Made by a program: the position numbers and the translations under genes
From: an uncultured Clostridia bacterium
GTDB taxonomy: Bacteria > Bacillota > Clostridia > UMGS1840
Assembly: GCA_938044725.1 (NCBI GenBank)
Contig: CALIOW010000091.1
Span: 1-40,785, forward strand
Direction: 5' to 3'
DNA length: 40,785 nt
In this document: one piece after another, positions 1 through 40,785 of the stretch
Numbering within the stretch: position 1 is the stretch's first letter
Layout of the letters: each line of letters starts with the position of its first letter
The notes under the pieces: generated by a model
What the model was told of the DNA's origin: nothing
The model's input: only the letters and a program-made list of their open reading frames with translations
Database searches by the model: none

Positions 1-3000
1 TGGTCCGACCCGTATCTTCGCGGACGCGGTATCGGAATATACGGATATGACTGCGGAAAAGAAGCATATCAAGCGGCGGCGGGATATAATCACAATTATG
101 CAAATAATCATATTTATAATACCGGTATACACGGTGTTGTAATCCGTGCCGGAGACAGAATAGATTTAGATTCGGCAAATCACACCGTAATTAATTGTGA
201 AATTAATAATACCGGAAGATTTGAACAGTCCTTCGGTGCTTCTGTTGAAGCATACGGTGTTGGTGTAAATGTTATCGGAAATACCCTTCACGACGCACCG
301 TTTTCTGCAATTCGCTTTGCGACCAATGACAGCGTAATTGAATATAACGATATATATAACTGCATGAACGAAGGAAACGATATGGGCGTTTTGTATGGCT
401 CAGGCTGGGACGCAAGCATTTGTGCAGGTACTGAAATCAGATACAACTATATTCATGATATAGACGGAACATTATCGGGTTCGGGTATTGTCGGTGGCGG
501 CGACATTGTAGGTTTAAAGGAAAATGTTGCAAGAAGAATCGGAATTTATTCCGACGACGGAAAACCGTTCTTGGAAATGCATCATAATATTTTTGCCAAC
601 ATGCCTATAGGTATTGTAGGACACGGTGGCGCCGAGCATAATATGAACGATAATATTTTTATAAACGTTAGAAAACCAATTTGGATTGAAGGATATGTTG
701 AAAGCATTAAAGCGGCATATGAGGAAAAAGGCGTAGGAGGAATGTGGTCTGTTCCTAACTTAGGCGGCGCTGAATATGGGGCTTTGGATAACCCCGCATG
801 GAGAGAAAAACACCCTGAGGTTTTCAAGGTAAAAGACGAGCTTACGGCGAGAGCTGATTCCGCGTGGTGGGGCGGTCATGATATCAAAGGAAACTACAGC
901 GTATTCTATACGAATCCCGATGATTGCAACGCTACGCTCACATTTTACTATGAATATGGATTAAAGTATGCAAGAGTTGCTAACAATACGTTTACGACCT
1001 CAACCGAAGGCTTTGCGGATGTTGCAAACGGCGATTATTCATTCACGGAAAATTCAAAAGTGCTTAAAACAAACCCAAATCTTAAATCTATTGATTTTAA
1101 AAAAATCGGAAGAAGTAAAGACGTAAAATCCATACTTGTGAACGGTTTGGCATCTACATCGAAAACATTAAAGCTTTCAGACTGCAACATCACCACCAAA
1201 GCATTAAGATTGGTTTTCAATGAAGAACTCACGAACTTTACTGCGAAATTATTTAATACTGCAAACAATGAAATTGCCGTTACAGCTTCAACAGGCGGAA
1301 AAGCCGCAACGGTTAAAGCTTCTGTACCTATGTCGTTGGAGGGGAATTATTATCTTATCTATACGGCAACGTCAGCCTCGGGAACTTTTGAAGGCTGTAA
1401 AAAGATCGCCTTCAATAAAATCTGGGCAGATGATTTTGAAAGTTATAATGACGTTTCAGAGCTTGGTGAAAATTACAACGTTACTTATCAGGGCAGCGGC
1501 GCCAAGGATTTTAGCGATAAAGCTTCAGAATTTGAACTTTTCACAAGAGACGGAAACACCTATCTCAATATGAAAAGCGACCAGATATACTTAAAGCCCA
1601 AAACGTGCGGTGTAAACGCAACATATGAAATTGATGTTCTTGCAAAGGATTCGACAGCAGAGAATCCTACATCCGCAAATTTTATGGTTCATACTAATAT
1701 GTATCCCGATTATTATGAGGGAACCTTGATTCAAGTTTCATCATTTGCCAATGCAATAAAATATCAGGATTTCTTCTCAGCGGCAAGACCTCCGATTGTT
1801 CATGGTGAAACGTATGCGTTTATCAGAGAAACATCTGCTGTAAAGGGCTCGCCTTTTTATGCGGCGGCTTTCTGCAACGGAAATTTTCTTGGCGAAGGAT
1901 ATAAAGAGACTTTCAATATGACAAATGCTGATTACAACACATTTTCAATTTGTAAATGGAGTAATCCGGATTTACTTATCGACAATATGAAAATCTATAC
2001 AGTAACGGAAGAAGATATAGAGACAACTCTCGAGCTTAAAAATATTTCAGCGACAAAATCAGAAGTTGTCTTGGATTACGGCGCAAAAATTCCTAACGGA
2101 GCTTTCACATTAACGAAAGACGGCGTGCCCGTTGCCGCTTCCGTTTCGAAAACAAACGGAGGAAAAACAGTTGTTATTACGCCTAAAACCGAGCTTGTAC
2201 TTGATACACTCTATGAAATTCACGTAACGGGTGTTTCCGATGAATACGGAAGAACAATTAACGGATATAATCAGCCGTTTATGCTGAAAAAATTATTTGC
2301 AGACGACTTTCAGTCCTATACAAATGTTTCCGATATGGACAGCGTATGGAATGTAAGCAGTACATCATTAAGCAAAGATTATACGGTAAGCGATTATAAT
2401 GCGCACGCCGGAAAAGATGTTTACACTCTCGAGGACGGCTGGCTTGCCATTAACGGAAACTACAACAAAGAAAACGGCGCAATCAATATAAAATCCGACG
2501 ATGTATCGCAGTGGAACAAATATACCTTGGAATTGGATGTAAAAAGAGACCAAGGTACACCGTATTATTTAGATATAATGTATCATATGGTAAGAACTAA
2601 CGGCAAACCCAACGATTATACAAATAATTTCCGTTTTGGACTTTGGCAAAACGGAAGGGTGCAAACCTTCTTTACAAAAGACATAGTATCAAATGATTCA
2701 GACGTCATATTCACAAAGGATTCTTATCACCTTAAATTAACGACAAAGACAGGAAATGATTTACAGGTATACAAGGACAACGAAAAAGCGTTATCATATG
2801 CATATGACCTACCGTTAGCAACCTATGCGGCAGGCGGTGAAATCGGATTTAAGGTTATAGGCGGAGATAATAAGCAGTATATAGATAACGTACTTGCGTA
2901 TAAGCTTCTTACGTTTGATAAAATTCCTACAGCTCCCGAACTGCAAAATATTTCGGCAACAAAATCGGAAGTTACCATGGATTACAGCGAGATTGTTTTC

Positions 3001-4122
3001 GACGGAGATTTCACATTAACGAAAGATGGTGCGGCTGTTGAAGCTTCCGTTTCAAAAACAAACGGCGGAAAAACGGTTGTTATTACTCCTAAAACCGAGC
3101 TTGCGCTTGACACGGTATATGAACTTCATGCGTCTGACATTTTTGATTACGTAGGCGGAACAACACCCGCATATGACAAACCGTTTATGCTGCAAACATT
3201 ATTCGCAGACGACTTTTCTTACACAAGCGTTGCCGAAATGGATAAGGTTTGGAACGTCAGCGATCAAAATTTGGATAAGGATTATTCGGTAAGCGGTTTC
3301 AACACTTTTGCAGGAAAAGATATTTACACTCTTGAAAACGGCAGACTTGCTATTAACGGAAACTATAAAAACGGCGCAATCAATATTAAAGCATATGACG
3401 CGTCGCAGTGGAATAACTATACATTGGAAGTGGATATCGGAAAAGACGCCGGTAAAAGATGGTGGTTAGATATTCTGTATAATATGTATAGAAATAACAA
3501 AAGACCTAACGATATCAGAAATAACTTCCGTTTGGGATTGGATTGGAAAAATAACACCGGGGCAACGGCGTATTTCCTTGATTGCAACAATTACGGTCAT
3601 CCAACTAAAACGGGTGTGTTCAATGCTGATACGCATCACCTTAAATTTACAACCACAACAGGATATGACTTGCAGGTATTTAAGGACAAAGAAAATGTAT
3701 TTTCACAAACATATGGCAGAGCTTTCGGAAACGGAGAAATCGGCTTCAAGGTATTGGGAGGCGATACGGATAAGCAATATATCGACAACGTGCTTGTATA
3801 TAAGCTTGTTGAGTTGGATAACAGCATTCTTATAAAAGAAGCAAATGTAACCAAAACAGGCGTTACGGGAACATATATACTTGAAGCTTATGACGCTTCG
3901 AAAAACGCTAATGTAATTGTTGCGGCATACGGAGAATCCAACAAGCTTCTCGGAATGCAGATTATTACAGATGCAACATCGCAGGACGGCGCTTTCTTGT
4001 TTGAATGCAATACACCCGAAAATATCACATATGTAAAGGCATACCTTTGGAATTCAATCGGCGGTATGACCCCCGAAAGACTTCCCGGTATTAAAGCTTT
4101 AAAATACCATACATATGAATAA
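1..4122 (+). CDS. Right-handed parallel beta-helix protein, 5' end cut by the window edge, with C-terminal Ig-like and ConA/LamG-like lectin module repeats
   Basis: Frame 1 is open from nt 1 (WSDPYLRGRGIGIYGYDCGK...) into tracked ORF 364..4122, so the true start lies upstream of the window. Beta-helix rungs are visible (NHIYNTGIHGVVI, NCEINNTGRF, IGNTLHDAPFSAIRF). The signatures NDMGVLY...RYNYIHDI and IYSDDG...MHHNIF are shared with CDS 31301 and CDS 35586. Three [WF]ADDF..SY...IDN modules and two Ig-like modules follow. Confidence 0.85.
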   Translation, partial: WSDPYLRGRGIGIYGYDCGKEAYQAAAGYNHNYANNHIYNTGIHGVVIRAGDRIDLDSANHTVINCEINNTGRFEQSFGASVEAYGVGVNVIGNTLHDAPFSAIRFATNDSVIEYNDIYNCMNEGNDMGVLYGSGWDASICAGTEIRYNYIHDIDGTLSGSGIVGGGDIVGLKENVARRIGIYSDDGKPFLEMHHNIFANMPIGIVGHGGAEHNMNDNIFINVRKPIWIEGYVESIKAAYEEKGVGGMWSVPNLGGAEYGALDNPAWREKHPEVFKVKDELTARADSAWWGGHDIKGNYSVFYTNPDDCNATLTFYYEYGLKYARVANNTFTTSTEGFADVANGDYSFTENSKVLKTNPNLKSIDFKKIGRSKDVKSILVNGLASTSKTLKLSDCNITTKALRLVFNEELTNFTAKLFNTANNEIAVTASTGGKAATVKASVPMSLEGNYYLIYTATSASGTFEGCKKIAFNKIWADDFESYNDVSELGENYNVTYQGSGAKDFSDKASEFELFTRDGNTYLNMKSDQIYLKPKTCGVNATYEIDVLAKDSTAENPTSANFMVHTNMYPDYYEGTLIQVSSFANAIKYQDFFSAARPPIVHGETYAFIRETSAVKGSPFYAAAFCNGNFLGEGYKETFNMTNADYNTFSICKWSNPDLLIDNMKIYTVTEEDIETTLELKNISATKSEVVLDYGAKIPNGAFTLTKDGVPVAASVSKTNGGKTVVITPKTELVLDTLYEIHVTGVSDEYGRTINGYNQPFMLKKLFADDFQSYTNVSDMDSVWNVSSTSLSKDYTVSDYNAHAGKDVYTLEDGWLAINGNYNKENGAINIKSDDVSQWNKYTLELDVKRDQGTPYYLDIMYHMVRTNGKPNDYTNNFRFGLWQNGRVQTFFTKDIVSNDSDVIFTKDSYHLKLTTKTGNDLQVYKDNEKALSYAYDLPLATYAAGGEIGFKVIGGDNKQYIDNVLAYKLLTFDKIPTAPELQNISATKSEVTMDYSEIVFDGDFTLTKDGAAVEASVSKTNGGKTVVITPKTELALDTVYELHASDIFDYVGGTTPAYDKPFMLQTLFADDFSYTSVAEMDKVWNVSDQNLDKDYSVSGFNTFAGKDIYTLENGRLAINGNYKNGAINIKAYDASQWNNYTLEVDIGKDAGKRWWLDILYNMYRNNKRPNDIRNNFRLGLDWKNNTGATAYFLDCNNYGHPTKTGVFNADTHHLKFTTTTGYDLQVFKDKENVFSQTYGRAFGNGEIGFKVLGGDTDKQYIDNVLVYKLVELDNSILIKEANVTKTGVTGTYILEAYDASKNANVIVAAYGESNKLLGMQIITDATSQDGAFLFECNTPENITYVKAYLWNSIGGMTPERLPGIKALKYHTYE
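2035..3810 (+). repeat. In-frame tandem duplication (period about 906 bp) of an Ig-like plus lectin-like module pair inside CDS 1..4122
   Basis: LKNISATKSEVVLDYG...TKDGVPVAASVSKTNGGKTVVITPKTEL...FADDFQSY...YIDNVLAYKL (about 2035..2910) recurs as LQNISATKSEVTMDYS...TKDGAAVEASVSKTNGGKTVVITPKTEL...FADDFSY...YIDNVLVYKL (about 2941..3810). Stretches of about 90 nt are near-identical at DNA level, for example 2140..2200 against 3046..3106. Confidence 0.85.
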
Positions 4123-4141
4123 TATCTGATTATTTTCATCA

Positions 4142-4171
4142 TATAGAGGCGGTGAAATATCCGCCTCTATA
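4142..4171 (+). terminator. Terminator-like hairpin after CDS 1..4122 (copy A)
   Basis: 11-bp perfect stem TATAGAGGCGG / CCGCCTCTATA with an 8-nt loop, starting 20 nt after the stop codon. The trailing tract is ATTATAAAAAAA, a weak U-tract, so strength is uncertain. Confidence 0.5.
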
Positions 4172-4208
4172 ATTATAAAAAAATAAAGAAAAAATGTGAA
4201 TTTAAAGA

Positions 4209-4237
4209 TTGACATTGCAAGAATTTTGTGATATAAT
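4209..4237 (+). promoter_or_regulatory. Consensus sigma-A type promoter: TTGACA, 17 bp spacer, TGaTATAAT
   Basis: Exact TTGACA at 4209-4214, a 17-nt spacer ending in TGa (extended -10), and exact TATAAT at 4232-4237. It lies in the intergenic region between two terminator-like hairpins. Confidence 0.65.
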
Positions 4238-4243
4238 CTTTTT

Positions 4244-4372
4244 TGAAAGTGCGGAAAACGGAACTTTCAAAAAAATTGATGATTATTTGATATGCTAAAA
4301 AGCAAATACCGATGAATAATATGTAATTCTTATTTTTATCGTATAGAGGCGGTGAAATAACGCCTCTATAAT
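4244..4372 (+). ncRNA. Candidate about 130-nt small RNA, or an attenuating leader of the GH38 operon
   Basis: The predicted start lies about 7 nt after the consensus -10. A 5' hairpin TTTGAAAGT-(12)-ACTTTCAAA sits at 4244-4273. The element ends at hairpin copy B (4342..4370). It contains no credible ORF. Confidence 0.3.
4342..4370 (+). terminator. Terminator-like hairpin (copy B), duplicate of 4142..4171
   Basis: 10-bp perfect stem TATAGAGGCG / CGCCTCTATA with a 9-nt loop, followed by the same flank ATTATAAAAG. It is part of a roughly 66-bp imperfect direct repeat of 4115..4180. Confidence 0.5.
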
Positions 4373-4469
4373 TATAAAAGATGAAGCTTTTAACAAAGGG
4401 CATAAATAGTATGTTTTTTATTAAAAATTTTACATTAAATACATAAATTAAATTTTGGAGGACATAAAA

Positions 4470-7100
4470 ATGGATAAGGTAAATATTTTAGTAAATTCGC
4501 ATTTTGATTTGATGTGGAGAAGACCGTTTAAGAAGAATTTTGTATCGAAAGGATATAATTATGTTTCTTACGGCGATTTGGAAGCTTATTACATAATAGA
4601 TAATATAAACTTTGCAAAGAAGCACGATTTTTATAAATTCGATGTTGAGTGCGTTGATGTTTTGAAAAACTTCTTGGAGAATTATCCCGAGTATTTTGAA
4701 GATGTGAAAAAGCTCATGCGCGAAAAACGCCTTAACACAACATGGACGGGAAACAACATTGTTGACTGCAATATGGCAAACGGCGAATCGGTTGTCAGAA
4801 ATTTTTTATACGGAAAGAAATATTTGGAAGAAAATTTCAATTATACTCCCAAATACTGTAATCGCTCGGATGCCTTTGGTAATTCGGCGCAGTTACCGCA
4901 GATTTTAAGAAAATTCGGAATGAAAATGGTATATAACATCACATACAGCAATGCTAACGGCAATTATTGGAGAGGTTTGGACGGCAGTACCGTTGTTGTG
5001 GGAACTGAACCCAAAAGCTGCGGCTCAACGGGCGGATATTACAAATATGCTCCATGCCCGAAATGTAAGGGCTTCAAAGACGGTTGTGATGAGTGCGGCG
5101 GCAGAGGAATAGATACAAAGCAAATGGAGCCGTTTTTGGTACATATTAATGATGAAAAAATAAAAGAAGACGGACAGGAAAAGCTTATAAGAGTATGGTC
5201 GGAGGAGATTTTATCATCTGACGAGAGCATAAAATGGTATGAAAAAAATAAGGATAGATTTGATATTCATTATGTCGGATATGATGATTTAATGGAAAAA
5301 GCAAATGCCGACTTGATTGCAAATGTTGATAATGCGCCCGAAAATGAACTGCATGACAGCTGTGAGATAAACGTTAATAACACAGGCTGTTATGTTTCGA
5401 GAATCGAAGCTAAAAGACGTTTGAGAAAATGCGAAAATATGATGTTCTCATTGGAAACGCTTTTAAACGCATCAAGCTGTCCCGATAAAGAAGAAATGAA
5501 AAAAGAAATCGAAAAGCTGTGGGATAATATCATATTCGGAATGTTCCATGATGCAGTACCAGGCACTCATGTCGACAGCGCAAATGAAGAGCTTATGGAA
5601 ATATATGACGAAACGGAAAGCAAATTGAGCGAGCTTACATATAAGCTTCTTGATTATGCCAAATCAAACAACAAAAATGTTTTAAGCGTGTACAATCCGC
5701 TTTCGTTTAGCGTAACAAAGCTTATAAAAGCTGAAATAAAAACAGATAAGAATGTAAAATTGTCATTAAACGGAAAAGAAATTCCCGTTGTGTCGTCTGA
5801 AAAGCAGGGCGATAAAACGGAAATTGAATTTGTATGCGAAAGTATACCCGCATATGAAACTTTTGTTTATGACGTTGAATATACGGATTGCGATACGGCG
5901 GCGGCAGTAACCACCGAAGAAATAAAAACAAATGAAGCGGCTGAAATAAGCGATAAAATTGAGGAACGCGGCGCAACGGGAGCAAGCGCAAACGAAAGCG
6001 CTGAGATATTCGAGATAGAAAATAATTTTTATAAAATTACTGCCGATACGCAGGGATTAATCGAAATATTTGACAAAAAATTAAATAAACCGATTTCCAA
6101 AAAGGCACAGTTCAGACCGTTTGAGCTTGTTATGGAACATGACGAAGGCTCTCCGTGGTCAACTTTGAGCGAGGATATGAGAAGAACGGGCTGCTCGATA
6201 TGGACAAGGCTTTTGAGAATCGAAAAATCCTCCGAATTTGAAAGACTTGTATTTGAGGTTCGCCCGGGCGACATTTCCACATACAGCGTAATGGGATTTT
6301 TCGGCGAATACAGCGTAACGCTTTATAAATCCATAAAACACGTTGATTTCAGAACAAACATAAAATGGGATACATACAGCTACAGAATAAGAATTGCTGT
6401 TCCAAGCATGATAAAAGGTAAGCATTTTTATGAAATTCCGTTCGGCTATATTGAAAGAAAGCCATATGAAGTGAATTTGAAATGGCCCGATAACACATCA
6501 ACCTGGGCAGGCGCGGCAGGGGATTATCCTGCAATCAACTGGGCAGGCATAACGGACGGCGAGGCTTCAATTGCACTCTTTAATAAAGGAACGCCGTCAT
6601 ATCAGATTTCAGATGATGAAACGGGCGTGAATACGATATTTGTAACACCTTTAAGAAGTCCGTGCATTCCGACATATCTGCACGATACGCAGAATTATAC
6701 AATGACCGATTTTGACGGAATGAGAGATGGGGGAGAATATACGTTTGACTTTGCGCTTTGCGGATATAAGGGCGATTTTAAGGCTAACGATGCAGTGAAA
6801 GACGGAATGATATTCAACAGAAATTTGCTTGCCGTAAATGATGAAATATCTTTAAATAAGCTTCCGACGCTGAAATCAGATGATTTGATTATAACAAATA
6901 TCAAAATGAGCGAGGATAACAAAGGTGTTGTACTTCGTGTTCTTGAAATACACGGAGCAGGCGGAAAAGGCGAATTAAATATTCCGTTTGAACACGGCGG
7001 CATTTTTGAATGCGACCTCAATGAAAAAGCTATTGCGGAGCTTACAAATAATATCGATGCCAAGCCGTTTGAAATTAAAACTGTTTATATTAAGCTTTGA
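4470..7100 (+). CDS. GH38-family alpha-mannosidase-like glycoside hydrolase, cytoplasmic
   Basis: GGAGG at 4457-4461 lies 8 nt before the ATG at 4470; the track's TTG at 4455 overlaps that RBS. GH38-type motifs seen: VNSHFDLMW (metal-binding H/D), SDAFGNSAQLPQIL (DPFGHS-like nucleophile region) and FHDAVPGTH. Size is about 876 aa. No signal peptide. Confidence 0.8.
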   Translation: MDKVNILVNSHFDLMWRRPFKKNFVSKGYNYVSYGDLEAYYIIDNINFAKKHDFYKFDVECVDVLKNFLENYPEYFEDVKKLMREKRLNTTWTGNNIVDCNMANGESVVRNFLYGKKYLEENFNYTPKYCNRSDAFGNSAQLPQILRKFGMKMVYNITYSNANGNYWRGLDGSTVVVGTEPKSCGSTGGYYKYAPCPKCKGFKDGCDECGGRGIDTKQMEPFLVHINDEKIKEDGQEKLIRVWSEEILSSDESIKWYEKNKDRFDIHYVGYDDLMEKANADLIANVDNAPENELHDSCEINVNNTGCYVSRIEAKRRLRKCENMMFSLETLLNASSCPDKEEMKKEIEKLWDNIIFGMFHDAVPGTHVDSANEELMEIYDETESKLSELTYKLLDYAKSNNKNVLSVYNPLSFSVTKLIKAEIKTDKNVKLSLNGKEIPVVSSEKQGDKTEIEFVCESIPAYETFVYDVEYTDCDTAAAVTTEEIKTNEAAEISDKIEERGATGASANESAEIFEIENNFYKITADTQGLIEIFDKKLNKPISKKAQFRPFELVMEHDEGSPWSTLSEDMRRTGCSIWTRLLRIEKSSEFERLVFEVRPGDISTYSVMGFFGEYSVTLYKSIKHVDFRTNIKWDTYSYRIRIAVPSMIKGKHFYEIPFGYIERKPYEVNLKWPDNTSTWAGAAGDYPAINWAGITDGEASIALFNKGTPSYQISDDETGVNTIFVTPLRSPCIPTYLHDTQNYTMTDFDGMRDGGEYTFDFALCGYKGDFKANDAVKDGMIFNRNLLAVNDEISLNKLPTLKSDDLIITNIKMSEDNKGVVLRVLEIHGAGGKGELNIPFEHGGIFECDLNEKAIAELTNNIDAKPFEIKTVYIKL

Positions 7101-7116
7101 AATAGGGAGTGATAAA

Positions 7117-8325
7117 ATGAGATTTGGAGTTAATTATATACCGTCAAAAAAATGGCTTTATTCATGGGCGGATTTTGACGAAAATTCAATTCGTGAGGAT
7201 ATCAAAGCAATAAAAAATTTGGGATTTGACCATGTAAGAACGCATATATTATGGAACATTTTTCAGCCCAATGAGAACTATGTTTCCGAGCTTTGCTTGG
7301 AAAATCTTTCAAAATTCACAAAAATATGCGAAGAAGAAAAAATGGATTTCTTTTTGACATTGTTTACCGGCTGGATGAGCGGAATGGTCTTTATGCCTCC
7401 GTGGCTTAATATCGGAGGCTTTGATTGCTGGAAAAAGGGAATGTTTTCAAACAAAGAAGCAATAAAAGCGGAGTATTATCTGATAGAAAAAGTGGCGGGC
7501 GTTGTTGCAAAAAGCAGTGCATTTTTAGGCTTTGATTTGGGTAATGAACTGAACTGCCTTTTCAGAGAAGAAATAGATGCGGATTTAACAGATGATATTG
7601 CAGACGAATGGAGCCATCTGATGTTCAAGAAATGTTATGAGGCGGCGCCTGAAAAGCTTCACAGTAACGGAATGGGACATTCTCCGTGGTTTGGAAAAAC
7701 GGCAATGTCGAGAAAAACTCTTGCAAATGACGGAAGTATAACTCCCGTCCATGCTTGGGTAACTTTTACCGGTACTTCGGATAAATACGGAATCAACGGA
7801 AAAGAAACATATAGGCTTCCGAATTATATGATAGAAATGGCAAAAGCCTACAGCGAAGATGCAAACAGAATGTATCAGGTTCAAGAGTTCGGTATGGCGG
7901 ACCAATGGTTTAAAACGAATGAAGAACTGGAGAATTTTATTTTCGGAACACTGGAAAACTGTGCGTCCGATAAAAATATCTGGGGTGTAACTTGGTGGTG
8001 TTCGCATGATATAAAGCAGGAATTTTTGGGATTTGTTGATTTTGAACACAACCTTGGTCTTATCGATACCGAAAACAAACCAAAGCAGGCGGGAATCATA
8101 TTCAAAAAGTTTATAGATAACTATAAAGCGGAAAATTATATCCAGCCGCAGCCATCGAAAGCGCTTGTAATACAATCGGGAACGGGAGATGAATGTGATT
8201 TTACCAACGCACAGAGATATTTCGACTGTTATGCAAAAGGGGAAAACGTTGCATTTGTTACCGAAGAAATGAAAAACAACACGGATTATTTGGTATCAAG
8301 AGGAATAAAAGAAATTATCGAATAA
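7117..8325 (+). CDS. Clan GH-A (beta/alpha)8 glycoside hydrolase, GH5/GH113-like, cytoplasmic
   Basis: AGGGAG at 7104-7109 precedes the ATG at 7117. The N-terminus MRFGVNYIPS...GFDHVRTHILWNIFQP is typical of TIM-barrel GH-A enzymes. FDLGNELN gives an NE acid/base motif and VQEFG a candidate nucleophile. No signal peptide. The track's start at 6988 would overlap GH38 by 113 nt. Confidence 0.7.
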   Translation: MRFGVNYIPSKKWLYSWADFDENSIREDIKAIKNLGFDHVRTHILWNIFQPNENYVSELCLENLSKFTKICEEEKMDFFLTLFTGWMSGMVFMPPWLNIGGFDCWKKGMFSNKEAIKAEYYLIEKVAGVVAKSSAFLGFDLGNELNCLFREEIDADLTDDIADEWSHLMFKKCYEAAPEKLHSNGMGHSPWFGKTAMSRKTLANDGSITPVHAWVTFTGTSDKYGINGKETYRLPNYMIEMAKAYSEDANRMYQVQEFGMADQWFKTNEELENFIFGTLENCASDKNIWGVTWWCSHDIKQEFLGFVDFEHNLGLIDTENKPKQAGIIFKKFIDNYKAENYIQPQPSKALVIQSGTGDECDFTNAQRYFDCYAKGENVAFVTEEMKNNTDYLVSRGIKEIIE

Positions 8326-8327
8326 AC

Positions 8328-9532
8328 AATAACACGCCTGAAAAGATATGGGATTCGCTTATTGACGAAAAGCTGTTTTCTATGGGACAGCCTACATTTT
8401 ACGGGGAAAACTCTTGTATAAACACACTTTTGGAAAAAGGCACAACTTTAGAAGAAGCAAAGCATTTTTCTAACAATTCGTACATGGGAATAAGTATAAC
8501 GGGAAATGAATTTAACAGTATGTGGGGCTGTGTATTTTCGGTTTCGGCCGTATTGGAAACGGCAATGAATTGCGGAAAAACTTTAAATTCGGATGATGTA
8601 TTTGTTCCTGATATAACTGTTCCGCATAATACAGATGAATTGTTCGAAAATTTTGAAAAATGCGCAAAACATTTACTTGATATATGCGTAAAATCTTATG
8701 AAAAACGTGCGGAAATCACTGAAAAAACACTTCCCGATCCGTTTGTTTCGCTGCTAACGCCGGGATGTATCGAAAAGCATTGCGACAGAATAATCGGGGT
8801 GAAATACCAAAATGTAACATTTGAATGTATGGGAATGGTAAACGTTTCCGACGGAATATATGCGGCAGACCGCTTGGTATTTAAAGATAAAAAATACACA
8901 ATTGATGAAATAAGTACAGCTGTAAGAAATAATTTCAGCGGTTTAAAAATCTGCAAAATGACATAAAAGGATGTTTAAAATTCGGTGAAAATTCTGAGGC
9001 TGATAAATATGCGGTGCGGTTGGCGGAAATTCTCCAAAAACTGATACGCGGATTTGACCACGACAATCTGTATTATTCGCCGTCGCTTCATACGCTTGAT
9101 TCAAATGTGGGATATGGTGCAGAGTATGGCGCAGGCTATGACGGACGTTGCGCCGGAGAGCCTTTTGCCAAGAACGCGGGTGCGTCAAATGAGGTAAGAA
9201 CTTCTGCTCCCACCTCAATGATATTGTCATCTTCAAAGCTTCCGCAGTATAAATTTTTCGGAGGACAGCCGATAGACGTTAGTTTCAGCCCGGATATGGT
9301 GCGAAATCATAAAAAGGAAATCAGAACGCTTATAGAAGTTTATATGGAACGCGGCGGTTTACAGTTTCAAGTTAATTCCGTTTCTTCAAAGCTTTTGCGT
9401 GCCGCAATGGGAAATCCCGAAAAATATCCGAATTTGGTTGTAAGAATAGGCGGATACAGTATTTACTTTAATAATATATCGAAAGAATCTCAAAAAGAGT
9501 TTATAGAAAGATTTGAAAAGGAGGGCTATTAA
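8328..9532 (+). pseudogene. Glycyl radical enzyme (PFL-like) remnant: 5'-truncated, frameshifted, catalytic loop degenerate
   Basis: The C-terminal ORF has the glycyl-radical fingerprint NLVVRIGGYSIYF plus GRCAGEPFAKNAGAS and GGLQFQVN. The upstream piece (frame 3, from about 8334: TPEKIWDSLIDEKLFSMGQPTFYGEN...) stops at 8966. The reading frame continues in frame 2 from about 8942 (KNLQNDIKGCLKFGENSEADKYAV), implying a 1-nt loss in the T/A run near 8942-8947. About 400 N-terminal residues are absent. The position expected to hold GC[VM]E reads GISI. Confidence 0.75.
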
Positions 9533-9536
9533 TATA

Positions 9537-10433
9537 ATGAACCTGACAAGAATTTTTTCGGGCGGCGACCCGTTTTTGATGAGGCATAACGGAAAATACT
9601 ACATATATTGCACAACCGAAAACAGTGAAAAATTGCAGTCTCCGAATGCGTTTAATACGGAAAAGGACGGTCGGGACGGCTTTTATGTTTACCAATCGGA
9701 GGATTTGGTTCATTGGGGAAATAAAGGATTATGCCTTTCAAAAGAAAATGTAATCGGAGACAAATGGTTTTGGGCGCCTGAGGTATCATATTATAACGGG
9801 AAGTTTTATATGGTATACTCTGCGAATGAACATCCCGCAATAGCTGTTTCGGATAGTCCTACAGGTCCGTTTGAAAAACATTCCGACGGTTGGCTGTGTG
9901 AGGAGCCTGCGATAGACGGACATCTTTTGTTTGACGAAAGCGGTATATATTTATATTATGTAAAGCTTGAAAAAGGAAACCGTATATTTGTTGCAAAAAT
10001 GTCAGATGACTTAAAACGAATAGAGCATGAATATGAAAATGTGCTGATTCAAGCTGAAGAAAAATGGGAAACAATTGATTCTTTGGTTGCGGAAGGGCCG
10101 TTCGTTATAAAGCATAACGGATTGTATTATCTTTCTTATTCATGCAATCATACACGCTCGGAGGATTATGCCGTCGGATATGCTGTTGCGGATAATCCTA
10201 TAGGTCCCTTCAAAAAGTATAAGTATAACCCTATACTGAAGAAAAAAGGAAACGTTGTCGGCGTTGGACATAACAGCTATATGCCGACAGATGATAAAAA
10301 TAAATTTATCTGCGCTTATCATTGCCACAATGATAATTGCGATAATTTCAAACCGCGTATGGTTTGCTTATGCGAAGCGAAATTTGAAAAAGACAGCAAT
10401 ACCGATATTGATGTACTGAAAATGTATTATTAA
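9537..10433 (+). CDS. GH43-family glycoside hydrolase (beta-xylosidase / alpha-L-arabinofuranosidase type), cytoplasmic
   Basis: AAGGAGGG at 9518-9525 precedes the ATG at 9537. Five-bladed-propeller GH43 motifs seen: GGDPFLMRHNGKYYIYCT (catalytic-base Asp), WFWAPEVSYYNGKFYMVYS and AEGPFVIKHNGLYYLSYS (acid Glu). No signal peptide. Confidence 0.85.
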   Translation: MNLTRIFSGGDPFLMRHNGKYYIYCTTENSEKLQSPNAFNTEKDGRDGFYVYQSEDLVHWGNKGLCLSKENVIGDKWFWAPEVSYYNGKFYMVYSANEHPAIAVSDSPTGPFEKHSDGWLCEEPAIDGHLLFDESGIYLYYVKLEKGNRIFVAKMSDDLKRIEHEYENVLIQAEEKWETIDSLVAEGPFVIKHNGLYYLSYSCNHTRSEDYAVGYAVADNPIGPFKKYKYNPILKKKGNVVGVGHNSYMPTDDKNKFICAYHCHNDNCDNFKPRMVCLCEAKFEKDSNTDIDVLKMYY

Positions 10434-10687
10434 ATTTAAGGTAAGCACAGCGCATGAAATTTTATATATGTACAATTATTCGTCCAATCCGTTAAATTTG
10501 AGATTATTTGAAATAAAAAGTCTTGCAAAAGCATTAAATTGTTCAATTTTTGATTTAATAAATGACGAATAAGCGTTGTCTTACAATGTTTTTCAAGCTA
10601 AAATTTGGGTCATATTTTGCGAAGTGCCCGTGATTACCCTACGATTGAGTTATTGTCTGCAAAGATTTCATTTTAGACAAATTCAAT

Positions 10688-10954
10688 TCAAGTGTTTTCG
10701 ACAAGCTTCTGCTTCTTTTGAACAATATCATTTTTAAAGTCGTAAACCCAATCTGTTGTATCTGATAAGAGACTTGCATATCTTTCAATAATTTTCTCTG
10801 AATATAATTCGGGATTTTCTTGTATTCGTTTAAGATAGTTTGTGAACCATTCATTAACTTTACCGCTATACTGTACGGCAAATTCGCCTGCTCCGTTTTT
10901 TGTTTCAATCGCAAGGTCGACAAGAGCCTTATGTTTAAGGTTTAGTATTGAAGT
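10688..10954 (-). pseudogene. Start-less 3' fragment of an unidentified gene (remnant)
   Basis: One minus-strand frame reads ...LKHKALVDLAIETKNGAGEFAVQYSGKVNEWFTNYLKRIQENPELYSEKIIERYASLLSDTTDWVYDFKNDIVQKKQKLVENT* with balanced composition but no ATG/GTG/TTG and no RBS. An adjacent frame-shifted piece lies upstream. This is a different frame from tracked ORF 10639..10923. Confidence 0.3.
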
Positions 10955-11085
10955 TCAAGCTGGGTTGGAATTAATAAGGCAATACTTTTTAATCTGAATT
11001 TCGTGTCATCTTTTGTTAAAAAAAGCTTAAAATAGGCTAAAAAATGTCAAAATTTAGTAAAAATTATTTTAGTAAAAAGATAAGC

Positions 11086-11129
11086 AAAAACCGCATGGTT
11101 AATGACTTTTCAGTAACCATGCGGTTTTT
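11086..11129 (-). terminator. Rho-independent terminator of tRNA-Pro
   Basis: 16-bp perfect stem AAAAACCGCATGGTTA / TAACCATGCGGTTTTT with a 12-nt loop, placed 5 nt past the tRNA 3' end. On the minus strand it is followed by TTTTTGCTT. Confidence 0.8.
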
Positions 11130-11133
11130 AATG

Positions 11134-11210
11134 TGGTCGAGGCGACAGGACTTGAACCTGCGGCATCATGCTCCCAAAGCATGCACTCTACCAAACTGAG
11201 CTACGCCTCG
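11134..11210 (-). tRNA. tRNA-Pro (anticodon UGG), encoded CCA end
   Basis: The reverse complement folds by hand into a cloverleaf. Acceptor CGAGGCG / CGCCTCG. D arm GCTC-AGTTTGGTA-GAGT. Anticodon stem CATGC / GCATG with loop TT-TGG-GA and G37. T arm GCAGG-TTCAAGT-CCTGT. Discriminator A followed by CCA. Confidence 0.9.
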
Positions 11211-11225
11211 AAACAACACTAATGT

Positions 11226-11254
11226 ATTATACACTAATATTTTGATTTTGTCAA
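11226..11254 (-). promoter_or_regulatory. Promoter of tRNA-Pro: TTGACA, 17 bp spacer, TATAAT
   Basis: On the minus strand there is an exact TTGACA (11254-11249), a 17-nt spacer and an exact TATAAT (11231-11226). The -10 ends about 15 nt upstream of the mature tRNA 5' end. Confidence 0.7.
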
Positions 11255-11296
11255 TACATTTTTATGAAAAATAATAGATTAAATTTCCAAAAACAG

Positions 11297-11325
11297 TTTA
11301 CAAATTTTTAAAAATATGGTATAAT
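11297..11325 (+). promoter_or_regulatory. Promoter of the metallophosphoesterase pair: TTTACA, 17 bp spacer, TGgTATAAT
   Basis: TTTACA at 11297-11302, a 17-nt spacer ending in TGg, and TATAAT at 11320-11325. It lies 30 nt upstream of the CDS start. Confidence 0.6.
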
Positions 11326-11355
11326 GTGAAAAATATTAAATTGGAGCGGATTATT

Positions 11356-12324
11356 ATGAGTATAAAAAAATGCTATGAGAACGAGCTTCGGGATACGGTA
11401 CAAAAAATCAAAAAAGCGGGCGGCAATTTTGTTTTTGCGGTTGTTACGGACACACATCTTGATAATTCTTTGCCCGAAACTCTCAAGAACATAAAGGCGG
11501 CGGACGAAGAACTTAATTTCAGATTTTTGGCTCATTTGGGCGATTTTCTAAACGGAAATATTCCCAAAAAATATACGGAAGAAATTTTCGCACAGCAAAT
11601 GAAAAGCTTTATAAATTCCGTGAAATCAAAGGAGTTTTATCCGACGCAGGGTAATCATGACGGCTTTTGCGATTTGGAAAACTGTGTGAATGATATGGCA
11701 ACAGACGAGGTTTGGTATCGTGCAACAAAGTTTTTAAGCCGTTATCCGAATGTACATAGGAAAAATATTGACCCGTATTATTATGCGGATTTTCCCGATG
11801 AGAAAATTCGTCTTGTTTTTATATGCGCATTTAATTATGAATATTCACCCGAAGGAGTTTTTAAAAAGATTTACGGTATAAAAAAGGAGCAGATTGAATG
11901 GCTTTCAAATGAAGCGTTAAACGTTTCAAACGATTGGACTGTCATGTTTTTTTCACATTATGTTCCTTTCGGCAGTTTTAATTCCGAGGGCGGCGTTGAT
12001 GATGATGTTCTGGAAAAAAGCGAAGAGTTTCAAACGGTTTTAAAAGCAAAAGAAAAACACGGCTTTAGTGTTCCTATTTGGTTTGCGGGCGACTTGCACG
12101 GAGATTATGCAAATAAAATATGCGGTATAAACTGCGTAATAACCGCGTCCGAAACTGCATACGTACCACAACTTTGGAAAATGCCCGCACTCGGATATTA
12201 TCCGAAACGTGAGCTTAACACGGTGAGCGAGGATTTATGGGAAGCCGTATCTCTTAATACAAAAAAACGCAAAATTTCGCTTATACGCTTCGGTGCGGGC
12301 GAAGACAGAATTTTGACATATTAG
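11356..12324 (+). CDS. Calcineurin-like metallophosphoesterase, motifs intact, cytoplasmic
   Basis: GGAG at 11343-11346 precedes the ATG at 11356; the track's GTG at 11326 sits directly on the -10 box. MPE motifs seen: VVTDTHLD (DxH), HLGDFLNGN (GD), QGNHDG (GNHD), FFSHYVP (H) and AGDLHGD. Confidence 0.8.
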   Translation: MSIKKCYENELRDTVQKIKKAGGNFVFAVVTDTHLDNSLPETLKNIKAADEELNFRFLAHLGDFLNGNIPKKYTEEIFAQQMKSFINSVKSKEFYPTQGNHDGFCDLENCVNDMATDEVWYRATKFLSRYPNVHRKNIDPYYYADFPDEKIRLVFICAFNYEYSPEGVFKKIYGIKKEQIEWLSNEALNVSNDWTVMFFSHYVPFGSFNSEGGVDDDVLEKSEEFQTVLKAKEKHGFSVPIWFAGDLHGDYANKICGINCVITASETAYVPQLWKMPALGYYPKRELNTVSEDLWEAVSLNTKKRKISLIRFGAGEDRILTY

Positions 12325-12337
12325 GAGGATTGATGCC

Positions 12338-13315
12338 ATGGAAAAGTATTTTATAAACGAAGCAAAGAAAACAATAAAAGCTATAAAAGAAAATTACGAA
12401 AACGGCGACATATGCTTTGCACTTTTGACGGATTCGCATTTAACCGATACGGGAGACATAACACGTGAAAACATTTCATATGTTGACGAGGCTGTCGGCT
12501 TTGATTTTGTTGCGCATTTGGGCGGAATTACAAACGGAAACAATCCTAAAAATATTACGATTCAGCTTTTAAAAAGTGAATTTTCAAAATATGAAAACAG
12601 TATAAAAAATAAACGGCTTTTTGTCGTTCCCGGTGAGAAAGACGGCTGGCGTGACGAACGCTATACGGGACAGCTTGCGCTTAATATGATGACGGATGAA
12701 GTTTGGTATAAAGCGACGGCTTATCTGCAAAAATACCCTTTTATACAGCGTATAAAAAACAAACCGTATTTCTATGCAGATATCCCCGATAAAAACACAA
12801 GACTCATTTTTATGTCGTCATATTTTACGCAAATTGATGAAAAATCCGAGCTTTTCCAAAAAAATCGTATGTTTGAAATTTCAGAGCTTTCGTGGCTGAA
12901 AAACGAAGCTCTTAACTTAAAAGAGGGGAGTACGGCGCTTATATTTTCAAATGCGCTACCAATGACGAAATACGAAACGGGAAACGCTCCTTTTGTTTAT
13001 AACGGTTATTCCACCGAGCAGACAATCGCAATTGTTCAGCAGGCGAAAAACAGGGGAATAAACGTAGGCGGCTGGTTTTCGGGATATTACAACTGCGATG
13101 CGGAGGACAAAACGGCAGATATTAATTTTATACTTACTGCGTCGTTATCTCCGAATTTGGAATCGTATTCAAAATCAAAAGACGTAAGAAAAATAACGGA
13201 CAGAAAAAAAGAAAAAAATCAGGATTTGTGGGACGCTGTTCTTGTAAAGCAGAATGAGAAACGCATATATATTTATCGTTTCGGCGCAGGAAAAGACAGA
13301 GTGATTGAATATTAA
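12338..13315 (+). CDS. Metallophosphoesterase-fold paralogue with degenerate metal-binding motifs (probable pseudoenzyme)
   Basis: AGGAGG at 12323-12328 precedes the ATG at 12338. It is collinear with the upstream paralogue (shared DEVWY.AT, PYYYAD/PYFYAD, RFGAG.DR). The motifs read LLTDSHL (kept), HLGGITNGN (D lost), PGEKDG (GNHD lost) and IFSNALP (H lost), and no GHxH-like box is present. Confidence 0.75.
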   Translation: MEKYFINEAKKTIKAIKENYENGDICFALLTDSHLTDTGDITRENISYVDEAVGFDFVAHLGGITNGNNPKNITIQLLKSEFSKYENSIKNKRLFVVPGEKDGWRDERYTGQLALNMMTDEVWYKATAYLQKYPFIQRIKNKPYFYADIPDKNTRLIFMSSYFTQIDEKSELFQKNRMFEISELSWLKNEALNLKEGSTALIFSNALPMTKYETGNAPFVYNGYSTEQTIAIVQQAKNRGINVGGWFSGYYNCDAEDKTADINFILTASLSPNLESYSKSKDVRKITDRKKEKNQDLWDAVLVKQNEKRIYIYRFGAGKDRVIEY

Positions 13316-13338
13316 AAACGGGGCAAAAGCCCCGTTTT
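13316..13338. terminator. Bidirectional terminator between convergent genes
   Basis: AAAACGGGGC-AAAA-GCCCCGTTTT is a perfect GC-rich stem flanked by an A-run and a T-run. It sits between the stop of CDS 12338..13315 and the stop of the minus-strand kinase. Confidence 0.8.
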
Positions 13339-15073
13339 AAATTGGAAATTTCATATTTACCGTAAGCCCTTTTTTGGGGAGACTGTTTTGGACGGTTATT
13401 CCGCACGGACGTCCGTACATCAGCACAATTCTTGCATTAATATTGTTAAGCCCTATGTGTGTTTCGGGAATATCCGTATCTTTTTTGAAAAGCGCATTCA
13501 GCTCATCGGTGGTTTTTTGCGTTATTTCGGAGCAGTTATCGCATACCGAAATAACAAAATATTTTCCCGCGGGGTGTGCCGATATTGTTATTTCGGGCGT
13601 ACCCTCCGCCGTGCTTATTCCGTATTTGAAGCAGTTTTCCAAAACAGGCTGAATACACATTTTTGTAACCTGCTTGCCGTAAAGACTGCCGTCAATATCC
13701 CATGCAACCTTAAACGTATCGCCGTTTCTTGCGCGCATTATTTTCAAATATTCTTCCGTCATGCTTTTTTCTTCCGAAAGCGTTACTGTCATGGTTTCGG
13801 TTTTCAGATAGTATCTCATAAGCTTTGAAAGCGAGAGTATTGCCGACGAAAACAGCTGTTTATCCGCCTTTTTGTCAAGCGACATCATGTAAAGCATATT
13901 GAGTGTGTTAAATATAAAATGCGGATTCATTTGCCATTGCAGCGCCTTAAGCTGTGCATATTCAAAAATTTTCGTCTTTTTTTGAAGCTCGGATTTGAGC
14001 GTGTCGTTTGTCGTAACCATAGACAAAATACTCTGCGCAATTTTTCTTGTTGTTTCATCATTTTCAAGATAATTTTTTGAAATTTCTGAAGTAGGCTGCT
14101 CCAGAATTTCCGCAATTTCACGAATGGGGCGGTAGCTCGAATCGGTATACAGAAGAACCATAAATGCCGAAAATACAAGCACAGCCAAAACGCAGAAAAT
14201 CAGTATAAGATAAGTAAAAAAGTTTGTTCTCTTATAGTCGGGGAGTTCTTCGACAATACCGTACGAAAAATCACCGTATTGGGATTTCATGCTCGATACG
14301 GCATAATATTTACCCTTGTTTTTTATTACATCGCTTTTATTGGGCGATTTATTGAGAAGCGACATAAGCTCAGCCGATGAAAGCTCCGTATCGCTTTGAT
14401 ATTCGATTTTATTTGTTTTGTTATTGAAAAAGATAATTTTGTCCGTACCCTCATTTTTGTAAAGACTTAAATGCTGCGCCAAATCTATATTTATAACGCC
14501 TGTAATATTTCTTTCGCCTGTGTTTATTGTGTATGTGAAGCTTAAAACATTACCGTAGCTCGGCATAAATCTCGAAAAAACGCATACCTTGCCGTCAGAG
14601 CCTTGGAAATTTTCATCATCGAGCCAGCCGAGGTCTTCAAAAGACGCAACACTTGTTGTACCGTTCGTTGTGATGATATAATCCCGATACGGGCTGTAAA
14701 GATATATTGAATTAACGGAATTTACCAAAGATGTGCCGATATTAAGCGTTTCCTTAAGCTCGGTAAGCTTTTTTAAAAGAAATTCTTCATTTAGACTTTT
14801 TTTTGAAAACATCGTGGCATTTCCCGAGATTATGATTTTACCGAGCTGAACATAGTAGGTGGAAAAAAATTCTTCACTTAAATTATGAATATTCTGTATG
14901 CTTTTGTCAACATTTTCAATCGATTTATCACGCTGATTTTTAAGATTGCTCCAGCCGATTAAAACCATAAGAAAAATGATAACTACAAGAAAGCACCCCG
15001 TTATAAGAAGTGCGTTTTTAAAGAAAAAATATCCGTTTTTCTTAATTTCTTTTATGCTGAACTTTATATCCAT
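13337..15073 (-). CDS. Sensor histidine kinase, YesM/LytS type (two TM segments with a large extracellular sensor domain)
   Basis: An N-terminal TM segment (LLITGCFLVVIIFLMVLIGW) and a second TM segment (FTYLILIFCVLAVLVFSAFMVLL) bracket about 240 aa. H-box QMNPHFIFNTLN. ATPase region ENCFKYG...HIGLNNINARI. Confidence 0.85.
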   Translation of the reverse strand: MDIKFSIKEIKKNGYFFFKNALLITGCFLVVIIFLMVLIGWSNLKNQRDKSIENVDKSIQNIHNLSEEFFSTYYVQLGKIIISGNATMFSKKSLNEEFLLKKLTELKETLNIGTSLVNSVNSIYLYSPYRDYIITTNGTTSVASFEDLGWLDDENFQGSDGKVCVFSRFMPSYGNVLSFTYTINTGERNITGVINIDLAQHLSLYKNEGTDKIIFFNNKTNKIEYQSDTELSSAELMSLLNKSPNKSDVIKNKGKYYAVSSMKSQYGDFSYGIVEELPDYKRTNFFTYLILIFCVLAVLVFSAFMVLLYTDSSYRPIREIAEILEQPTSEISKNYLENDETTRKIAQSILSMVTTNDTLKSELQKKTKIFEYAQLKALQWQMNPHFIFNTLNMLYMMSLDKKADKQLFSSAILSLSKLMRYYLKTETMTVTLSEEKSMTEEYLKIMRARNGDTFKVAWDIDGSLYGKQVTKMCIQPVLENCFKYGISTAEGTPEITISAHPAGKYFVISVCDNCSEITQKTTDELNALFKKDTDIPETHIGLNNINARIVLMYGRPCGITVQNSLPKKGLTVNMKFPI

Positions 15074-15075
15074 AG

Positions 15076-16467
15076 CTATTCTTCAACTTTCTTTCCGAGT
15101 ACGTTTTGAATATAATCTTTAGGCGTATATCCCGTATAAAGCTTAAATACTCTGAAAAAATATTTTGTGTTTTCGTAGCCGACTTTTTCGGCAATTTCAT
15201 ATATTTTATATTTGTTTTCCTTAAGCATTTCCTTTGCCTTTTCCATTCGCACCTCCAAAAGATAATCGTTATACGTTTTTCCCGTATATTGTTTGAAATT
15301 CCTTGCGAAGTATGCAGGGGAGAAAAAGACCACACGTGCTGCATCCTCTCTGGAAATGTTTTTGTTGTAATTCTTTTTGATGTACGAAACAGCCTTTTCC
15401 ATAATATCCTTTTTACTGTTTGAACCGCTTTGAATATTGTTTATTATATCAGAAAGAATATCCTCCTCCGAAACATCAAAACTGCCGCCGTAATTAAGAA
15501 GCTTAAAATAAGCAAGCGCATTGTCATTGCCCGACATTTTCACGCTTTTTATAATTCGCTTTGCTTCATCATATTTCTTTTCCGAAATGTAAGATGAGGT
15601 TATGAGAGCCTTTTCTTTAACATTAACCTCTTTGTTTTTACTTCCGATAAGCTCATACAAATCGGAAAATCCCGAATCCTTCCGCAAAACCTTAATCGGA
15701 AGCTTTAAAATATTGTTTATCCTGTCCGCAATGTTGTCATAATTTATTTTTTCATCATTCGTTCTGAAAATCAGATATTCAAAAAAACCGTTTTCTTTTC
15801 TTATGCAGTAAATATAGGCGGAATCGATAAATCCCGAAACGAGGTTGTCAATCGCCGTGTTAAGAGAATCCTTTGTATAGCCCCACTTTTTACCCAAAAA
15901 ATCGTCATAGCCCTCCAGAGATAGCTCTATAATATCGCATGGGGTTTTATCGAGCGGAAAGGGGATATGGAGCGATAGAGCGCTTTTTTCCGTTTCTTCC
16001 TTGCTTTCGGCATCACCGTAAACAAGGTTCAAAAAGAATTCTTCGATTTCCGCAGATTCGTTTCCGATAAACTGCGGACGTTTTATATGCTTTGCGTCAA
16101 GCTCTCTTAAAAAGTCCATAATAAGTTCGTCAAGCACGGAAAAATCAAACGGCTTAACAAAATATTGCCTGATTCCGGCTTCAATACCTCGTTTTGCGTA
16201 TTCAAATTCCTCATATCCGCTAATCAGAACGGATATGATTCCGAGATTATGCTTTTTTATATATTCCACAAGTTCAACACCCGAAACAAACGGCATTCTT
16301 ATATCGGTTATAAGTATGTCCGCACCTTTTTTCTTTATAATATCGAGTGCGTCTTTTCCGTCCGAAACCTCTATTATTTTCAAAATTCCATTGAATTTTT
16401 CTCTAAGGTGATTGCATAAAAAGCTTCTGGAATATTCTTCATCTTCCGCAGCAAGTAGTTTGTACAT
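15076..16467 (-). CDS. Response regulator with C-terminal AraC-type HTH (YesN-like)
   Basis: The receiver domain shows LLAAEDEE, ILITDIRMPFVSG and FVKPF. The C-terminal AraC HTH shows FSPAYFARNFKQYTGKTYNDYL...IAEKVGYENTKYFFRVFKLYTGYTPKDY. Its stop lies 2 nt before the kinase start. Confidence 0.85.
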   Translation of the reverse strand: MYKLLAAEDEEYSRSFLCNHLREKFNGILKIIEVSDGKDALDIIKKKGADILITDIRMPFVSGVELVEYIKKHNLGIISVLISGYEEFEYAKRGIEAGIRQYFVKPFDFSVLDELIMDFLRELDAKHIKRPQFIGNESAEIEEFFLNLVYGDAESKEETEKSALSLHIPFPLDKTPCDIIELSLEGYDDFLGKKWGYTKDSLNTAIDNLVSGFIDSAYIYCIRKENGFFEYLIFRTNDEKINYDNIADRINNILKLPIKVLRKDSGFSDLYELIGSKNKEVNVKEKALITSSYISEKKYDEAKRIIKSVKMSGNDNALAYFKLLNYGGSFDVSEEDILSDIINNIQSGSNSKKDIMEKAVSYIKKNYNKNISREDAARVVFFSPAYFARNFKQYTGKTYNDYLLEVRMEKAKEMLKENKYKIYEIAEKVGYENTKYFFRVFKLYTGYTPKDYIQNVLGKKVEE

Positions 16468-16498
16468 AACAAAACCTCATTTTTTCTTTCTTATTTAT

Positions 16499-16527
16499 AT
16501 TATACTGTATATTGTCAAATATTTCAA
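16499..16527 (-). promoter_or_regulatory. Putative promoter of the regulator-kinase operon: TTGAAA, 17 bp spacer, TATAAT
   Basis: The minus strand reads TTGAAA-tatttgacaatatacag-TATAAT. The -10 ends 32 nt upstream of the ATG, and a GAGG RBS lies between them. Confidence 0.45.
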
Positions 16528-16633
16528 GTATAATTTTGACGAAAAAGTATAATTTTAATACTTTTTTTATGAAATAAACGGAACAACTTACAAAACTTTA
16601 CTGTCTCTTTTGTATACGATTTCATTAAAGTTG

Positions 16634-16659
16634 TACCAAAAGTATACCAAAGTACCAAA
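16634..16659 (+). promoter_or_regulatory. Triple TACCAAA direct repeat, candidate operator for the AraC-type regulator
   Basis: TACCAAA occurs at 16634, 16645 and 16653, immediately upstream of the putative -35 of the ABC operon promoter. Confidence 0.3.
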
Positions 16660-16666
16660 TTTGAAC

Positions 16667-16695
16667 TTGTTATTTTAATGCTTTTGTGCTAAAAT
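16667..16695 (+). promoter_or_regulatory. Putative promoter of the ABC / surface-protein operon: TTGTTA, 17 bp spacer, TGcTAAAAT
   Basis: A -35-like TTGTTA, a 17-nt spacer ending in TGc, and a -10 TAAAAT. It lies 31 nt upstream of the ATG at 16726. Confidence 0.45.
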
Positions 16696-16725
16696 TATAT
16701 TATAAAGACAAAGGAGAGAGACAAA

Positions 16726-17661
16726 ATGAATGTTTTTAAGAAAAATGCGAAAAATCGAATATCGGGTAACATTAAGGATAACTGGCAGCTTTTTATACTC
16801 CAGCTTCCCGCGCTCGTTTTATTTTTTGTTTTTTGCTACATACCTATGTACGGTGTAATTATCGCCTTTAAGGAATTTAATTCCAATAAAGGTATCTGGG
16901 CAAGCCCGTGGGTCGGACTGAGGAATTTTAAATTCTTCTTCGCTTCACAGGACGCCGCAAGGCTTATAAGAAATACGGTTTTGTATAACCTCTGGTTTTT
17001 GCTTATCGGAACTTTTTTTGCGGTTTTGGTAGCGCTTATGCTCTACAACTTAAGAAGACGCTATTTGGTAAAAACTTATAATACAATAATGATTTTACCG
17101 AAATTTATGTCGATAGTCCTCATTTCATTTATAGTATACGCTCTTTTGAATCCGAGCAGCGGTATCGTAAACAATATGCTTATTTCTATGGGTAAAGAAC
17201 CTATCGACTGGTATTCAAAGCCCGAAGCATGGCCCGGAATACTTACTATTGTTCATCTGTGGCAGAATACGGGCTGGAGCTCTATTATATATTATGCGGC
17301 TCTTATGGGAATAAACCCCGAGCTTTTCGAGGCGGCGGAAATAGACGGAGCTTCCAAATATCTCCAAACGGTAAAAATCGCCGTTCCCGAAATAATGTCT
17401 TTGATAACCATTCAGGTGATTCTTGCATTGGGAAGCACATTTCAGGGAGATTTCGGACTTTTCTATCAGGTTCCCCGTAATGTTGCAACGCTGTACCCAA
17501 CAACGGATATTATTAATACATATACCTTCCGTGCACTTATGTCGGCTTCGATGTCAAAGTCGGCGGCTGTCGGTCTTATGCAGTCTGTTGTCGGAATAGT
17601 ACTGATTGTTTCCGTCAACCTGATTGTTAAGAAATTGAGCCCCGAAAACAGCTTATTCTAA
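16726..17661 (+). CDS. Carbohydrate ABC transporter permease (LplB / MalF-like)
   Basis: AAGGAGAG RBS. Six predicted TM segments. EAA loop FEAAEIDGASKYLQTVKIAVPEI. Confidence 0.85.
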   Translation: MNVFKKNAKNRISGNIKDNWQLFILQLPALVLFFVFCYIPMYGVIIAFKEFNSNKGIWASPWVGLRNFKFFFASQDAARLIRNTVLYNLWFLLIGTFFAVLVALMLYNLRRRYLVKTYNTIMILPKFMSIVLISFIVYALLNPSSGIVNNMLISMGKEPIDWYSKPEAWPGILTIVHLWQNTGWSSIIYYAALMGINPELFEAAEIDGASKYLQTVKIAVPEIMSLITIQVILALGSTFQGDFGLFYQVPRNVATLYPTTDIINTYTFRALMSASMSKSAAVGLMQSVVGIVLIVSVNLIVKKLSPENSLF

Positions 17662-17683
17662 AATAGAGAAAGAAGGTATAGAT

Positions 17684-18568
17684 ATGAAAAAGAAAAAGAA
17701 AATTTCGGCAGGACAGATTGTATTAAATGTAATATTCATTATTGTCAGTCTTTCCTTTATAATACCGCTCATACTTATGATTTCAATTTCGATTTCTTCG
17801 GAAGACGCTATAACGCAGTATGGCTATACGATACTTCCGAAGTCAATCGGATGGGACGGCTACAAAGCCGTGTTCAAAAATCCGAAACAGCTTCTTGACG
17901 CTTATAAAGTAACGATAATCTTTTCCGTTGTTGCGACATTTCTCTCCGTGCTTGTAAAAGCGCTTGCGGCATATCCGCTTTCGCGCCCCATATATAAGCT
18001 CAAAAAAGCAACAACAATGATGATGTTCTTTACAATGCTGTTTTCGGGCGGCTTGGTACCGTCATACATACTCAATACAAAATATCTTCATCTTGATAAT
18101 ACGATTTGGATTTATATTTTGCCCGCTCTCGTTTCCGCATGGGATATCTTTATAATGAGAACGTTCTTTCAGGGGCTTCCCAACGGACTTGTCGAAGCGG
18201 CAAAGATTGACGGAGCGAGCGAATACAGAGTATTCTTTACGATTGTGCTTCCGCTTTCAACTCCCGTTTTGGCTTCCTTGGGCTTTATGTATCTGATAGG
18301 CAAATGGAACGACTGGAACACAGCTCTTATATATATAAGAGATACGGAGCTTTACAGCCTGCAGTATCTGCTCCAAAGAATTTTAAGAGAAGCGGAATTT
18401 ATCAACACAATGGCAAAGACGGGCGAAAGCGCGGTAGACTTCGTACCGCCGACGGAAACAATGCGTTATGCAATGGCGGTTTTGGCGGCAGGTCCTATGA
18501 TGTTCGTATTCCCGTTTTTCCAAAAATATTTTGCACAGGGTCTTACAATAGGCTCGGTTAAAGGGTAA
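17684..18568 (+). CDS. Carbohydrate ABC transporter permease (LplC / MalG-like)
   Basis: Multi-TM protein with EAA loop VEAAKIDGASEYRVFFTIVLPLS. It follows the first permease after 22 nt. Confidence 0.85.
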   Translation: MKKKKKISAGQIVLNVIFIIVSLSFIIPLILMISISISSEDAITQYGYTILPKSIGWDGYKAVFKNPKQLLDAYKVTIIFSVVATFLSVLVKALAAYPLSRPIYKLKKATTMMMFFTMLFSGGLVPSYILNTKYLHLDNTIWIYILPALVSAWDIFIMRTFFQGLPNGLVEAAKIDGASEYRVFFTIVLPLSTPVLASLGFMYLIGKWNDWNTALIYIRDTELYSLQYLLQRILREAEFINTMAKTGESAVDFVPPTETMRYAMAVLAAGPMMFVFPFFQKYFAQGLTIGSVKG

Positions 18569-18603
18569 AAAAATAATTTATATAAAAGAAAGGAAACAAA
18601 CTT

Positions 18604-20109
18604 ATGACAAACAAAAAACAAATTTTATGCGGTATTCTTGCTTGTACAACTGCTCTTTCCATGGCAGGCTGCGGCGAGAAAAAGCAGACAGACTCGGGCA
18701 ACGGAGACATCACAATAAAATGGGTTGTTCCCGGTCCCGGCAAACAGACGGATTCGGCGGAGGTATGGCAGAAAGCAAACGAGCTTTTGAAAACCTACGA
18801 AGGCATGGAAAACGTAAGCATTGATTTGGACGTTATCCCTGCTTCCGATTATAAGCAGAAAGTTATGCTTATGCAGACAAGCGGAAATGACGTTGATATT
18901 TTTGGAACGTATACGCTTGACTTCAACGAAGAGGTTAAAAACGGCACATTCTTGGATATTACGGATATGATGAAAACATATGCTCCCGACGTGCTTAACG
19001 AAATGCCCGAATGGGCGCTCCAGCTTATGCAGGTTGACGGTAAACAGTATTGCATAACAAACTATCAGCAGATGTCCGAGCCTATGTGGGGTTACACCTT
19101 CGACAAGGACGATGCGGACGAATTTCTTGATGCGGAAGCTTTGAAAAAAGAAGCTCTTTCAAGCGATATTCTCACAAAAGGCACACTCGATATTTTCGAA
19201 AAATACATGGCAGACTTAAAATCGGCAGGCAAGTTACACTTGGGTATGCGCCCCGGTTCAACATGGGCAATGAAAGGCTATGTACCGATAGTTTCCAACT
19301 ATCTTTACAGAGCGGAAGCGGATAAAATCGTTGTTGAAGAACGCTTGGAACTCGATTCCCTCAAAATGCTTACGGAAGTATTTCACGATTGGTTTAAGAA
19401 AGGCTACATAAGAAAAGACGTTCTTTCCGCAGAGGTTTCAAAAGGCGATTATGATATATGGCACAGCCAGTATCACAAATATGCCGAAGAATCGCTTTCT
19501 AAAACAGAGGATGAACCTGTAACGCTCGTACAGTCGGAAAATCATTTCTATATCCCGACATCGGCTAACGCAGGCGGAAACGGAATAACGGCAACCTCGA
19601 AGAATCCCGAAAAAGCGCTCTCATTCTTAAATCTTATGTGCTCGTCCAAGGGTAAGGATTTATACAGAATGCTCGTTTACGGAATAGAAGACAAAAACTA
19701 TAAGAAGCTTTCCGAAGACAGAATCGAACCTATCGGCTACACAGGCTCACAGGGTACGGCAGACGCTCCTTACGGACTTTGGAAATGGACAATGGGCAAC
19801 ACGGCAAACTCCTTTGAATCCACCTCCGACCCAGAAGGCTGGAATGATTATGTATTTAATGATTGGAACAAAAACGCAGTTCCTTCGCCTATCGCAGGTA
19901 TCTATATAGACACAGCGCCTATCGAAACAGAGCTTTCACAGTGCGATTCCGTGTGTCAGGAATTTATCGACCAGCTCACAAGCGGAGCTATGACCGATTG
20001 GAAAGCAACCTACGAGGAGGCTATGAGAAAGCTTGAAATCGCAGGCAATAAGAAGGTTAAAGAATACATTCAGAAATGTGTTGACGATTTCTTGGCGACA
20101 AAAAAATAA
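18604..20109 (+). CDS. Extracellular solute-binding lipoprotein (LplA-like, about 500 aa class)
   Basis: Lipoprotein signal MTNKKQILCGILACTTALSMAGC with a lipobox Cys. The size and position after the two permeases are typical of LplA-type sugar binders. No ATPase gene is in the window. Confidence 0.8.
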   Translation: MTNKKQILCGILACTTALSMAGCGEKKQTDSGNGDITIKWVVPGPGKQTDSAEVWQKANELLKTYEGMENVSIDLDVIPASDYKQKVMLMQTSGNDVDIFGTYTLDFNEEVKNGTFLDITDMMKTYAPDVLNEMPEWALQLMQVDGKQYCITNYQQMSEPMWGYTFDKDDADEFLDAEALKKEALSSDILTKGTLDIFEKYMADLKSAGKLHLGMRPGSTWAMKGYVPIVSNYLYRAEADKIVVEERLELDSLKMLTEVFHDWFKKGYIRKDVLSAEVSKGDYDIWHSQYHKYAEESLSKTEDEPVTLVQSENHFYIPTSANAGGNGITATSKNPEKALSFLNLMCSSKGKDLYRMLVYGIEDKNYKKLSEDRIEPIGYTGSQGTADAPYGLWKWTMGNTANSFESTSDPEGWNDYVFNDWNKNAVPSPIAGIYIDTAPIETELSQCDSVCQEFIDQLTSGAMTDWKATYEEAMRKLEIAGNKKVKEYIQKCVDDFLATKK

Positions 20110-20134
20110 ATTAATATAAAAAGGAGATTTTAAA

Positions 20135-23100
20135 ATGAAAAAAAGAATTTTTTCAATCCTTGTTTCCCTTTTGATGATTACATCTCTGGTCGGCATAGCA
20201 AATGCGGAAACACAAGCGGCAGACGGTCAAATTCATCATATCGATTTGACAAATTACTTTAACAGCGATTCAATCGCCTCGGAGGGTGATACACTCGGTG
20301 CGTCATGGAACGGCGGCAATGCAAGTAAGTACGGCTTTCCCGCATCGTTATTCACAGCGGCGGACGGCTATGTAACTTTCGGTGGAAGAAATGCTGTAAA
20401 AACAGATCCGAACGGTAAGATTGAAACAAGCAATATGACCGTTTCAGACAATCAGGCGGATAATTTCAAATTCTATATTCCGCAGGCAGGACTTGCGGGC
20501 GGAGTTAACGACAGCGTTTATCAGGCGGCAAATGAAGAAAAAACTTATACATTAAATGACGCAAGCAAAATAAACAAAATCAAATTTGCGCTTCATATGT
20601 TTAGCGACGCAAATATAACGGCAACAGTTAATTATTCCGACGGAACATCTGATTCATATGCACAGTGGTTTCAGGGTTCTGCAAGAAATGCGGATTCAAA
20701 CAAAGTTGTTTGGAGTATATATAACAATTTAAGATGCTTCGGCTGGAAATGGACAACAAGCAGTATAAAACCTAATGCAGATGGAACTGCTGAAAAAGCG
20801 ACGGACGGCGGAACAGATTACTATTGGGGAATAAGAGGTTACGAGATTCCCGTTGACGTATCAAAAGCTCCTGTTTCTTTTACTCTTAAAGCAACTAATC
20901 CTATTTCGCTTTTCGCACTTGCGGAATGCGAAATCACAAATGCAGAGCTTACGGCACAGCTTGCTTTGGTAAGAGCATACGAGGGCGGAGCGTATACTGC
21001 GGAGCAAATCAAAAATATTGTGCTCGCAAATTCTTATGCCGATATTCTTGTACAAAGAGGAACGATTACGGAGGAAAACGTTTCCGATATAAGAGCCTTG
21101 CTTGAAAGAGCAAATAAACAAAAAGCTCTTGCAGAAATTCATTATATTAATATTACTGATACATTTGATTCAAGTACAATCGGTTCCTTTGGCGAAACGC
21201 CTAACGCTGATACATGGTTCCGAGGCATGACGGATAAATTAAGCGATAATTCATTTAACGGTATGCAAGCAGGCGCTTTCGGTAATTCCGATTTTGTAAG
21301 TTTTGAGGAATGGGCAAACCGTGCAAAAACGGGAAATACAATTCTTGCATATATGCCTATGTCAACAAGAACGGCAACAGCGCTTGATTCGCACTATATC
21401 CCTGTTTCAAACGGTGAATTTACGGTTCCGCTTGATTCGGTTAATACGCAGGCTGTAAACTTCGTTTTAAACACGGGCGACGCACAGACATTTAAGGCGG
21501 AGGTTAAATATTCCGACAACACAACCGACAATTACTCTTTCGGCATACAGTCCTACGGCACAGTTTCAAGTCAAGCAACGACAGGCTATGATAACCTTGT
21601 AGGTTTAAAAGGCTTGTGGTGGAGATTTGCTAAAATTGATAAAGACGGTAAATTAGCAGATACGGATACAACTAACCGTTCGGTTGGTATAACAATGTTC
21701 GGTGTTAAAACCGACAAAACCAAAACACCTGTAAGCATAACGTTTACAAATACACACGGCTCAATGCCCGTATTTATGTATGCTGTTACACAGGTTCCCG
21801 TATATTCCACTGAAATGCTTGAAAATATAGAAACTGCAAAAGGATTGAACGCAAAAGAAGGTTTGCTTACAGCAGACGAAATCACAGCGGTAACGGAAGC
21901 AAAGGCTTATGCGGACGTTCTACTTTCGGCAGGTATAGGTTCTGAAGCTGACTACGCATTTTTGACAGCCTTGCTTGAAAAGGCAAACAAACAAAAGGCG
22001 CTCTCCGAAGTATCACATTTTGATATTTCAAAAGACTATAATGCCGACACAATCGGTGGTGTGGGCGAAACGGCAGGAGACACATGGTTTGACGGCTTTA
22101 CGGGCTTTAACGGAAACTTTAACGGCTTTAATAAAACTGCGTTTGGAACAAAAGAATACTTTGATGCAACAGTATATGAATTGAATTCTGATGGAAATAA
22201 ACAGCAGACAGGCACAATTTCCGTTTATATTCCTAACGTAGGAAGAAGCGCGGGCGAAGTTGATTCCGCAGCTTTGTGGAAAGATAAAACTCTTACGGTT
22301 GACCTTAACGACGTTCCGACCCAAACAATTCGTTATTTGGCTAATAACACGGAAACTACCGTGAAAGCGACTGTCTATTATAAAGACGGAACAACAGAGG
22401 AAAAATTAATAGGCGGTACAAATTTTGCTTCAACGTATTACAGCACAAAGTTTGTTGACGGCGCATATCTCTGGTTAGGCGGATTTGTTCATAAAGAAAA
22501 TAACGGCGTTCTTACTGCAAAAAGCGGTACTGTGGGTATAATGGTCTACAATGTTGCGGTAGATGCAGCAAAAATTGCAGATAAAGTTGTGTTCTCTGTT
22601 GCAAGTGATACAAAGCCCGTATATTTCTACAGCGTTTCGCAGGTTCCCGTATCATACGAAACTATGAAAGCGGCTTTAGACGCAGGACTTAGCGGCGTAT
22701 ACACGGACGAAGACGAAGCGACAGCTAACAAGCTTGCAAACTATAAAGCGGTTTTGACAGATGCCGGCGCAATAGCAAGCACAGCGTATCCTATGGTAGA
22801 AAATTACATTAAGCAGGCAAATTCACAGAAAAACACATATGTTGACCTCACAAGTTACCTCAATGACGATATAATGGTTAAGTTAGGCGATTCCTATGCG
22901 GGAATTACACTCGGAAGAACGACAGAGCTTTTTGACGGCGAGAAAATACCGACAGACGGAATGATTACGATGTTACCTCCGTCAGACCCGACACAGATGA
23001 GCGATGAAACAGGCAGAACTTATAAATTAAGCGGAGCATATAACGGCAAGGGCAACGATTCCGTTCTTATCAAAAAAGAAGATAACAGCGGCGTAACAAT

Positions 23101-23971
23101 CGCTGTACCACAGGCTAACGGTAAGGTTAAAGGTATGGGCGTTATTTTGGAAACAAACGGCGGCAATGACGGTACGGCTGTTTTGGTTGACGCAACGGTT
23201 AATTATTCCGACAATACTTCGGAGGATATAAAGGTATATCTCCAGAGATCGCATGGCTTTAACACGGCTAAAATGGCAGCACATTCAAAAGATTTCGGCA
23301 GACTTGTTATAAATTCCGACAATACGGTTGCAAATCACGAGAAATGGCCGAATGTAGATAGGGTAAGCTTCTATTCTTCAAATATCGAATTTAATTTGGA
23401 TAAAACCGTTTCTTCGATAACCTTTAAGCCTTGCACTTCTGACGATTATCACATCGTTGCAATGACGGAATACGTTTATACAAATACAGAACTTTGGGAT
23501 TTTGTTAATGCTATGTCGGCAAATGACATAAGCGGAATTACAAAGGAAAATGCAGATGAAACAATCAAGGGCTGTGAAGCCGTTATCGAGCTTTATAACC
23601 GCGGATTTACTGCTGATATCCAAGAAGAAGACTGCAGCAGCTACACGCAGATGTTAAACTATGCAAAAGCTCTTAAGGCAGATGAAGCTTCTGTTGATAT
23701 CAATGTTACAATCGCAGAAGACGGCAATAATATGAAAGCAACGGCAGCAATGTCAAACACAACGGCAAATGCACAGGATTACGTTATAGTAATTGCGGCA
23801 TATAAAGCTAATAAGCTTGTCGGTCTTAATATTTCCGCACAGGGAACATTGCAATCAGGCGACATAAACAAAACAGACAGCGTATCGCTTGAAAAAATAG
23901 AGGGTGCGCAGTACAAAGCTTTCGTTTGGGAAAGCATGTCAAGCTTAAAGCCTATCTATAAGGCAAACTAA
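20135..23971 (+). CDS. Secreted 1278-aa protein built from four copies of an unassigned module plus a C-terminal beta-sandwich-like domain
   Basis: AGGAG RBS. Sec signal MKKRIFSILVSLLMITSLVGIANA. Four collinear modules start near 20225, 21137, 22007 and 22834. No catalytic motif was recognised. Confidence 0.85.
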   Translation: MKKRIFSILVSLLMITSLVGIANAETQAADGQIHHIDLTNYFNSDSIASEGDTLGASWNGGNASKYGFPASLFTAADGYVTFGGRNAVKTDPNGKIETSNMTVSDNQADNFKFYIPQAGLAGGVNDSVYQAANEEKTYTLNDASKINKIKFALHMFSDANITATVNYSDGTSDSYAQWFQGSARNADSNKVVWSIYNNLRCFGWKWTTSSIKPNADGTAEKATDGGTDYYWGIRGYEIPVDVSKAPVSFTLKATNPISLFALAECEITNAELTAQLALVRAYEGGAYTAEQIKNIVLANSYADILVQRGTITEENVSDIRALLERANKQKALAEIHYINITDTFDSSTIGSFGETPNADTWFRGMTDKLSDNSFNGMQAGAFGNSDFVSFEEWANRAKTGNTILAYMPMSTRTATALDSHYIPVSNGEFTVPLDSVNTQAVNFVLNTGDAQTFKAEVKYSDNTTDNYSFGIQSYGTVSSQATTGYDNLVGLKGLWWRFAKIDKDGKLADTDTTNRSVGITMFGVKTDKTKTPVSITFTNTHGSMPVFMYAVTQVPVYSTEMLENIETAKGLNAKEGLLTADEITAVTEAKAYADVLLSAGIGSEADYAFLTALLEKANKQKALSEVSHFDISKDYNADTIGGVGETAGDTWFDGFTGFNGNFNGFNKTAFGTKEYFDATVYELNSDGNKQQTGTISVYIPNVGRSAGEVDSAALWKDKTLTVDLNDVPTQTIRYLANNTETTVKATVYYKDGTTEEKLIGGTNFASTYYSTKFVDGAYLWLGGFVHKENNGVLTAKSGTVGIMVYNVAVDAAKIADKVVFSVASDTKPVYFYSVSQVPVSYETMKAALDAGLSGVYTDEDEATANKLANYKAVLTDAGAIASTAYPMVENYIKQANSQKNTYVDLTSYLNDDIMVKLGDSYAGITLGRTTELFDGEKIPTDGMITMLPPSDPTQMSDETGRTYKLSGAYNGKGNDSVLIKKEDNSGVTIAVPQANGKVKGMGVILETNGGNDGTAVLVDATVNYSDNTSEDIKVYLQRSHGFNTAKMAAHSKDFGRLVINSDNTVANHEKWPNVDRVSFYSSNIEFNLDKTVSSITFKPCTSDDYHIVAMTEYVYTNTELWDFVNAMSANDISGITKENADETIKGCEAVIELYNRGFTADIQEEDCSSYTQMLNYAKALKADEASVDINVTIAEDGNNMKATAAMSNTTANAQDYVIVIAAYKANKLVGLNISAQGTLQSGDINKTDSVSLEKIEGAQYKAFVWESMSSLKPIYKAN

Positions 23972-23981
23972 TAAAAATTTT

Positions 23982-24013
23982 CATACGGCGGAGGGTTTTC
24001 CTCCGCCCGTATG
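23982..24013 (+). terminator. GC-rich hairpin between the two module proteins (weak terminator or mRNA-stability element)
   Basis: CATACGGCGGAGG-GTTTT-CCTCCGCCCGTATG, about 13 bp with one bulge. No U-tract follows (ACCCGAATTTG), so termination is probably partial at most. Confidence 0.35.
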
Positions 24014-24084
24014 ACCCGAATTTGAAAACAAAGGATTTTATCCTATTATATAGATAATCATAATAATATTACGGAGGAAAAACC

Positions 24085-27000
24085 ATGAAAAAAACACTAT
24101 CCTTACTGCTTGCATTTATGCTTATTGCGATACTTCCCGTAAGCGCACAGAGTGTATCATTAAGCGACAGACTTAATTACAACGCAATTTTTGATACTGA
24201 TGTTGTGCCGAGAGCAACGGAGTTTCCGGCGGTTATTTATTCCGCAAGCGCATTTTCCGATACTCTTACGCTCGGAAATCTCGATTATTCCGTTACGGAG
24301 GGACATTCCGGAAAAGAAAACGACAGTATAAAATTAACCGATACGTATAATTTTGCTTTGGAAGAAGCGCCGTACAAAAAAATCGGATTTATTGCGTATG
24401 CGCTTAATTCCGATACGCTTACAAACGTAAAGATAGTTTATAAAAGCGGAGATACGGAAACCTTCCCGATTACCGTAAAGACAGCTTCCAAACAAGCGGA
24501 TCTATCCGTTTCGGCAGGTATGGGGCTTAAAAAAGGCGGTACGGGTATGCGCCCCAAGGCAGAGGTAGGCGAAACGGAGCTTTTCATAAATGCGTATGAA
24601 ATGTCGCCGTCCAAAACAACAAGCATTTCGGCTGTTGAATTTCCCGCTTCCGACTGTGTTTTATTCGCGGTATCGGCTCTTAAGTATACGCAGGAGGAGC
24701 TTGACAATCTTTCAGACCGTGTTATAGAAGAAACCTTAGCGCAGTATAAAGACAAAACCTTAACGGATATAACGGACGCAGATACGGATTCTTTGGAATC
24801 TCTCTATAATGCGCTTCTCACCGCACAGGAAAACGGCAGCGCGATTGCAACCGATGAAGTTATAGAAAAAATCAAAAACTTAAAAGACGGCTATCCGCTT
24901 TATTCAAAGAAAAAAGAAATATGCACATATTTTAACGATACATATGCGGTGCGTGATTACAGAACGCTTGCTGTTTCCGATCTTTCAGACAGCGATATAA
25001 CGGTTATAGATACGCTTATTTCAAAATATACCGAAGCGCAAAGCTTTGATAATGAACGCTATGCGGAAATACTTTCATATTTTAATATGACGGACGATTA
25101 TACATGGAATTTATCCGATAAAGAAACGCTTACAAACTTAAAAACAGCGTATGAGCGCAAAAAATATGAGGAAGAATTAACCTCAAAAATCAATTCGGCT
25201 TATGCGCCTTATAAGGATAAAACCGTTTCCGACCTTGCTGAGTCCGATATTGCAAAATTGCAGGAGCTTGTTGCGCTTTATGAAGAGGCAAAGCGTGAGA
25301 ATGTGCCTTACAATGCGGACGACAGAGCGAAGATAGAAAAACTTCTCAATACATATTCGGCATATTTGAATTCCGAAAATGACGAATGTTACGACCTTAA
25401 AAATTACTATACGGGCAGTATTGTAGGTAATGCGGGCGATACCTCAAAAGCATGGGGCTTTCCCGACGGCTCGGGCTATGTCGGCTATTCGTCGGAAACA
25501 TTTGAAAGCTTTTTGACAGATGGATATTTTTTGGCAAAAAATCAGTTTAACATTATGAAAGAAATTGAGTCCGTACCGAAATTGACAGAGCAAAATCTTG
25601 CAAAAGCCATTAAATTTAAAATGAGCGATGAAAGAACAGCTTCGGGCAAAAACGCAATACTTTTCGGTTCAAAGGAAGATAAAGAACACGGACTTATTAC
25701 GAGCGTGAATATCTCCGCGCCGAAGCGTGTTTCGTCGCAGATTATGTTTTTATATCCTGCAGCAAGGTCTAATTACAGCTCGGATATTGTTATTAATTTT
25801 ACCGACGGCACAACCATGACGCAGAAATACGGCATTGGCTGGTGTAATTGGGGGTCGCATACGGGTATGTATCAAAGCACGAAATATAGCAGAAATAATG
25901 ATGTTATATCTGAAGCTGCAACGGATAACCCGTCGCTTTTGTGCCGAGGTCTTGTTCTCGATATTCCCAAGGGCAAGATTATAGAAAGCATAGACGTTGC
26001 GCAGACGCAAGGAGCGCTTTTGGCAATAACTGAGGTTCCGCTTTTAAATGCTGATTTTACCGAGCTTGTAAAAGAACAGTGGGCAAAGGTTGAAGCAATT
26101 GATACGGCAAATGTAACGAATGACCAACTTGCCGATGTAAAAACCATGGTTCTATATATGGCGGAATGTGAAAAAAGAGGTCTTGATATAGCTGATTTCG
26201 TATCGGATACCGCTAAAATGAACGAATTTAAGCAAATGATTCTTACGGTATCGCACACCGTTTACAGACAATCAAAGAATGAAGTCCGTGCCGACTTTGA
26301 ATTTTCCGTTCCCGTAAATGCAAGCGATATAAATAAAAACATAACGGTTTTGAAAAACGGTATGGAAACAGCGGATTATTCCGTATCGCTTTCAAACGGC
26401 GGAAAATCACTTTCGCTTATATTAGCAGAAAGCAAAAACGGCGGAAATGAATATAAAATAACCTTATCCGGCAATCTTTCGCTGGAGCTTTTCCCGAAAA
26501 TCAAACTCGGAAGTGATTACACGGTTTCATATGACGTTCCCGATTATCTTACATATTCGTATAACGGCGCGGAATTTACAATAAAAAACAATTCAAAAGA
26601 AGAAGCGAGCGGCTTTGTCGGTGTTTCCTGCTTAAGCGCGGACAATAAAACAATGTATTATTCCGCATTGAAGGAATATACGGTTTCGGCAGGAGTTGAA
26701 GTGAAAATTTCCTGCGATACCTCGAATTATTCACAGCTTGCGCCAAATACAAAAACTGTTTTGTGGGACGAAAACATGAAAACGGTTTCAAACGGAAGCG
26801 AAATATCGGCTTGCACCGATGAGCCTGTTTTGACCGCAAATTACAGCGAGCCTGCGTTTTCCATGAAGGACAACAGCATAAAATTAAACGGTATAACTCC
26901 GTCGGCAAGTGAAAATAAAGCTGTAAGCCTTAAAATTACGGACGAAAGCGGAAATGTAATTTTCACAGGAAGTCAGCTTACGGCAAAATCGGGATATTTC

Positions 27001-28392
27001 AATTTTGAATTTATTTTGCCCGATTATATGTATCAAAACTCAATGACGCTTACGTTTACTTTGGGCGGAGATGATTTTGAAACGCCGCAAACGCTTTCAA
27101 ATACGATCTACTACTATGCGCCCGGCGACAGAAGCAATTTCATAGCCGAGCTTAAAGCTTCGAGTGAATCCGAAATAACGGCGAAAATCCCCGACGTCAA
27201 GAAAAATCTTGCAATTGCGATTGCACCTGCGGACGTGATTTCCGATGCGGACTATGCGAAAATGATATTTAATAACAAGGCTTTGCTTTTGGAAAATGAC
27301 CCTGCAAAAACACAGGGAAACCTCAAAAAGCTTGCGATTATAACGGCATTTTGGGGCGATAACGCAAATATACTTATGAACGGAAGCGAGCTTTTATATA
27401 ATGATTTAATGAATTTCAGCTCGATTGATTCGGACGGCGTAACGCTTTATTCGATATTAAAGAGCGGTATATCCGAAGAAGGCATAAAGCATTTCCAAGA
27501 TGAAGTTTTCGGCAAAAAATACGCAAACGAAAACGAACTTATGAAAAAAATAACGGAGGAAATATTCCTGTCGGCGATTAACTATCCCTCTACGGGCGGT
27601 ACGGGCTATATAGGAACGCTTCTGACGGCAAAAAATGCTTCCAAGGTAGAAATCACCATAACAAAATATCTGAACGCGCCTACATATGATTTTAATAACA
27701 AAATAGCGGCGCAAAGAGGAAACTTCAAGACGCTTTTGGAAGTTGAGAAATTTATTTCTTCATACAAAAAGCCCGAAAACGGTTCGTCCGGCGGCAGTTC
27801 GGGAGGCGGAGGCGGTTCATCGTTCTCATCGTCGATAACGGAAGAACCTGCACCTGCACCAACTCCCGCACCGAGCCTTACGTTTAACGATGTTCCGACA
27901 TCGCATTGGGCATATGCAAGCATTATTTCACTTTATAATAAGGGAATAATTTCGGGCAAGGGAGATAAAACTTTCGCACCCGACGATACGATAACGAGAG
28001 GCGAGCTTGTAAAAATGCTTTGCAAGGCTTACGGCTTTACGGCAAGCAGAAACGACGTATTCTCCGATACGGCGGATAAATGGTACAACGAATTTGCGTG
28101 TGCCGCATATGAAAACGGAATTATAACGGGAATAAGCGAAAGCGAATTTGGCGGCGATGCGAACGTTACAAGACAAGACATCTGCACAATGCTTTACAGA
28201 ACGGTTAATGCCGAGGTTTCGGGCGAGCTTGAGTTTGCAGATTCCAACAGCGTTTCCGACTATGCGAAATCGGCAGTGCTTTATATGGCGCAAAACGGCA
28301 TAATAAACGGATTTTCCGATAATACGTTCAGAGCGGCGGAATATTGCACAAGAGCGCAGGCGGCAAAGATAATAGATATGTTTTTGAAATAA
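24085..28392 (+). CDS. Secreted 1435-aa SLH-anchored protein with two copies of the same unassigned module, Ig-like domains, a Gly/Ser-Pro/Ala linker and three C-terminal SLH domains
   Basis: GGAGG RBS. Signal MKKTLSLLLAFMLIAILPVSA. Modules start near 24151 and 25381. The linker is SSGGSSGGGGGSS...EEPAPAPTPAPS. SLH repeats: FNDVPTSHWAYASIISLYNKGIISG, FSDTADKWYNEFACAAYENGIITG and FADSNSVSDYAKSAVLYMAQNGIINGF. Confidence 0.85.
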   Translation: MKKTLSLLLAFMLIAILPVSAQSVSLSDRLNYNAIFDTDVVPRATEFPAVIYSASAFSDTLTLGNLDYSVTEGHSGKENDSIKLTDTYNFALEEAPYKKIGFIAYALNSDTLTNVKIVYKSGDTETFPITVKTASKQADLSVSAGMGLKKGGTGMRPKAEVGETELFINAYEMSPSKTTSISAVEFPASDCVLFAVSALKYTQEELDNLSDRVIEETLAQYKDKTLTDITDADTDSLESLYNALLTAQENGSAIATDEVIEKIKNLKDGYPLYSKKKEICTYFNDTYAVRDYRTLAVSDLSDSDITVIDTLISKYTEAQSFDNERYAEILSYFNMTDDYTWNLSDKETLTNLKTAYERKKYEEELTSKINSAYAPYKDKTVSDLAESDIAKLQELVALYEEAKRENVPYNADDRAKIEKLLNTYSAYLNSENDECYDLKNYYTGSIVGNAGDTSKAWGFPDGSGYVGYSSETFESFLTDGYFLAKNQFNIMKEIESVPKLTEQNLAKAIKFKMSDERTASGKNAILFGSKEDKEHGLITSVNISAPKRVSSQIMFLYPAARSNYSSDIVINFTDGTTMTQKYGIGWCNWGSHTGMYQSTKYSRNNDVISEAATDNPSLLCRGLVLDIPKGKIIESIDVAQTQGALLAITEVPLLNADFTELVKEQWAKVEAIDTANVTNDQLADVKTMVLYMAECEKRGLDIADFVSDTAKMNEFKQMILTVSHTVYRQSKNEVRADFEFSVPVNASDINKNITVLKNGMETADYSVSLSNGGKSLSLILAESKNGGNEYKITLSGNLSLELFPKIKLGSDYTVSYDVPDYLTYSYNGAEFTIKNNSKEEASGFVGVSCLSADNKTMYYSALKEYTVSAGVEVKISCDTSNYSQLAPNTKTVLWDENMKTVSNGSEISACTDEPVLTANYSEPAFSMKDNSIKLNGITPSASENKAVSLKITDESGNVIFTGSQLTAKSGYFNFEFILPDYMYQNSMTLTFTLGGDDFETPQTLSNTIYYYAPGDRSNFIAELKASSESEITAKIPDVKKNLAIAIAPADVISDADYAKMIFNNKALLLENDPAKTQGNLKKLAIITAFWGDNANILMNGSELLYNDLMNFSSIDSDGVTLYSILKSGISEEGIKHFQDEVFGKKYANENELMKKITEEIFLSAINYPSTGGTGYIGTLLTAKNASKVEITITKYLNAPTYDFNNKIAAQRGNFKTLLEVEKFISSYKKPENGSSGGSSGGGGGSSFSSSITEEPAPAPTPAPSLTFNDVPTSHWAYASIISLYNKGIISGKGDKTFAPDDTITRGELVKMLCKAYGFTASRNDVFSDTADKWYNEFACAAYENGIITGISESEFGGDANVTRQDICTMLYRTVNAEVSGELEFADSNSVSDYAKSAVLYMAQNGIINGFSDNTFRAAEYCTRAQAAKIIDMFLK

Positions 28393-28416
28393 TATCGGTA
28401 AAAGGAGAATAGATAA

Positions 28417-31284
28417 ATGAAAAAGATACTAACAATACTTATTTCGGCAGTTATGCTTGTTTCTTTGATTCCGCAGGCTTTTGCGTATTCCGACACAACG
28501 GATAAGCCGATTGAGATTATATCGGGTCTCGGACTTATGAACGGCTATGACGACGGTACGTTTCTTCCCGATAACACAATGTCCCGTGCGGAATTTGCAC
28601 AGGTTATAGCAAACATTTACGAATCGGGCGACGATGCCGAAGCGGCTTGGAAAGAGCAGTTTTTCAAGGACGAGAACGAAGAAACCTCGCTTGTAACGAA
28701 ATTTTCGGAGGGCGAAAAAGAGATTTTCTCCGACGTTCCGTCATCACATTGGGCATTTAACGTTATAAATACCGTTTACGGTCTCGGACTTATGACCGGC
28801 GTTTCCGAAACGGAATTCGACCCCGAAAGTACGATTACCGTTGACCAGGCATATAAGGTTATGATTTGCCTGCTCGGTTACCGTCCCAAGGCTATCGTAA
28901 AAGGCGGCTATCCTGCCGGCTACAGAAGAACAGCGGTTGAGCTCGGGCTTTCAAGCGGTATAAAAAGCACAGACAAAATTACAAGAGGCGACGTTGCAAG
29001 AATGCTTTATAACGCGCTTGACGAGGAAATTTTGCAGATAACCTCAATAGGCAATACGATCGGCTACGAAACAATTCCCGGCGATACGTTTTCCAAAAAA
29101 ATCCTCGGCTACGATACTGCCGAGGGCAGAATGACCGATAACGGACTTACCGACCTTATGGGGGCGTCCTCACAGTATAAGGAAACCGTAACGGTGAATG
29201 ACGTTTCTGTTCGCCTTACCGATGATACGCAGTATATACGTAATTTTATCGGACGTGACGTAAAGATATTTTATAAGGAAAATGAAAAAGTAAACTATGC
29301 GGTATACGCATATCTTACCGACAGAGATGAAGTAACTTCATTTGAAATTTCTGATTTTTCGTCCTACAAAAACAATACTCTGACATATACGCAGGGCAAA
29401 TCAAAGACACAAAAGACAGTTAAGCTTGAAAACGGAGCAGGAATGATTTTAAACGGCACAGGCGTAGGCTCATATGATGAAAATACGTTTAAAAGCATAA
29501 ACAAAGGAACGGTAACGGTTATTAAACCTTTTGGAAAAAGCGCTTCAGACCTTATTCTTTTGGAATCATATACAAGCTTTTATGTTGATTTAAAGGATAA
29601 CAACGATAAAAAGCTTTACAGTATTTCCACACTTGTGGATAATAAATGTATCGATTTATCCAATGAAGAAAAAAGCATTTATATATACGATGCAAACGGC
29701 GATTTAACAACCTTTGACGCCATAACCACGGATATGGTTTTGAGCGTTTCCGAAAGCGAAAAAGTGTTAAAGCTTTATATCGGAAACGGCGCAAAAGCTG
29801 ACGCAACCGTTACGGAAATAAGCGAATCGGGCGGAAATACATATATAACGTGCGGAAACGATAAATATGTGCTTTCAAAGGATTATATAGAGCTTAAGGG
29901 AACGAATGAAATAAAAGCCGGAACAAAATATACGCTTTATATTGATAAATTCGGCGAAATTATAAATGCAAAACCGGCAAAAAAGGAAAACATAACTGCC
30001 GCAATTATAATAGGCGCAAAAACCTTCGGTACATTTGGTGAGGATTCAAAGATAAAATATTTCAACGAAGACAGCGAAATGAAAGAAAGCTATCTTGCGG
30101 ACAGCGTAAAAATTAAAAACGAAAACGGCATAGAAACCACATATAAAGAAGCAAGCGACGCGATCAGCGTCATAAGCTCATACAGCGGTGTGGCACGTAT
30201 CGGACTTAATGAAGAAAAGGAAGTAAACTACGTTGAGCTTGCAGGTATTCAGACTACATTCGGCAATGAGGAAAACCGACTTGTAAGAATAAAGCTTTCG
30301 GACACTGTTTCACCGACGCAAAAGGTAACTTCCTATTATAAGATTAATCAGGGCTTCGGCGGTAAAGCTGTTGTAGGAAGCAATACAAAGGTATTCAAGT
30401 ATAACCCCGAAACGATGGACGACGACTCTTTTTCGATTAATACCGTGGGAATATTCGCAAACGATAACAGATATGACGTTTATGCTTATACAACAACGGC
30501 AGATTCAAAGCTTGCGGAATATATAGTGTATGAAAGTGCGGCAAAAAATTTGCTCACACCGTCAAACAAGGATTTTGCACTTGTAAAGGATATTTATAAA
30601 GGCGTTACGGCAAAGGGCGACAGCATGAACATACTTGAAATATATTTTAACGGAAACGATATGACAAAGGTTTACTGTGAGGATTCCGTACTCGAAGACG
30701 TAAGAGATATATGGGACAGAGATAAAATTGACGATAATTCACCCAAGTATAAGGTCGAAAAAGGAGATATTATCCGTTATACGACAAATTCCGATGAAAC
30801 CTTAAAGAATATAGTTCTTATATTTGATGAAAACGCCGTAAATCCCCATTCGGGCGGACAGGGAAATCTGGCAGGCTCAATCGGTTATTTTGATTCAAGC
30901 GATTATACCCATTCAAATCCGTATGCGCAGACTGTTTCGGGCTTCAATTCAAATGCGCTTTACTGGACGGCAGAGGAGCTCAGAAATATGGTTTGCTATC
31001 CCTTGATTCAGCGTTCGGGACAGCTTACCGTTACCACTATGGACTTAACTAAGCTTCCGTATTCGGAGGACGAAATCGGAACGAAATACGCAACGGAAAC
31101 ATATACCGCAAACAGCAATGTTGTACTTTTCAGAATTGACGGCGATACAATCACACGTGAAACAATAAGCCCCTCTGAAATAAAAACGTACGAAAAAGCG
31201 GGGAGCGATTGCGATAGACTGTTCTATTCAACACGTGTCGGACAAACGCAGATGACATTTGCAATAAGAGGATATACAAAATAG
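28417..31284 (+). CDS. Secreted 955-aa protein with N-terminal SLH domains and an uncharacterised beta-rich C-terminal region
   Basis: AGGAG RBS. Signal MKKILTILISAVMLVSLIPQAFA. SLH repeats: ISGLGLMNGYDDGTFLPDNTMSRAEFAQVIANIY, FSDVPSSHWAFNVINTVYGLGLMTG and GYRRTAVELGLSSG...TRGDVARMLYNAL. The remainder has no motif I recognise. Confidence 0.8.
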   Translation: MKKILTILISAVMLVSLIPQAFAYSDTTDKPIEIISGLGLMNGYDDGTFLPDNTMSRAEFAQVIANIYESGDDAEAAWKEQFFKDENEETSLVTKFSEGEKEIFSDVPSSHWAFNVINTVYGLGLMTGVSETEFDPESTITVDQAYKVMICLLGYRPKAIVKGGYPAGYRRTAVELGLSSGIKSTDKITRGDVARMLYNALDEEILQITSIGNTIGYETIPGDTFSKKILGYDTAEGRMTDNGLTDLMGASSQYKETVTVNDVSVRLTDDTQYIRNFIGRDVKIFYKENEKVNYAVYAYLTDRDEVTSFEISDFSSYKNNTLTYTQGKSKTQKTVKLENGAGMILNGTGVGSYDENTFKSINKGTVTVIKPFGKSASDLILLESYTSFYVDLKDNNDKKLYSISTLVDNKCIDLSNEEKSIYIYDANGDLTTFDAITTDMVLSVSESEKVLKLYIGNGAKADATVTEISESGGNTYITCGNDKYVLSKDYIELKGTNEIKAGTKYTLYIDKFGEIINAKPAKKENITAAIIIGAKTFGTFGEDSKIKYFNEDSEMKESYLADSVKIKNENGIETTYKEASDAISVISSYSGVARIGLNEEKEVNYVELAGIQTTFGNEENRLVRIKLSDTVSPTQKVTSYYKINQGFGGKAVVGSNTKVFKYNPETMDDDSFSINTVGIFANDNRYDVYAYTTTADSKLAEYIVYESAAKNLLTPSNKDFALVKDIYKGVTAKGDSMNILEIYFNGNDMTKVYCEDSVLEDVRDIWDRDKIDDNSPKYKVEKGDIIRYTTNSDETLKNIVLIFDENAVNPHSGGQGNLAGSIGYFDSSDYTHSNPYAQTVSGFNSNALYWTAEELRNMVCYPLIQRSGQLTVTTMDLTKLPYSEDEIGTKYATETYTANSNVVLFRIDGDTITRETISPSEIKTYEKAGSDCDRLFYSTRVGQTQMTFAIRGYTK

Positions 31285-31300
31285 CACAGGAGGGAACGAT

Positions 31301-34300
31301 ATGAAAAAATTATTATTAAGCATCATATGCTTTACGCTGTGTCTGACTTTTCTTGCGCTTCCCGTATGCGCGCAAAGAGAAGATATAGGCGCTGTTCCGT
31401 CCAATTACCAAATGGTGCTTATGGAAAATTCTATGATAGGCATATATTCGGGCGAGCTTGAAAAGCTTAATTGCTCACCTATAGCTGCGGAAGGAGCTTT
31501 GCTTCTTCCCGCACGCTGGTTTTTCCAAAAGCAGGGCTATGAGGTTTCATACAGTGACGGAGTGTGTACCTTTGCAAAAGACGGAAAATCTGTCGGCGCA
31601 ACGCAAGGCAGCGCGGAAATAACCGTTGACGGTACGGCACATACTTTAAAAGCGCCCGTACAAAACATAGGCGGAAATCTCTATATTCCAAGTGATATAT
31701 GTGATGTTTTGGGACTTAATTATAAGCACGGCGCAAACGGACTTTTCGTAATTTATACAGGCGAATACAAAACAGCGTCTGACAGAACCTTAATAAAGCT
31801 TCAGGGCGTTTATATGTCGCCCGAAGGTGCGGTTACAAGCGAGGGAACACCCAATAAACCTATTAATAATCTTCCCGCCGCTGTTGAAACGGCAAAGAAT
31901 AATATGCTGATGTTCGGCTCGGAATATCCCGTCTATATATTTGTAAAGGGAGGCGAATATAAAGTAACTGCTACAACAACGCTGGACAAAAATGTGTTCG
32001 GCAAAGCGGAATATAAAGGACTTATTATAGTCGGCTATGACGGGGAAGCCGTATTTACGGGAGCAACCGAGATTAACGCTGAGGATTTTAAACCTGTAAC
32101 GGATGCAGATACACTTTCACGTCTGCCGAAAGCCGGAAGAGGAAAGGTTGCGTATTTGGATTTATCAACGCAGGGAATTTCGGGGCTTTCCAAGTCCGAC
32201 GAATCCTATCCGTATGTTTATGTAAACGATAAACAGCAGTTAATGTCCCGTTGGCCGAACGACGATTTTACAAAAGTAAGCAGTGTTCCCGTAAACGGTG
32301 AATTTTGCTACGAGGAAGCAAATCCCTCTCGCTGGACAAGAGCGAATGACCTTAGAATAAACGGTTATTTTGTAGCTGATTATTTCTATAATTCAACACG
32401 TACGGGCGGAGTTGACGCAAAATCAAAAAGAATAAAAACATTGGACGTAAGCTTCCAGTCTCATAGGGCAGGCTCACGCTGGTACGGCTGTAATCTGCTT
32501 GAAGAAATCGATGTGCCGGGCGAATGGTATGTTGACAGAGATACGAATATGCTCTATTTCTATCCGCCTTATACGCTAAAAGGCGCAAAGGTTGAGGTTT
32601 GTACATTTCATAGCGGAAATTTTTTAAATGCAACGGGTGTGAAAAATCTTACAGTTGACGGTATAACCGTTACAAAGCTCGGTAAAAACGCAATTGTCGG
32701 CAACGATATGGAAAACGTAACCGTAAAAAACTGTAATTTCACATTTTTGCAGGGTACGTATAACATTGCGGGTGAACGCTGCAAAAACATAACGGTTGAC
32801 GGAAATTACAGCTATAACTGCGGCGGCGGATTTGTTTCGGTAAGAACGGGCGATATGGCGGCTATGGAATACGGCAATTTCAAATTCACAAACAATAGAA
32901 TTGTAGCAGGCGGCTTTGTACCAACAAATATTAGCGGTGCGTTTAATGCAGGTTACAACAATAACGACTGGGTCGGCACAATGGGGGCGGATATTTCCAA
33001 TAATATTATACAGGACTGCAACGGCTCATATGCTGTTTCATATGTCGGACTTGACAATAAGGTGCACCATAATGAAATTATAAACCAGGCTAAAAACATC
33101 CACGACGGCGGTGCGATATATTTCGGTAAATCCACCTCGTATAACGGCACGGAAATTTCGTTTAACTACATTCATCACCTAAACCGTGAGAACTTCTACT
33201 GCGGACTTTATAACGATGACGCTTACGCATGGGCAAACTGGCATCACAACGTTGTTTATAACGCAAACCGTTCTACAATTATCGGTTTGGGCTTCGGAAT
33301 GAAATATCAGTACAATTTGGCTATAGATACGGTAAATCCCGCAACCGTAGGCTCACGTATGACATGGACGAAAGATGAGAAGCAGCAGGGAGAGGTTGTA
33401 AGAGCGGCGGCAAACGAAAAATGGGTGGCAAAATGGCCGTGGCTGAAAACAGCGGCAACGAGAGATCCGTTTTTGGCTCCGTGGGATTCATATGTATTCG
33501 GAAATATCGGAATAGGCGCACCTGCAACCGCAGGAACGGTTGACGAGCTTTCCAAATACGGCGCAAAGACAATCGAAAGAAACGGAAAAGAATATAACAT
33601 AGAGGGTAAAAACAGTACAAAAGAAGGAAATCCGTCATACGCTTATGACGAAAATCTCTTTGAAGACCCGAAAACTCAAAATTGGAATTTAAAACCCGAA
33701 AGCGATATAGCAAAGGAATGGCCCGAATTTTTGGATATAAAAATGGAAGAAATCGGACTTTCCGAAGGATATGACAATTTAAAGCATATAGACGATACAT
33801 TTAAGTTAAGATATCCGTATAACGGACAGACAAACGTTCAGACAAAAGAAGTTCGTTTTTCATGGGAGGCTTTGGAATGTGCAACGGAATACAAGCTTGT
33901 TGTTGCGACGGACCCCGAACTCCAAAACGTCGTTTTTGAGAAAACCTTACGTGAAAATTCCGACAACAATTCTTATACCACGGATTCACTTTTAAACGAT
34001 ACCGTTTATTATTGGAAGGTATATGCAATAGGTCTTGCAAGACAGGATATGTTTGAACAGGGAAGCGTCGGCGCACCGTATGCATTCAAAACGGCACGTG
34101 AAAACGAGCTTGATAAAGACAGCGTAAAGGTTGCTTATGAAGCGCTTATCGCACTTGATAAAGAAATCAAAGAAAGCGATTGCGAGTATACCGATGAATT
34201 TATGAAGAACCTTGAAGAACTTGTTACACGTGCAACAGATTTGTATAAAAACTCGAAGAGCCAGAGCGAGCTTGACGCACTTGAAGAAGAAATATACAAC

Positions 34301-35563
34301 TTTATAAAACGTTCACCTTTCTTCGTCGAAGTTAATTTCTCCGTTCCCGATTTTCTCACAAATCCCAACGCTGAGTGGGATGCGGGAGGCGGAACGGTTA
34401 CATACGACGGAAATACCATGACATATTCATCGCCGCAGGGGATGAGAACGGACGGTATAGTGAAAACAGGAACGTATAACGATATTCTTTGCTTCCAGGC
34501 GAAATTCGATAAGCTTATAGACGGCGGCGGATATCAGGGTATCGACTACAAAATGGAGGAAAACACAGCAAACAGCTATCTGTTTATTTTGAAGGAAAAT
34601 GTATTTGAATTCCAAAAGGAGGGTAAATTCTTCCTTGAGCTTCCGTCCTTTAAGGTAAAGGCGGGCGAATGGATAGACTGCATGATGGGCGCTGTAAATA
34701 CCCCCGGCGGCGTATTGCAGTTTGTAAGCCTTGACGGAAACGTTGTTTTTGCTGCGCTCGACCAAACGCCTACGCAGGTTAAGACGGGCGGACGTTTCAG
34801 AATACGTAAGAACGGCGAAAACGATATTCATTTGCGCCCAATGGAGAAAATTCCCGAAAAGCATGCGCTTATAGAGGATATTTACAATTCGTTTTCCAAT
34901 CCGTATGATGAAACTCATCTTGCCGTACTCTTAACGGGTGCGTTTAATGCGATAGATATGGATAATTCAAACTTTGCTTCTCTTGATAAGAAAAAGCTTT
35001 CCGAAAAGCTTTATCCGCTTCTTAAAGAGAACGGAATAAAGATAAAAGGCACAGACTATTCGGAATATAAAAATGTCGTTTCCGATATGGCAATTTTGGA
35101 ATACTATAATCAAGGAAAGGCAGACGCACTTTTCAAAAACAATGTTGTACTTCGTCATAACGATATAACGCAGTTTGAGAAAATAGACCAAAACGGTGTA
35201 AATTTGTATGCTTTTTCACAGGAGAAATTTAAGGACACCGACTACAACAAGGTAAATCAAGCTACGATGAACGGCGACTGCAAGACCTTTGACGAGTTAA
35301 GACTCAGGTATGCGAAGAATATATTTGCACACAGCATAAACGCTTGCTCAAACGGCTGGGGTGCGGACGCAACATATATGTTTGATATTATAACAAAGGC
35401 GAACTGCGATTATTTGGGAATAAATATTGACGATTACTTCGCACTATCCGACGTGGATAAAGTTTCAATTCATAATATCCTCGGACGAAGCGGCGTAAGC
35501 TTGGACAGAACGCTTGATGAAATTGTCGAAGAAATCCATACGTCAATAAAAGAACTGAAATAA
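31301..35563 (+). CDS. Secreted 1420-aa beta-helix protein with an N-terminal copper-amine-oxidase-N-like domain, an FN3-like domain and a ConA/LamG-like domain
   Basis: Signal MKKLLLSIICFTLCLTFLALPVCA. Cu_amine_oxidN1-like stretch (ALLLPARWFFQKQGYEV...GGNLYIPSDICDVLGL). Beta-helix signatures PGEWYVDRDTNMLYFYPP, HDGGAIYFGKS...FNYIHHL and LYNDDAYAWANWHHNVV. FN3-like RFSWEALECATEYKLVVATD...YYWKVYAIG. Confidence 0.85.
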   Translation: MKKLLLSIICFTLCLTFLALPVCAQREDIGAVPSNYQMVLMENSMIGIYSGELEKLNCSPIAAEGALLLPARWFFQKQGYEVSYSDGVCTFAKDGKSVGATQGSAEITVDGTAHTLKAPVQNIGGNLYIPSDICDVLGLNYKHGANGLFVIYTGEYKTASDRTLIKLQGVYMSPEGAVTSEGTPNKPINNLPAAVETAKNNMLMFGSEYPVYIFVKGGEYKVTATTTLDKNVFGKAEYKGLIIVGYDGEAVFTGATEINAEDFKPVTDADTLSRLPKAGRGKVAYLDLSTQGISGLSKSDESYPYVYVNDKQQLMSRWPNDDFTKVSSVPVNGEFCYEEANPSRWTRANDLRINGYFVADYFYNSTRTGGVDAKSKRIKTLDVSFQSHRAGSRWYGCNLLEEIDVPGEWYVDRDTNMLYFYPPYTLKGAKVEVCTFHSGNFLNATGVKNLTVDGITVTKLGKNAIVGNDMENVTVKNCNFTFLQGTYNIAGERCKNITVDGNYSYNCGGGFVSVRTGDMAAMEYGNFKFTNNRIVAGGFVPTNISGAFNAGYNNNDWVGTMGADISNNIIQDCNGSYAVSYVGLDNKVHHNEIINQAKNIHDGGAIYFGKSTSYNGTEISFNYIHHLNRENFYCGLYNDDAYAWANWHHNVVYNANRSTIIGLGFGMKYQYNLAIDTVNPATVGSRMTWTKDEKQQGEVVRAAANEKWVAKWPWLKTAATRDPFLAPWDSYVFGNIGIGAPATAGTVDELSKYGAKTIERNGKEYNIEGKNSTKEGNPSYAYDENLFEDPKTQNWNLKPESDIAKEWPEFLDIKMEEIGLSEGYDNLKHIDDTFKLRYPYNGQTNVQTKEVRFSWEALECATEYKLVVATDPELQNVVFEKTLRENSDNNSYTTDSLLNDTVYYWKVYAIGLARQDMFEQGSVGAPYAFKTARENELDKDSVKVAYEALIALDKEIKESDCEYTDEFMKNLEELVTRATDLYKNSKSQSELDALEEEIYNFIKRSPFFVEVNFSVPDFLTNPNAEWDAGGGTVTYDGNTMTYSSPQGMRTDGIVKTGTYNDILCFQAKFDKLIDGGGYQGIDYKMEENTANSYLFILKENVFEFQKEGKFFLELPSFKVKAGEWIDCMMGAVNTPGGVLQFVSLDGNVVFAALDQTPTQVKTGGRFRIRKNGENDIHLRPMEKIPEKHALIEDIYNSFSNPYDETHLAVLLTGAFNAIDMDNSNFASLDKKKLSEKLYPLLKENGIKIKGTDYSEYKNVVSDMAILEYYNQGKADALFKNNVVLRHNDITQFEKIDQNGVNLYAFSQEKFKDTDYNKVNQATMNGDCKTFDELRLRYAKNIFAHSINACSNGWGADATYMFDIITKANCDYLGINIDDYFALSDVDKVSIHNILGRSGVSLDRTLDEIVEEIHTSIKELK

Positions 35564-35585
35564 ATAATAAATAAGGAGAAGTAAA

Positions 35586-38500
35586 ATGAGTAAGACTATA
35601 AGGCTTGCGGCAGTTTTATTGGCTGCTGTTATGATTTTGGGAGGCGGATTTAACTGCTTTGCACAGTCTGAAACGCTTAATATTTATGTTTCGGCAAACG
35701 GAAACGATGAAACGGGCGATGGGACACAGTCGTCTCCGTTTGCAACGCTCGGCAAAGCAAGGGATTATATCAGAACGCTTTCAAAGGATTCCGGTATTAC
35801 GGTAAATATCGGAGCAGGCGAATATTATGTTAATTCGTCCGTTTCGTTTTCCTCGCAGGACAGCGGCAATGAAAATTGCATTGTTACATATAAAGCCGAT
35901 GACGGCGCAGTTTTCAAAAATACAAAGAAGATAAATACAGACGAATTTAAGAAAGTTACAAGCCCCGAAATCTTAAAAAGGCTGAAAAAAGAAGTAAGGG
36001 GAGAGGCATATTATTTAGACCTCGGTTCATATTGTATCCCAACAGTAAAAACAGCTTTTATTTTGGACGGAGAAAAATTTGAATTTTCAAGATATCCCAA
36101 GGACAGCCTTTTAAAAGCTGCAAACGATGCGTCGGATAAAACCTTCAGCGTTTCCGACAGCAGAGTAAACGAATGGGCAAAGTCGGAAGATATGTTTGTA
36201 AAGGGTTCGCTTTCTTCAACGTATTCATGGGAAAAAGCAGACGTTTCCGATATTTCGGGCGGCTCTGTAACAGTATCTCGAAATGTCATAAACGATGCGG
36301 AAATATACTTTAATAACGTGCTTGAAGAAATGAGCGCTGTGGGCGAATATGTTATCGATACAAAAAACAAGGTAATGTATTGCATACTTCCCGAAGACTA
36401 TAAAGGAAAAACCGCTGAAATTACTGCAGGTTCTCTGAATTCTCCTTTTATAAATTTAAACGGAGCCGAGTATATTAAATTTGACGGTCTTAATTTTTAC
36501 GGATTAAGCAATAATGCGGTTTATATGACAAACTGCAAAAACATCAGCGTAGAAAACTGCTCGTTTAATTTTATTAATGCAGACTATGCGATAAGAATTG
36601 TAACGGGCAAAAATATAAACGTATACTCAAACGGCGCTTATAAATGTTCGGGAGGTTTTGTGAGGTTTTCGGGCGGAAACAGAGTAACGCTTGAAAGCGG
36701 AAATATAAATATAGAGAAAAACGTAATATTAAACTGCGCAACCGACCTTAATTCCTGTATTATAAGTTCGGGAGTAAATTCACCTACCGATACGGTTGAC
36801 GCAATCGGAAATACGGTAAAAAATAATATAATAGGCGACAGCTCTCCCACAAATGCAATTTCCGCCGTGGGCATATATAACAAAGTATCAAACAACGAAA
36901 TATATAATGTTTCGCGCCAAATCGATGACGGCGGAGCAATATATTACGGAAGAAGCAACACGAAATACGGAAACGATATATCGTATAACTATATTCATCA
37001 TTTGAATAAGGCACATATGTTTTCCGCACTTTATGCCGACGACGGATACGGCGGAATCAATATGCACCATAACGTTATGTACAGTATGTCTCACCCCATA
37101 CATATCGGAATGGGCATGAACAATAAGTTTGATAACAATATGTATATAGATGTGGACAAAGGAATACGCGCACAGACAAGAATGACATGGGGAGACGCAT
37201 ACGCCAACTTCGGAGATTTGTATCAGGAGACATACAATCTGATGGAAAAAACGATTATGAAGGAGCTTTATGCCGCCGCCTTTCCCGATTTAAAGGTTTC
37301 GGTAACAAGAAAACCGTTCTTTGCACCGTATAATTCGCAGATAACAGGCAACGTTTCTTTCGGAAACGTAAATGCGCTTTATGAAGTACCCACACATTTG
37401 TATTATTCGGACGAGACGGCACAAATTCTTACCATATCGGACGAGGCAAATGTTGCGGGTATAGAAAATGCACTTGCGACAAATGCTAATAACAGAACAT
37501 ATGTAAACGAGCTTAAAGCGTACGGTGCAAAGGTAACGGCGTCGGACGGAACAGATTTAAATGCAACTGCGGACGGAAATCCACGTTTTGATTATGATAG
37601 CGCATATTTTAAAAATGCGTCTGCACAAGATTTTACACTTACAAGCGCATTTTCTTCTTCGGTATCAACTGTAAATGAAATAAATATGTCTGAAATAGGA
37701 AATATAACGGCAAGCGAAAACAAGCTTTTAACACCTGCCGAAAAAATAAATATTTATGCAGTGCAAAACGGCAAAAAGATTGATATAACGTACGGAACCA
37801 ATCCGTCCGTGTCGCAGTACAGAATACTTGTGTCTGCGGACAGCGGTTTTTCAAACACGGTTTTCGATAAGACGGTATATGAGGATAACATGACGTTTGC
37901 GTTAGAAACCGATGAACTTCCGTACGGTACATATTATATAAAAGCAATAGGTACGGGACTTTCAAAACAAAGCCAATTTACGGTGCAGTCTGACGTGATA
38001 ACATTCACTCATGAGGATAAAACGGAAAAAGCCTATAAAAATGCGCTTTCACTTTTGGAAGATGAAATCAAAAAGGCACAGAGCGGAGATTATGTATACA
38101 GCGATGAAAGCATAATAACGGAGCTGGAAGCAAAGAAAGCATATCTTACCGAAAATGCGCAGAGCATATCAAAATCGGATGAAGAAACGGCAATATACGA
38201 CCTTCTTATAAGGGCACAGGCGGAAAGAAATACGCTAAAACCCGAAATCAATAAATGTACGGCGGACACCTCCGACAGCAACGTTTATGTTGAGGCAAGC
38301 GGTTTTCATGCAAATTCGCTTGTAACCGTTCTTGTTACAAATCCGAATACGGATAAAAATACCTTTGCAAACGGAAATAAGGATATTGTAAGATATACAA
38401 ATGTTTTGAGTGCAGACCATAACGGCTGTGTGTCATTTGATTTTGATACAAAAATAAACGATATAGACTATTTGGGAACATACACAGTTTATCTTGCCGA

Positions 38501-38888
38501 TGCAAACGGAAGAATAATTTCTCAAACATATGATTACGGTACGGTTGAAACCTCTGCGGTAACATTCTATAAGGATTCCGCCGAAATTTCGGCAGAAGAG
38601 CTCTCGGCGCACAAGGGAGAAACGCTTACGGCAAAATTAAACGTGAATAACCGTATAAGCATAGATACGAATGCTTATGCTTCAATAGGCTCGTATAAAT
38701 CGGGAAAGCTTATAGATGTTACTTTTGATAAGGTAACGCTTCTTAAAAACAGCGTAAACGAAGTAACAATAAGCTTCAAAGTGCCTGATGATTTTGACGA
38801 AAATACGACCGCCGAATTTATGCTTTTGGACGGAAAAACAGTTTTAAAACCGCTTTCGCTAAAGCGTATAATAAAAGAAATAGAGTAG
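35586..38888 (+). CDS. Secreted 1100-aa beta-helix protein (paralogue of CDS 31301) with FN3-like and Ig-like C-terminal domains
   Basis: Signal MSKTIRLAAVLLAAVMILGGGFNCFA. DUF1565-like start NGNDETGDGTQSSPFATLGKARDYI. Signatures VGEYVIDTKNKVMYCILP, DDGGAIYYGRSNTKYGNDISYNYIHHL and LYADDGYGGINMHHNVM. It carries the C-terminal domain shared with CDS 1..4122 and CDS 20135. Confidence 0.85.
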   Translation: MSKTIRLAAVLLAAVMILGGGFNCFAQSETLNIYVSANGNDETGDGTQSSPFATLGKARDYIRTLSKDSGITVNIGAGEYYVNSSVSFSSQDSGNENCIVTYKADDGAVFKNTKKINTDEFKKVTSPEILKRLKKEVRGEAYYLDLGSYCIPTVKTAFILDGEKFEFSRYPKDSLLKAANDASDKTFSVSDSRVNEWAKSEDMFVKGSLSSTYSWEKADVSDISGGSVTVSRNVINDAEIYFNNVLEEMSAVGEYVIDTKNKVMYCILPEDYKGKTAEITAGSLNSPFINLNGAEYIKFDGLNFYGLSNNAVYMTNCKNISVENCSFNFINADYAIRIVTGKNINVYSNGAYKCSGGFVRFSGGNRVTLESGNINIEKNVILNCATDLNSCIISSGVNSPTDTVDAIGNTVKNNIIGDSSPTNAISAVGIYNKVSNNEIYNVSRQIDDGGAIYYGRSNTKYGNDISYNYIHHLNKAHMFSALYADDGYGGINMHHNVMYSMSHPIHIGMGMNNKFDNNMYIDVDKGIRAQTRMTWGDAYANFGDLYQETYNLMEKTIMKELYAAAFPDLKVSVTRKPFFAPYNSQITGNVSFGNVNALYEVPTHLYYSDETAQILTISDEANVAGIENALATNANNRTYVNELKAYGAKVTASDGTDLNATADGNPRFDYDSAYFKNASAQDFTLTSAFSSSVSTVNEINMSEIGNITASENKLLTPAEKINIYAVQNGKKIDITYGTNPSVSQYRILVSADSGFSNTVFDKTVYEDNMTFALETDELPYGTYYIKAIGTGLSKQSQFTVQSDVITFTHEDKTEKAYKNALSLLEDEIKKAQSGDYVYSDESIITELEAKKAYLTENAQSISKSDEETAIYDLLIRAQAERNTLKPEINKCTADTSDSNVYVEASGFHANSLVTVLVTNPNTDKNTFANGNKDIVRYTNVLSADHNGCVSFDFDTKINDIDYLGTYTVYLADANGRIISQTYDYGTVETSAVTFYKDSAEISAEELSAHKGETLTAKLNVNNRISIDTNAYASIGSYKSGKLIDVTFDKVTLLKNSVNEVTISFKVPDDFDENTTAEFMLLDGKTVLKPLSLKRIIKEIE

Positions 38889-38900
38889 GAGATTAAAAAA

Positions 38901-39464
38901 ATGTTTAAGAAGATAGGGGCAGTGTCCCAAAGAAAGATTTATGTCGGATTCAATGAAAAAAATGAAAAATGCTTTCCGATTGAGGTAGACGGCTATAAGG
39001 TTTTGGACGGCTTTAAGACAGAAGCGCTTTCAAATTTTTGCGTAACCGAAAGCGGAAATTACATAGGAGGGTATTTTGTTGACGTATGCTCCGACAATAT
39101 GCCGTTTCCCGCTGTGGGATTTTTCTTAAAAGCAAACGGAAAAATACTTTTAAACGGCGAAGCGCTTACGGAAAACAAAAGAGTGAAAATTACACAAAGT
39201 GATGAAGCGATAATTACGGGCGAGGATTATAACTGCTGTTTTTACCCAATAATCGAGGATAAAAACGATTACTTTTTAGAATATGATAAAGACGAAAATT
39301 CAGTCGGTATCATAAGCGTACATAACGGAAGCTGTGAAAACGATACAAGGGTAATTTTAAAATTCGGCTGTGCTTTTTCGCAAGGCTTTGAATTTATTAA
39401 GGACAATGCCGAGGTGAAATTTTACCCCAAATGTTCAATAAAAAGAATAATAGGAGATGAATAA
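38901..39464 (+). CDS. Hypothetical 187-aa cytoplasmic Cys-rich protein
   Basis: AGGAG RBS 7 nt upstream of the ATG. No signal peptide or TM segment. Nine Cys residues. Its stop lies 1 nt before the next start. No family recognised. Confidence 0.6.
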   Translation: MFKKIGAVSQRKIYVGFNEKNEKCFPIEVDGYKVLDGFKTEALSNFCVTESGNYIGGYFVDVCSDNMPFPAVGFFLKANGKILLNGEALTENKRVKITQSDEAIITGEDYNCCFYPIIEDKNDYFLEYDKDENSVGIISVHNGSCENDTRVILKFGCAFSQGFEFIKDNAEVKFYPKCSIKRIIGDE

Positions 39465-39465
39465 C

Positions 39466-40785
39466 ATGAATTTGGAAATTTCAGTATCAAAAAATGACGG
39501 TCTTGCCGATGTTAAAACGCTTGCGCAGGCTATAAAAATTGCAAACGAAAAACGAAACGACTATGATGAAATTGTTATTAATATTGCAGAGGGCGAGTAT
39601 TTTCAAAATGAAACCTTGGAGCTTACCGAAAAAGAATTAAAAAGCGGCAGAGCAAAGATAATATTCAAAGGAAACGGCGATAAAAAAACAATAATTTCAG
39701 GCGGTATAGAGCTTTCTCCGTTTGATTTCAAAATCGCGGAAAATGACCGTATCAGACCTGATATGAAAGGAAAAATTTTATCGCTCGACTTGAAAAAATA
39801 CGGAATAACCGAAGTCGGTAAGCCTTTCACAAGAGATTCGTGGTATGATATGATTCCGTCGCAGTGTGAGCTTTTTGTTGATGACTGCGAGGCGCAAATT
39901 ACATCATTTCCGAAAAACAGAAACCGCATTAAGATTAATAAAGAAGATATTTTAAGGACTGTACAGCCTTTAGAGCCGTACCCTGCGCCGTATGACCCCA
40001 AGCCCGATATATCGGATAAATGCGCTGTTATAAAATATAATTTTTTTGAAGCCGATAAGTGGAGTAAGGCGCACGACGCATATCTTTTCGGATTTCCCAA
40101 CGCAGGCTTTTTCTCGTTCAGTGTTCCCGTGGATATAGATACAAAAGAAAAGACCATTTCTTTAAAAGAACGTGTCGGGGTAGGAAGTAATTCGTATTTT
40201 AATACATACTGTATACGTAACCTGCTTGAAGAACTGACGGAAAAAGGGGAATATTATATTGATTCCGATGAGTTAATTCTTTATTATTACCCGAAAACAA
40301 AGCTTACAAAGGACTCCAAAATCCGCCTGTCAAGCTTGAAAGAACCGCTTATTGCCTGCGAAAATATTTTTAATGTAAAATTTGAAAATATAGTTTTTGA
40401 GTGCACAAGAGGTATGGGCGTTTACATGGAGGACACAAAGCATGTTGAATTTTCAGACTGTACATTCAGAAATATAGGACTTGTTGCCGTTTCGTTTGGG
40501 CTCGGCTTTGAAACAACAATAAATATCCCCAAGGAAACAATGCACGTAAAGGACTATACCGATTTGCCTTTCAAAAAACGTGCAATAGGAAATATAAAAA
40601 CGCAAATGCATAACGACCCGATGTCGCAGAGAAACGGCGGCTATGACAATCTTATCCGCGACTGCGAAATTTATAATATCGGCTGCGGAGGAATAATTCT
40701 CGACGGCGGCGACCGCATGAATTTATTAAGAGGGAACAACAGAATCGTGGGATGCGATATTCATGATTTCAACCGTCTTGAAGAA
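39466..40785 (+). CDS. Beta-helix paralogue without a signal peptide (cytoplasmic), 3' end cut by the window edge; absent from the supplied ORF track
   Basis: GGAG at 39453-39456 precedes the ATG at 39466. My hand translation gives 440 codons with no stop through nt 40785. MNLEISVSKNDGLADVKTLAQAIKIANE...INIAEGEYF parallels the mature N-termini of CDS 35586 and CDS 31301. KGEYYIDSDELILYYYP matches their GEWY.D...LY..P motif. Beta-helix rungs are visible (FENIVFECTRGMGVYM, FSDCTFRNIGLVAV, IRDCEIYNIGCGGIIL). Confidence 0.8.
   Translation, partial: MNLEISVSKNDGLADVKTLAQAIKIANEKRNDYDEIVINIAEGEYFQNETLELTEKELKSGRAKIIFKGNGDKKTIISGGIELSPFDFKIAENDRIRPDMKGKILSLDLKKYGITEVGKPFTRDSWYDMIPSQCELFVDDCEAQITSFPKNRNRIKINKEDILRTVQPLEPYPAPYDPKPDISDKCAVIKYNFFEADKWSKAHDAYLFGFPNAGFFSFSVPVDIDTKEKTISLKERVGVGSNSYFNTYCIRNLLEELTEKGEYYIDSDELILYYYPKTKLTKDSKIRLSSLKEPLIACENIFNVKFENIVFECTRGMGVYMEDTKHVEFSDCTFRNIGLVAVSFGLGFETTINIPKETMHVKDYTDLPFKKRAIGNIKTQMHNDPMSQRNGGYDNLIRDCEIYNIGCGGIILDGGDRMNLLRGNNRIVGCDIHDFNRLEE

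What the first reader, a model, noticed from the sequence alone, without database searches (positions are those of the whole stretch)
13337..40785. 27-kb locus coupling a YesMN-type sensor and LplABC-type importer to five giant secreted or SLH-anchored proteins: candidate undescribed Gram-positive surface glycan-capture machine
From 16726 to the window end every gene is on the + strand. Intergenic gaps are 1-35 nt, apart from one 113-nt gap that holds a U-tract-less hairpin. The order is two permeases, a lipoprotein binder, then proteins of 1278, 1435, 955, 1420 and 1100 aa with Sec signals, then two cytoplasmic proteins. A divergent AraC-type response regulator and histidine kinase sit upstream.

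Two of the giants carry SLH domains, which would attach them to the cell wall. Two are non-catalytic-looking repeat proteins. Two are beta-helix proteins.

All classical glycosidases in the window (GH38, GH-A, GH43) lack signal peptides. The extracellular steps would therefore rest entirely on proteins I cannot assign to a characterised family. The layout resembles a functional analogue of a Bacteroidetes PUL outer-membrane complex, built on an S-layer anchor instead.
Basis: partly seen in the sequence, partly recalled or inferred. Interest (0 to 1): 0.8.

Follow-up and report, generated by a model that had tools for sequence, protein, structure and literature searches.

The report
Gut Clostridia surface glycan-degrading gene cassette
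An uncultured human-gut Clostridia bacterium carries a sugar-uptake operon built around a rare, conserved set of five giant cell-surface proteins: two are distant relatives of GH141 glycosidases and three belong to protein families nobody has described, so it looks like a new version of the known way Gram-positive bacteria digest polysaccharides at their surface.

Summary
**Observation:** confirmed.

**Interpretation:** partly supported.
- **β-helix giants.** G4 and G5 are not unassignable. They are distant GH141 homologues: a cassette-only profile matches BT_1002 at E=4.5e-15 and PDB 9rx2 at 3e-33. Both catalytic Asp residues are conserved.
- **More paralogues.** The truncated last gene and the protein cut by the left window edge belong to the same family.
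- **G1.** It consists of four ~290-aa modules, each a jelly-roll β-sandwich plus a three-helix bundle (AF2 pLDDT 85.5). Pfam, NCBIfam and PDB sequences do not cover it. G2 carries two of these modules.
- **G3.** Its fold stays unresolved.
- **Synteny.** The order G1-G2-G3-G4(-G5) recurs in at least seven lineages of uncultured gut Oscillospiraceae/Clostridia at 24–59% identity. It sits next to different uptake and regulator genes: TCS+ABC, AraC+GH95, or MFS plus an SLH esterase.
- **Hairpin.** A hairpin after G1 is kept in five lineages with unrelated stem sequences.

**Best reading:** a Gram-positive polysaccharide-utilisation locus with a surface cassette of separate anchors, binders and enzymes. 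Substrate and assembly are unknown.

**Novelty:** new variant of a known kind. **Interest:** 0.5.

The parts
13337..15073 (-). Sensor histidine kinase, YesM-like (578 aa)
   Evidence: Pfam PF06580 His_kinase at E=1.2e-22 plus HATPase_c. It is conserved next to the operon in the conspecific contigs L004 and L005.
15076..16467 (-). Response regulator with an AraC-type HTH, YesN-like (463 aa)
   Evidence: Pfam Response_reg plus HTH_18/HTH_AraC. NCBIfam gives AraC-family hits only.
16468..16725 (.). Divergent intergenic region with promoter-like sites on both strands
   Evidence: Consensus scan: + strand TTGTTA-17-TAAAAT with TG at 16667-16695; - strand TTGAAA-17-TATAAT at 16527-16499. These are consensus matches only. 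The total number of promoter-like sites in the region is not above the shuffled expectation.
16726..18568 (+). Two CUT1-type sugar ABC permeases (311 and 294 aa). No ATPase gene is in the locus.
   Evidence: Pfam BPD_transp_1 for both. NCBIfam similarity to MalF/MalG, UgpA/E and GlcT/U.
18604..20109 (+). LplA-type lipoprotein solute-binding protein (501 aa)
   Evidence: Pfam DUF3502 at E=1e-14 and a weak SBP_bac_1 hit. Lipobox LSMAG-C at residues 18-23.
20135..23971 (+). G1, a secreted protein of 1278 aa with no anchor domain. It has four tandem ~290-aa modules (aa 31-332, 333-623, 624-899, 901-1183), each a jelly-roll beta-sandwich plus a three-helix bundle, followed by a C-terminal beta domain of ~95 aa (aa 1182-1278).
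   Evidence: HMM of the repeats. AF2 model of module 2: pLDDT 85.5, pTM 0.85. Foldseek finds only generic jelly-rolls: AziU2/U3 at TMt 0.7, Cry domain III, ConA, CBM6/11/4. No Pfam, NCBIfam or PDB-sequence hit. The word-indexed search found 12 homologue clusters. The exhaustive HMM search found 537 representatives.
23981..24014 (+). GC-rich stem-loop directly after the G1 stop codon, with no U tract. A promoter-like TTGAAA-16-TATTAT follows at 24022-24049.
   Evidence: z=-3.05. A stem-loop at the same place with unrelated stem sequences is present in L006, L010, L012 and L016 (z -3.15 to -5.5).
24085..28392 (+). G2, 1435 aa. It has a signal peptide, two G1-type modules (aa ~67-254 and 437-703) with extra helical repeats, Ig-like domains, a helical domain shared with G4, and three C-terminal SLH domains.
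   Evidence: Pfam SLH at E=3.4e-35 with 3 stretches. Module HMM iE 3e-5 and 3.5e-4. G2 aa 1096-1196 resembles G4 aa 1277-1380, and the L006 G2-like protein matches G4 at E=1e-10.
28417..31284 (+). G3, 955 aa. It has a signal peptide, N-terminal SLH domains (aa ~30-205) and an all-beta region of ~750 aa whose fold is unknown.
   Evidence: Pfam SLH at E=3.1e-19. The non-SLH part has only 6 homologue clusters in 5.8 billion. The AF2 model is poor (pLDDT 59.7) and Foldseek gives nothing meaningful (TM<=0.10).
31301..35563 (+). G4, 1420 aa. It has a signal peptide, a Cu_amine_oxidN1 domain (aa 55-133), a GH141-like right-handed beta-helix catalytic region (aa ~170-700; putative catalytic Asp in HDGGAIY and YNDDA), beta-sandwich domains, and a C-terminal helical domain shared with G2.
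   Evidence: Pfam. PDB 9rx2 at E=1.4e-4 and BT_1002 at 0.27 as a single sequence. Profile hits. Catalytic motif alignment.
35586..38888 (+). G5, 1100 aa. It has a signal peptide, a GH141-like beta-helix (aa ~30-600; D448 and D485 align to BT_1002 D523 and D564), Ig/FN3-like domains, and a G1-type C-terminal beta domain (aa 999-1091).
   Evidence: PDB 9rx2 at E=7.6e-15. Paralogue of G4 at 29% identity over 896 aa. D448 is invariant in 20 of 20 sequences and D485 is kept in 15 of 20. C-terminal domain HMM iE 2.4e-4.
38901..39464 (+). c187, a 187-aa protein with no signal peptide and no detectable family. It is conserved downstream of G5 within this species group.
   Evidence: No Pfam, NCBIfam or PDB hit. 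Present in L001-L003 and L011.
39466..40785 (+). N-terminal 440 aa of a 678-aa cytoplasmic GH141-like beta-helix protein, cut by the window end. It is the last gene of the operon.
   Evidence: Weak Pfam Beta_helix, GH141_M and Pectinesterase hits. The full-length orthologue in L011 is 89% identical and keeps both Asp motifs (YDNGACY and IYLD). It matches G4 and G5 at E~1e-13. The strand switches after it in L011.
11326..13315 (+). Two paralogous metallophosphoesterases (332 and 325 aa, no signal peptide) that may be associated with the locus
   Evidence: Pfam Metallophos. They are 32% identical to each other. They sit next to the TCS in L004 and L005, and a homologue lies in the variant locus L012. 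The association is inferred only.
1..4122 (+). C-terminal >=1373 aa of a fourth GH141-like beta-helix giant, cut by the left window edge. It ends in the same G1-type C-terminal domain.
   Evidence: Frame 1 is open from base 1. Catalytic-region HMM E=2.9e-13 with the motifs NDMGVLY and YSDDG. C-terminal domain iE 6.8e-5.

Best explanation
**What it is.** This is a Gram-positive polysaccharide-utilisation locus of an uncultured human-gut Oscillospiraceae/Clostridia bacterium. Its core is a conserved five-gene cell-surface cassette.

**Shown**
- The genes form a tight same-strand block.
- G4 and G5 are secreted homologues of GH141 glycoside hydrolases with the catalytic Asp pair intact.
- G2 and G3 carry SLH wall-anchoring domains.
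- G1 and G2 carry arrays of a previously undescribed jelly-roll plus three-helix module.
- The cassette order is conserved across deep divergence.
- A sugar ABC importer, a two-component system and a cytoplasmic GH141-like paralogue flank the cassette.

**Inferred mechanism**
1. G2 and G3 are fixed to the secondary cell-wall polymer through their SLH domains and form a platform.
2. The jelly-roll modules of G1 (four) and G2 (two) act as carbohydrate-binding modules that capture a complex, probably plant-derived or fucose/xylose-containing, glycan.
3. G4 and G5 cleave the glycan close to the wall. G4 would be held by its Cu_amine_oxidN1 domain and the helical domain it shares with G2. G5 would be held by the C-terminal beta domain it shares with G1.
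4. The lipoprotein binding protein and the two permeases import the oligosaccharides, using an ATPase encoded elsewhere, as is usual for CUT1 systems in Firmicutes.
5. The 678-aa cytoplasmic beta-helix enzyme, possibly with c187 and the metallophosphoesterases, finishes the breakdown.
6. The YesM/YesN-like pair senses a product and induces the operon.
7. The conserved stem-loop after G1 most likely stabilises or partly terminates the upstream transcript, so that G1 and the transporter genes are expressed above G2-G5.
For: - **Gene map and domains:**
- **GH141 homology.** G5 matches 9rx2 at E=7.6e-15. The cassette-only profile matches 9rx2 at 3.3e-33 and BT_1002 at 4.5e-15. The broad profile matches BT_1002 at 2e-51 and GH120 at 7e-17.
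- **Catalytic residues.** BT_1002 D523 and D564 (PMC10154630) correspond to chain D528 and D569, which align to the family motifs DGGAIY and YxDD with the same 41-residue spacing. They are conserved in G4, G5, the left-edge protein and the cytoplasmic paralogue.
- **G1 module.** It is a confident jelly-roll plus three-helix bundle whose nearest folds include CBM6/11/4 and lectins.
- **Module fusions.** The module is fused to a beta-helix in L012. Across 40 relatives it co-occurs with SLH in 10, with a beta-helix in 1 and with GDSL/CE2 in 1.
- **Cassette synteny at 24-59% identity:** L006, L007, L008, L010, L015 and L016, plus the variant L012.
- **Variable partner genes.** TCS+ABC in the window; AraC+GH95 in L006; AraC in L016; an SLH-GDSL esterase plus MFS in L008 and L015. 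All are carbohydrate-uptake themes.
- **Shared domains among cassette proteins:**
- **Hairpin conserved in five lineages:**
- **Known precedent for the strategy:** PMC4765114.
Against: - No experimental data exist. Co-transcription, surface location, binding and activity are all inferred.
- Single-sequence similarity of G4 and G5 to BT_1002 is marginal or absent (E=0.27 for G4, none for G5). The Pfam GH141_M hit is below threshold (17.5 vs 27 bits). CAZy membership and substrate are therefore open.
- The best structural match of the G1 module is AziU2/U3, which is not a CBM, and the CBM matches have low TM scores.
- G3 has no interpretable fold.
- No cohesin/dockerin or other known docking pair was found, so complex formation is speculative.
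- The shared-domain E-values (1e-4 range) come from a tiny search space.
- The TCS and ABC genes are not conserved with the cassette in distant lineages.
Confidence: 0.6

Rival explanations
1. The cassette is mainly an adhesion or cell-envelope structure. G1, G2 and G3 would be S-layer-associated adhesins or structural proteins that attach the cell to particles or mucus. The beta-helix proteins would only trim the surface locally, and nutrient capture would not be the main role.
For: - G1, G2 and G3 have no catalytic signature.
- SLH anchoring, Ig-like domains and long repeat arrays are typical of adhesins.
- G3's fold is unknown.
- The TCS and ABC genes are not kept with the cassette in distant loci.
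Against: - The cassette always includes one or two GH141-like enzymes.
- It is always next to carbohydrate regulators, transporters or CAZymes: AraC, GH95, ABC, MFS, an SLH esterase.
- The module is fused to a beta-helix and to a CE2-type esterase in relatives.
- In the window it sits in one tight block with a sugar importer and a cytoplasmic paralogue.
Confidence: 0.15
2. The beta-helix proteins are depolymerases for bacterial polymers: the cell's own secondary cell-wall polymer or EPS, or the capsules of competitors. The locus would serve wall or EPS remodelling or recycling rather than use of dietary or host glycans.
For: - Right-handed beta-helices are the usual fold of capsule and EPS depolymerases and tailspikes. 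The profile also hits a tail spike at E=5.6e-4.
- SLH proteins bind pyruvylated wall polymers (established knowledge).
- The organism has at least four paralogues in 40 kb.
Against: - The closest characterised homologues are GH141 enzymes acting on plant RG-II, xylan and algal fucoidan (PMC10154630, PMC12786026).
- Neighbours include GH95, GH43 and GH38, and galK/galT lie about 5 kb downstream of the operon in L011.
- Inducible AraC-type regulation plus an importer fits foraging.
Confidence: 0.12
3. The clustering is incidental: unrelated large surface-protein genes that merely lie next to a sugar transporter, with no functional coupling.
For: - There are no expression data.
- A promoter-like site and a hairpin lie between G1 and G2.
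- The number of promoter-like sites is not above the shuffled expectation.
Against: - The same gene order is kept in at least seven lineages at 24-59% identity.
- Gaps are 1-35 nt.
- Domains are shared among cassette members.
- There is a fusion protein in L012.
Confidence: 0.03

Closest known systems
Paenibacillus sp. JDR-2 xylan, beta-glucan and starch utilisation systems (SLH-anchored multimodular GH, then ABC importer, then intracellular GHs; PMC4765114)
   Same: - Gram-positive.
- SLH anchoring at the wall.
- Carbohydrate-binding modules.
- Oligosaccharides are produced next to the cell and imported by a CUT1 ABC system, with regulation encoded next to it.
- Breakdown is finished by signal-peptide-less paralogues or other GHs (for the paradigm; for the window).
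   Different: - In JDR-2, one polypeptide carries CBMs, catalytic domain and SLH together. Here these functions are split over five proteins.
- The SLH domains are on two non-catalytic proteins.
- The enzymes are GH141-like, not GH10, GH16 or GH13.
- The putative binding modules belong to no described CBM family.
CAZy family GH141 (BT_1002 of B. thetaiotaomicron, Cthe_2195 xylanase, Wenyingzhuangia endo-fucanases) and PDB 9rx2
   Same: - Right-handed beta-helix catalytic domain.
- N-terminal cap motif.
- A trace of the inserted beta-sandwich (GH141_M).
- Both catalytic Asp positions.
   Different: - Only profile-level similarity to BT_1002.
- Closer to the uncharacterised 9rx2 clade.
- Much larger (1100-1420 aa), with Cu_amine_oxidN1, Ig/FN3-like, helical and G1-type C-terminal domains.
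- The substrate cannot be inferred, since known GH141 activities already span three unrelated glycans.
Cellulosome-type anchoring (SLH-bearing anchoring scaffoldins plus dockerin-bearing enzymes)
   Same: The logic is the same: non-catalytic SLH-anchored proteins are encoded next to secreted enzymes that lack their own wall anchor, and the cassette members share recurring small domains.
   Different: No cohesin or dockerin domain was detected in any cassette protein. The proposed docking domains are hypothetical.
Bacteroidota Sus-like PUL surface complexes (SusC/D plus SGBPs plus a surface GH)
   Same: Functional analogy only: binders, an endo-acting enzyme, a transporter and a sensor are encoded in one locus.
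   Different: - No SusC/SusD.
- No outer membrane.
- An ABC importer instead of a TonB-dependent transporter.
- A different sensor type.
SLH-domain CAZyme system of Monoglobus pectinilyticus (recalled from memory; the paper was not retrievable here)
   Same: A human-gut Clostridia specialist said to display SLH-linked carbohydrate-active proteins.
   Different: It could not be compared. No text or sequence was available. The GTDB scan with the G1 profile returned no genome titled Monoglobus.

Membership tests
CAZy GH141 | Catalytic right-handed parallel beta-helix homologous to BT_1002 | tested here: met
   The cassette-only profile A6 matches 5mqp (BT_1002) at E=4.5e-15. The broader profile A2 gives E=2e-51 over profile positions 28-520. 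Single sequences are marginal: G4 at E=0.27, G5 with no hit.
CAZy GH141 | Catalytic Asp pair (BT_1002 D523 nucleophile, D564 acid/base) | tested here: met
   The residues are named in PMC10154630. Chain residues D528 and D569 (offset 5, same 41-residue spacing) align to G5 D448 and D485. D448 is invariant in 20 of 20 and D485 is kept in 15 of 20. Both are present in G4, G5, the left-edge protein and the L011 orthologue of the last ORF.
CAZy GH141 | GH141 insertion beta-sandwich domain (Pfam PF21231) above its threshold | tested here: inconclusive
   G4 scores 17.5 bits against a cut-off of 27, and G5 has no hit. The relatives P0009 and P0012 pass at 27.1 and 37.6 bits.
CAZy GH141 | Assignment by CAZy/dbCAN family models, and demonstrated glycosidase activity | not testable with these tools
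   No dbCAN/CAZy library is available here, and no biochemistry.
Gram-positive PUL (gpPUL) | Co-localised regulator, carbohydrate transporter and at least one CAZyme | tested here: met
   TCS (HK plus REC-AraC), two permeases plus a binding protein, and GH141-like enzymes lie in one block.
SLH-anchored cell-wall proteins | Tandem SLH domains above the Pfam threshold, plus a signal peptide | tested here: met
   G2: 120 bits, 3 stretches. G3: 69 bits, 2 stretches. The cut-off is 20.8 bits. Both have Sec-like N-termini.
YesMN-type two-component system | PF06580 His_kinase sensor paired with a REC plus AraC-HTH regulator | tested here: met
   NCBIfam has no specific model for this pair.
LplABC / CUT1 ABC importer | Two MalF/MalG-like permeases plus a lipoprotein binding protein with a DUF3502 C-terminus | tested here: met
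   No ATPase gene is in the locus, which is usual for CUT1 systems of Firmicutes (established knowledge).
Described carbohydrate-binding module families | Sequence membership of the G1/G2 module in a known CBM or Pfam family | tested here: not met
   No Pfam or NCBIfam hit in G1 or in 40 relatives. The profile search against PDB sequences gave only chance motif hits. The fold is a generic jelly-roll with TM<=0.7. Binding itself cannot be tested here.
Cellulosome (cohesin-dockerin) | Cohesin and dockerin domains | tested here: not met
   None was detected in any cassette protein.
Bacteroidota Sus-like PUL | A SusC/SusD pair | tested here: not met
   No such genes are in the window. The resemblance is functional analogy only.

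The most novel reading that the evidence does not exclude
The five proteins would assemble into a new type of Gram-positive surface 'utilisome' that uses no cohesin or dockerin.
- G2 and G3 would be SLH-anchored scaffolds.
- They would hold the G1 binder array and the two GH141-like enzymes through the shared, undescribed domains: the three-helix bundles, the ~95-aa C-terminal beta domain of G1, G5 and the left-edge enzyme, and the helical domain of G2 and G4.
- The jelly-roll module would found a new CBM family.
- The beta-helix clade would have a specificity not yet seen in GH141.
- The conserved post-G1 hairpin would set subunit stoichiometry.
Probability: 0.3. Interest if true: 0.7.

Novelty: new variant of a known kind. 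Interest (0 to 1): 0.5.

Why it matters
Most mechanistic knowledge of glycan capture in the gut comes from Bacteroidota Sus-like systems. For Clostridia, which are abundant and often uncultured, only a few surface systems are understood: amylosomes, cellulosomes and SLH-anchored single enzymes.

This cassette adds four things:
1. A conserved multi-gene surface unit in which anchor, binder and enzyme are separate proteins.
2. Two protein families (G1/G2 module, G3) with no annotation in any library searched.
3. A deep GH141-related clade that lives on the Gram-positive surface and has a cytoplasmic paralogue.

If the binding and docking functions are confirmed, the cassette would yield a new CBM family, possibly new docking domains, and a tractable model for how uncultured Oscillospiraceae forage complex glycans.

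It is not a new category of system. The same overall strategy is already described for Paenibacillus.

Tried and rejected
- **G3 fold.** The AF2 model from a 6-sequence alignment was poor (pLDDT 59.7, pTM 0.40). Foldseek returned only DDB1-like propeller noise (TM<=0.10, prob<=0.2). I draw no conclusion from it.
- **G1 module against PDB sequences.** The profile search gave only 'YxDGT' strand-motif hits to Rib-type domains (E>=0.34). I rejected these as chance.
- **Literature.**
  - No paper mentions 9RX2.
  - Four attempts to retrieve the Monoglobus SLH work failed, so that lead is unverified.
  - A search for new beta-helix GH families found nothing closer than GH141.
- **Source names and taxonomy.** Cluster look-ups gave no names. 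The organism is known only through MAG titles ('uncultured Oscillospiraceae/Clostridia bacterium') and human-gut sample labels.
- **c187.** No Pfam, NCBIfam or PDB relative.
- **Promoter and terminator scan.** Counts are not above the shuffled expectation, so individual sites are only suggestive.
- **Substrate inference.** Neighbours include GH95, a weak GH127-like hit, GH43, GH38, GDSL esterases and metallophosphoesterases. This is suggestive of complex plant pectin or fucosylated glycans but too weak to commit to. Known GH141 activities already cover RG-II, xylan and fucoidan.
- **Cellulosome membership.** Considered and rejected: no cohesin or dockerin.
- **Phage or defence origin.** Considered and rejected: nothing supports it.

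Full report
**1. Observation**

The ORF map reproduces the finding exactly.
- A histidine kinase (13337-15073) and a response regulator (15076-16467) lie on the minus strand.
- From 16726 to the window end every gene is on the plus strand: permeases of 311 and 294 aa, a 501-aa binding protein, and proteins of 1278 (G1), 1435 (G2), 955 (G3), 1420 (G4) and 1100 aa (G5).
- After these come a 187-aa ORF and an ORF that runs off the window.
- The gaps are 22, 35, 25, 113, 24, 16, 22, 12 and 1 nt.

Pfam confirms the domain assignments:
- His_kinase (PF06580) plus HATPase in the kinase.
- REC plus AraC-HTH in the regulator.
- Two BPD_transp_1 permeases.
- A DUF3502 binding protein, which also has a lipobox.
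- Three SLH stretches at the C-terminus of G2 and SLH at the N-terminus of G3.

All five giants begin with a K/R-rich segment followed by 14-18 uncharged or hydrophobic residues. GH38, the GH-A protein, GH43, c187 and the last ORF do not. This is a heuristic, not SignalP.

The 113-nt gap contains a GC-rich stem-loop at 23981-24014 with no U tract after it (z=-3.05).

**2. The beta-helix giants are GH141 relatives**

G4 and G5 are paralogues, 29% identical over 896 aa. The evidence for GH141 homology is as follows.

| Query | Target | E-value |
|---|---|---|
| G5 alone | PDB 9rx2 ('Parallel beta-helix repeat protein') | 7.6e-15 |
| G4 alone | 9rx2 | 1.4e-4 |
| G4 alone | BT_1002 (GH141 founder) | 0.27 |
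| Cassette-only profile (G4, G5, close orthologues) | 9rx2 | 3.3e-33 |
| Cassette-only profile | BT_1002 | 4.5e-15 |
| Broader profile | 9rx2 | 7e-119 |
| Broader profile | BT_1002 | 2e-51 |
| Broader profile | GH120 xylosidase | 7e-17 |

- The literature names D523 and D564 as the catalytic residues of BT_1002 (PMC10154630).
- In the printed alignment these are chain residues D528 and D569: an offset of 5 with identical 41-residue spacing.
- They align to the family motifs 'DGGAIY' and 'YxDD'.
- G5 D448 is invariant in 20 of 20 family members and D485 is kept in 15 of 20. G4 has both.

Two further paralogues are present.
- **The truncated last ORF.** It is 678 aa in the orthologous contig L011, has no signal peptide and keeps both Asp motifs.
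- **The protein cut by the left window edge.** Frame 1 is open from base 1.

The extracellular catalytic step can therefore be assigned to a characterised superfamily. The substrate cannot be assigned, because known GH141 activities already span RG-II side chains, xylan and sulfated fucans. Pfam's GH141_M domain is below threshold in G4 and absent in G5. Strict CAZy membership stays open.

**3. The non-catalytic giants**

*G1*
- G1 consists of four tandem ~290-aa modules plus a C-terminal domain of ~95 aa.
- I built an alignment of 21 module copies, made of paralogous copies from G1, G2 and orthologues. It gave a confident AF2 model: pLDDT 85.5, pTM 0.85.
- The model is a beta-sandwich (residues 1-223) followed by a three-helix bundle.
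- Foldseek finds only generic jelly-rolls: AziU2/U3 at TMt 0.7, then Cry toxin domain III, ConA-type lectins and CBM6/CBM11/CBM4.
- No Pfam, NCBIfam or PDB-sequence relative exists.

*G2*
- G2 carries two weaker copies of the module.
- It also has extra helical repeats, Ig-like domains, a helical domain shared with the G4 C-terminus and the SLH triplet.

*The wider module family*
- The word-indexed search found only 12 G1-like clusters in 5.8 billion.
- The exhaustive HMM search found 537 representatives at E<=1e-3, of which about 50 have full tandem modules.
- Of 40 scanned, 10 carry SLH, one carries a beta-helix, one carries a GDSL/CE2 esterase, and the rest have nothing known.
- In L012 the module is fused to a beta-helix in one 1783-aa protein.
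- This is the distribution expected of an accessory, CBM-like module. Binding itself is untested.

*G3*
- Outside its SLH region G3 has six homologue clusters.
- Its AF2 model is poor and the fold search is uninformative.

*Shared C-terminal domain*
- The C-terminal beta domain of G1 recurs at the C-termini of G5 and of the left-edge enzyme.
- These are the three secreted proteins that have no SLH or Cu_amine_oxidN1 domain (iE 2e-4 to 7e-5 in a very small search space).

**4. Conservation**

Exact or near-exact copies of the locus occur in human-gut metagenome assemblies. The order G1-G2-G3-G4(-G5) recurs in independent lineages at 24-59% identity.

| Locus | What is next to the cassette |
|---|---|
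| L006 | AraC plus GH95 upstream; an extra 667-aa gene inside the cassette |
| L007 | An uncultured Oscillospiraceae MAG; the contig holds little beyond the cassette |
| L008, L015 | Followed by an SLH-GDSL esterase and an MFS transporter |
| L010 | A short contig holding only cassette genes |
| L016 | AraC upstream, in a housekeeping neighbourhood |
| L012 | A rearranged variant |

- Only three of about 186,000 GTDB species representatives matched the G1 profile patterns.
- The cassette is therefore a rare but real, portable unit that is plugged into different uptake and regulation modules.
- A strong stem-loop lies directly after the G1-type gene in five lineages. The stem sequences are unrelated and no U tract follows (z from -3.05 to -5.5).
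- This argues for a conserved role in transcript stability or partial termination.

**5. Mechanism**

The best-supported model has confidence 0.6.
1. G2 and G3 are anchored to the wall by their SLH domains.
2. The G1 and G2 jelly-roll arrays capture a complex glycan.
3. G4 and G5 cleave it at the surface.
4. The LplA-like lipoprotein and the CUT1 permeases import the products.
5. The cytoplasmic beta-helix paralogue completes hydrolysis.
6. The YesMN-like system induces the operon.

What is shown: the anatomy, the homology, the conserved catalytic residues, the synteny and the shared domains. What is inferred: binding, complex assembly, substrate, regulation and the role of the hairpin.

The rivals are an adhesin or envelope structure (0.15), a depolymerase system for bacterial polymers (0.12) and incidental clustering (0.03).

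**6. Comparison and novelty**

The closest described system is the Paenibacillus sp. JDR-2 strategy: an SLH-anchored multimodular GH, ABC import, then intracellular GHs (PMC4765114). The window differs in three ways.
- Anchor, binder and enzyme are split over five proteins, with the SLH domains on non-catalytic proteins.
- The enzymes are GH141-like.
- Three of the protein families are not covered by any library searched.

No cohesin/dockerin pair and no SusC/D pair is present, so resemblance to cellulosomes or to Bacteroidota PULs is analogy only. The Monoglobus lead could not be checked.

**Verdict.** This is a new variant of a known kind, with interest 0.5.

Noticed in passing
window 1-4122 (+): The window begins inside a fourth GH141-like beta-helix giant of at least 1373 aa. 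The ORF listing shows only an internal ATG at 364. The protein keeps both catalytic Asp motifs (NDMGVLY, YSDDG) and ends in the same ~95-aa C-terminal domain as G1 and G5.
   Followed up: partly
window 8382-8966 and 9014-9532 (+): Two short ORFs match the C-terminal part of a pyruvate-formate-lyase-like glycyl radical enzyme (PFL-like profile positions 397-587 of 647, then the Gly_radical domain). They look like remnants of a disrupted glycyl radical enzyme gene lying between the GH-A and GH43 genes.
   Followed up: no
window ~4455-11325 compared with L004 and L005 1-1200: Upstream of the two metallophosphoesterases, the window carries GH38, a GH-A protein, the GRE fragments and GH43. Conspecific contigs carry a LytTR response regulator there instead. 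This is a strain-level rearrangement or insertion at the locus border.
   Followed up: no
window 6988-8325 (+) overlapping 4455-7100: The 445-aa GH-A ORF, as listed, starts at a TTG 113 nt inside the GH38 gene. The real start is probably further downstream. It gets only sub-threshold Cellulase (GH5) and GH35 hits.
   Followed up: no
window 23981-24014; L006 ~7964-7991; L010 ~1393-1431; L012 ~12882-12908; L016 ~14647-14708: A strong GC-rich stem-loop lies immediately after the G1-type gene in five lineages. The stem sequences are unrelated and none is followed by a U tract. In the window a promoter-like TTGAAA-16-TATTAT follows at 24022-24049.
   Followed up: yes
window 39466-40785; L001, L002 and L003 ends: The window and three independent metagenome contigs all break off inside the last beta-helix gene, after 394 to 440 aa. 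This suggests a recurrent assembly break, for example a repeat shared with the paralogues or strain variation.
   Followed up: no
L011 18692-21362: Galactokinase and galactose-1-phosphate uridylyltransferase genes lie about 3 kb downstream of the operon end, after three reverse-strand genes: a sigma factor, a DUF4367 protein and a Cu_amine_oxidN1 protein. A serpin fused to Cu_amine_oxidN1 follows.
   Followed up: no
L012 12931-18282: A 1783-aa protein fuses a G4-like beta-helix (aa ~224-614) with G1-type modules (aa ~1160-1473). This is a Rosetta-stone link between the undescribed module and the GH141-like catalytic domain.
   Followed up: partly
one search hit P0010 (Paenibacillus macquariensis, 1273 aa): This cultured-organism relative of the beta-helix domain has precomputed Pfam hits to Cohesin (PF00963) and Big_2. 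In some lineages, therefore, this enzyme family may be linked to cohesin-type assembly.
   Followed up: no

Follow-up and report, generated by a model that had tools for sequence, protein, structure and literature searches.

Beta-sandwich CBMs and legume-type lectins such as CBM6, CBM16, CBM27, and concanavalin A are non-catalytic, are repeated, and are joined to or encoded beside glycan-degrading enzymes. Cellulosomal scaffoldins have tandem, divergent beta-sandwich modules and lie next to an SLH-anchored protein with the same module in a cluster of enzyme genes. AziU2/AziU3 (Azi28) of Streptomyces sahachiroi is reportedly a cytoplasmic heterodimeric biosynthetic enzyme and acts on a carrier-protein-bound substrate. 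Its structures are available (PDB 7WUW, 8GS1) and it is described as aziridine-forming (Kurosawa et al., 2022 JACS, as cited in PMC9570651).

We analysed a 40,785-nucleotide stretch of DNA from an uncultured gut Clostridia bacterium (GCA_938044725.1, CALIOW010000091.1:1-40785), referred to below as the window. It encodes two adjacent secreted proteins, p1 and p2. Judging from profile searches and structure models, six segments of these proteins all represent one composite module that has not been described before, and they make up a new domain family, in which a predicted beta-sandwich of the AziU2/AziU3 fold is followed by a three-helix spacer.

Six modules in two adjacent proteins

A sequence-only reading of the window had proposed six copies of a module with a beta-rich core and a helical spacer, four in CDS 20135 and two in CDS 24085. 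As the decisive test, we built an HMM from 103 modules of other proteins, each less than 35% identical to any window copy, and searched every ORF with it. This independent HMM bore out the proposed count, with four modules in CDS 20135-23971 (p1), two in CDS 24085-28392 (p2), and no further match in any window ORF. The matches in p1 cover aa 32-273, 333-562, 624-845, and 896-1120 (E 1e-34 to 1e-42) and those in p2 cover aa 428-658 (E 8e-30) and aa 56-206 (E 1e-14). The core starts given by the HMM are 3-15 nt from those proposed. The features of p1 are:

20135..23971, + strand, p1, secreted protein of 1278 aa (ORF list, translation)
20228..20953, + strand, A1 beta core, p1 aa 32-273 (independent HMM, E 8e-42)
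20954..21130, + strand, helical spacer after A1, p1 aa 274-332 (linker HMM aa 264-329, E 5.6e-20)
21131..21820, + strand, A2 beta core, p1 aa 333-562 (independent HMM, E 1.3e-36; AF2, Foldseek)
21821..22003, + strand, helical spacer after A2, p1 aa 563-623 (linker HMM, E 2e-20; three helices in AF2)
22004..22669, + strand, A3 beta core, p1 aa 624-845 (independent HMM, E 1.2e-34)
22670..22819, + strand, helical spacer after A3, p1 aa 846-895 (linker HMM, E 8.8e-19)
22820..23494, + strand, A4 beta core, p1 aa 896-1120 (independent HMM, E 1.1e-38)
23495..23968, + strand, degenerate linker (p1 aa ~1116-1175), then p1 C-terminal domain (linker HMM, E 2.6e-4)

p1 opens with a signal peptide (MKKRIFSILVSLLMITSLVGIANA), continues with the four modules, and closes with an unassigned domain of ~100 aa that has no Pfam match. 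Searches of p1 against Pfam and NCBIfam gave no match. The features of p2 are:

24085..28392, + strand, p2, secreted protein of 1435 aa with two modules, a middle region, and three C-terminal SLH domains
24163..24708, + strand, B1 shortened beta core, p2 aa 27-208 (independent HMM, E 1.1e-14, profile positions 70-232)
24709..25365, + strand, long helical spacer between B1 and B2, p2 aa 209-427, ~220 aa (linker HMM, E 0.007 to 0.6)
25366..26058, + strand, B2 beta core, p2 aa 428-658 (independent HMM, E 7.7e-30)
26059..26274, + strand, helical spacer after B2 (linker HMM aa 650-704, E 1.8e-5)
27880..28374, + strand, cell-wall anchor of p2, made up of three SLH domains (Pfam PF00395, E 3.4e-35)

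B1 keeps the opening strand and lacks ~50 residues ahead of the ND motif; against an HMM of A2 it covers profile positions 5-227. The long spacer between B1 and B2 contains weak linker-like units and is also present in the p2-like proteins of three other Clostridia loci (L044, L072, L073). Outside the C-terminal SLH region, p2 has no Pfam or NCBIfam match, and its middle region gave only noise in Pfam at E ≤ 1. The modules had been placed on a wall-anchored scaffold, which holds for p2 with its three SLH domains but not for p1, in which we found no SLH domain, LPXTG, or other recognisable anchor motif.

The six segments align together as one family. A profile of a distant soil branch also recovers all six (E 5e-5 to 9e-9). 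Smith-Waterman z scores against shuffled sequences are 29.5 for A1-A2, 26.9 for A2-A3, 14.7 for A1-A3, 11.2 for A1-B2, and 8.1 for A1-A4, with only ~4 for B1, and several module pairs are individually not significant. BLASTP self-comparison at default settings missed the internal repeats of p1, so Smith-Waterman with shuffles and HMMs were needed. Modules of one protein are only 20-30% identical. The copies had been called divergent at the DNA level, and this is correct because the only likeness left is in stretches of 20-61 nt at 63-81% identity.

The repeating unit is a beta core of ~185-240 aa followed by a conserved three-helix unit of ~50-65 aa. An HMM built from 95 independent linkers matches after A1-A3 (E about 1e-19 to 1e-20) and after A4 (3e-4), B2 (2e-5), and B1 (7e-3). 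In the AlphaFold (AF2) model of A2, spacer helices are predicted at residues 226-239, 248-266, and 272-290 (pLDDT >90), consistent with the core-and-spacer architecture first read from the sequence. The five spacers gave only noise in Pfam at E ≤ 1 and FIVAR or GA-type helical surface modules were not matched.

Named domain families and the predicted fold

No CBM, Ig, DUF, or adhesin model in Pfam or NCBIfam matched the module. The window-family profile had no significant counterpart among PDB sequences either (best E 0.22); AziU2 came up only with the soil-branch profiles. For CBMs, these three libraries cover CAZy/dbCAN models only where a Pfam or PDB counterpart exists. Specifically, CBM_6, CBM_4_9, CBM_35, F5_F8_type_C, and malectin gave no significant profile match on the modules of p1 or p2. 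Rib, Big, fn3, and Ig-like models gave no domain-length match on either protein in Pfam or NCBIfam. We rejected Rib-like matches as motif-level only (~40 residues), and NCBIfam matches on distant members were likewise confined to motif-level VCBS, Rib, and YPDG hits. The V-x-Y-x-D-G-T motif also yields 10-37 short-stretch matches in giant repeat proteins. The PDB matches 6s5y and 8yke are weak (E 0.1-0.6), motif-length, and non-significant. We found no mention of PDB 9RX2 in the literature.

For the fold we used A2, of which two AF2 models were obtained (pLDDT 86 and 91). With both models, the top four Foldseek matches in the PDB were all AziU3/U2 chains (7WUW, 8GS1), with E values of 1.5e-5 and 2.5e-6, moderate TMt of 0.57-0.65, and ~230 aligned columns. 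This is the only meaningful structural neighbour of either model, and it is neither a CBM nor an adhesin. Lectin and CBM matches (ConA-type, CBM6, CBM16, CBM27) had E values of 1e-4 to 5e-3, TM of 0.15-0.45, and rmsd of 9-18 Å, and thus both models superpose poorly on the CBM or lectin beta-jelly-roll. In a viral structure library, matches to tail fibres and receptor-binding proteins were weak (TM <0.35) and were rejected as uninformative.

At the sequence level, the window-family profile aligns with the soil-branch profile over the whole module (hhalign 98.2%, E 4.8e-14), and the soil-branch profile aligns with AziU2 over 160 residues (profile positions 18-178, E 1.7e-7). The direct comparison of the window-family profile with the AziU2 fragment is not significant (probability 1.5%, E 0.035), so homology to AziU2 rests on the intermediate profile and on fold similarity. 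The AziU2 fragment itself gave only noise in Pfam at E ≤ 1. Together, the profile chain and the models point to a real remote homology, by which the module would fall within a large superfamily that is represented among solved structures by the enzyme AziU2/AziU3. The module had been described as unassigned; it does lack a named family but it is probably not an orphan.

Residues D7, N13, D15, D86, Y127, D129, G130, and K198 are conserved across the family. Conservation of aromatic residues is limited to two columns in 109 modules, so that no shared platform for sugars stands out. The residues listed may have a purely structural role or may form a metal site. At several positions an Asp, Asn, Tyr, or Lys is almost invariant, and the only characterised homologue is an enzyme; both would fit beta cores that are themselves enzymes like AziU3/AziU2, for example eliminating or transferring a glycan substituent such as a sulfate or ester. 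We consider this very improbable. Tandem arrays of two to five highly divergent copies and fusion to many unrelated catalytic domains would both be unusual for catalytic domains, and in the profile alignment K198 is paired with a Gly of AziU2. The motifs that AziU2 has in common with the family (DN, Y-D-G, S-D-F/W) are in strands and turns and look structural. The setting of AziU2/U3, reportedly a cytoplasmic heterodimer working on a carrier-bound substrate, is also very different.

A conserved four-gene cassette

The genes around p1 and p2 are:

13337..20109, upstream genes, on the - strand a sensor kinase with an AraC-type response regulator and next, on the + strand, two ABC permeases with a DUF3502 solute-binding protein (Pfam)
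28417..31284, + strand, p3, SLH-anchored protein of 955 aa, otherwise unassigned, conserved cassette partner (Pfam)
31301..38888, + strand, p4 and p5, paralogous parallel beta-helix proteins, presumed catalytic partners

Besides this two-component system and ABC importer, the window contains GH38 and GH43. No terminator signal above chance was found between the upstream genes and p1-p3. p3 has two SLH domains (E 3.1e-19), and p4 contains Cu_amine_oxidN1 and matches GH141_M weakly. Judged by its ABC permease, the organism is close to an uncultured MAG of the Oscillospiraceae (84% and 78%).

The order of a multi-module protein, an SLH-anchored two-module protein, an SLH protein, and a beta-helix enzyme recurs in L072 and L073, where the proteins have 23-37% identity to those of the window. 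In both, orthologues of p3 (33% identity) follow the p2-like gene; L073 has a p4 orthologue (37% identity) and L072 a p4-like gene at its cut end. The p1-p2 part is present in L044, a paralogous locus that was found via the ABC permease and that ends there. In L072 the cassette stands behind an AraC regulator and GH95; its neighbour in L073 is again an AraC regulator, and in L044 it is an ABC permease.

Co-inheritance of p1 to p4 over such deep divergence is what would be expected if the modules bind proteins, as cohesins do, with p1 and p2 docking p3, p4, p5, or other secreted enzymes in a non-cellulosomal complex and each divergent module taking a different partner. The pairing of p1 with an SLH-anchored protein of the same module mirrors a primary and an anchoring scaffoldin, and the high divergence among modules of one protein fits different partners. 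Because p1 has no anchor, it must associate with something. In addition, p2 aa 1096-1196 resembles the C-terminus of p4 (E 2.9e-4), and the p2-like proteins encoded at L044, L072, and L073 match in this region too. Even so, we regard such a scaffold as unlikely. The Pfam models Cohesin and Dockerin_1 match nothing in p1-p5, p3-p5 show no evident short docking module in common, and the direct fusion of the distant-branch domain to enzymes, described below, fits substrate targeting better.

Family spread and strain variation

An exhaustive profile search found the module in at least 744 representative proteins, none of which has a domain-library match on it. With full-length p1 as the query, a word-indexed search gave 12 clusters only, far fewer than this, and a p1 search of GTDB species genomes found no related locus. 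The hosts are gut Clostridia and soil bacteria, with Acidobacteriota among the few named. Soil-branch records are all named 'hypothetical protein' except one fragment, named alpha-mannosidase.

About 60 representative proteins have one to five copies each. Where a protein has the full module, its other domains are SLH (8 of 30), GDSL/CE2 esterase, or beta-helix. In the distant branch, the copies are attached to domains of the GH28, pectate-lyase-like, chitobiase-C, peptidase S8, sedolisin, and beta-propeller types, and promiscuous fusion of this sort is typical of modules that bind.

The expansion had been judged old and maintained. This is only partly so, as modules 1-3 have been swapped, duplicated, and deleted among closely related strains while the remainder is conserved. 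A4, a distinct subtype that is invariably the last module, is 93-96% conserved between close strains. Swapping of modules 1-3 is as expected for exposed ligand-recognition units.

Shuffling between strains is also typical of variable surface antigens and of phage-receptor evasion. Cores and helical bundles could simply extend the protein from the wall as a passive stalk, or form a protective, antigenically variable coat with no specific ligand. The regular alternation of core and rigid spacer (linkers of 50-69 aa in 117 of 125 module pairs) and the scarcity of conserved surface-type residues agree with this. We nevertheless think it quite unlikely, given that a 225-aa beta-sandwich is large for a spacer, that the modules have a conserved association with beta-helix enzymes and with genes for glycan utilisation, and that the distant-branch domain is at enzyme termini, not between anchor and catalytic domain.

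A possible role in glycan capture

Our preferred reading, which we hold at about even chances, is that the modules would be non-catalytic binding units of a surface glycan-degrading apparatus. That the ligand is a glycan is suggested by context, namely the cassette and the glycan-utilisation genes; multivalency and a lack of catalysis are likewise presumed. A caveat is that the sole characterised relative is an enzyme and not a lectin. The binding unit would be a beta-sandwich of ~225 aa with its three-helix spacer of ~60 aa. The apparatus would consist of four kinds of protein, with p1 soluble or associated, p2 and p3 SLH-anchored, and p4 and p5 as beta-helix enzymes, and might be co-expressed with the sugar ABC importer. 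Rigid helical spacers would keep several beta cores apart for joint capture of a complex plant polysaccharide, possibly pectic, on the cell surface, where it would be available to the neighbouring enzymes and transporter.

A bolder proposal, possible but doubtful, is that the beta core founds a new CBM family on the AziU2/AziU3 fold and that the cassette is an unrecognised, cellulosome-independent surface machine of uncultured gut Oscillospiraceae/Clostridia, whose strain-variable arrays set glycan specificity or act as a new cohesin-like docking system.

If glycan binding is correct, the module would found a new family of CBMs on a fold known to date from one natural-product enzyme only, and at least 744 representative 'hypothetical' proteins would gain a name and a testable role. 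The four-gene cassette would be a clonable model for S-layer polysaccharide capture in Gram-positive gut bacteria without cellulosomes, and the exchange of modules between strains suggests a way in which specificity for substrates or partners could change rapidly. A scaffold or stalk would be a useful annotation and no surprise.

Comparison with known systems

Rib, alpha-like, and other Gram-positive surface repeats have the V-x-Y-x-D-G-T strand-turn motif in common with the module, but Rib domains are Ig-like folds of ~80 aa. The subunits of AziU2/AziU3 (~200 aa) are the size of one beta core, and the DN...Y-D-G...S-D-F/W motifs of AziU2 are in the same register as in the superfamily profile. 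By contrast, identity is about 10%, and AziU2 and AziU3 are single copies without tandem repetition, helical spacer, or signal peptide. p1 and p2 resemble cellulosomal scaffoldins in the tandem array beside an SLH-anchored protein and enzyme genes, but their linkers are folded three-helix units rather than Pro/Thr-rich, and cohesin and dockerin signatures were not found. The module differs from beta-sandwich CBMs and legume-type lectins in having no HMM match, no conserved aromatic platform, and low Foldseek TM. It is nonetheless like them an all-beta sandwich of similar size, repeated, encoded beside glycan-degrading enzymes, and carried on SLH-anchored proteins of Gram-positive bacteria, and it would share with them a non-catalytic role in binding glycans.

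Six copies of one module and its spacer

Five consecutive large secreted proteins (p1 to p5) are encoded in the window, and the repeated modules lie in the first two, as copies A1 to A4 in p1 and copies B1 and B2 in p2.

20135-23971, + strand: p1, 1278 aa, with no match in either Pfam or NCBIfam
24085-28392, + strand: p2, 1435 aa, with three C-terminal SLH domains as its only domain matches
28417-31284, + strand: p3, with SLH domains at its N-terminus
31301-35563, + strand: p4, with an N-terminal Cu_amine_oxidN1 domain and a weak match to GH141_M (the GH141 insertion domain)
35586-38888, + strand: p5, a paralogue of p4 (29% identity across ~900 aa)

Default BLASTP of p1 against itself missed the repeats. 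Smith-Waterman alignments compared with 100 shuffles clearly linked A1, A2, A3, A4, and B2 (z of 8-30) and weakly linked B1 (z of ~4). The six copies align in MAFFT with a common opening motif, D-L-x-x-Y-x-N-x-D-x-I...G-D, followed in order by N-D-S, V-x-Y-x-D-G-T, K-x-x-x-S-I-T-F, and a closing A-V-T-x-V-P. For a non-circular test we used an HMM built from 103 modules of other proteins, each at most 35% identical to any window copy. This gave exactly six matches in the window, at aa 32-273, 333-562, 624-845, and 896-1120 of p1 (E of 1e-34 to 1e-42) and at aa 56-206 (E of 1e-14) and 428-658 (E of 8e-30) of p2. B1 is a compact variant in which ~50 residues are missing after the opening strand, ahead of the ND motif.

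The spacer, too, is conserved as a unit of its own. Of 125 gaps between successive cores in the family, 117 measure 50-69 aa. A linker HMM built from 95 independent linkers matched after all six window cores, with E of ~1e-19 to 1e-20 after A1-A3, 3e-4 after A4, 2e-5 after B2, and 7e-3 after B1. An AlphaFold2 model of the A2 core plus spacer (26 sequences; pLDDT 90.6, pTM 0.87) has three confident helices in the spacer, at residues 226-239, 248-266, and 272-290.

These data support the sequence-only reading, which had proposed six copies of one family, each core followed by a helical spacer, at starts that lie 3-15 nt from the HMM matches. It had also described the copies as divergent at the DNA level, and similarity between them survives only in stretches of 20-61 nt with 63-81% identity.

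A family with two branches

A word-indexed search with p1 returned only 12 clusters. An exhaustive profile search, which covered 1.84 billion representatives, returned 744 proteins at E ≤ 1e-3, of which 248 reached ≤ 1e-10 and 39 reached ≤ 1e-30. Full-length modules, one to five in each protein, occur in approximately 60 of the best 150. Among 30 full-module proteins scanned, most had no other domain; those found were SLH (eight proteins), GDSL/CE2 esterase (two), Beta_helix (two), and Big_2 (two).

A second, larger branch comes from soil bacteria; at first only the profile's C-terminal half matched it. Where members have a name it is 'hypothetical protein', and the small number of sources that carry one are MAGs of Acidobacteriota, Terriglobales, and Steroidobacteraceae. 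These proteins (P0070-P0184) carry two to six copies of the domain, and fusion partners in this branch are fn3, chitobiase-C, GH28, pectate-lyase-like, peptidase S8, sedolisin, arylsulfotransferase, and beta-propeller domains. As a reverse check, the half-domain profile of this branch recovered all six window copies. The domain of this branch, ~180 aa long and without any annotation, has the consensus ...N..GI..DG..F..GG.DG.G.AYS...TFTV.YTDGT..TFTQS.SDW...YGY...KTV.SITLP...

Giant repeat proteins of 2000-4000 aa (P0050, P0059, P0062, P0063, P0072, and others) gave 10-37 short matches to the module profile, at positions ~120-160. We rejected these as carriers of the whole module; all that they have in common with it is a Rib-like 'V-x-Y-x-D-G-T' strand.

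Fold of the module and its relationship to AziU2/AziU3

AlphaFold2 predicted an all-beta A2 core of ~15 strands from a 19-sequence alignment (pLDDT 86, pTM 0.86). When this model and that of core plus spacer were compared with the PDB by Foldseek, the best four matches of both were chains of the aziridine-forming enzyme AziU3/AziU2 (7WUW_A/B and 8GS1_A/C), with E of 1.5e-5 and 2.5e-6, target-normalised TM of 0.57-0.65, and ~10% identity. The remaining matches had TM below ~0.45, mostly 0.15-0.3, and included concanavalin-type lectins, CBM6, CBM16, CBM27, agarase and fructofuranosidase beta-domains, Cry toxins, and tailspikes. A search of a viral structure library gave nothing useful.

A soil-branch profile of the full ~180-aa domain aligned with the whole module of the window family in hhalign (98.2%, E of 4.8e-14), and the same profile matched AziU2 (7WUW_A, 8GS1_A) with E of 1.7e-7 across 160 residues. 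The window-family profile compared directly with an AziU2 fragment gave no significant match, so the homology to AziU2/AziU3 rests on this intermediate profile together with the fold match. No Pfam model covers the module domain in the AziU2 fragment or in any family member scanned, and NCBIfam gave only motif-level matches in the family. The most fitting description of the module is a new domain family, as yet unnamed, inside the AziU2/AziU3 fold superfamily. This fold was reportedly described as new in a 2022 JACS abstract.

The locus and its gene cassette

The window resembles a locus for glycan utilisation from a Gram-positive bacterium with low GC (~40%). ORF and Pfam scans found GH38, a GH5/35-like ORF, GH43, and two metallophosphoesterases. 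Also encoded are a histidine kinase paired with an AraC-type response regulator, two ABC permeases, and a DUF3502 solute-binding protein, and the genes for p1 to p5 come after these. Comparison of the ABC permease places an uncultured Oscillospiraceae MAG nearest among species-level genomes (84% and 78% identity), followed by uncultured Clostridia MAGs including Candidatus Ornithomonoglobus. A solved 'parallel beta-helix repeat protein', PDB 9RX2, is matched by both p4 (E of 1.4e-4) and p5 (E of 7.6e-15), and we found no paper on it; the Cu_amine_oxidN1 domain and the weak GH141 insertion-domain match occur in p4 alone, not in p5. Between these genes, terminator-like sites occur no more often than in shuffled sequence, as would fit co-transcription.

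Three other loci, in Clostridia MAGs, encode p1 relatives of just 23-25% identity and keep the gene order:

L072, 3929-17954: AraC, GH95, four-module protein, 1484-aa SLH protein, 996-aa SLH protein, 667-aa ORF, Cu_amine_oxidN1/GH141_M protein
L073, 10001-24629: AraC, five-module protein, 1425-aa SLH protein, 996-aa SLH protein, Cu_amine_oxidN1/beta-helix protein
L044, 12995-20567: ABC permease, two-to-three-module protein, then two-module p2-like protein

BLASTP confirms orthology of the p2-like (28-32% identity), p3-like (33%), and p4-like (37%) proteins, and every p2-like protein shares one layout, in which a short module, a long spacer, and a full module follow each other. Judged from these sequences, the kept order and orthology argue that p1-p2-p3-p4 is a conserved functional cassette and not a chance neighbourhood.

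A region of ~100 aa before the SLH domains of p2 (aa 1096-1196; 27370-27672) resembles the C-terminus of p4 (aa 1277-1380; 35129-35440) with 24% identity and E of 2.9e-4. This p4 segment is likewise matched by the p2-like proteins of L044, L072, and L073. The region may be a module that these proteins share, either for interaction or located near the wall.

Elsewhere in the window, the GH5/35-like ORF and the GH43 gene are separated by two short adjoining ORFs at 8382-9532. Their only matches are to a glycyl-radical enzyme, in its middle (PFL-like, profile 397-587) and at its end (Gly_radical), and they look like a truncated or frameshifted remnant. The GH38 alpha-mannosidase ORF (4455-7100) overlaps by 113 nt the mechanically called start of the 6988-8325 ORF, whose GH5/GH35 matches are weak and whose true start is probably further downstream. 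The large ORF at 364-4122 (1252 aa) has only sub-threshold matches to Big_5 and CopC and no module copy by the module HMM.

Proposed role of the module

In its behaviour the module resembles an accessory domain: extracellular, of variable copy number, fused to or neighbouring a wide range of unrelated catalytic domains, and present in SLH-linked surface proteins that are encoded in loci for sugar utilisation. Ligand capture at the cell surface would be the simplest mechanism, with several divergent beta cores kept apart by the three-helix spacers. The beta-helix (GH141-like) enzymes, GH43, the GH95 of L072, the DUF3502-type binding protein, and the Monoglobales-like relatives give a loose indication that the ligand may be a pectic or fucosylated plant glycan.

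Among close p1 orthologues (P0002-P0009, P0013), the A4-type module is 93-96% identical and always last, and in the distant P0010, P0011, P0012, and P0037 the last module is best matched by the A4 type. Positions 1-3 are swapped, duplicated, or deleted among otherwise near-identical p1 proteins, giving the arrays A1-A3-A3'-A4, A3''-A2-A3'-A4, and A3''-A3''-A3'-A4 as well as three-module forms.

Cohesin-like docking competes seriously with ligand capture as an explanation, favoured by co-inheritance of the p1-p2-p3-p4 cassette and by the fact that p1 is without an anchor. Two further possibilities appear less likely to us: that the modules form a passive stalk or variable coat, and that they are catalytic. 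A lectin-type role is argued against by the sole characterised relative being an enzyme, by the poor superposition of CBMs, and by the conservation of just two aromatic columns in 109 modules. A set of residues is near-invariant (D7, N13, D15, G21, D86, Y127, D129, G130, T131, K198, and S202 in module numbering); these may have a structural part or make up a metal site.

Comparison with known systems

By the tests run, the window module is not a member of the named CBM, Ig, Rib, fn3, or cohesin families, in agreement with the earlier failure to place it in a CBM or Ig family. The libraries searched describe neither this fold, nor the composite unit of core plus three helices, nor the conserved four-gene cassette. 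The general arrangement is a familiar one: other S-layer-anchored proteins also carry repeated beta-sandwich modules that are non-catalytic, the role proposed for the module here.

Follow-up and report, generated by a model that had tools for sequence, protein, structure and literature searches.

Four large proteins, A to D, encoded on a 40,785-nucleotide stretch of DNA from an uncultured gut Clostridia, Oscillospiraceae-like bacterium (the whole stretch analyzed, referred to as the window) are likely glycoside hydrolases of a divergent, uncharacterized clade related to CAZy family GH141. The tie to this family comes from comparison with the Bacteroides thetaiotaomicron enzyme BT_1002 and with the solved structure 9rx2, and the enzymatic activity is a prediction. 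A preliminary description of the window had placed the four proteins in no family that it could name; they are in fact homologous to GH141, which was on its own list of families to be searched, and to 9rx2.

All four open reading frames were present on the plus strand at the positions proposed in that description. Gene A (1..4122) is truncated at its 5′ end and open from the first base, with 1373 aa seen, whereas genes B (31301..35563; 1420 aa) and C (35586..38888; 1100 aa) are contained in the window and gene D (39466..>40785) is truncated at its 3′ end by the window end, with 440 aa seen of the 678–679 aa found in orthologs. The missing C-terminal half of D was read from two orthologs on longer contigs (L002 and L001, 100% and 89% identical, respectively). 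In an all-against-all BLASTP comparison, B matched C with E = 2e-91 (28.6% identity over ~900 aa), D matched C, B and A with 1e-13, 1e-10 and 5e-7, and A matched C and B with 2e-9 and 3e-7, respectively. These pairwise similarities are far above chance, and A, B, C and D are true paralogs; a chance similarity of motifs was rejected. Together with the fold and profile matches described below, they bear out the earlier proposal of a paralogous beta-helix family. NCBIfam returned no match for the four proteins or for the small open reading frame between C and D (38901..39464, plus strand; 187 aa), which has neither a signal peptide nor a family match and is conserved in close relatives only (0 of 80 genome loci).

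When compared with the PDB, a profile of the B/C clade (8 sequences) matched 9rx2 (E = 2.3e-32) and BT_1002 (5mqp, GH141; 1e-16) ahead of the next family, GH120 (1e-4), and a broader profile of 46 sequences gave 1e-120 for 9rx2 and 8.9e-53 for BT_1002. Alignment of the B/C clade to a BT_1002-like alignment by hhalign reached a probability of 100% (E = 8.5e-50, 606 columns). Direct pairwise matches to BT_1002 spanned only portions of each protein (BLASTP; C, 4.6e-8 for the N-terminal 92 aa only; D, 1.6e-6 over 328 aa; B, 3e-5), and the identity of the window proteins to BT_1002 was only 14–16%. Protein C matched 9rx2 in phmmer (7.6e-15) and BLASTP (1e-21, 25% identity) searches. The structure prediction that the preliminary description had called for yielded an AF2 model of C (aa 28–720; pLDDT 91, pTM 0.91) with beta strands at residues 100–240 and regular short strands across residues 250–500; its top Foldseek matches, in a PDB library copy without 9rx2, were the four chains of 5mqp (E = 3.9e-20, TM 0.57/0.66), followed by GH120 and GH110.

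GH141 enzymes possess a beta-sandwich insertion domain, which interrupts the helix after approximately the first 100 residues (BT_1002 109–295; Pfam GH141_M, PF21231). The corresponding region of the window proteins aligns with BT_1002 in hhalign and hmmsearch but remains below the Pfam threshold, with 17.5 bits in B and 16.5 bits in D at a gathering score of 27, both matches being limited to the final 35 positions of the model, which represent the GEWY motif, and with no match in C. One C-type ortholog scored 27.1 bits, just at the threshold. In addition to this weak GH141_M match, D had weak Pfam matches to Pectinesterase and Beta_helix, the latter being clear in homologs.

BT_1002 (PDB 5MQP), the founding GH141 enzyme, which acts on chain A of rhamnogalacturonan-II, shares with the window proteins the right-handed parallel beta-helix, the N-terminal cap motif YVS..G.D...GT...PfaTL and probably the beta-sandwich insertion ending in N..E.LD..GEWY.D....YYYP, and both of its catalytic Asp residues as well as the His of N(Y/C).H align with theirs. 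Unlike BT_1002, the window proteins continue beyond the helix with a conserved C-terminal segment of ~150 aa and have large accessory modules, and they belong to a Gram-positive locus of the SLH/ABC type instead of a Bacteroidetes Sus-type PUL. The closest solved structure is 9rx2 (“Parallel beta-helix repeat protein”, 717 aa), which aligned end to end with the catalytic region of the window proteins, including the C-terminal segment. DG.GIY, NYVHH and the second Asp are common to 9rx2 and the window proteins, but 9rx2 has R.TDGG where these have Y.DDG. It is a single-domain, lipoprotein-like protein. A full-text literature search for the PDB code 9rx2 retrieved no paper. The second-best fold and profile match, the GH120 beta-xylosidase XylC (PDB 3VST), resembles the window proteins in the N-terminal cap and in some rungs but was much weaker than BT_1002 (profile 6.6e-17 vs. 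8.9e-53; TM 0.38) and had no match to the GEWY insertion.

Every motif quoted in the preliminary description was located at the expected place in its reading frame (plus strand in all cases). The GEWY-type motif, which corresponds to the end of the GH141_M insertion domain, lies at 32516..32569 in B, 36339..36392 in C (as GEYV) and 40243..40293 in D (as GEYY). The DGGAIY...NYIHH stretch was found at 33101..33181 in B and 36924..37004 in C, with a degenerate version in A at 376..402 (NDMGVLY) and 439..459 (NYIHD), and Y.DD...HHN at 544..588 in A, 33206..33250 in B and 37029..37073 in C. When aligned to the family HMM by hmmalign, NDMGVLY, NYIHD and IYSDDG of gene A fell in the catalytic columns, with a loop between the two Asp that is 21 residues longer. 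Full-length orthologs of D contain YDNGACY and IY(L)D, which keep both Asp columns, and have neither NYIHH nor HHN.

In three independent alignments, the Asp of DGGAIY and the first Asp of Y.DD coincided with D528 and D569 of the BT_1002 chain, whose numbering is offset by a constant 5 and which are thus D523 and D564; Asp448 of C aligns with D523 and Asp485 with D564. Both residues of BT_1002 are essential according to mutagenesis (PMC10154630, PMC12786026), and both are kept in all four paralogs (in D as seen via its orthologs) and in hundreds of relatives. We therefore regard the conserved Asp residues, which match this essential pair, as candidates for the catalytic centre. The candidate residues, all encoded on the plus strand, are Asp127 (379..381), His152 (454..456) and Asp185 (553..555) in A, Asp602 (33104..33106), His625 (33173..33175) and Asp639 (33215..33217) in B, and Asp448 (36927..36929), His471 (36996..36998) and Asp485 (37038..37040) in C. 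Among the 46 sequences, the first Asp (DGGAIY) was the sole invariant acidic column, and the wider family conserves only this residue, the His of NYIH and the Asp of Y.D. The second His of NYIHH is, like the HHN motif, specific to the clade, and both vary even inside the B/C clade. Mapping the conserved Asp and His residues, as had been suggested, thus placed the Asp pair on D523/D564 and identified the NYIH His as family-wide; the proposal that invariant Asp/His clusters mark the catalytic centre is supported for the Asp pair, as candidate residues, but not for the His residues, most of which are not invariant.

Alternatively, the clade could stand apart from GH141 as an unnamed CAZy family of that structural clan, with the shared fold and catalytic pair, its own C-terminal domain and a specificity outside known GH141. 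The low identity to BT_1002 and the scores under the GH141_M threshold are in line with such a separation, as are the ~150-aa C-terminal segment (F.D....DF.L...S...I....IG), which is common to the window proteins and 9rx2 and is not found in BT_1002, the clade-specific NYIHH and HHN signatures, and an SLH cassette observed in Clostridia loci only. However, the sequence space between the proteins is continuous (BT_1002 to P0051, 1e-30; P0051 to 9rx2, 2e-78; 9rx2 to C, 1e-21), and several close homologs of C (P0012, P0056, P0008) pass the GH141_M threshold. Moreover, 9rx2 carries the xRxDx signature, which has been reported for a fucoidan-active branch of GH141, and this family already spans very different branches in CAZy (CUPP groups) (PMC12786026). 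On balance, we consider a family of its own rather less probable than not, albeit a serious contender. The preliminary description had stated that its view would fall with an assignment to an established family of known specificity. GH141 is polyspecific, comprising alpha-L-fucosidase activity on rhamnogalacturonan-II, endo-xylanase and endo-fucanase, and therefore this applies only by half: the family can be named, as GH141-related, and a known specificity does not come with it.

Many beta-helix enzymes (PL1, PL3, PL6, PL9) are polysaccharide lyases acting by beta-elimination, and the family profile did weakly match PL6 alginate lyases, chondroitinase B, pectate lyases and one rhamnogalacturonan lyase (E between 2e-8 and 1e-3), along with precomputed Pel9A-like Pfam matches in many homologs. 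Such a function of A to D is nevertheless very unlikely, as the PL matches are confined to the N-terminal cap or to generic rungs and fall 30–45 orders of magnitude short of the GH141 match, and the Pel9A-like match comprises 33 residues with 20 bits, below threshold. PL1, PL6 and PL9 lyases have a Ca-binding acidic cluster and a Lys/Arg base, whereas the residues conserved here are a hydrolase Asp pair; with cap and rung matches of E = 2e-8 or weaker only, membership in PL1, 3, 6 or 9 was rejected. That A to D are non-catalytic surface beta-helix proteins (adhesins or S-layer-associated) with merely structural conserved residues might be read from their association with SLH proteins, the large Ig-like decorations and the adhesin PfbA in the Foldseek list (E = 1.9e-4), but this highly improbable reading was rejected on the conservation of the BT_1002-essential Asp pair in all paralogs and hundreds of relatives, the lack of a signal peptide in D, and the location of the genes in a sugar locus with an ABC importer, GH38 and GH43.

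The GH141-like catalytic region is combined with different modules in each copy, as the preliminary description had maintained and as Pfam and module comparisons confirmed. Protein A starts with the C-terminal half of the catalytic beta-helix (aa 1 to ~380) and continues with Ig-like (Big_5) modules and with unassigned beta-rich ones; a ~300-aa module is duplicated in tandem (aa 660–995 vs. 961–1292, 50–67% identical). Its catalytic part had only 2 distant homologs among 5.8 billion proteins and no full-length ortholog, and a look-up via the GH38 neighbour of gene A returned only a 6-kb contig. Protein B comprises a signal peptide, Cu_amine_oxidN1 (aa 55–133), the GH141-like region (aa ~166–800), an Ig/FN3-like domain and an unknown C-terminal region of ~500 aa; its orthologs (1402–1444 aa) also carry Cu_amine_oxidN1. 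In C, a signal peptide and the GH141-like region (aa 28 to ~700) are followed by an FN3/Ig-like domain, a helical linker and C-terminal Ig-like domains. The accessory regions of A and B had no sequence match in the PDB and only Big_5 in Pfam, where CopC-like and Ig_Rha78A_N-like matches stayed below threshold. D, which is GH141-like, is probably cytoplasmic because it lacks a signal peptide.

Directly upstream of B, two SLH surface proteins are encoded on the plus strand, G2 (24085..28392; 1435 aa, three C-terminal SLH domains) and G3 (28417..31284; 955 aa, N-terminal SLH), which are co-conserved with the B/C pair and have no recognizable domain besides SLH (Pfam); the AF2 model of G3 (pLDDT 52 from a 6-sequence alignment) was unusable. 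Further upstream, the minus strand encodes a histidine kinase together with an AraC-type response regulator (13337..16467); next come two ABC permeases (16726..18568), a DUF3502 lipoprotein solute-binding protein (SBP) with a lipobox-like N-terminus (18604..20109), all identified by Pfam, and the secreted repeat protein G1 (20135..23971; 1278 aa). The window also encodes GH38, GH43 and a GH5/35-like protein (Pfam). Signal peptides were found on B, C, G1–G3 and the SBP, and none on D, GH38 or the GH5-like protein. CAZymes, a sugar ABC importer with an SBP lipoprotein and a regulator are thus co-located, and the window is a Gram-positive polysaccharide-utilization locus (gpPUL); homologs in other genomes have this set of genes around them as well. 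Intergenic gaps from G3 to D measure 1–22 nt, and a scan for promoters and terminators showed no enrichment and no intergenic terminator-like site from G2 to D; from this arrangement we infer co-transcription.

The clade comprises 3,097 clusters (50% identity) at E ≤ 1e-10 and reaches 4–8 copies per genome in uncultured Clostridia of the human (Hadza, Nepal), goat and chicken gut. A scan of genome contigs with protein C alone retrieved no close relative, and for the pattern scan of these contigs the narrower alignment A2 was used, alignment A1 being too diverse. Other uncultured Clostridia genomes also have this cassette, in which two SLH proteins precede a B-type and a C-type enzyme; the gene order G2-G3-B-C is kept in seven loci (L004, L005, L008, L010, L012, L084 and L085), and a G3-like gene was located within 10 kb in 23 of 80 genome loci. 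Among the genome loci examined, the SLH cassette was confined to Clostridia, and further Clostridia loci have these transporter and regulator genes on the flanks of GH141-like genes. The GH38, GH43 and GH5-like neighbours and galK/galT downstream in relatives indicate no single glycan.

Based on the alignment with BT_1002, catalysis most likely proceeds via the two Asp on neighbouring rungs (D448/D485 in C, D602/D639 in B, D127/D185 in A), which correspond to the proposed nucleophile D523 and the proposed acid/base D564, with the conserved NYIH His nearby. Xyn141E of Acetivibrio thermocellus is reportedly a GH141 endo-xylanase. Wf141_1, _2 and _4 of Wenyingzhuangia fucanilytica are GH141 endo-fucanases, and the transglycosylation described for such enzymes suggests that the mechanism is probably retaining (PMC12786026). 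The xylanase and the fucanases, likened here by description and not by sequence, have the same fold and Asp pair in endo-acting enzymes on polymers, and by analogy the extracellular multimodular proteins B and C could plausibly be endo-acting on polymers too. The R.D signature of the fucanase branch is absent from the window proteins; in the locus, neither a sulfatase, as for sulfated fucans, nor a dockerin match, as for cellulosomes, was found. B, C and probably A would be secreted and act at the cell surface beside the two SLH-anchored proteins, the released oligosaccharides would be imported by the adjacent ABC importer, and D together with the GH38, GH43 and GH5-like enzymes, predicted to lack signal peptides, may complete degradation in the cytoplasm. 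This putative division of labour would be regulated by the HK/AraC-type two-component system.

Literature searches for GH141 with SLH proteins, or for new beta-helix GH families, retrieved nothing on the clade. Tentatively, the B/C-type pair together with G2 and G3 may constitute an apparatus, not described before, by which uncultured gut Clostridia degrade glycans at the cell surface, with a specificity new to the GH141 clan and possibly a CAZy family or subfamily of its own, although we consider this rather unlikely at present. As a divergent branch of a known kind, the clade overturns no concept. Four large “hypothetical” proteins gain a family and a candidate active site (Asp448/Asp485 of C and their equivalents), and the GH141-type fold extends to a large unannotated clade, beyond the published counts, which to our knowledge do not exceed two GH141 genes in a genome. 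Its repeated occurrence beside SLH proteins, and with few other known CAZymes, makes this type of locus a reasonable target for functional glycomics, and if the proposed apparatus exists, expansions of the clade to 6–8 copies in single genomes would mark specialists on a dietary or host glycan.

The window spans a complete contig of 40,785 bp. The four open reading frames of the preliminary description, A (1..4122, truncated at its 5' end), B (31301..35563), C (35586..38888) and D (39466..>40785, truncated at its 3' end), were all present as described, and every peptide quoted from them was found at the expected place. In an all-against-all BLASTP comparison, B and C matched with E = 2e-91 and 28.6% identity over ~900 aa, followed by C-D (1e-13), B-D (1e-10), A-C (2e-9), A-B (3e-7) and A-D (5e-7). 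The four genes are genuine paralogs, and their likeness goes beyond chance motif sharing. Gene A is an outlier, and the homolog search yielded only two homologs of it, both distant. D was completed from orthologs on two contigs that extend further (L002, whose copy has 100% identity across the 440 aa common to both, and L001, with 89%). These full-length orthologs comprise 678–679 aa and carry the two acidic columns as YDNGACY and IYLD; NYIHH and HHN are absent from both.

The paralogs carry different accessory modules. B has a Cu_amine_oxidN1 domain at the N-terminus and a long tail without assigned family, C has FN3/Ig-like domains, and D consists of the catalytic unit only. A contains Big_5 Ig-like domains, and a module of ~300 aa is duplicated there in tandem (1978..3876, aa 660–1292; copies 50–67% identical). 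This module combines a Big_5 Ig-like domain with a beta-rich domain that had no match in PDB or Pfam; an older Ig copy is located at aa 389–505. The last codons of A, together with a terminator-like hairpin (GAGGCGG...CCGCCTC followed by an A/T-rich run; 4109..4180), are repeated ~200 nt downstream at 4306..4379, between A and the GH38 gene.

The preliminary description could name no family for these proteins, a view that did not hold, as profile, profile-profile and structural comparisons all point to GH141. Pfam searches with A–D gave sub-threshold matches only, most tellingly one to GH141_M (PF21231) that coincides precisely with the GEWY motif in B and in D, and NCBIfam gave no match. Against PDB sequences, C matched 9rx2 (“Parallel beta-helix repeat protein”) at 7.6e-15, and B matched 9rx2 at 1.4e-4 and BT_1002, a GH141 enzyme of Bacteroides thetaiotaomicron (PDB 5mqp), at 0.27. 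A profile of 46 family sequences retrieved 9rx2 end to end (1e-120), BT_1002 (8.9e-53) and the GH120 enzyme XylC (6.6e-17), with lyases at 2e-8 or weaker. Because this profile includes bridging sequences close to BT_1002, the search was repeated with the eight close relatives of B and C alone (B/C clade), which recovered 9rx2 (2.3e-32), BT_1002 (1e-16) and GH120 (1e-4). When the B/C-clade profile was compared with that of a separate BT_1002-like alignment, the match had a probability of 100% (E = 8.5e-50, 606 aligned columns, 14% identity). The confident AlphaFold2 model of C residues 28–720 (pLDDT 91, pTM 0.91) had the four 5mqp chains as best Foldseek matches in PDB (E = 3.9e-20, TM 0.57/0.66), with GH120 and GH110 next, distantly. 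A–D are homologous to GH141 and would work like its members. As the GH141_M match was sub-threshold in the window proteins and marginal in an ortholog, we classify them as a putative divergent variant of the GH141 type and not as a new kind.

The GEWY motif, N.LEE.D..GE(W/Y)..D....LY.YP, which is common to B, C, D, 9rx2 and BT_1002, closes the GH141 insertion domain at its C-terminus. In three independent alignments, the Asp of DGGAIY and the first Asp of Y.DD aligned with D528 and D569 of the BT_1002 PDB chain. These two residues, 41 positions from each other, are numbered 5 higher in the chain than D523 and D564, which were reported as essential and proposed as nucleophile and acid/base (PMC10154630; PMC12786026). 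The earlier reading as beta-helix glycosidases with acidic catalytic residues is upheld. The first Asp was the sole invariant acidic column among the 46 sequences. The His of NYIH recurs in 9rx2 (NYVHH) and BT_1002 (NCVHS), and the second His of NYIHH and the HHN motif vary even within the B/C clade. The window proteins and 9rx2 also share a C-terminal segment, F.D....DF.L...S...I....IG, which BT_1002 lacks. Transglycosylation by GH141 endo-fucanases (PMC12786026) suggests a retaining double-displacement mechanism; a 2023 review listed the GH141 mechanism as lacking experimental demonstration (PMC10154630).

The window is a Gram-positive polysaccharide-utilisation locus. A GH38 gene (4470..7100) is followed by genes for a GH5/35-like protein, a GH43 and a pair of metallophosphoesterases. 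Next come a histidine kinase and an AraC-type response regulator, both encoded on the minus strand, and then two ABC permeases with a solute-binding lipoprotein of the DUF3502 type. Three very large secreted proteins (G1–G3, two with SLH domains) precede B, C, a 187-aa ORF and D. Other known CAZymes in the locus are few. B, C, G1–G3 and the solute-binding protein carry signal peptides, and D, GH38 and the GH5-like protein lack them. From G3 through D, intergenic gaps measure 1–22 nt, and no terminator-like sites were found between these genes. The 187-aa ORF (38901..39464; gaps of 12 nt to C and 1 nt to D; 13319..13882 in L001/L002) had no family match and is 85–99% conserved in close relatives and present in 0 of 80 more distant loci. 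Two adjacent short ORFs (8382..8966 and 9014..9532) match parts of a glycyl radical enzyme, one the middle (PFL-like positions 397–587) and the other the C-terminal glycine-radical domain, and resemble what is left of a disrupted gene; contig L003 contains an identical copy of the first. The two adjacent calcineurin-like metallophosphoesterase genes (11326..13315) adjoin the kinase/regulator pair, and a metallophosphoesterase is likewise placed in L088 (704..1819), a distant Hadza-gut locus that also has GH141-like genes; this recurrence is a hint of a functional connection, perhaps to a phosphorylated glycan.

G2 (24085..28392) and G3 (28417..31284) have SLH and no other recognisable domain, and the AF2 model of G3 (pLDDT 52) was too poor for fold assignment. 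G1 (20135..23971; 1278 aa), without Pfam match, contains ~4 internal repeats of ~290 aa (23–34% identical), which G2 aa 437–726 weakly resembles (E = 0.009); a G1 counterpart was found in 0 of 80 related genome loci. Close relatives with the same gene order (89–98% identical; metagenome assemblies and MAG GCA_964320585.1) have a sigma/anti-sigma pair, galK and galT downstream. The order G2-G3-B-type-C-type is retained at 30–70% identity in other species (L004, L005, L008, L010, L012, L084, L085 and others), comprising uncultured Oscillospiraceae and Clostridia and Ca. Ornithomonoglobus. More distant Clostridia show the order permease, permease, solute-binding protein, short GH141-like, long GH141-like, SLH protein and G3-like. 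In 23 of 80 genome loci, GH141-like genes have a G3-like gene no more than 10 kb away, at least two adjacent GH141-like copies occur in 32 of 85 loci, and single MAGs hold 6–8 copies. Neighbours of GH141-like genes in related loci (L086 13548..15293, L088 12542..13378) include a protein with 3-keto-disaccharide-hydrolase-like and Cu_amine_oxidN1 domains and an AP_endonuc_2 protein (xylose-isomerase-like TIM barrel). A phmmer search with the catalytic region of C retrieved 5,559 clusters at 50% identity with E ≤ 1e-3 (3,097 at 1e-10, 515 at 1e-30), and the wider family extends to Paenibacillus, Planctomycetota, Verrucomicrobiota, Lentisphaerota, Kiritimatiellia and Armatimonadota.

The analysis establishes the relationship to GH141, the fold, the conserved Asp pair, the export signals and the conservation of the locus. 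Beyond this, we propose that B, C and probably A would act as hydrolases of an extracellular glycan on the cell surface, close to the SLH proteins, that the products would be imported via the ABC system, and that D, together with the GH38, GH43 and GH5-like enzymes, which likewise lack signal peptides, would complete the breakdown intracellularly. A GH29 fucosidase fused to one homolog and Leloir genes near the locus in relatives are clues to the substrate, neither of them decisive. Distant GH141-like enzymes in such loci will not surprise a specialist; the clade described here is large and lacks annotation, has expanded in uncultured gut Clostridia and is linked to uncharacterised SLH proteins.
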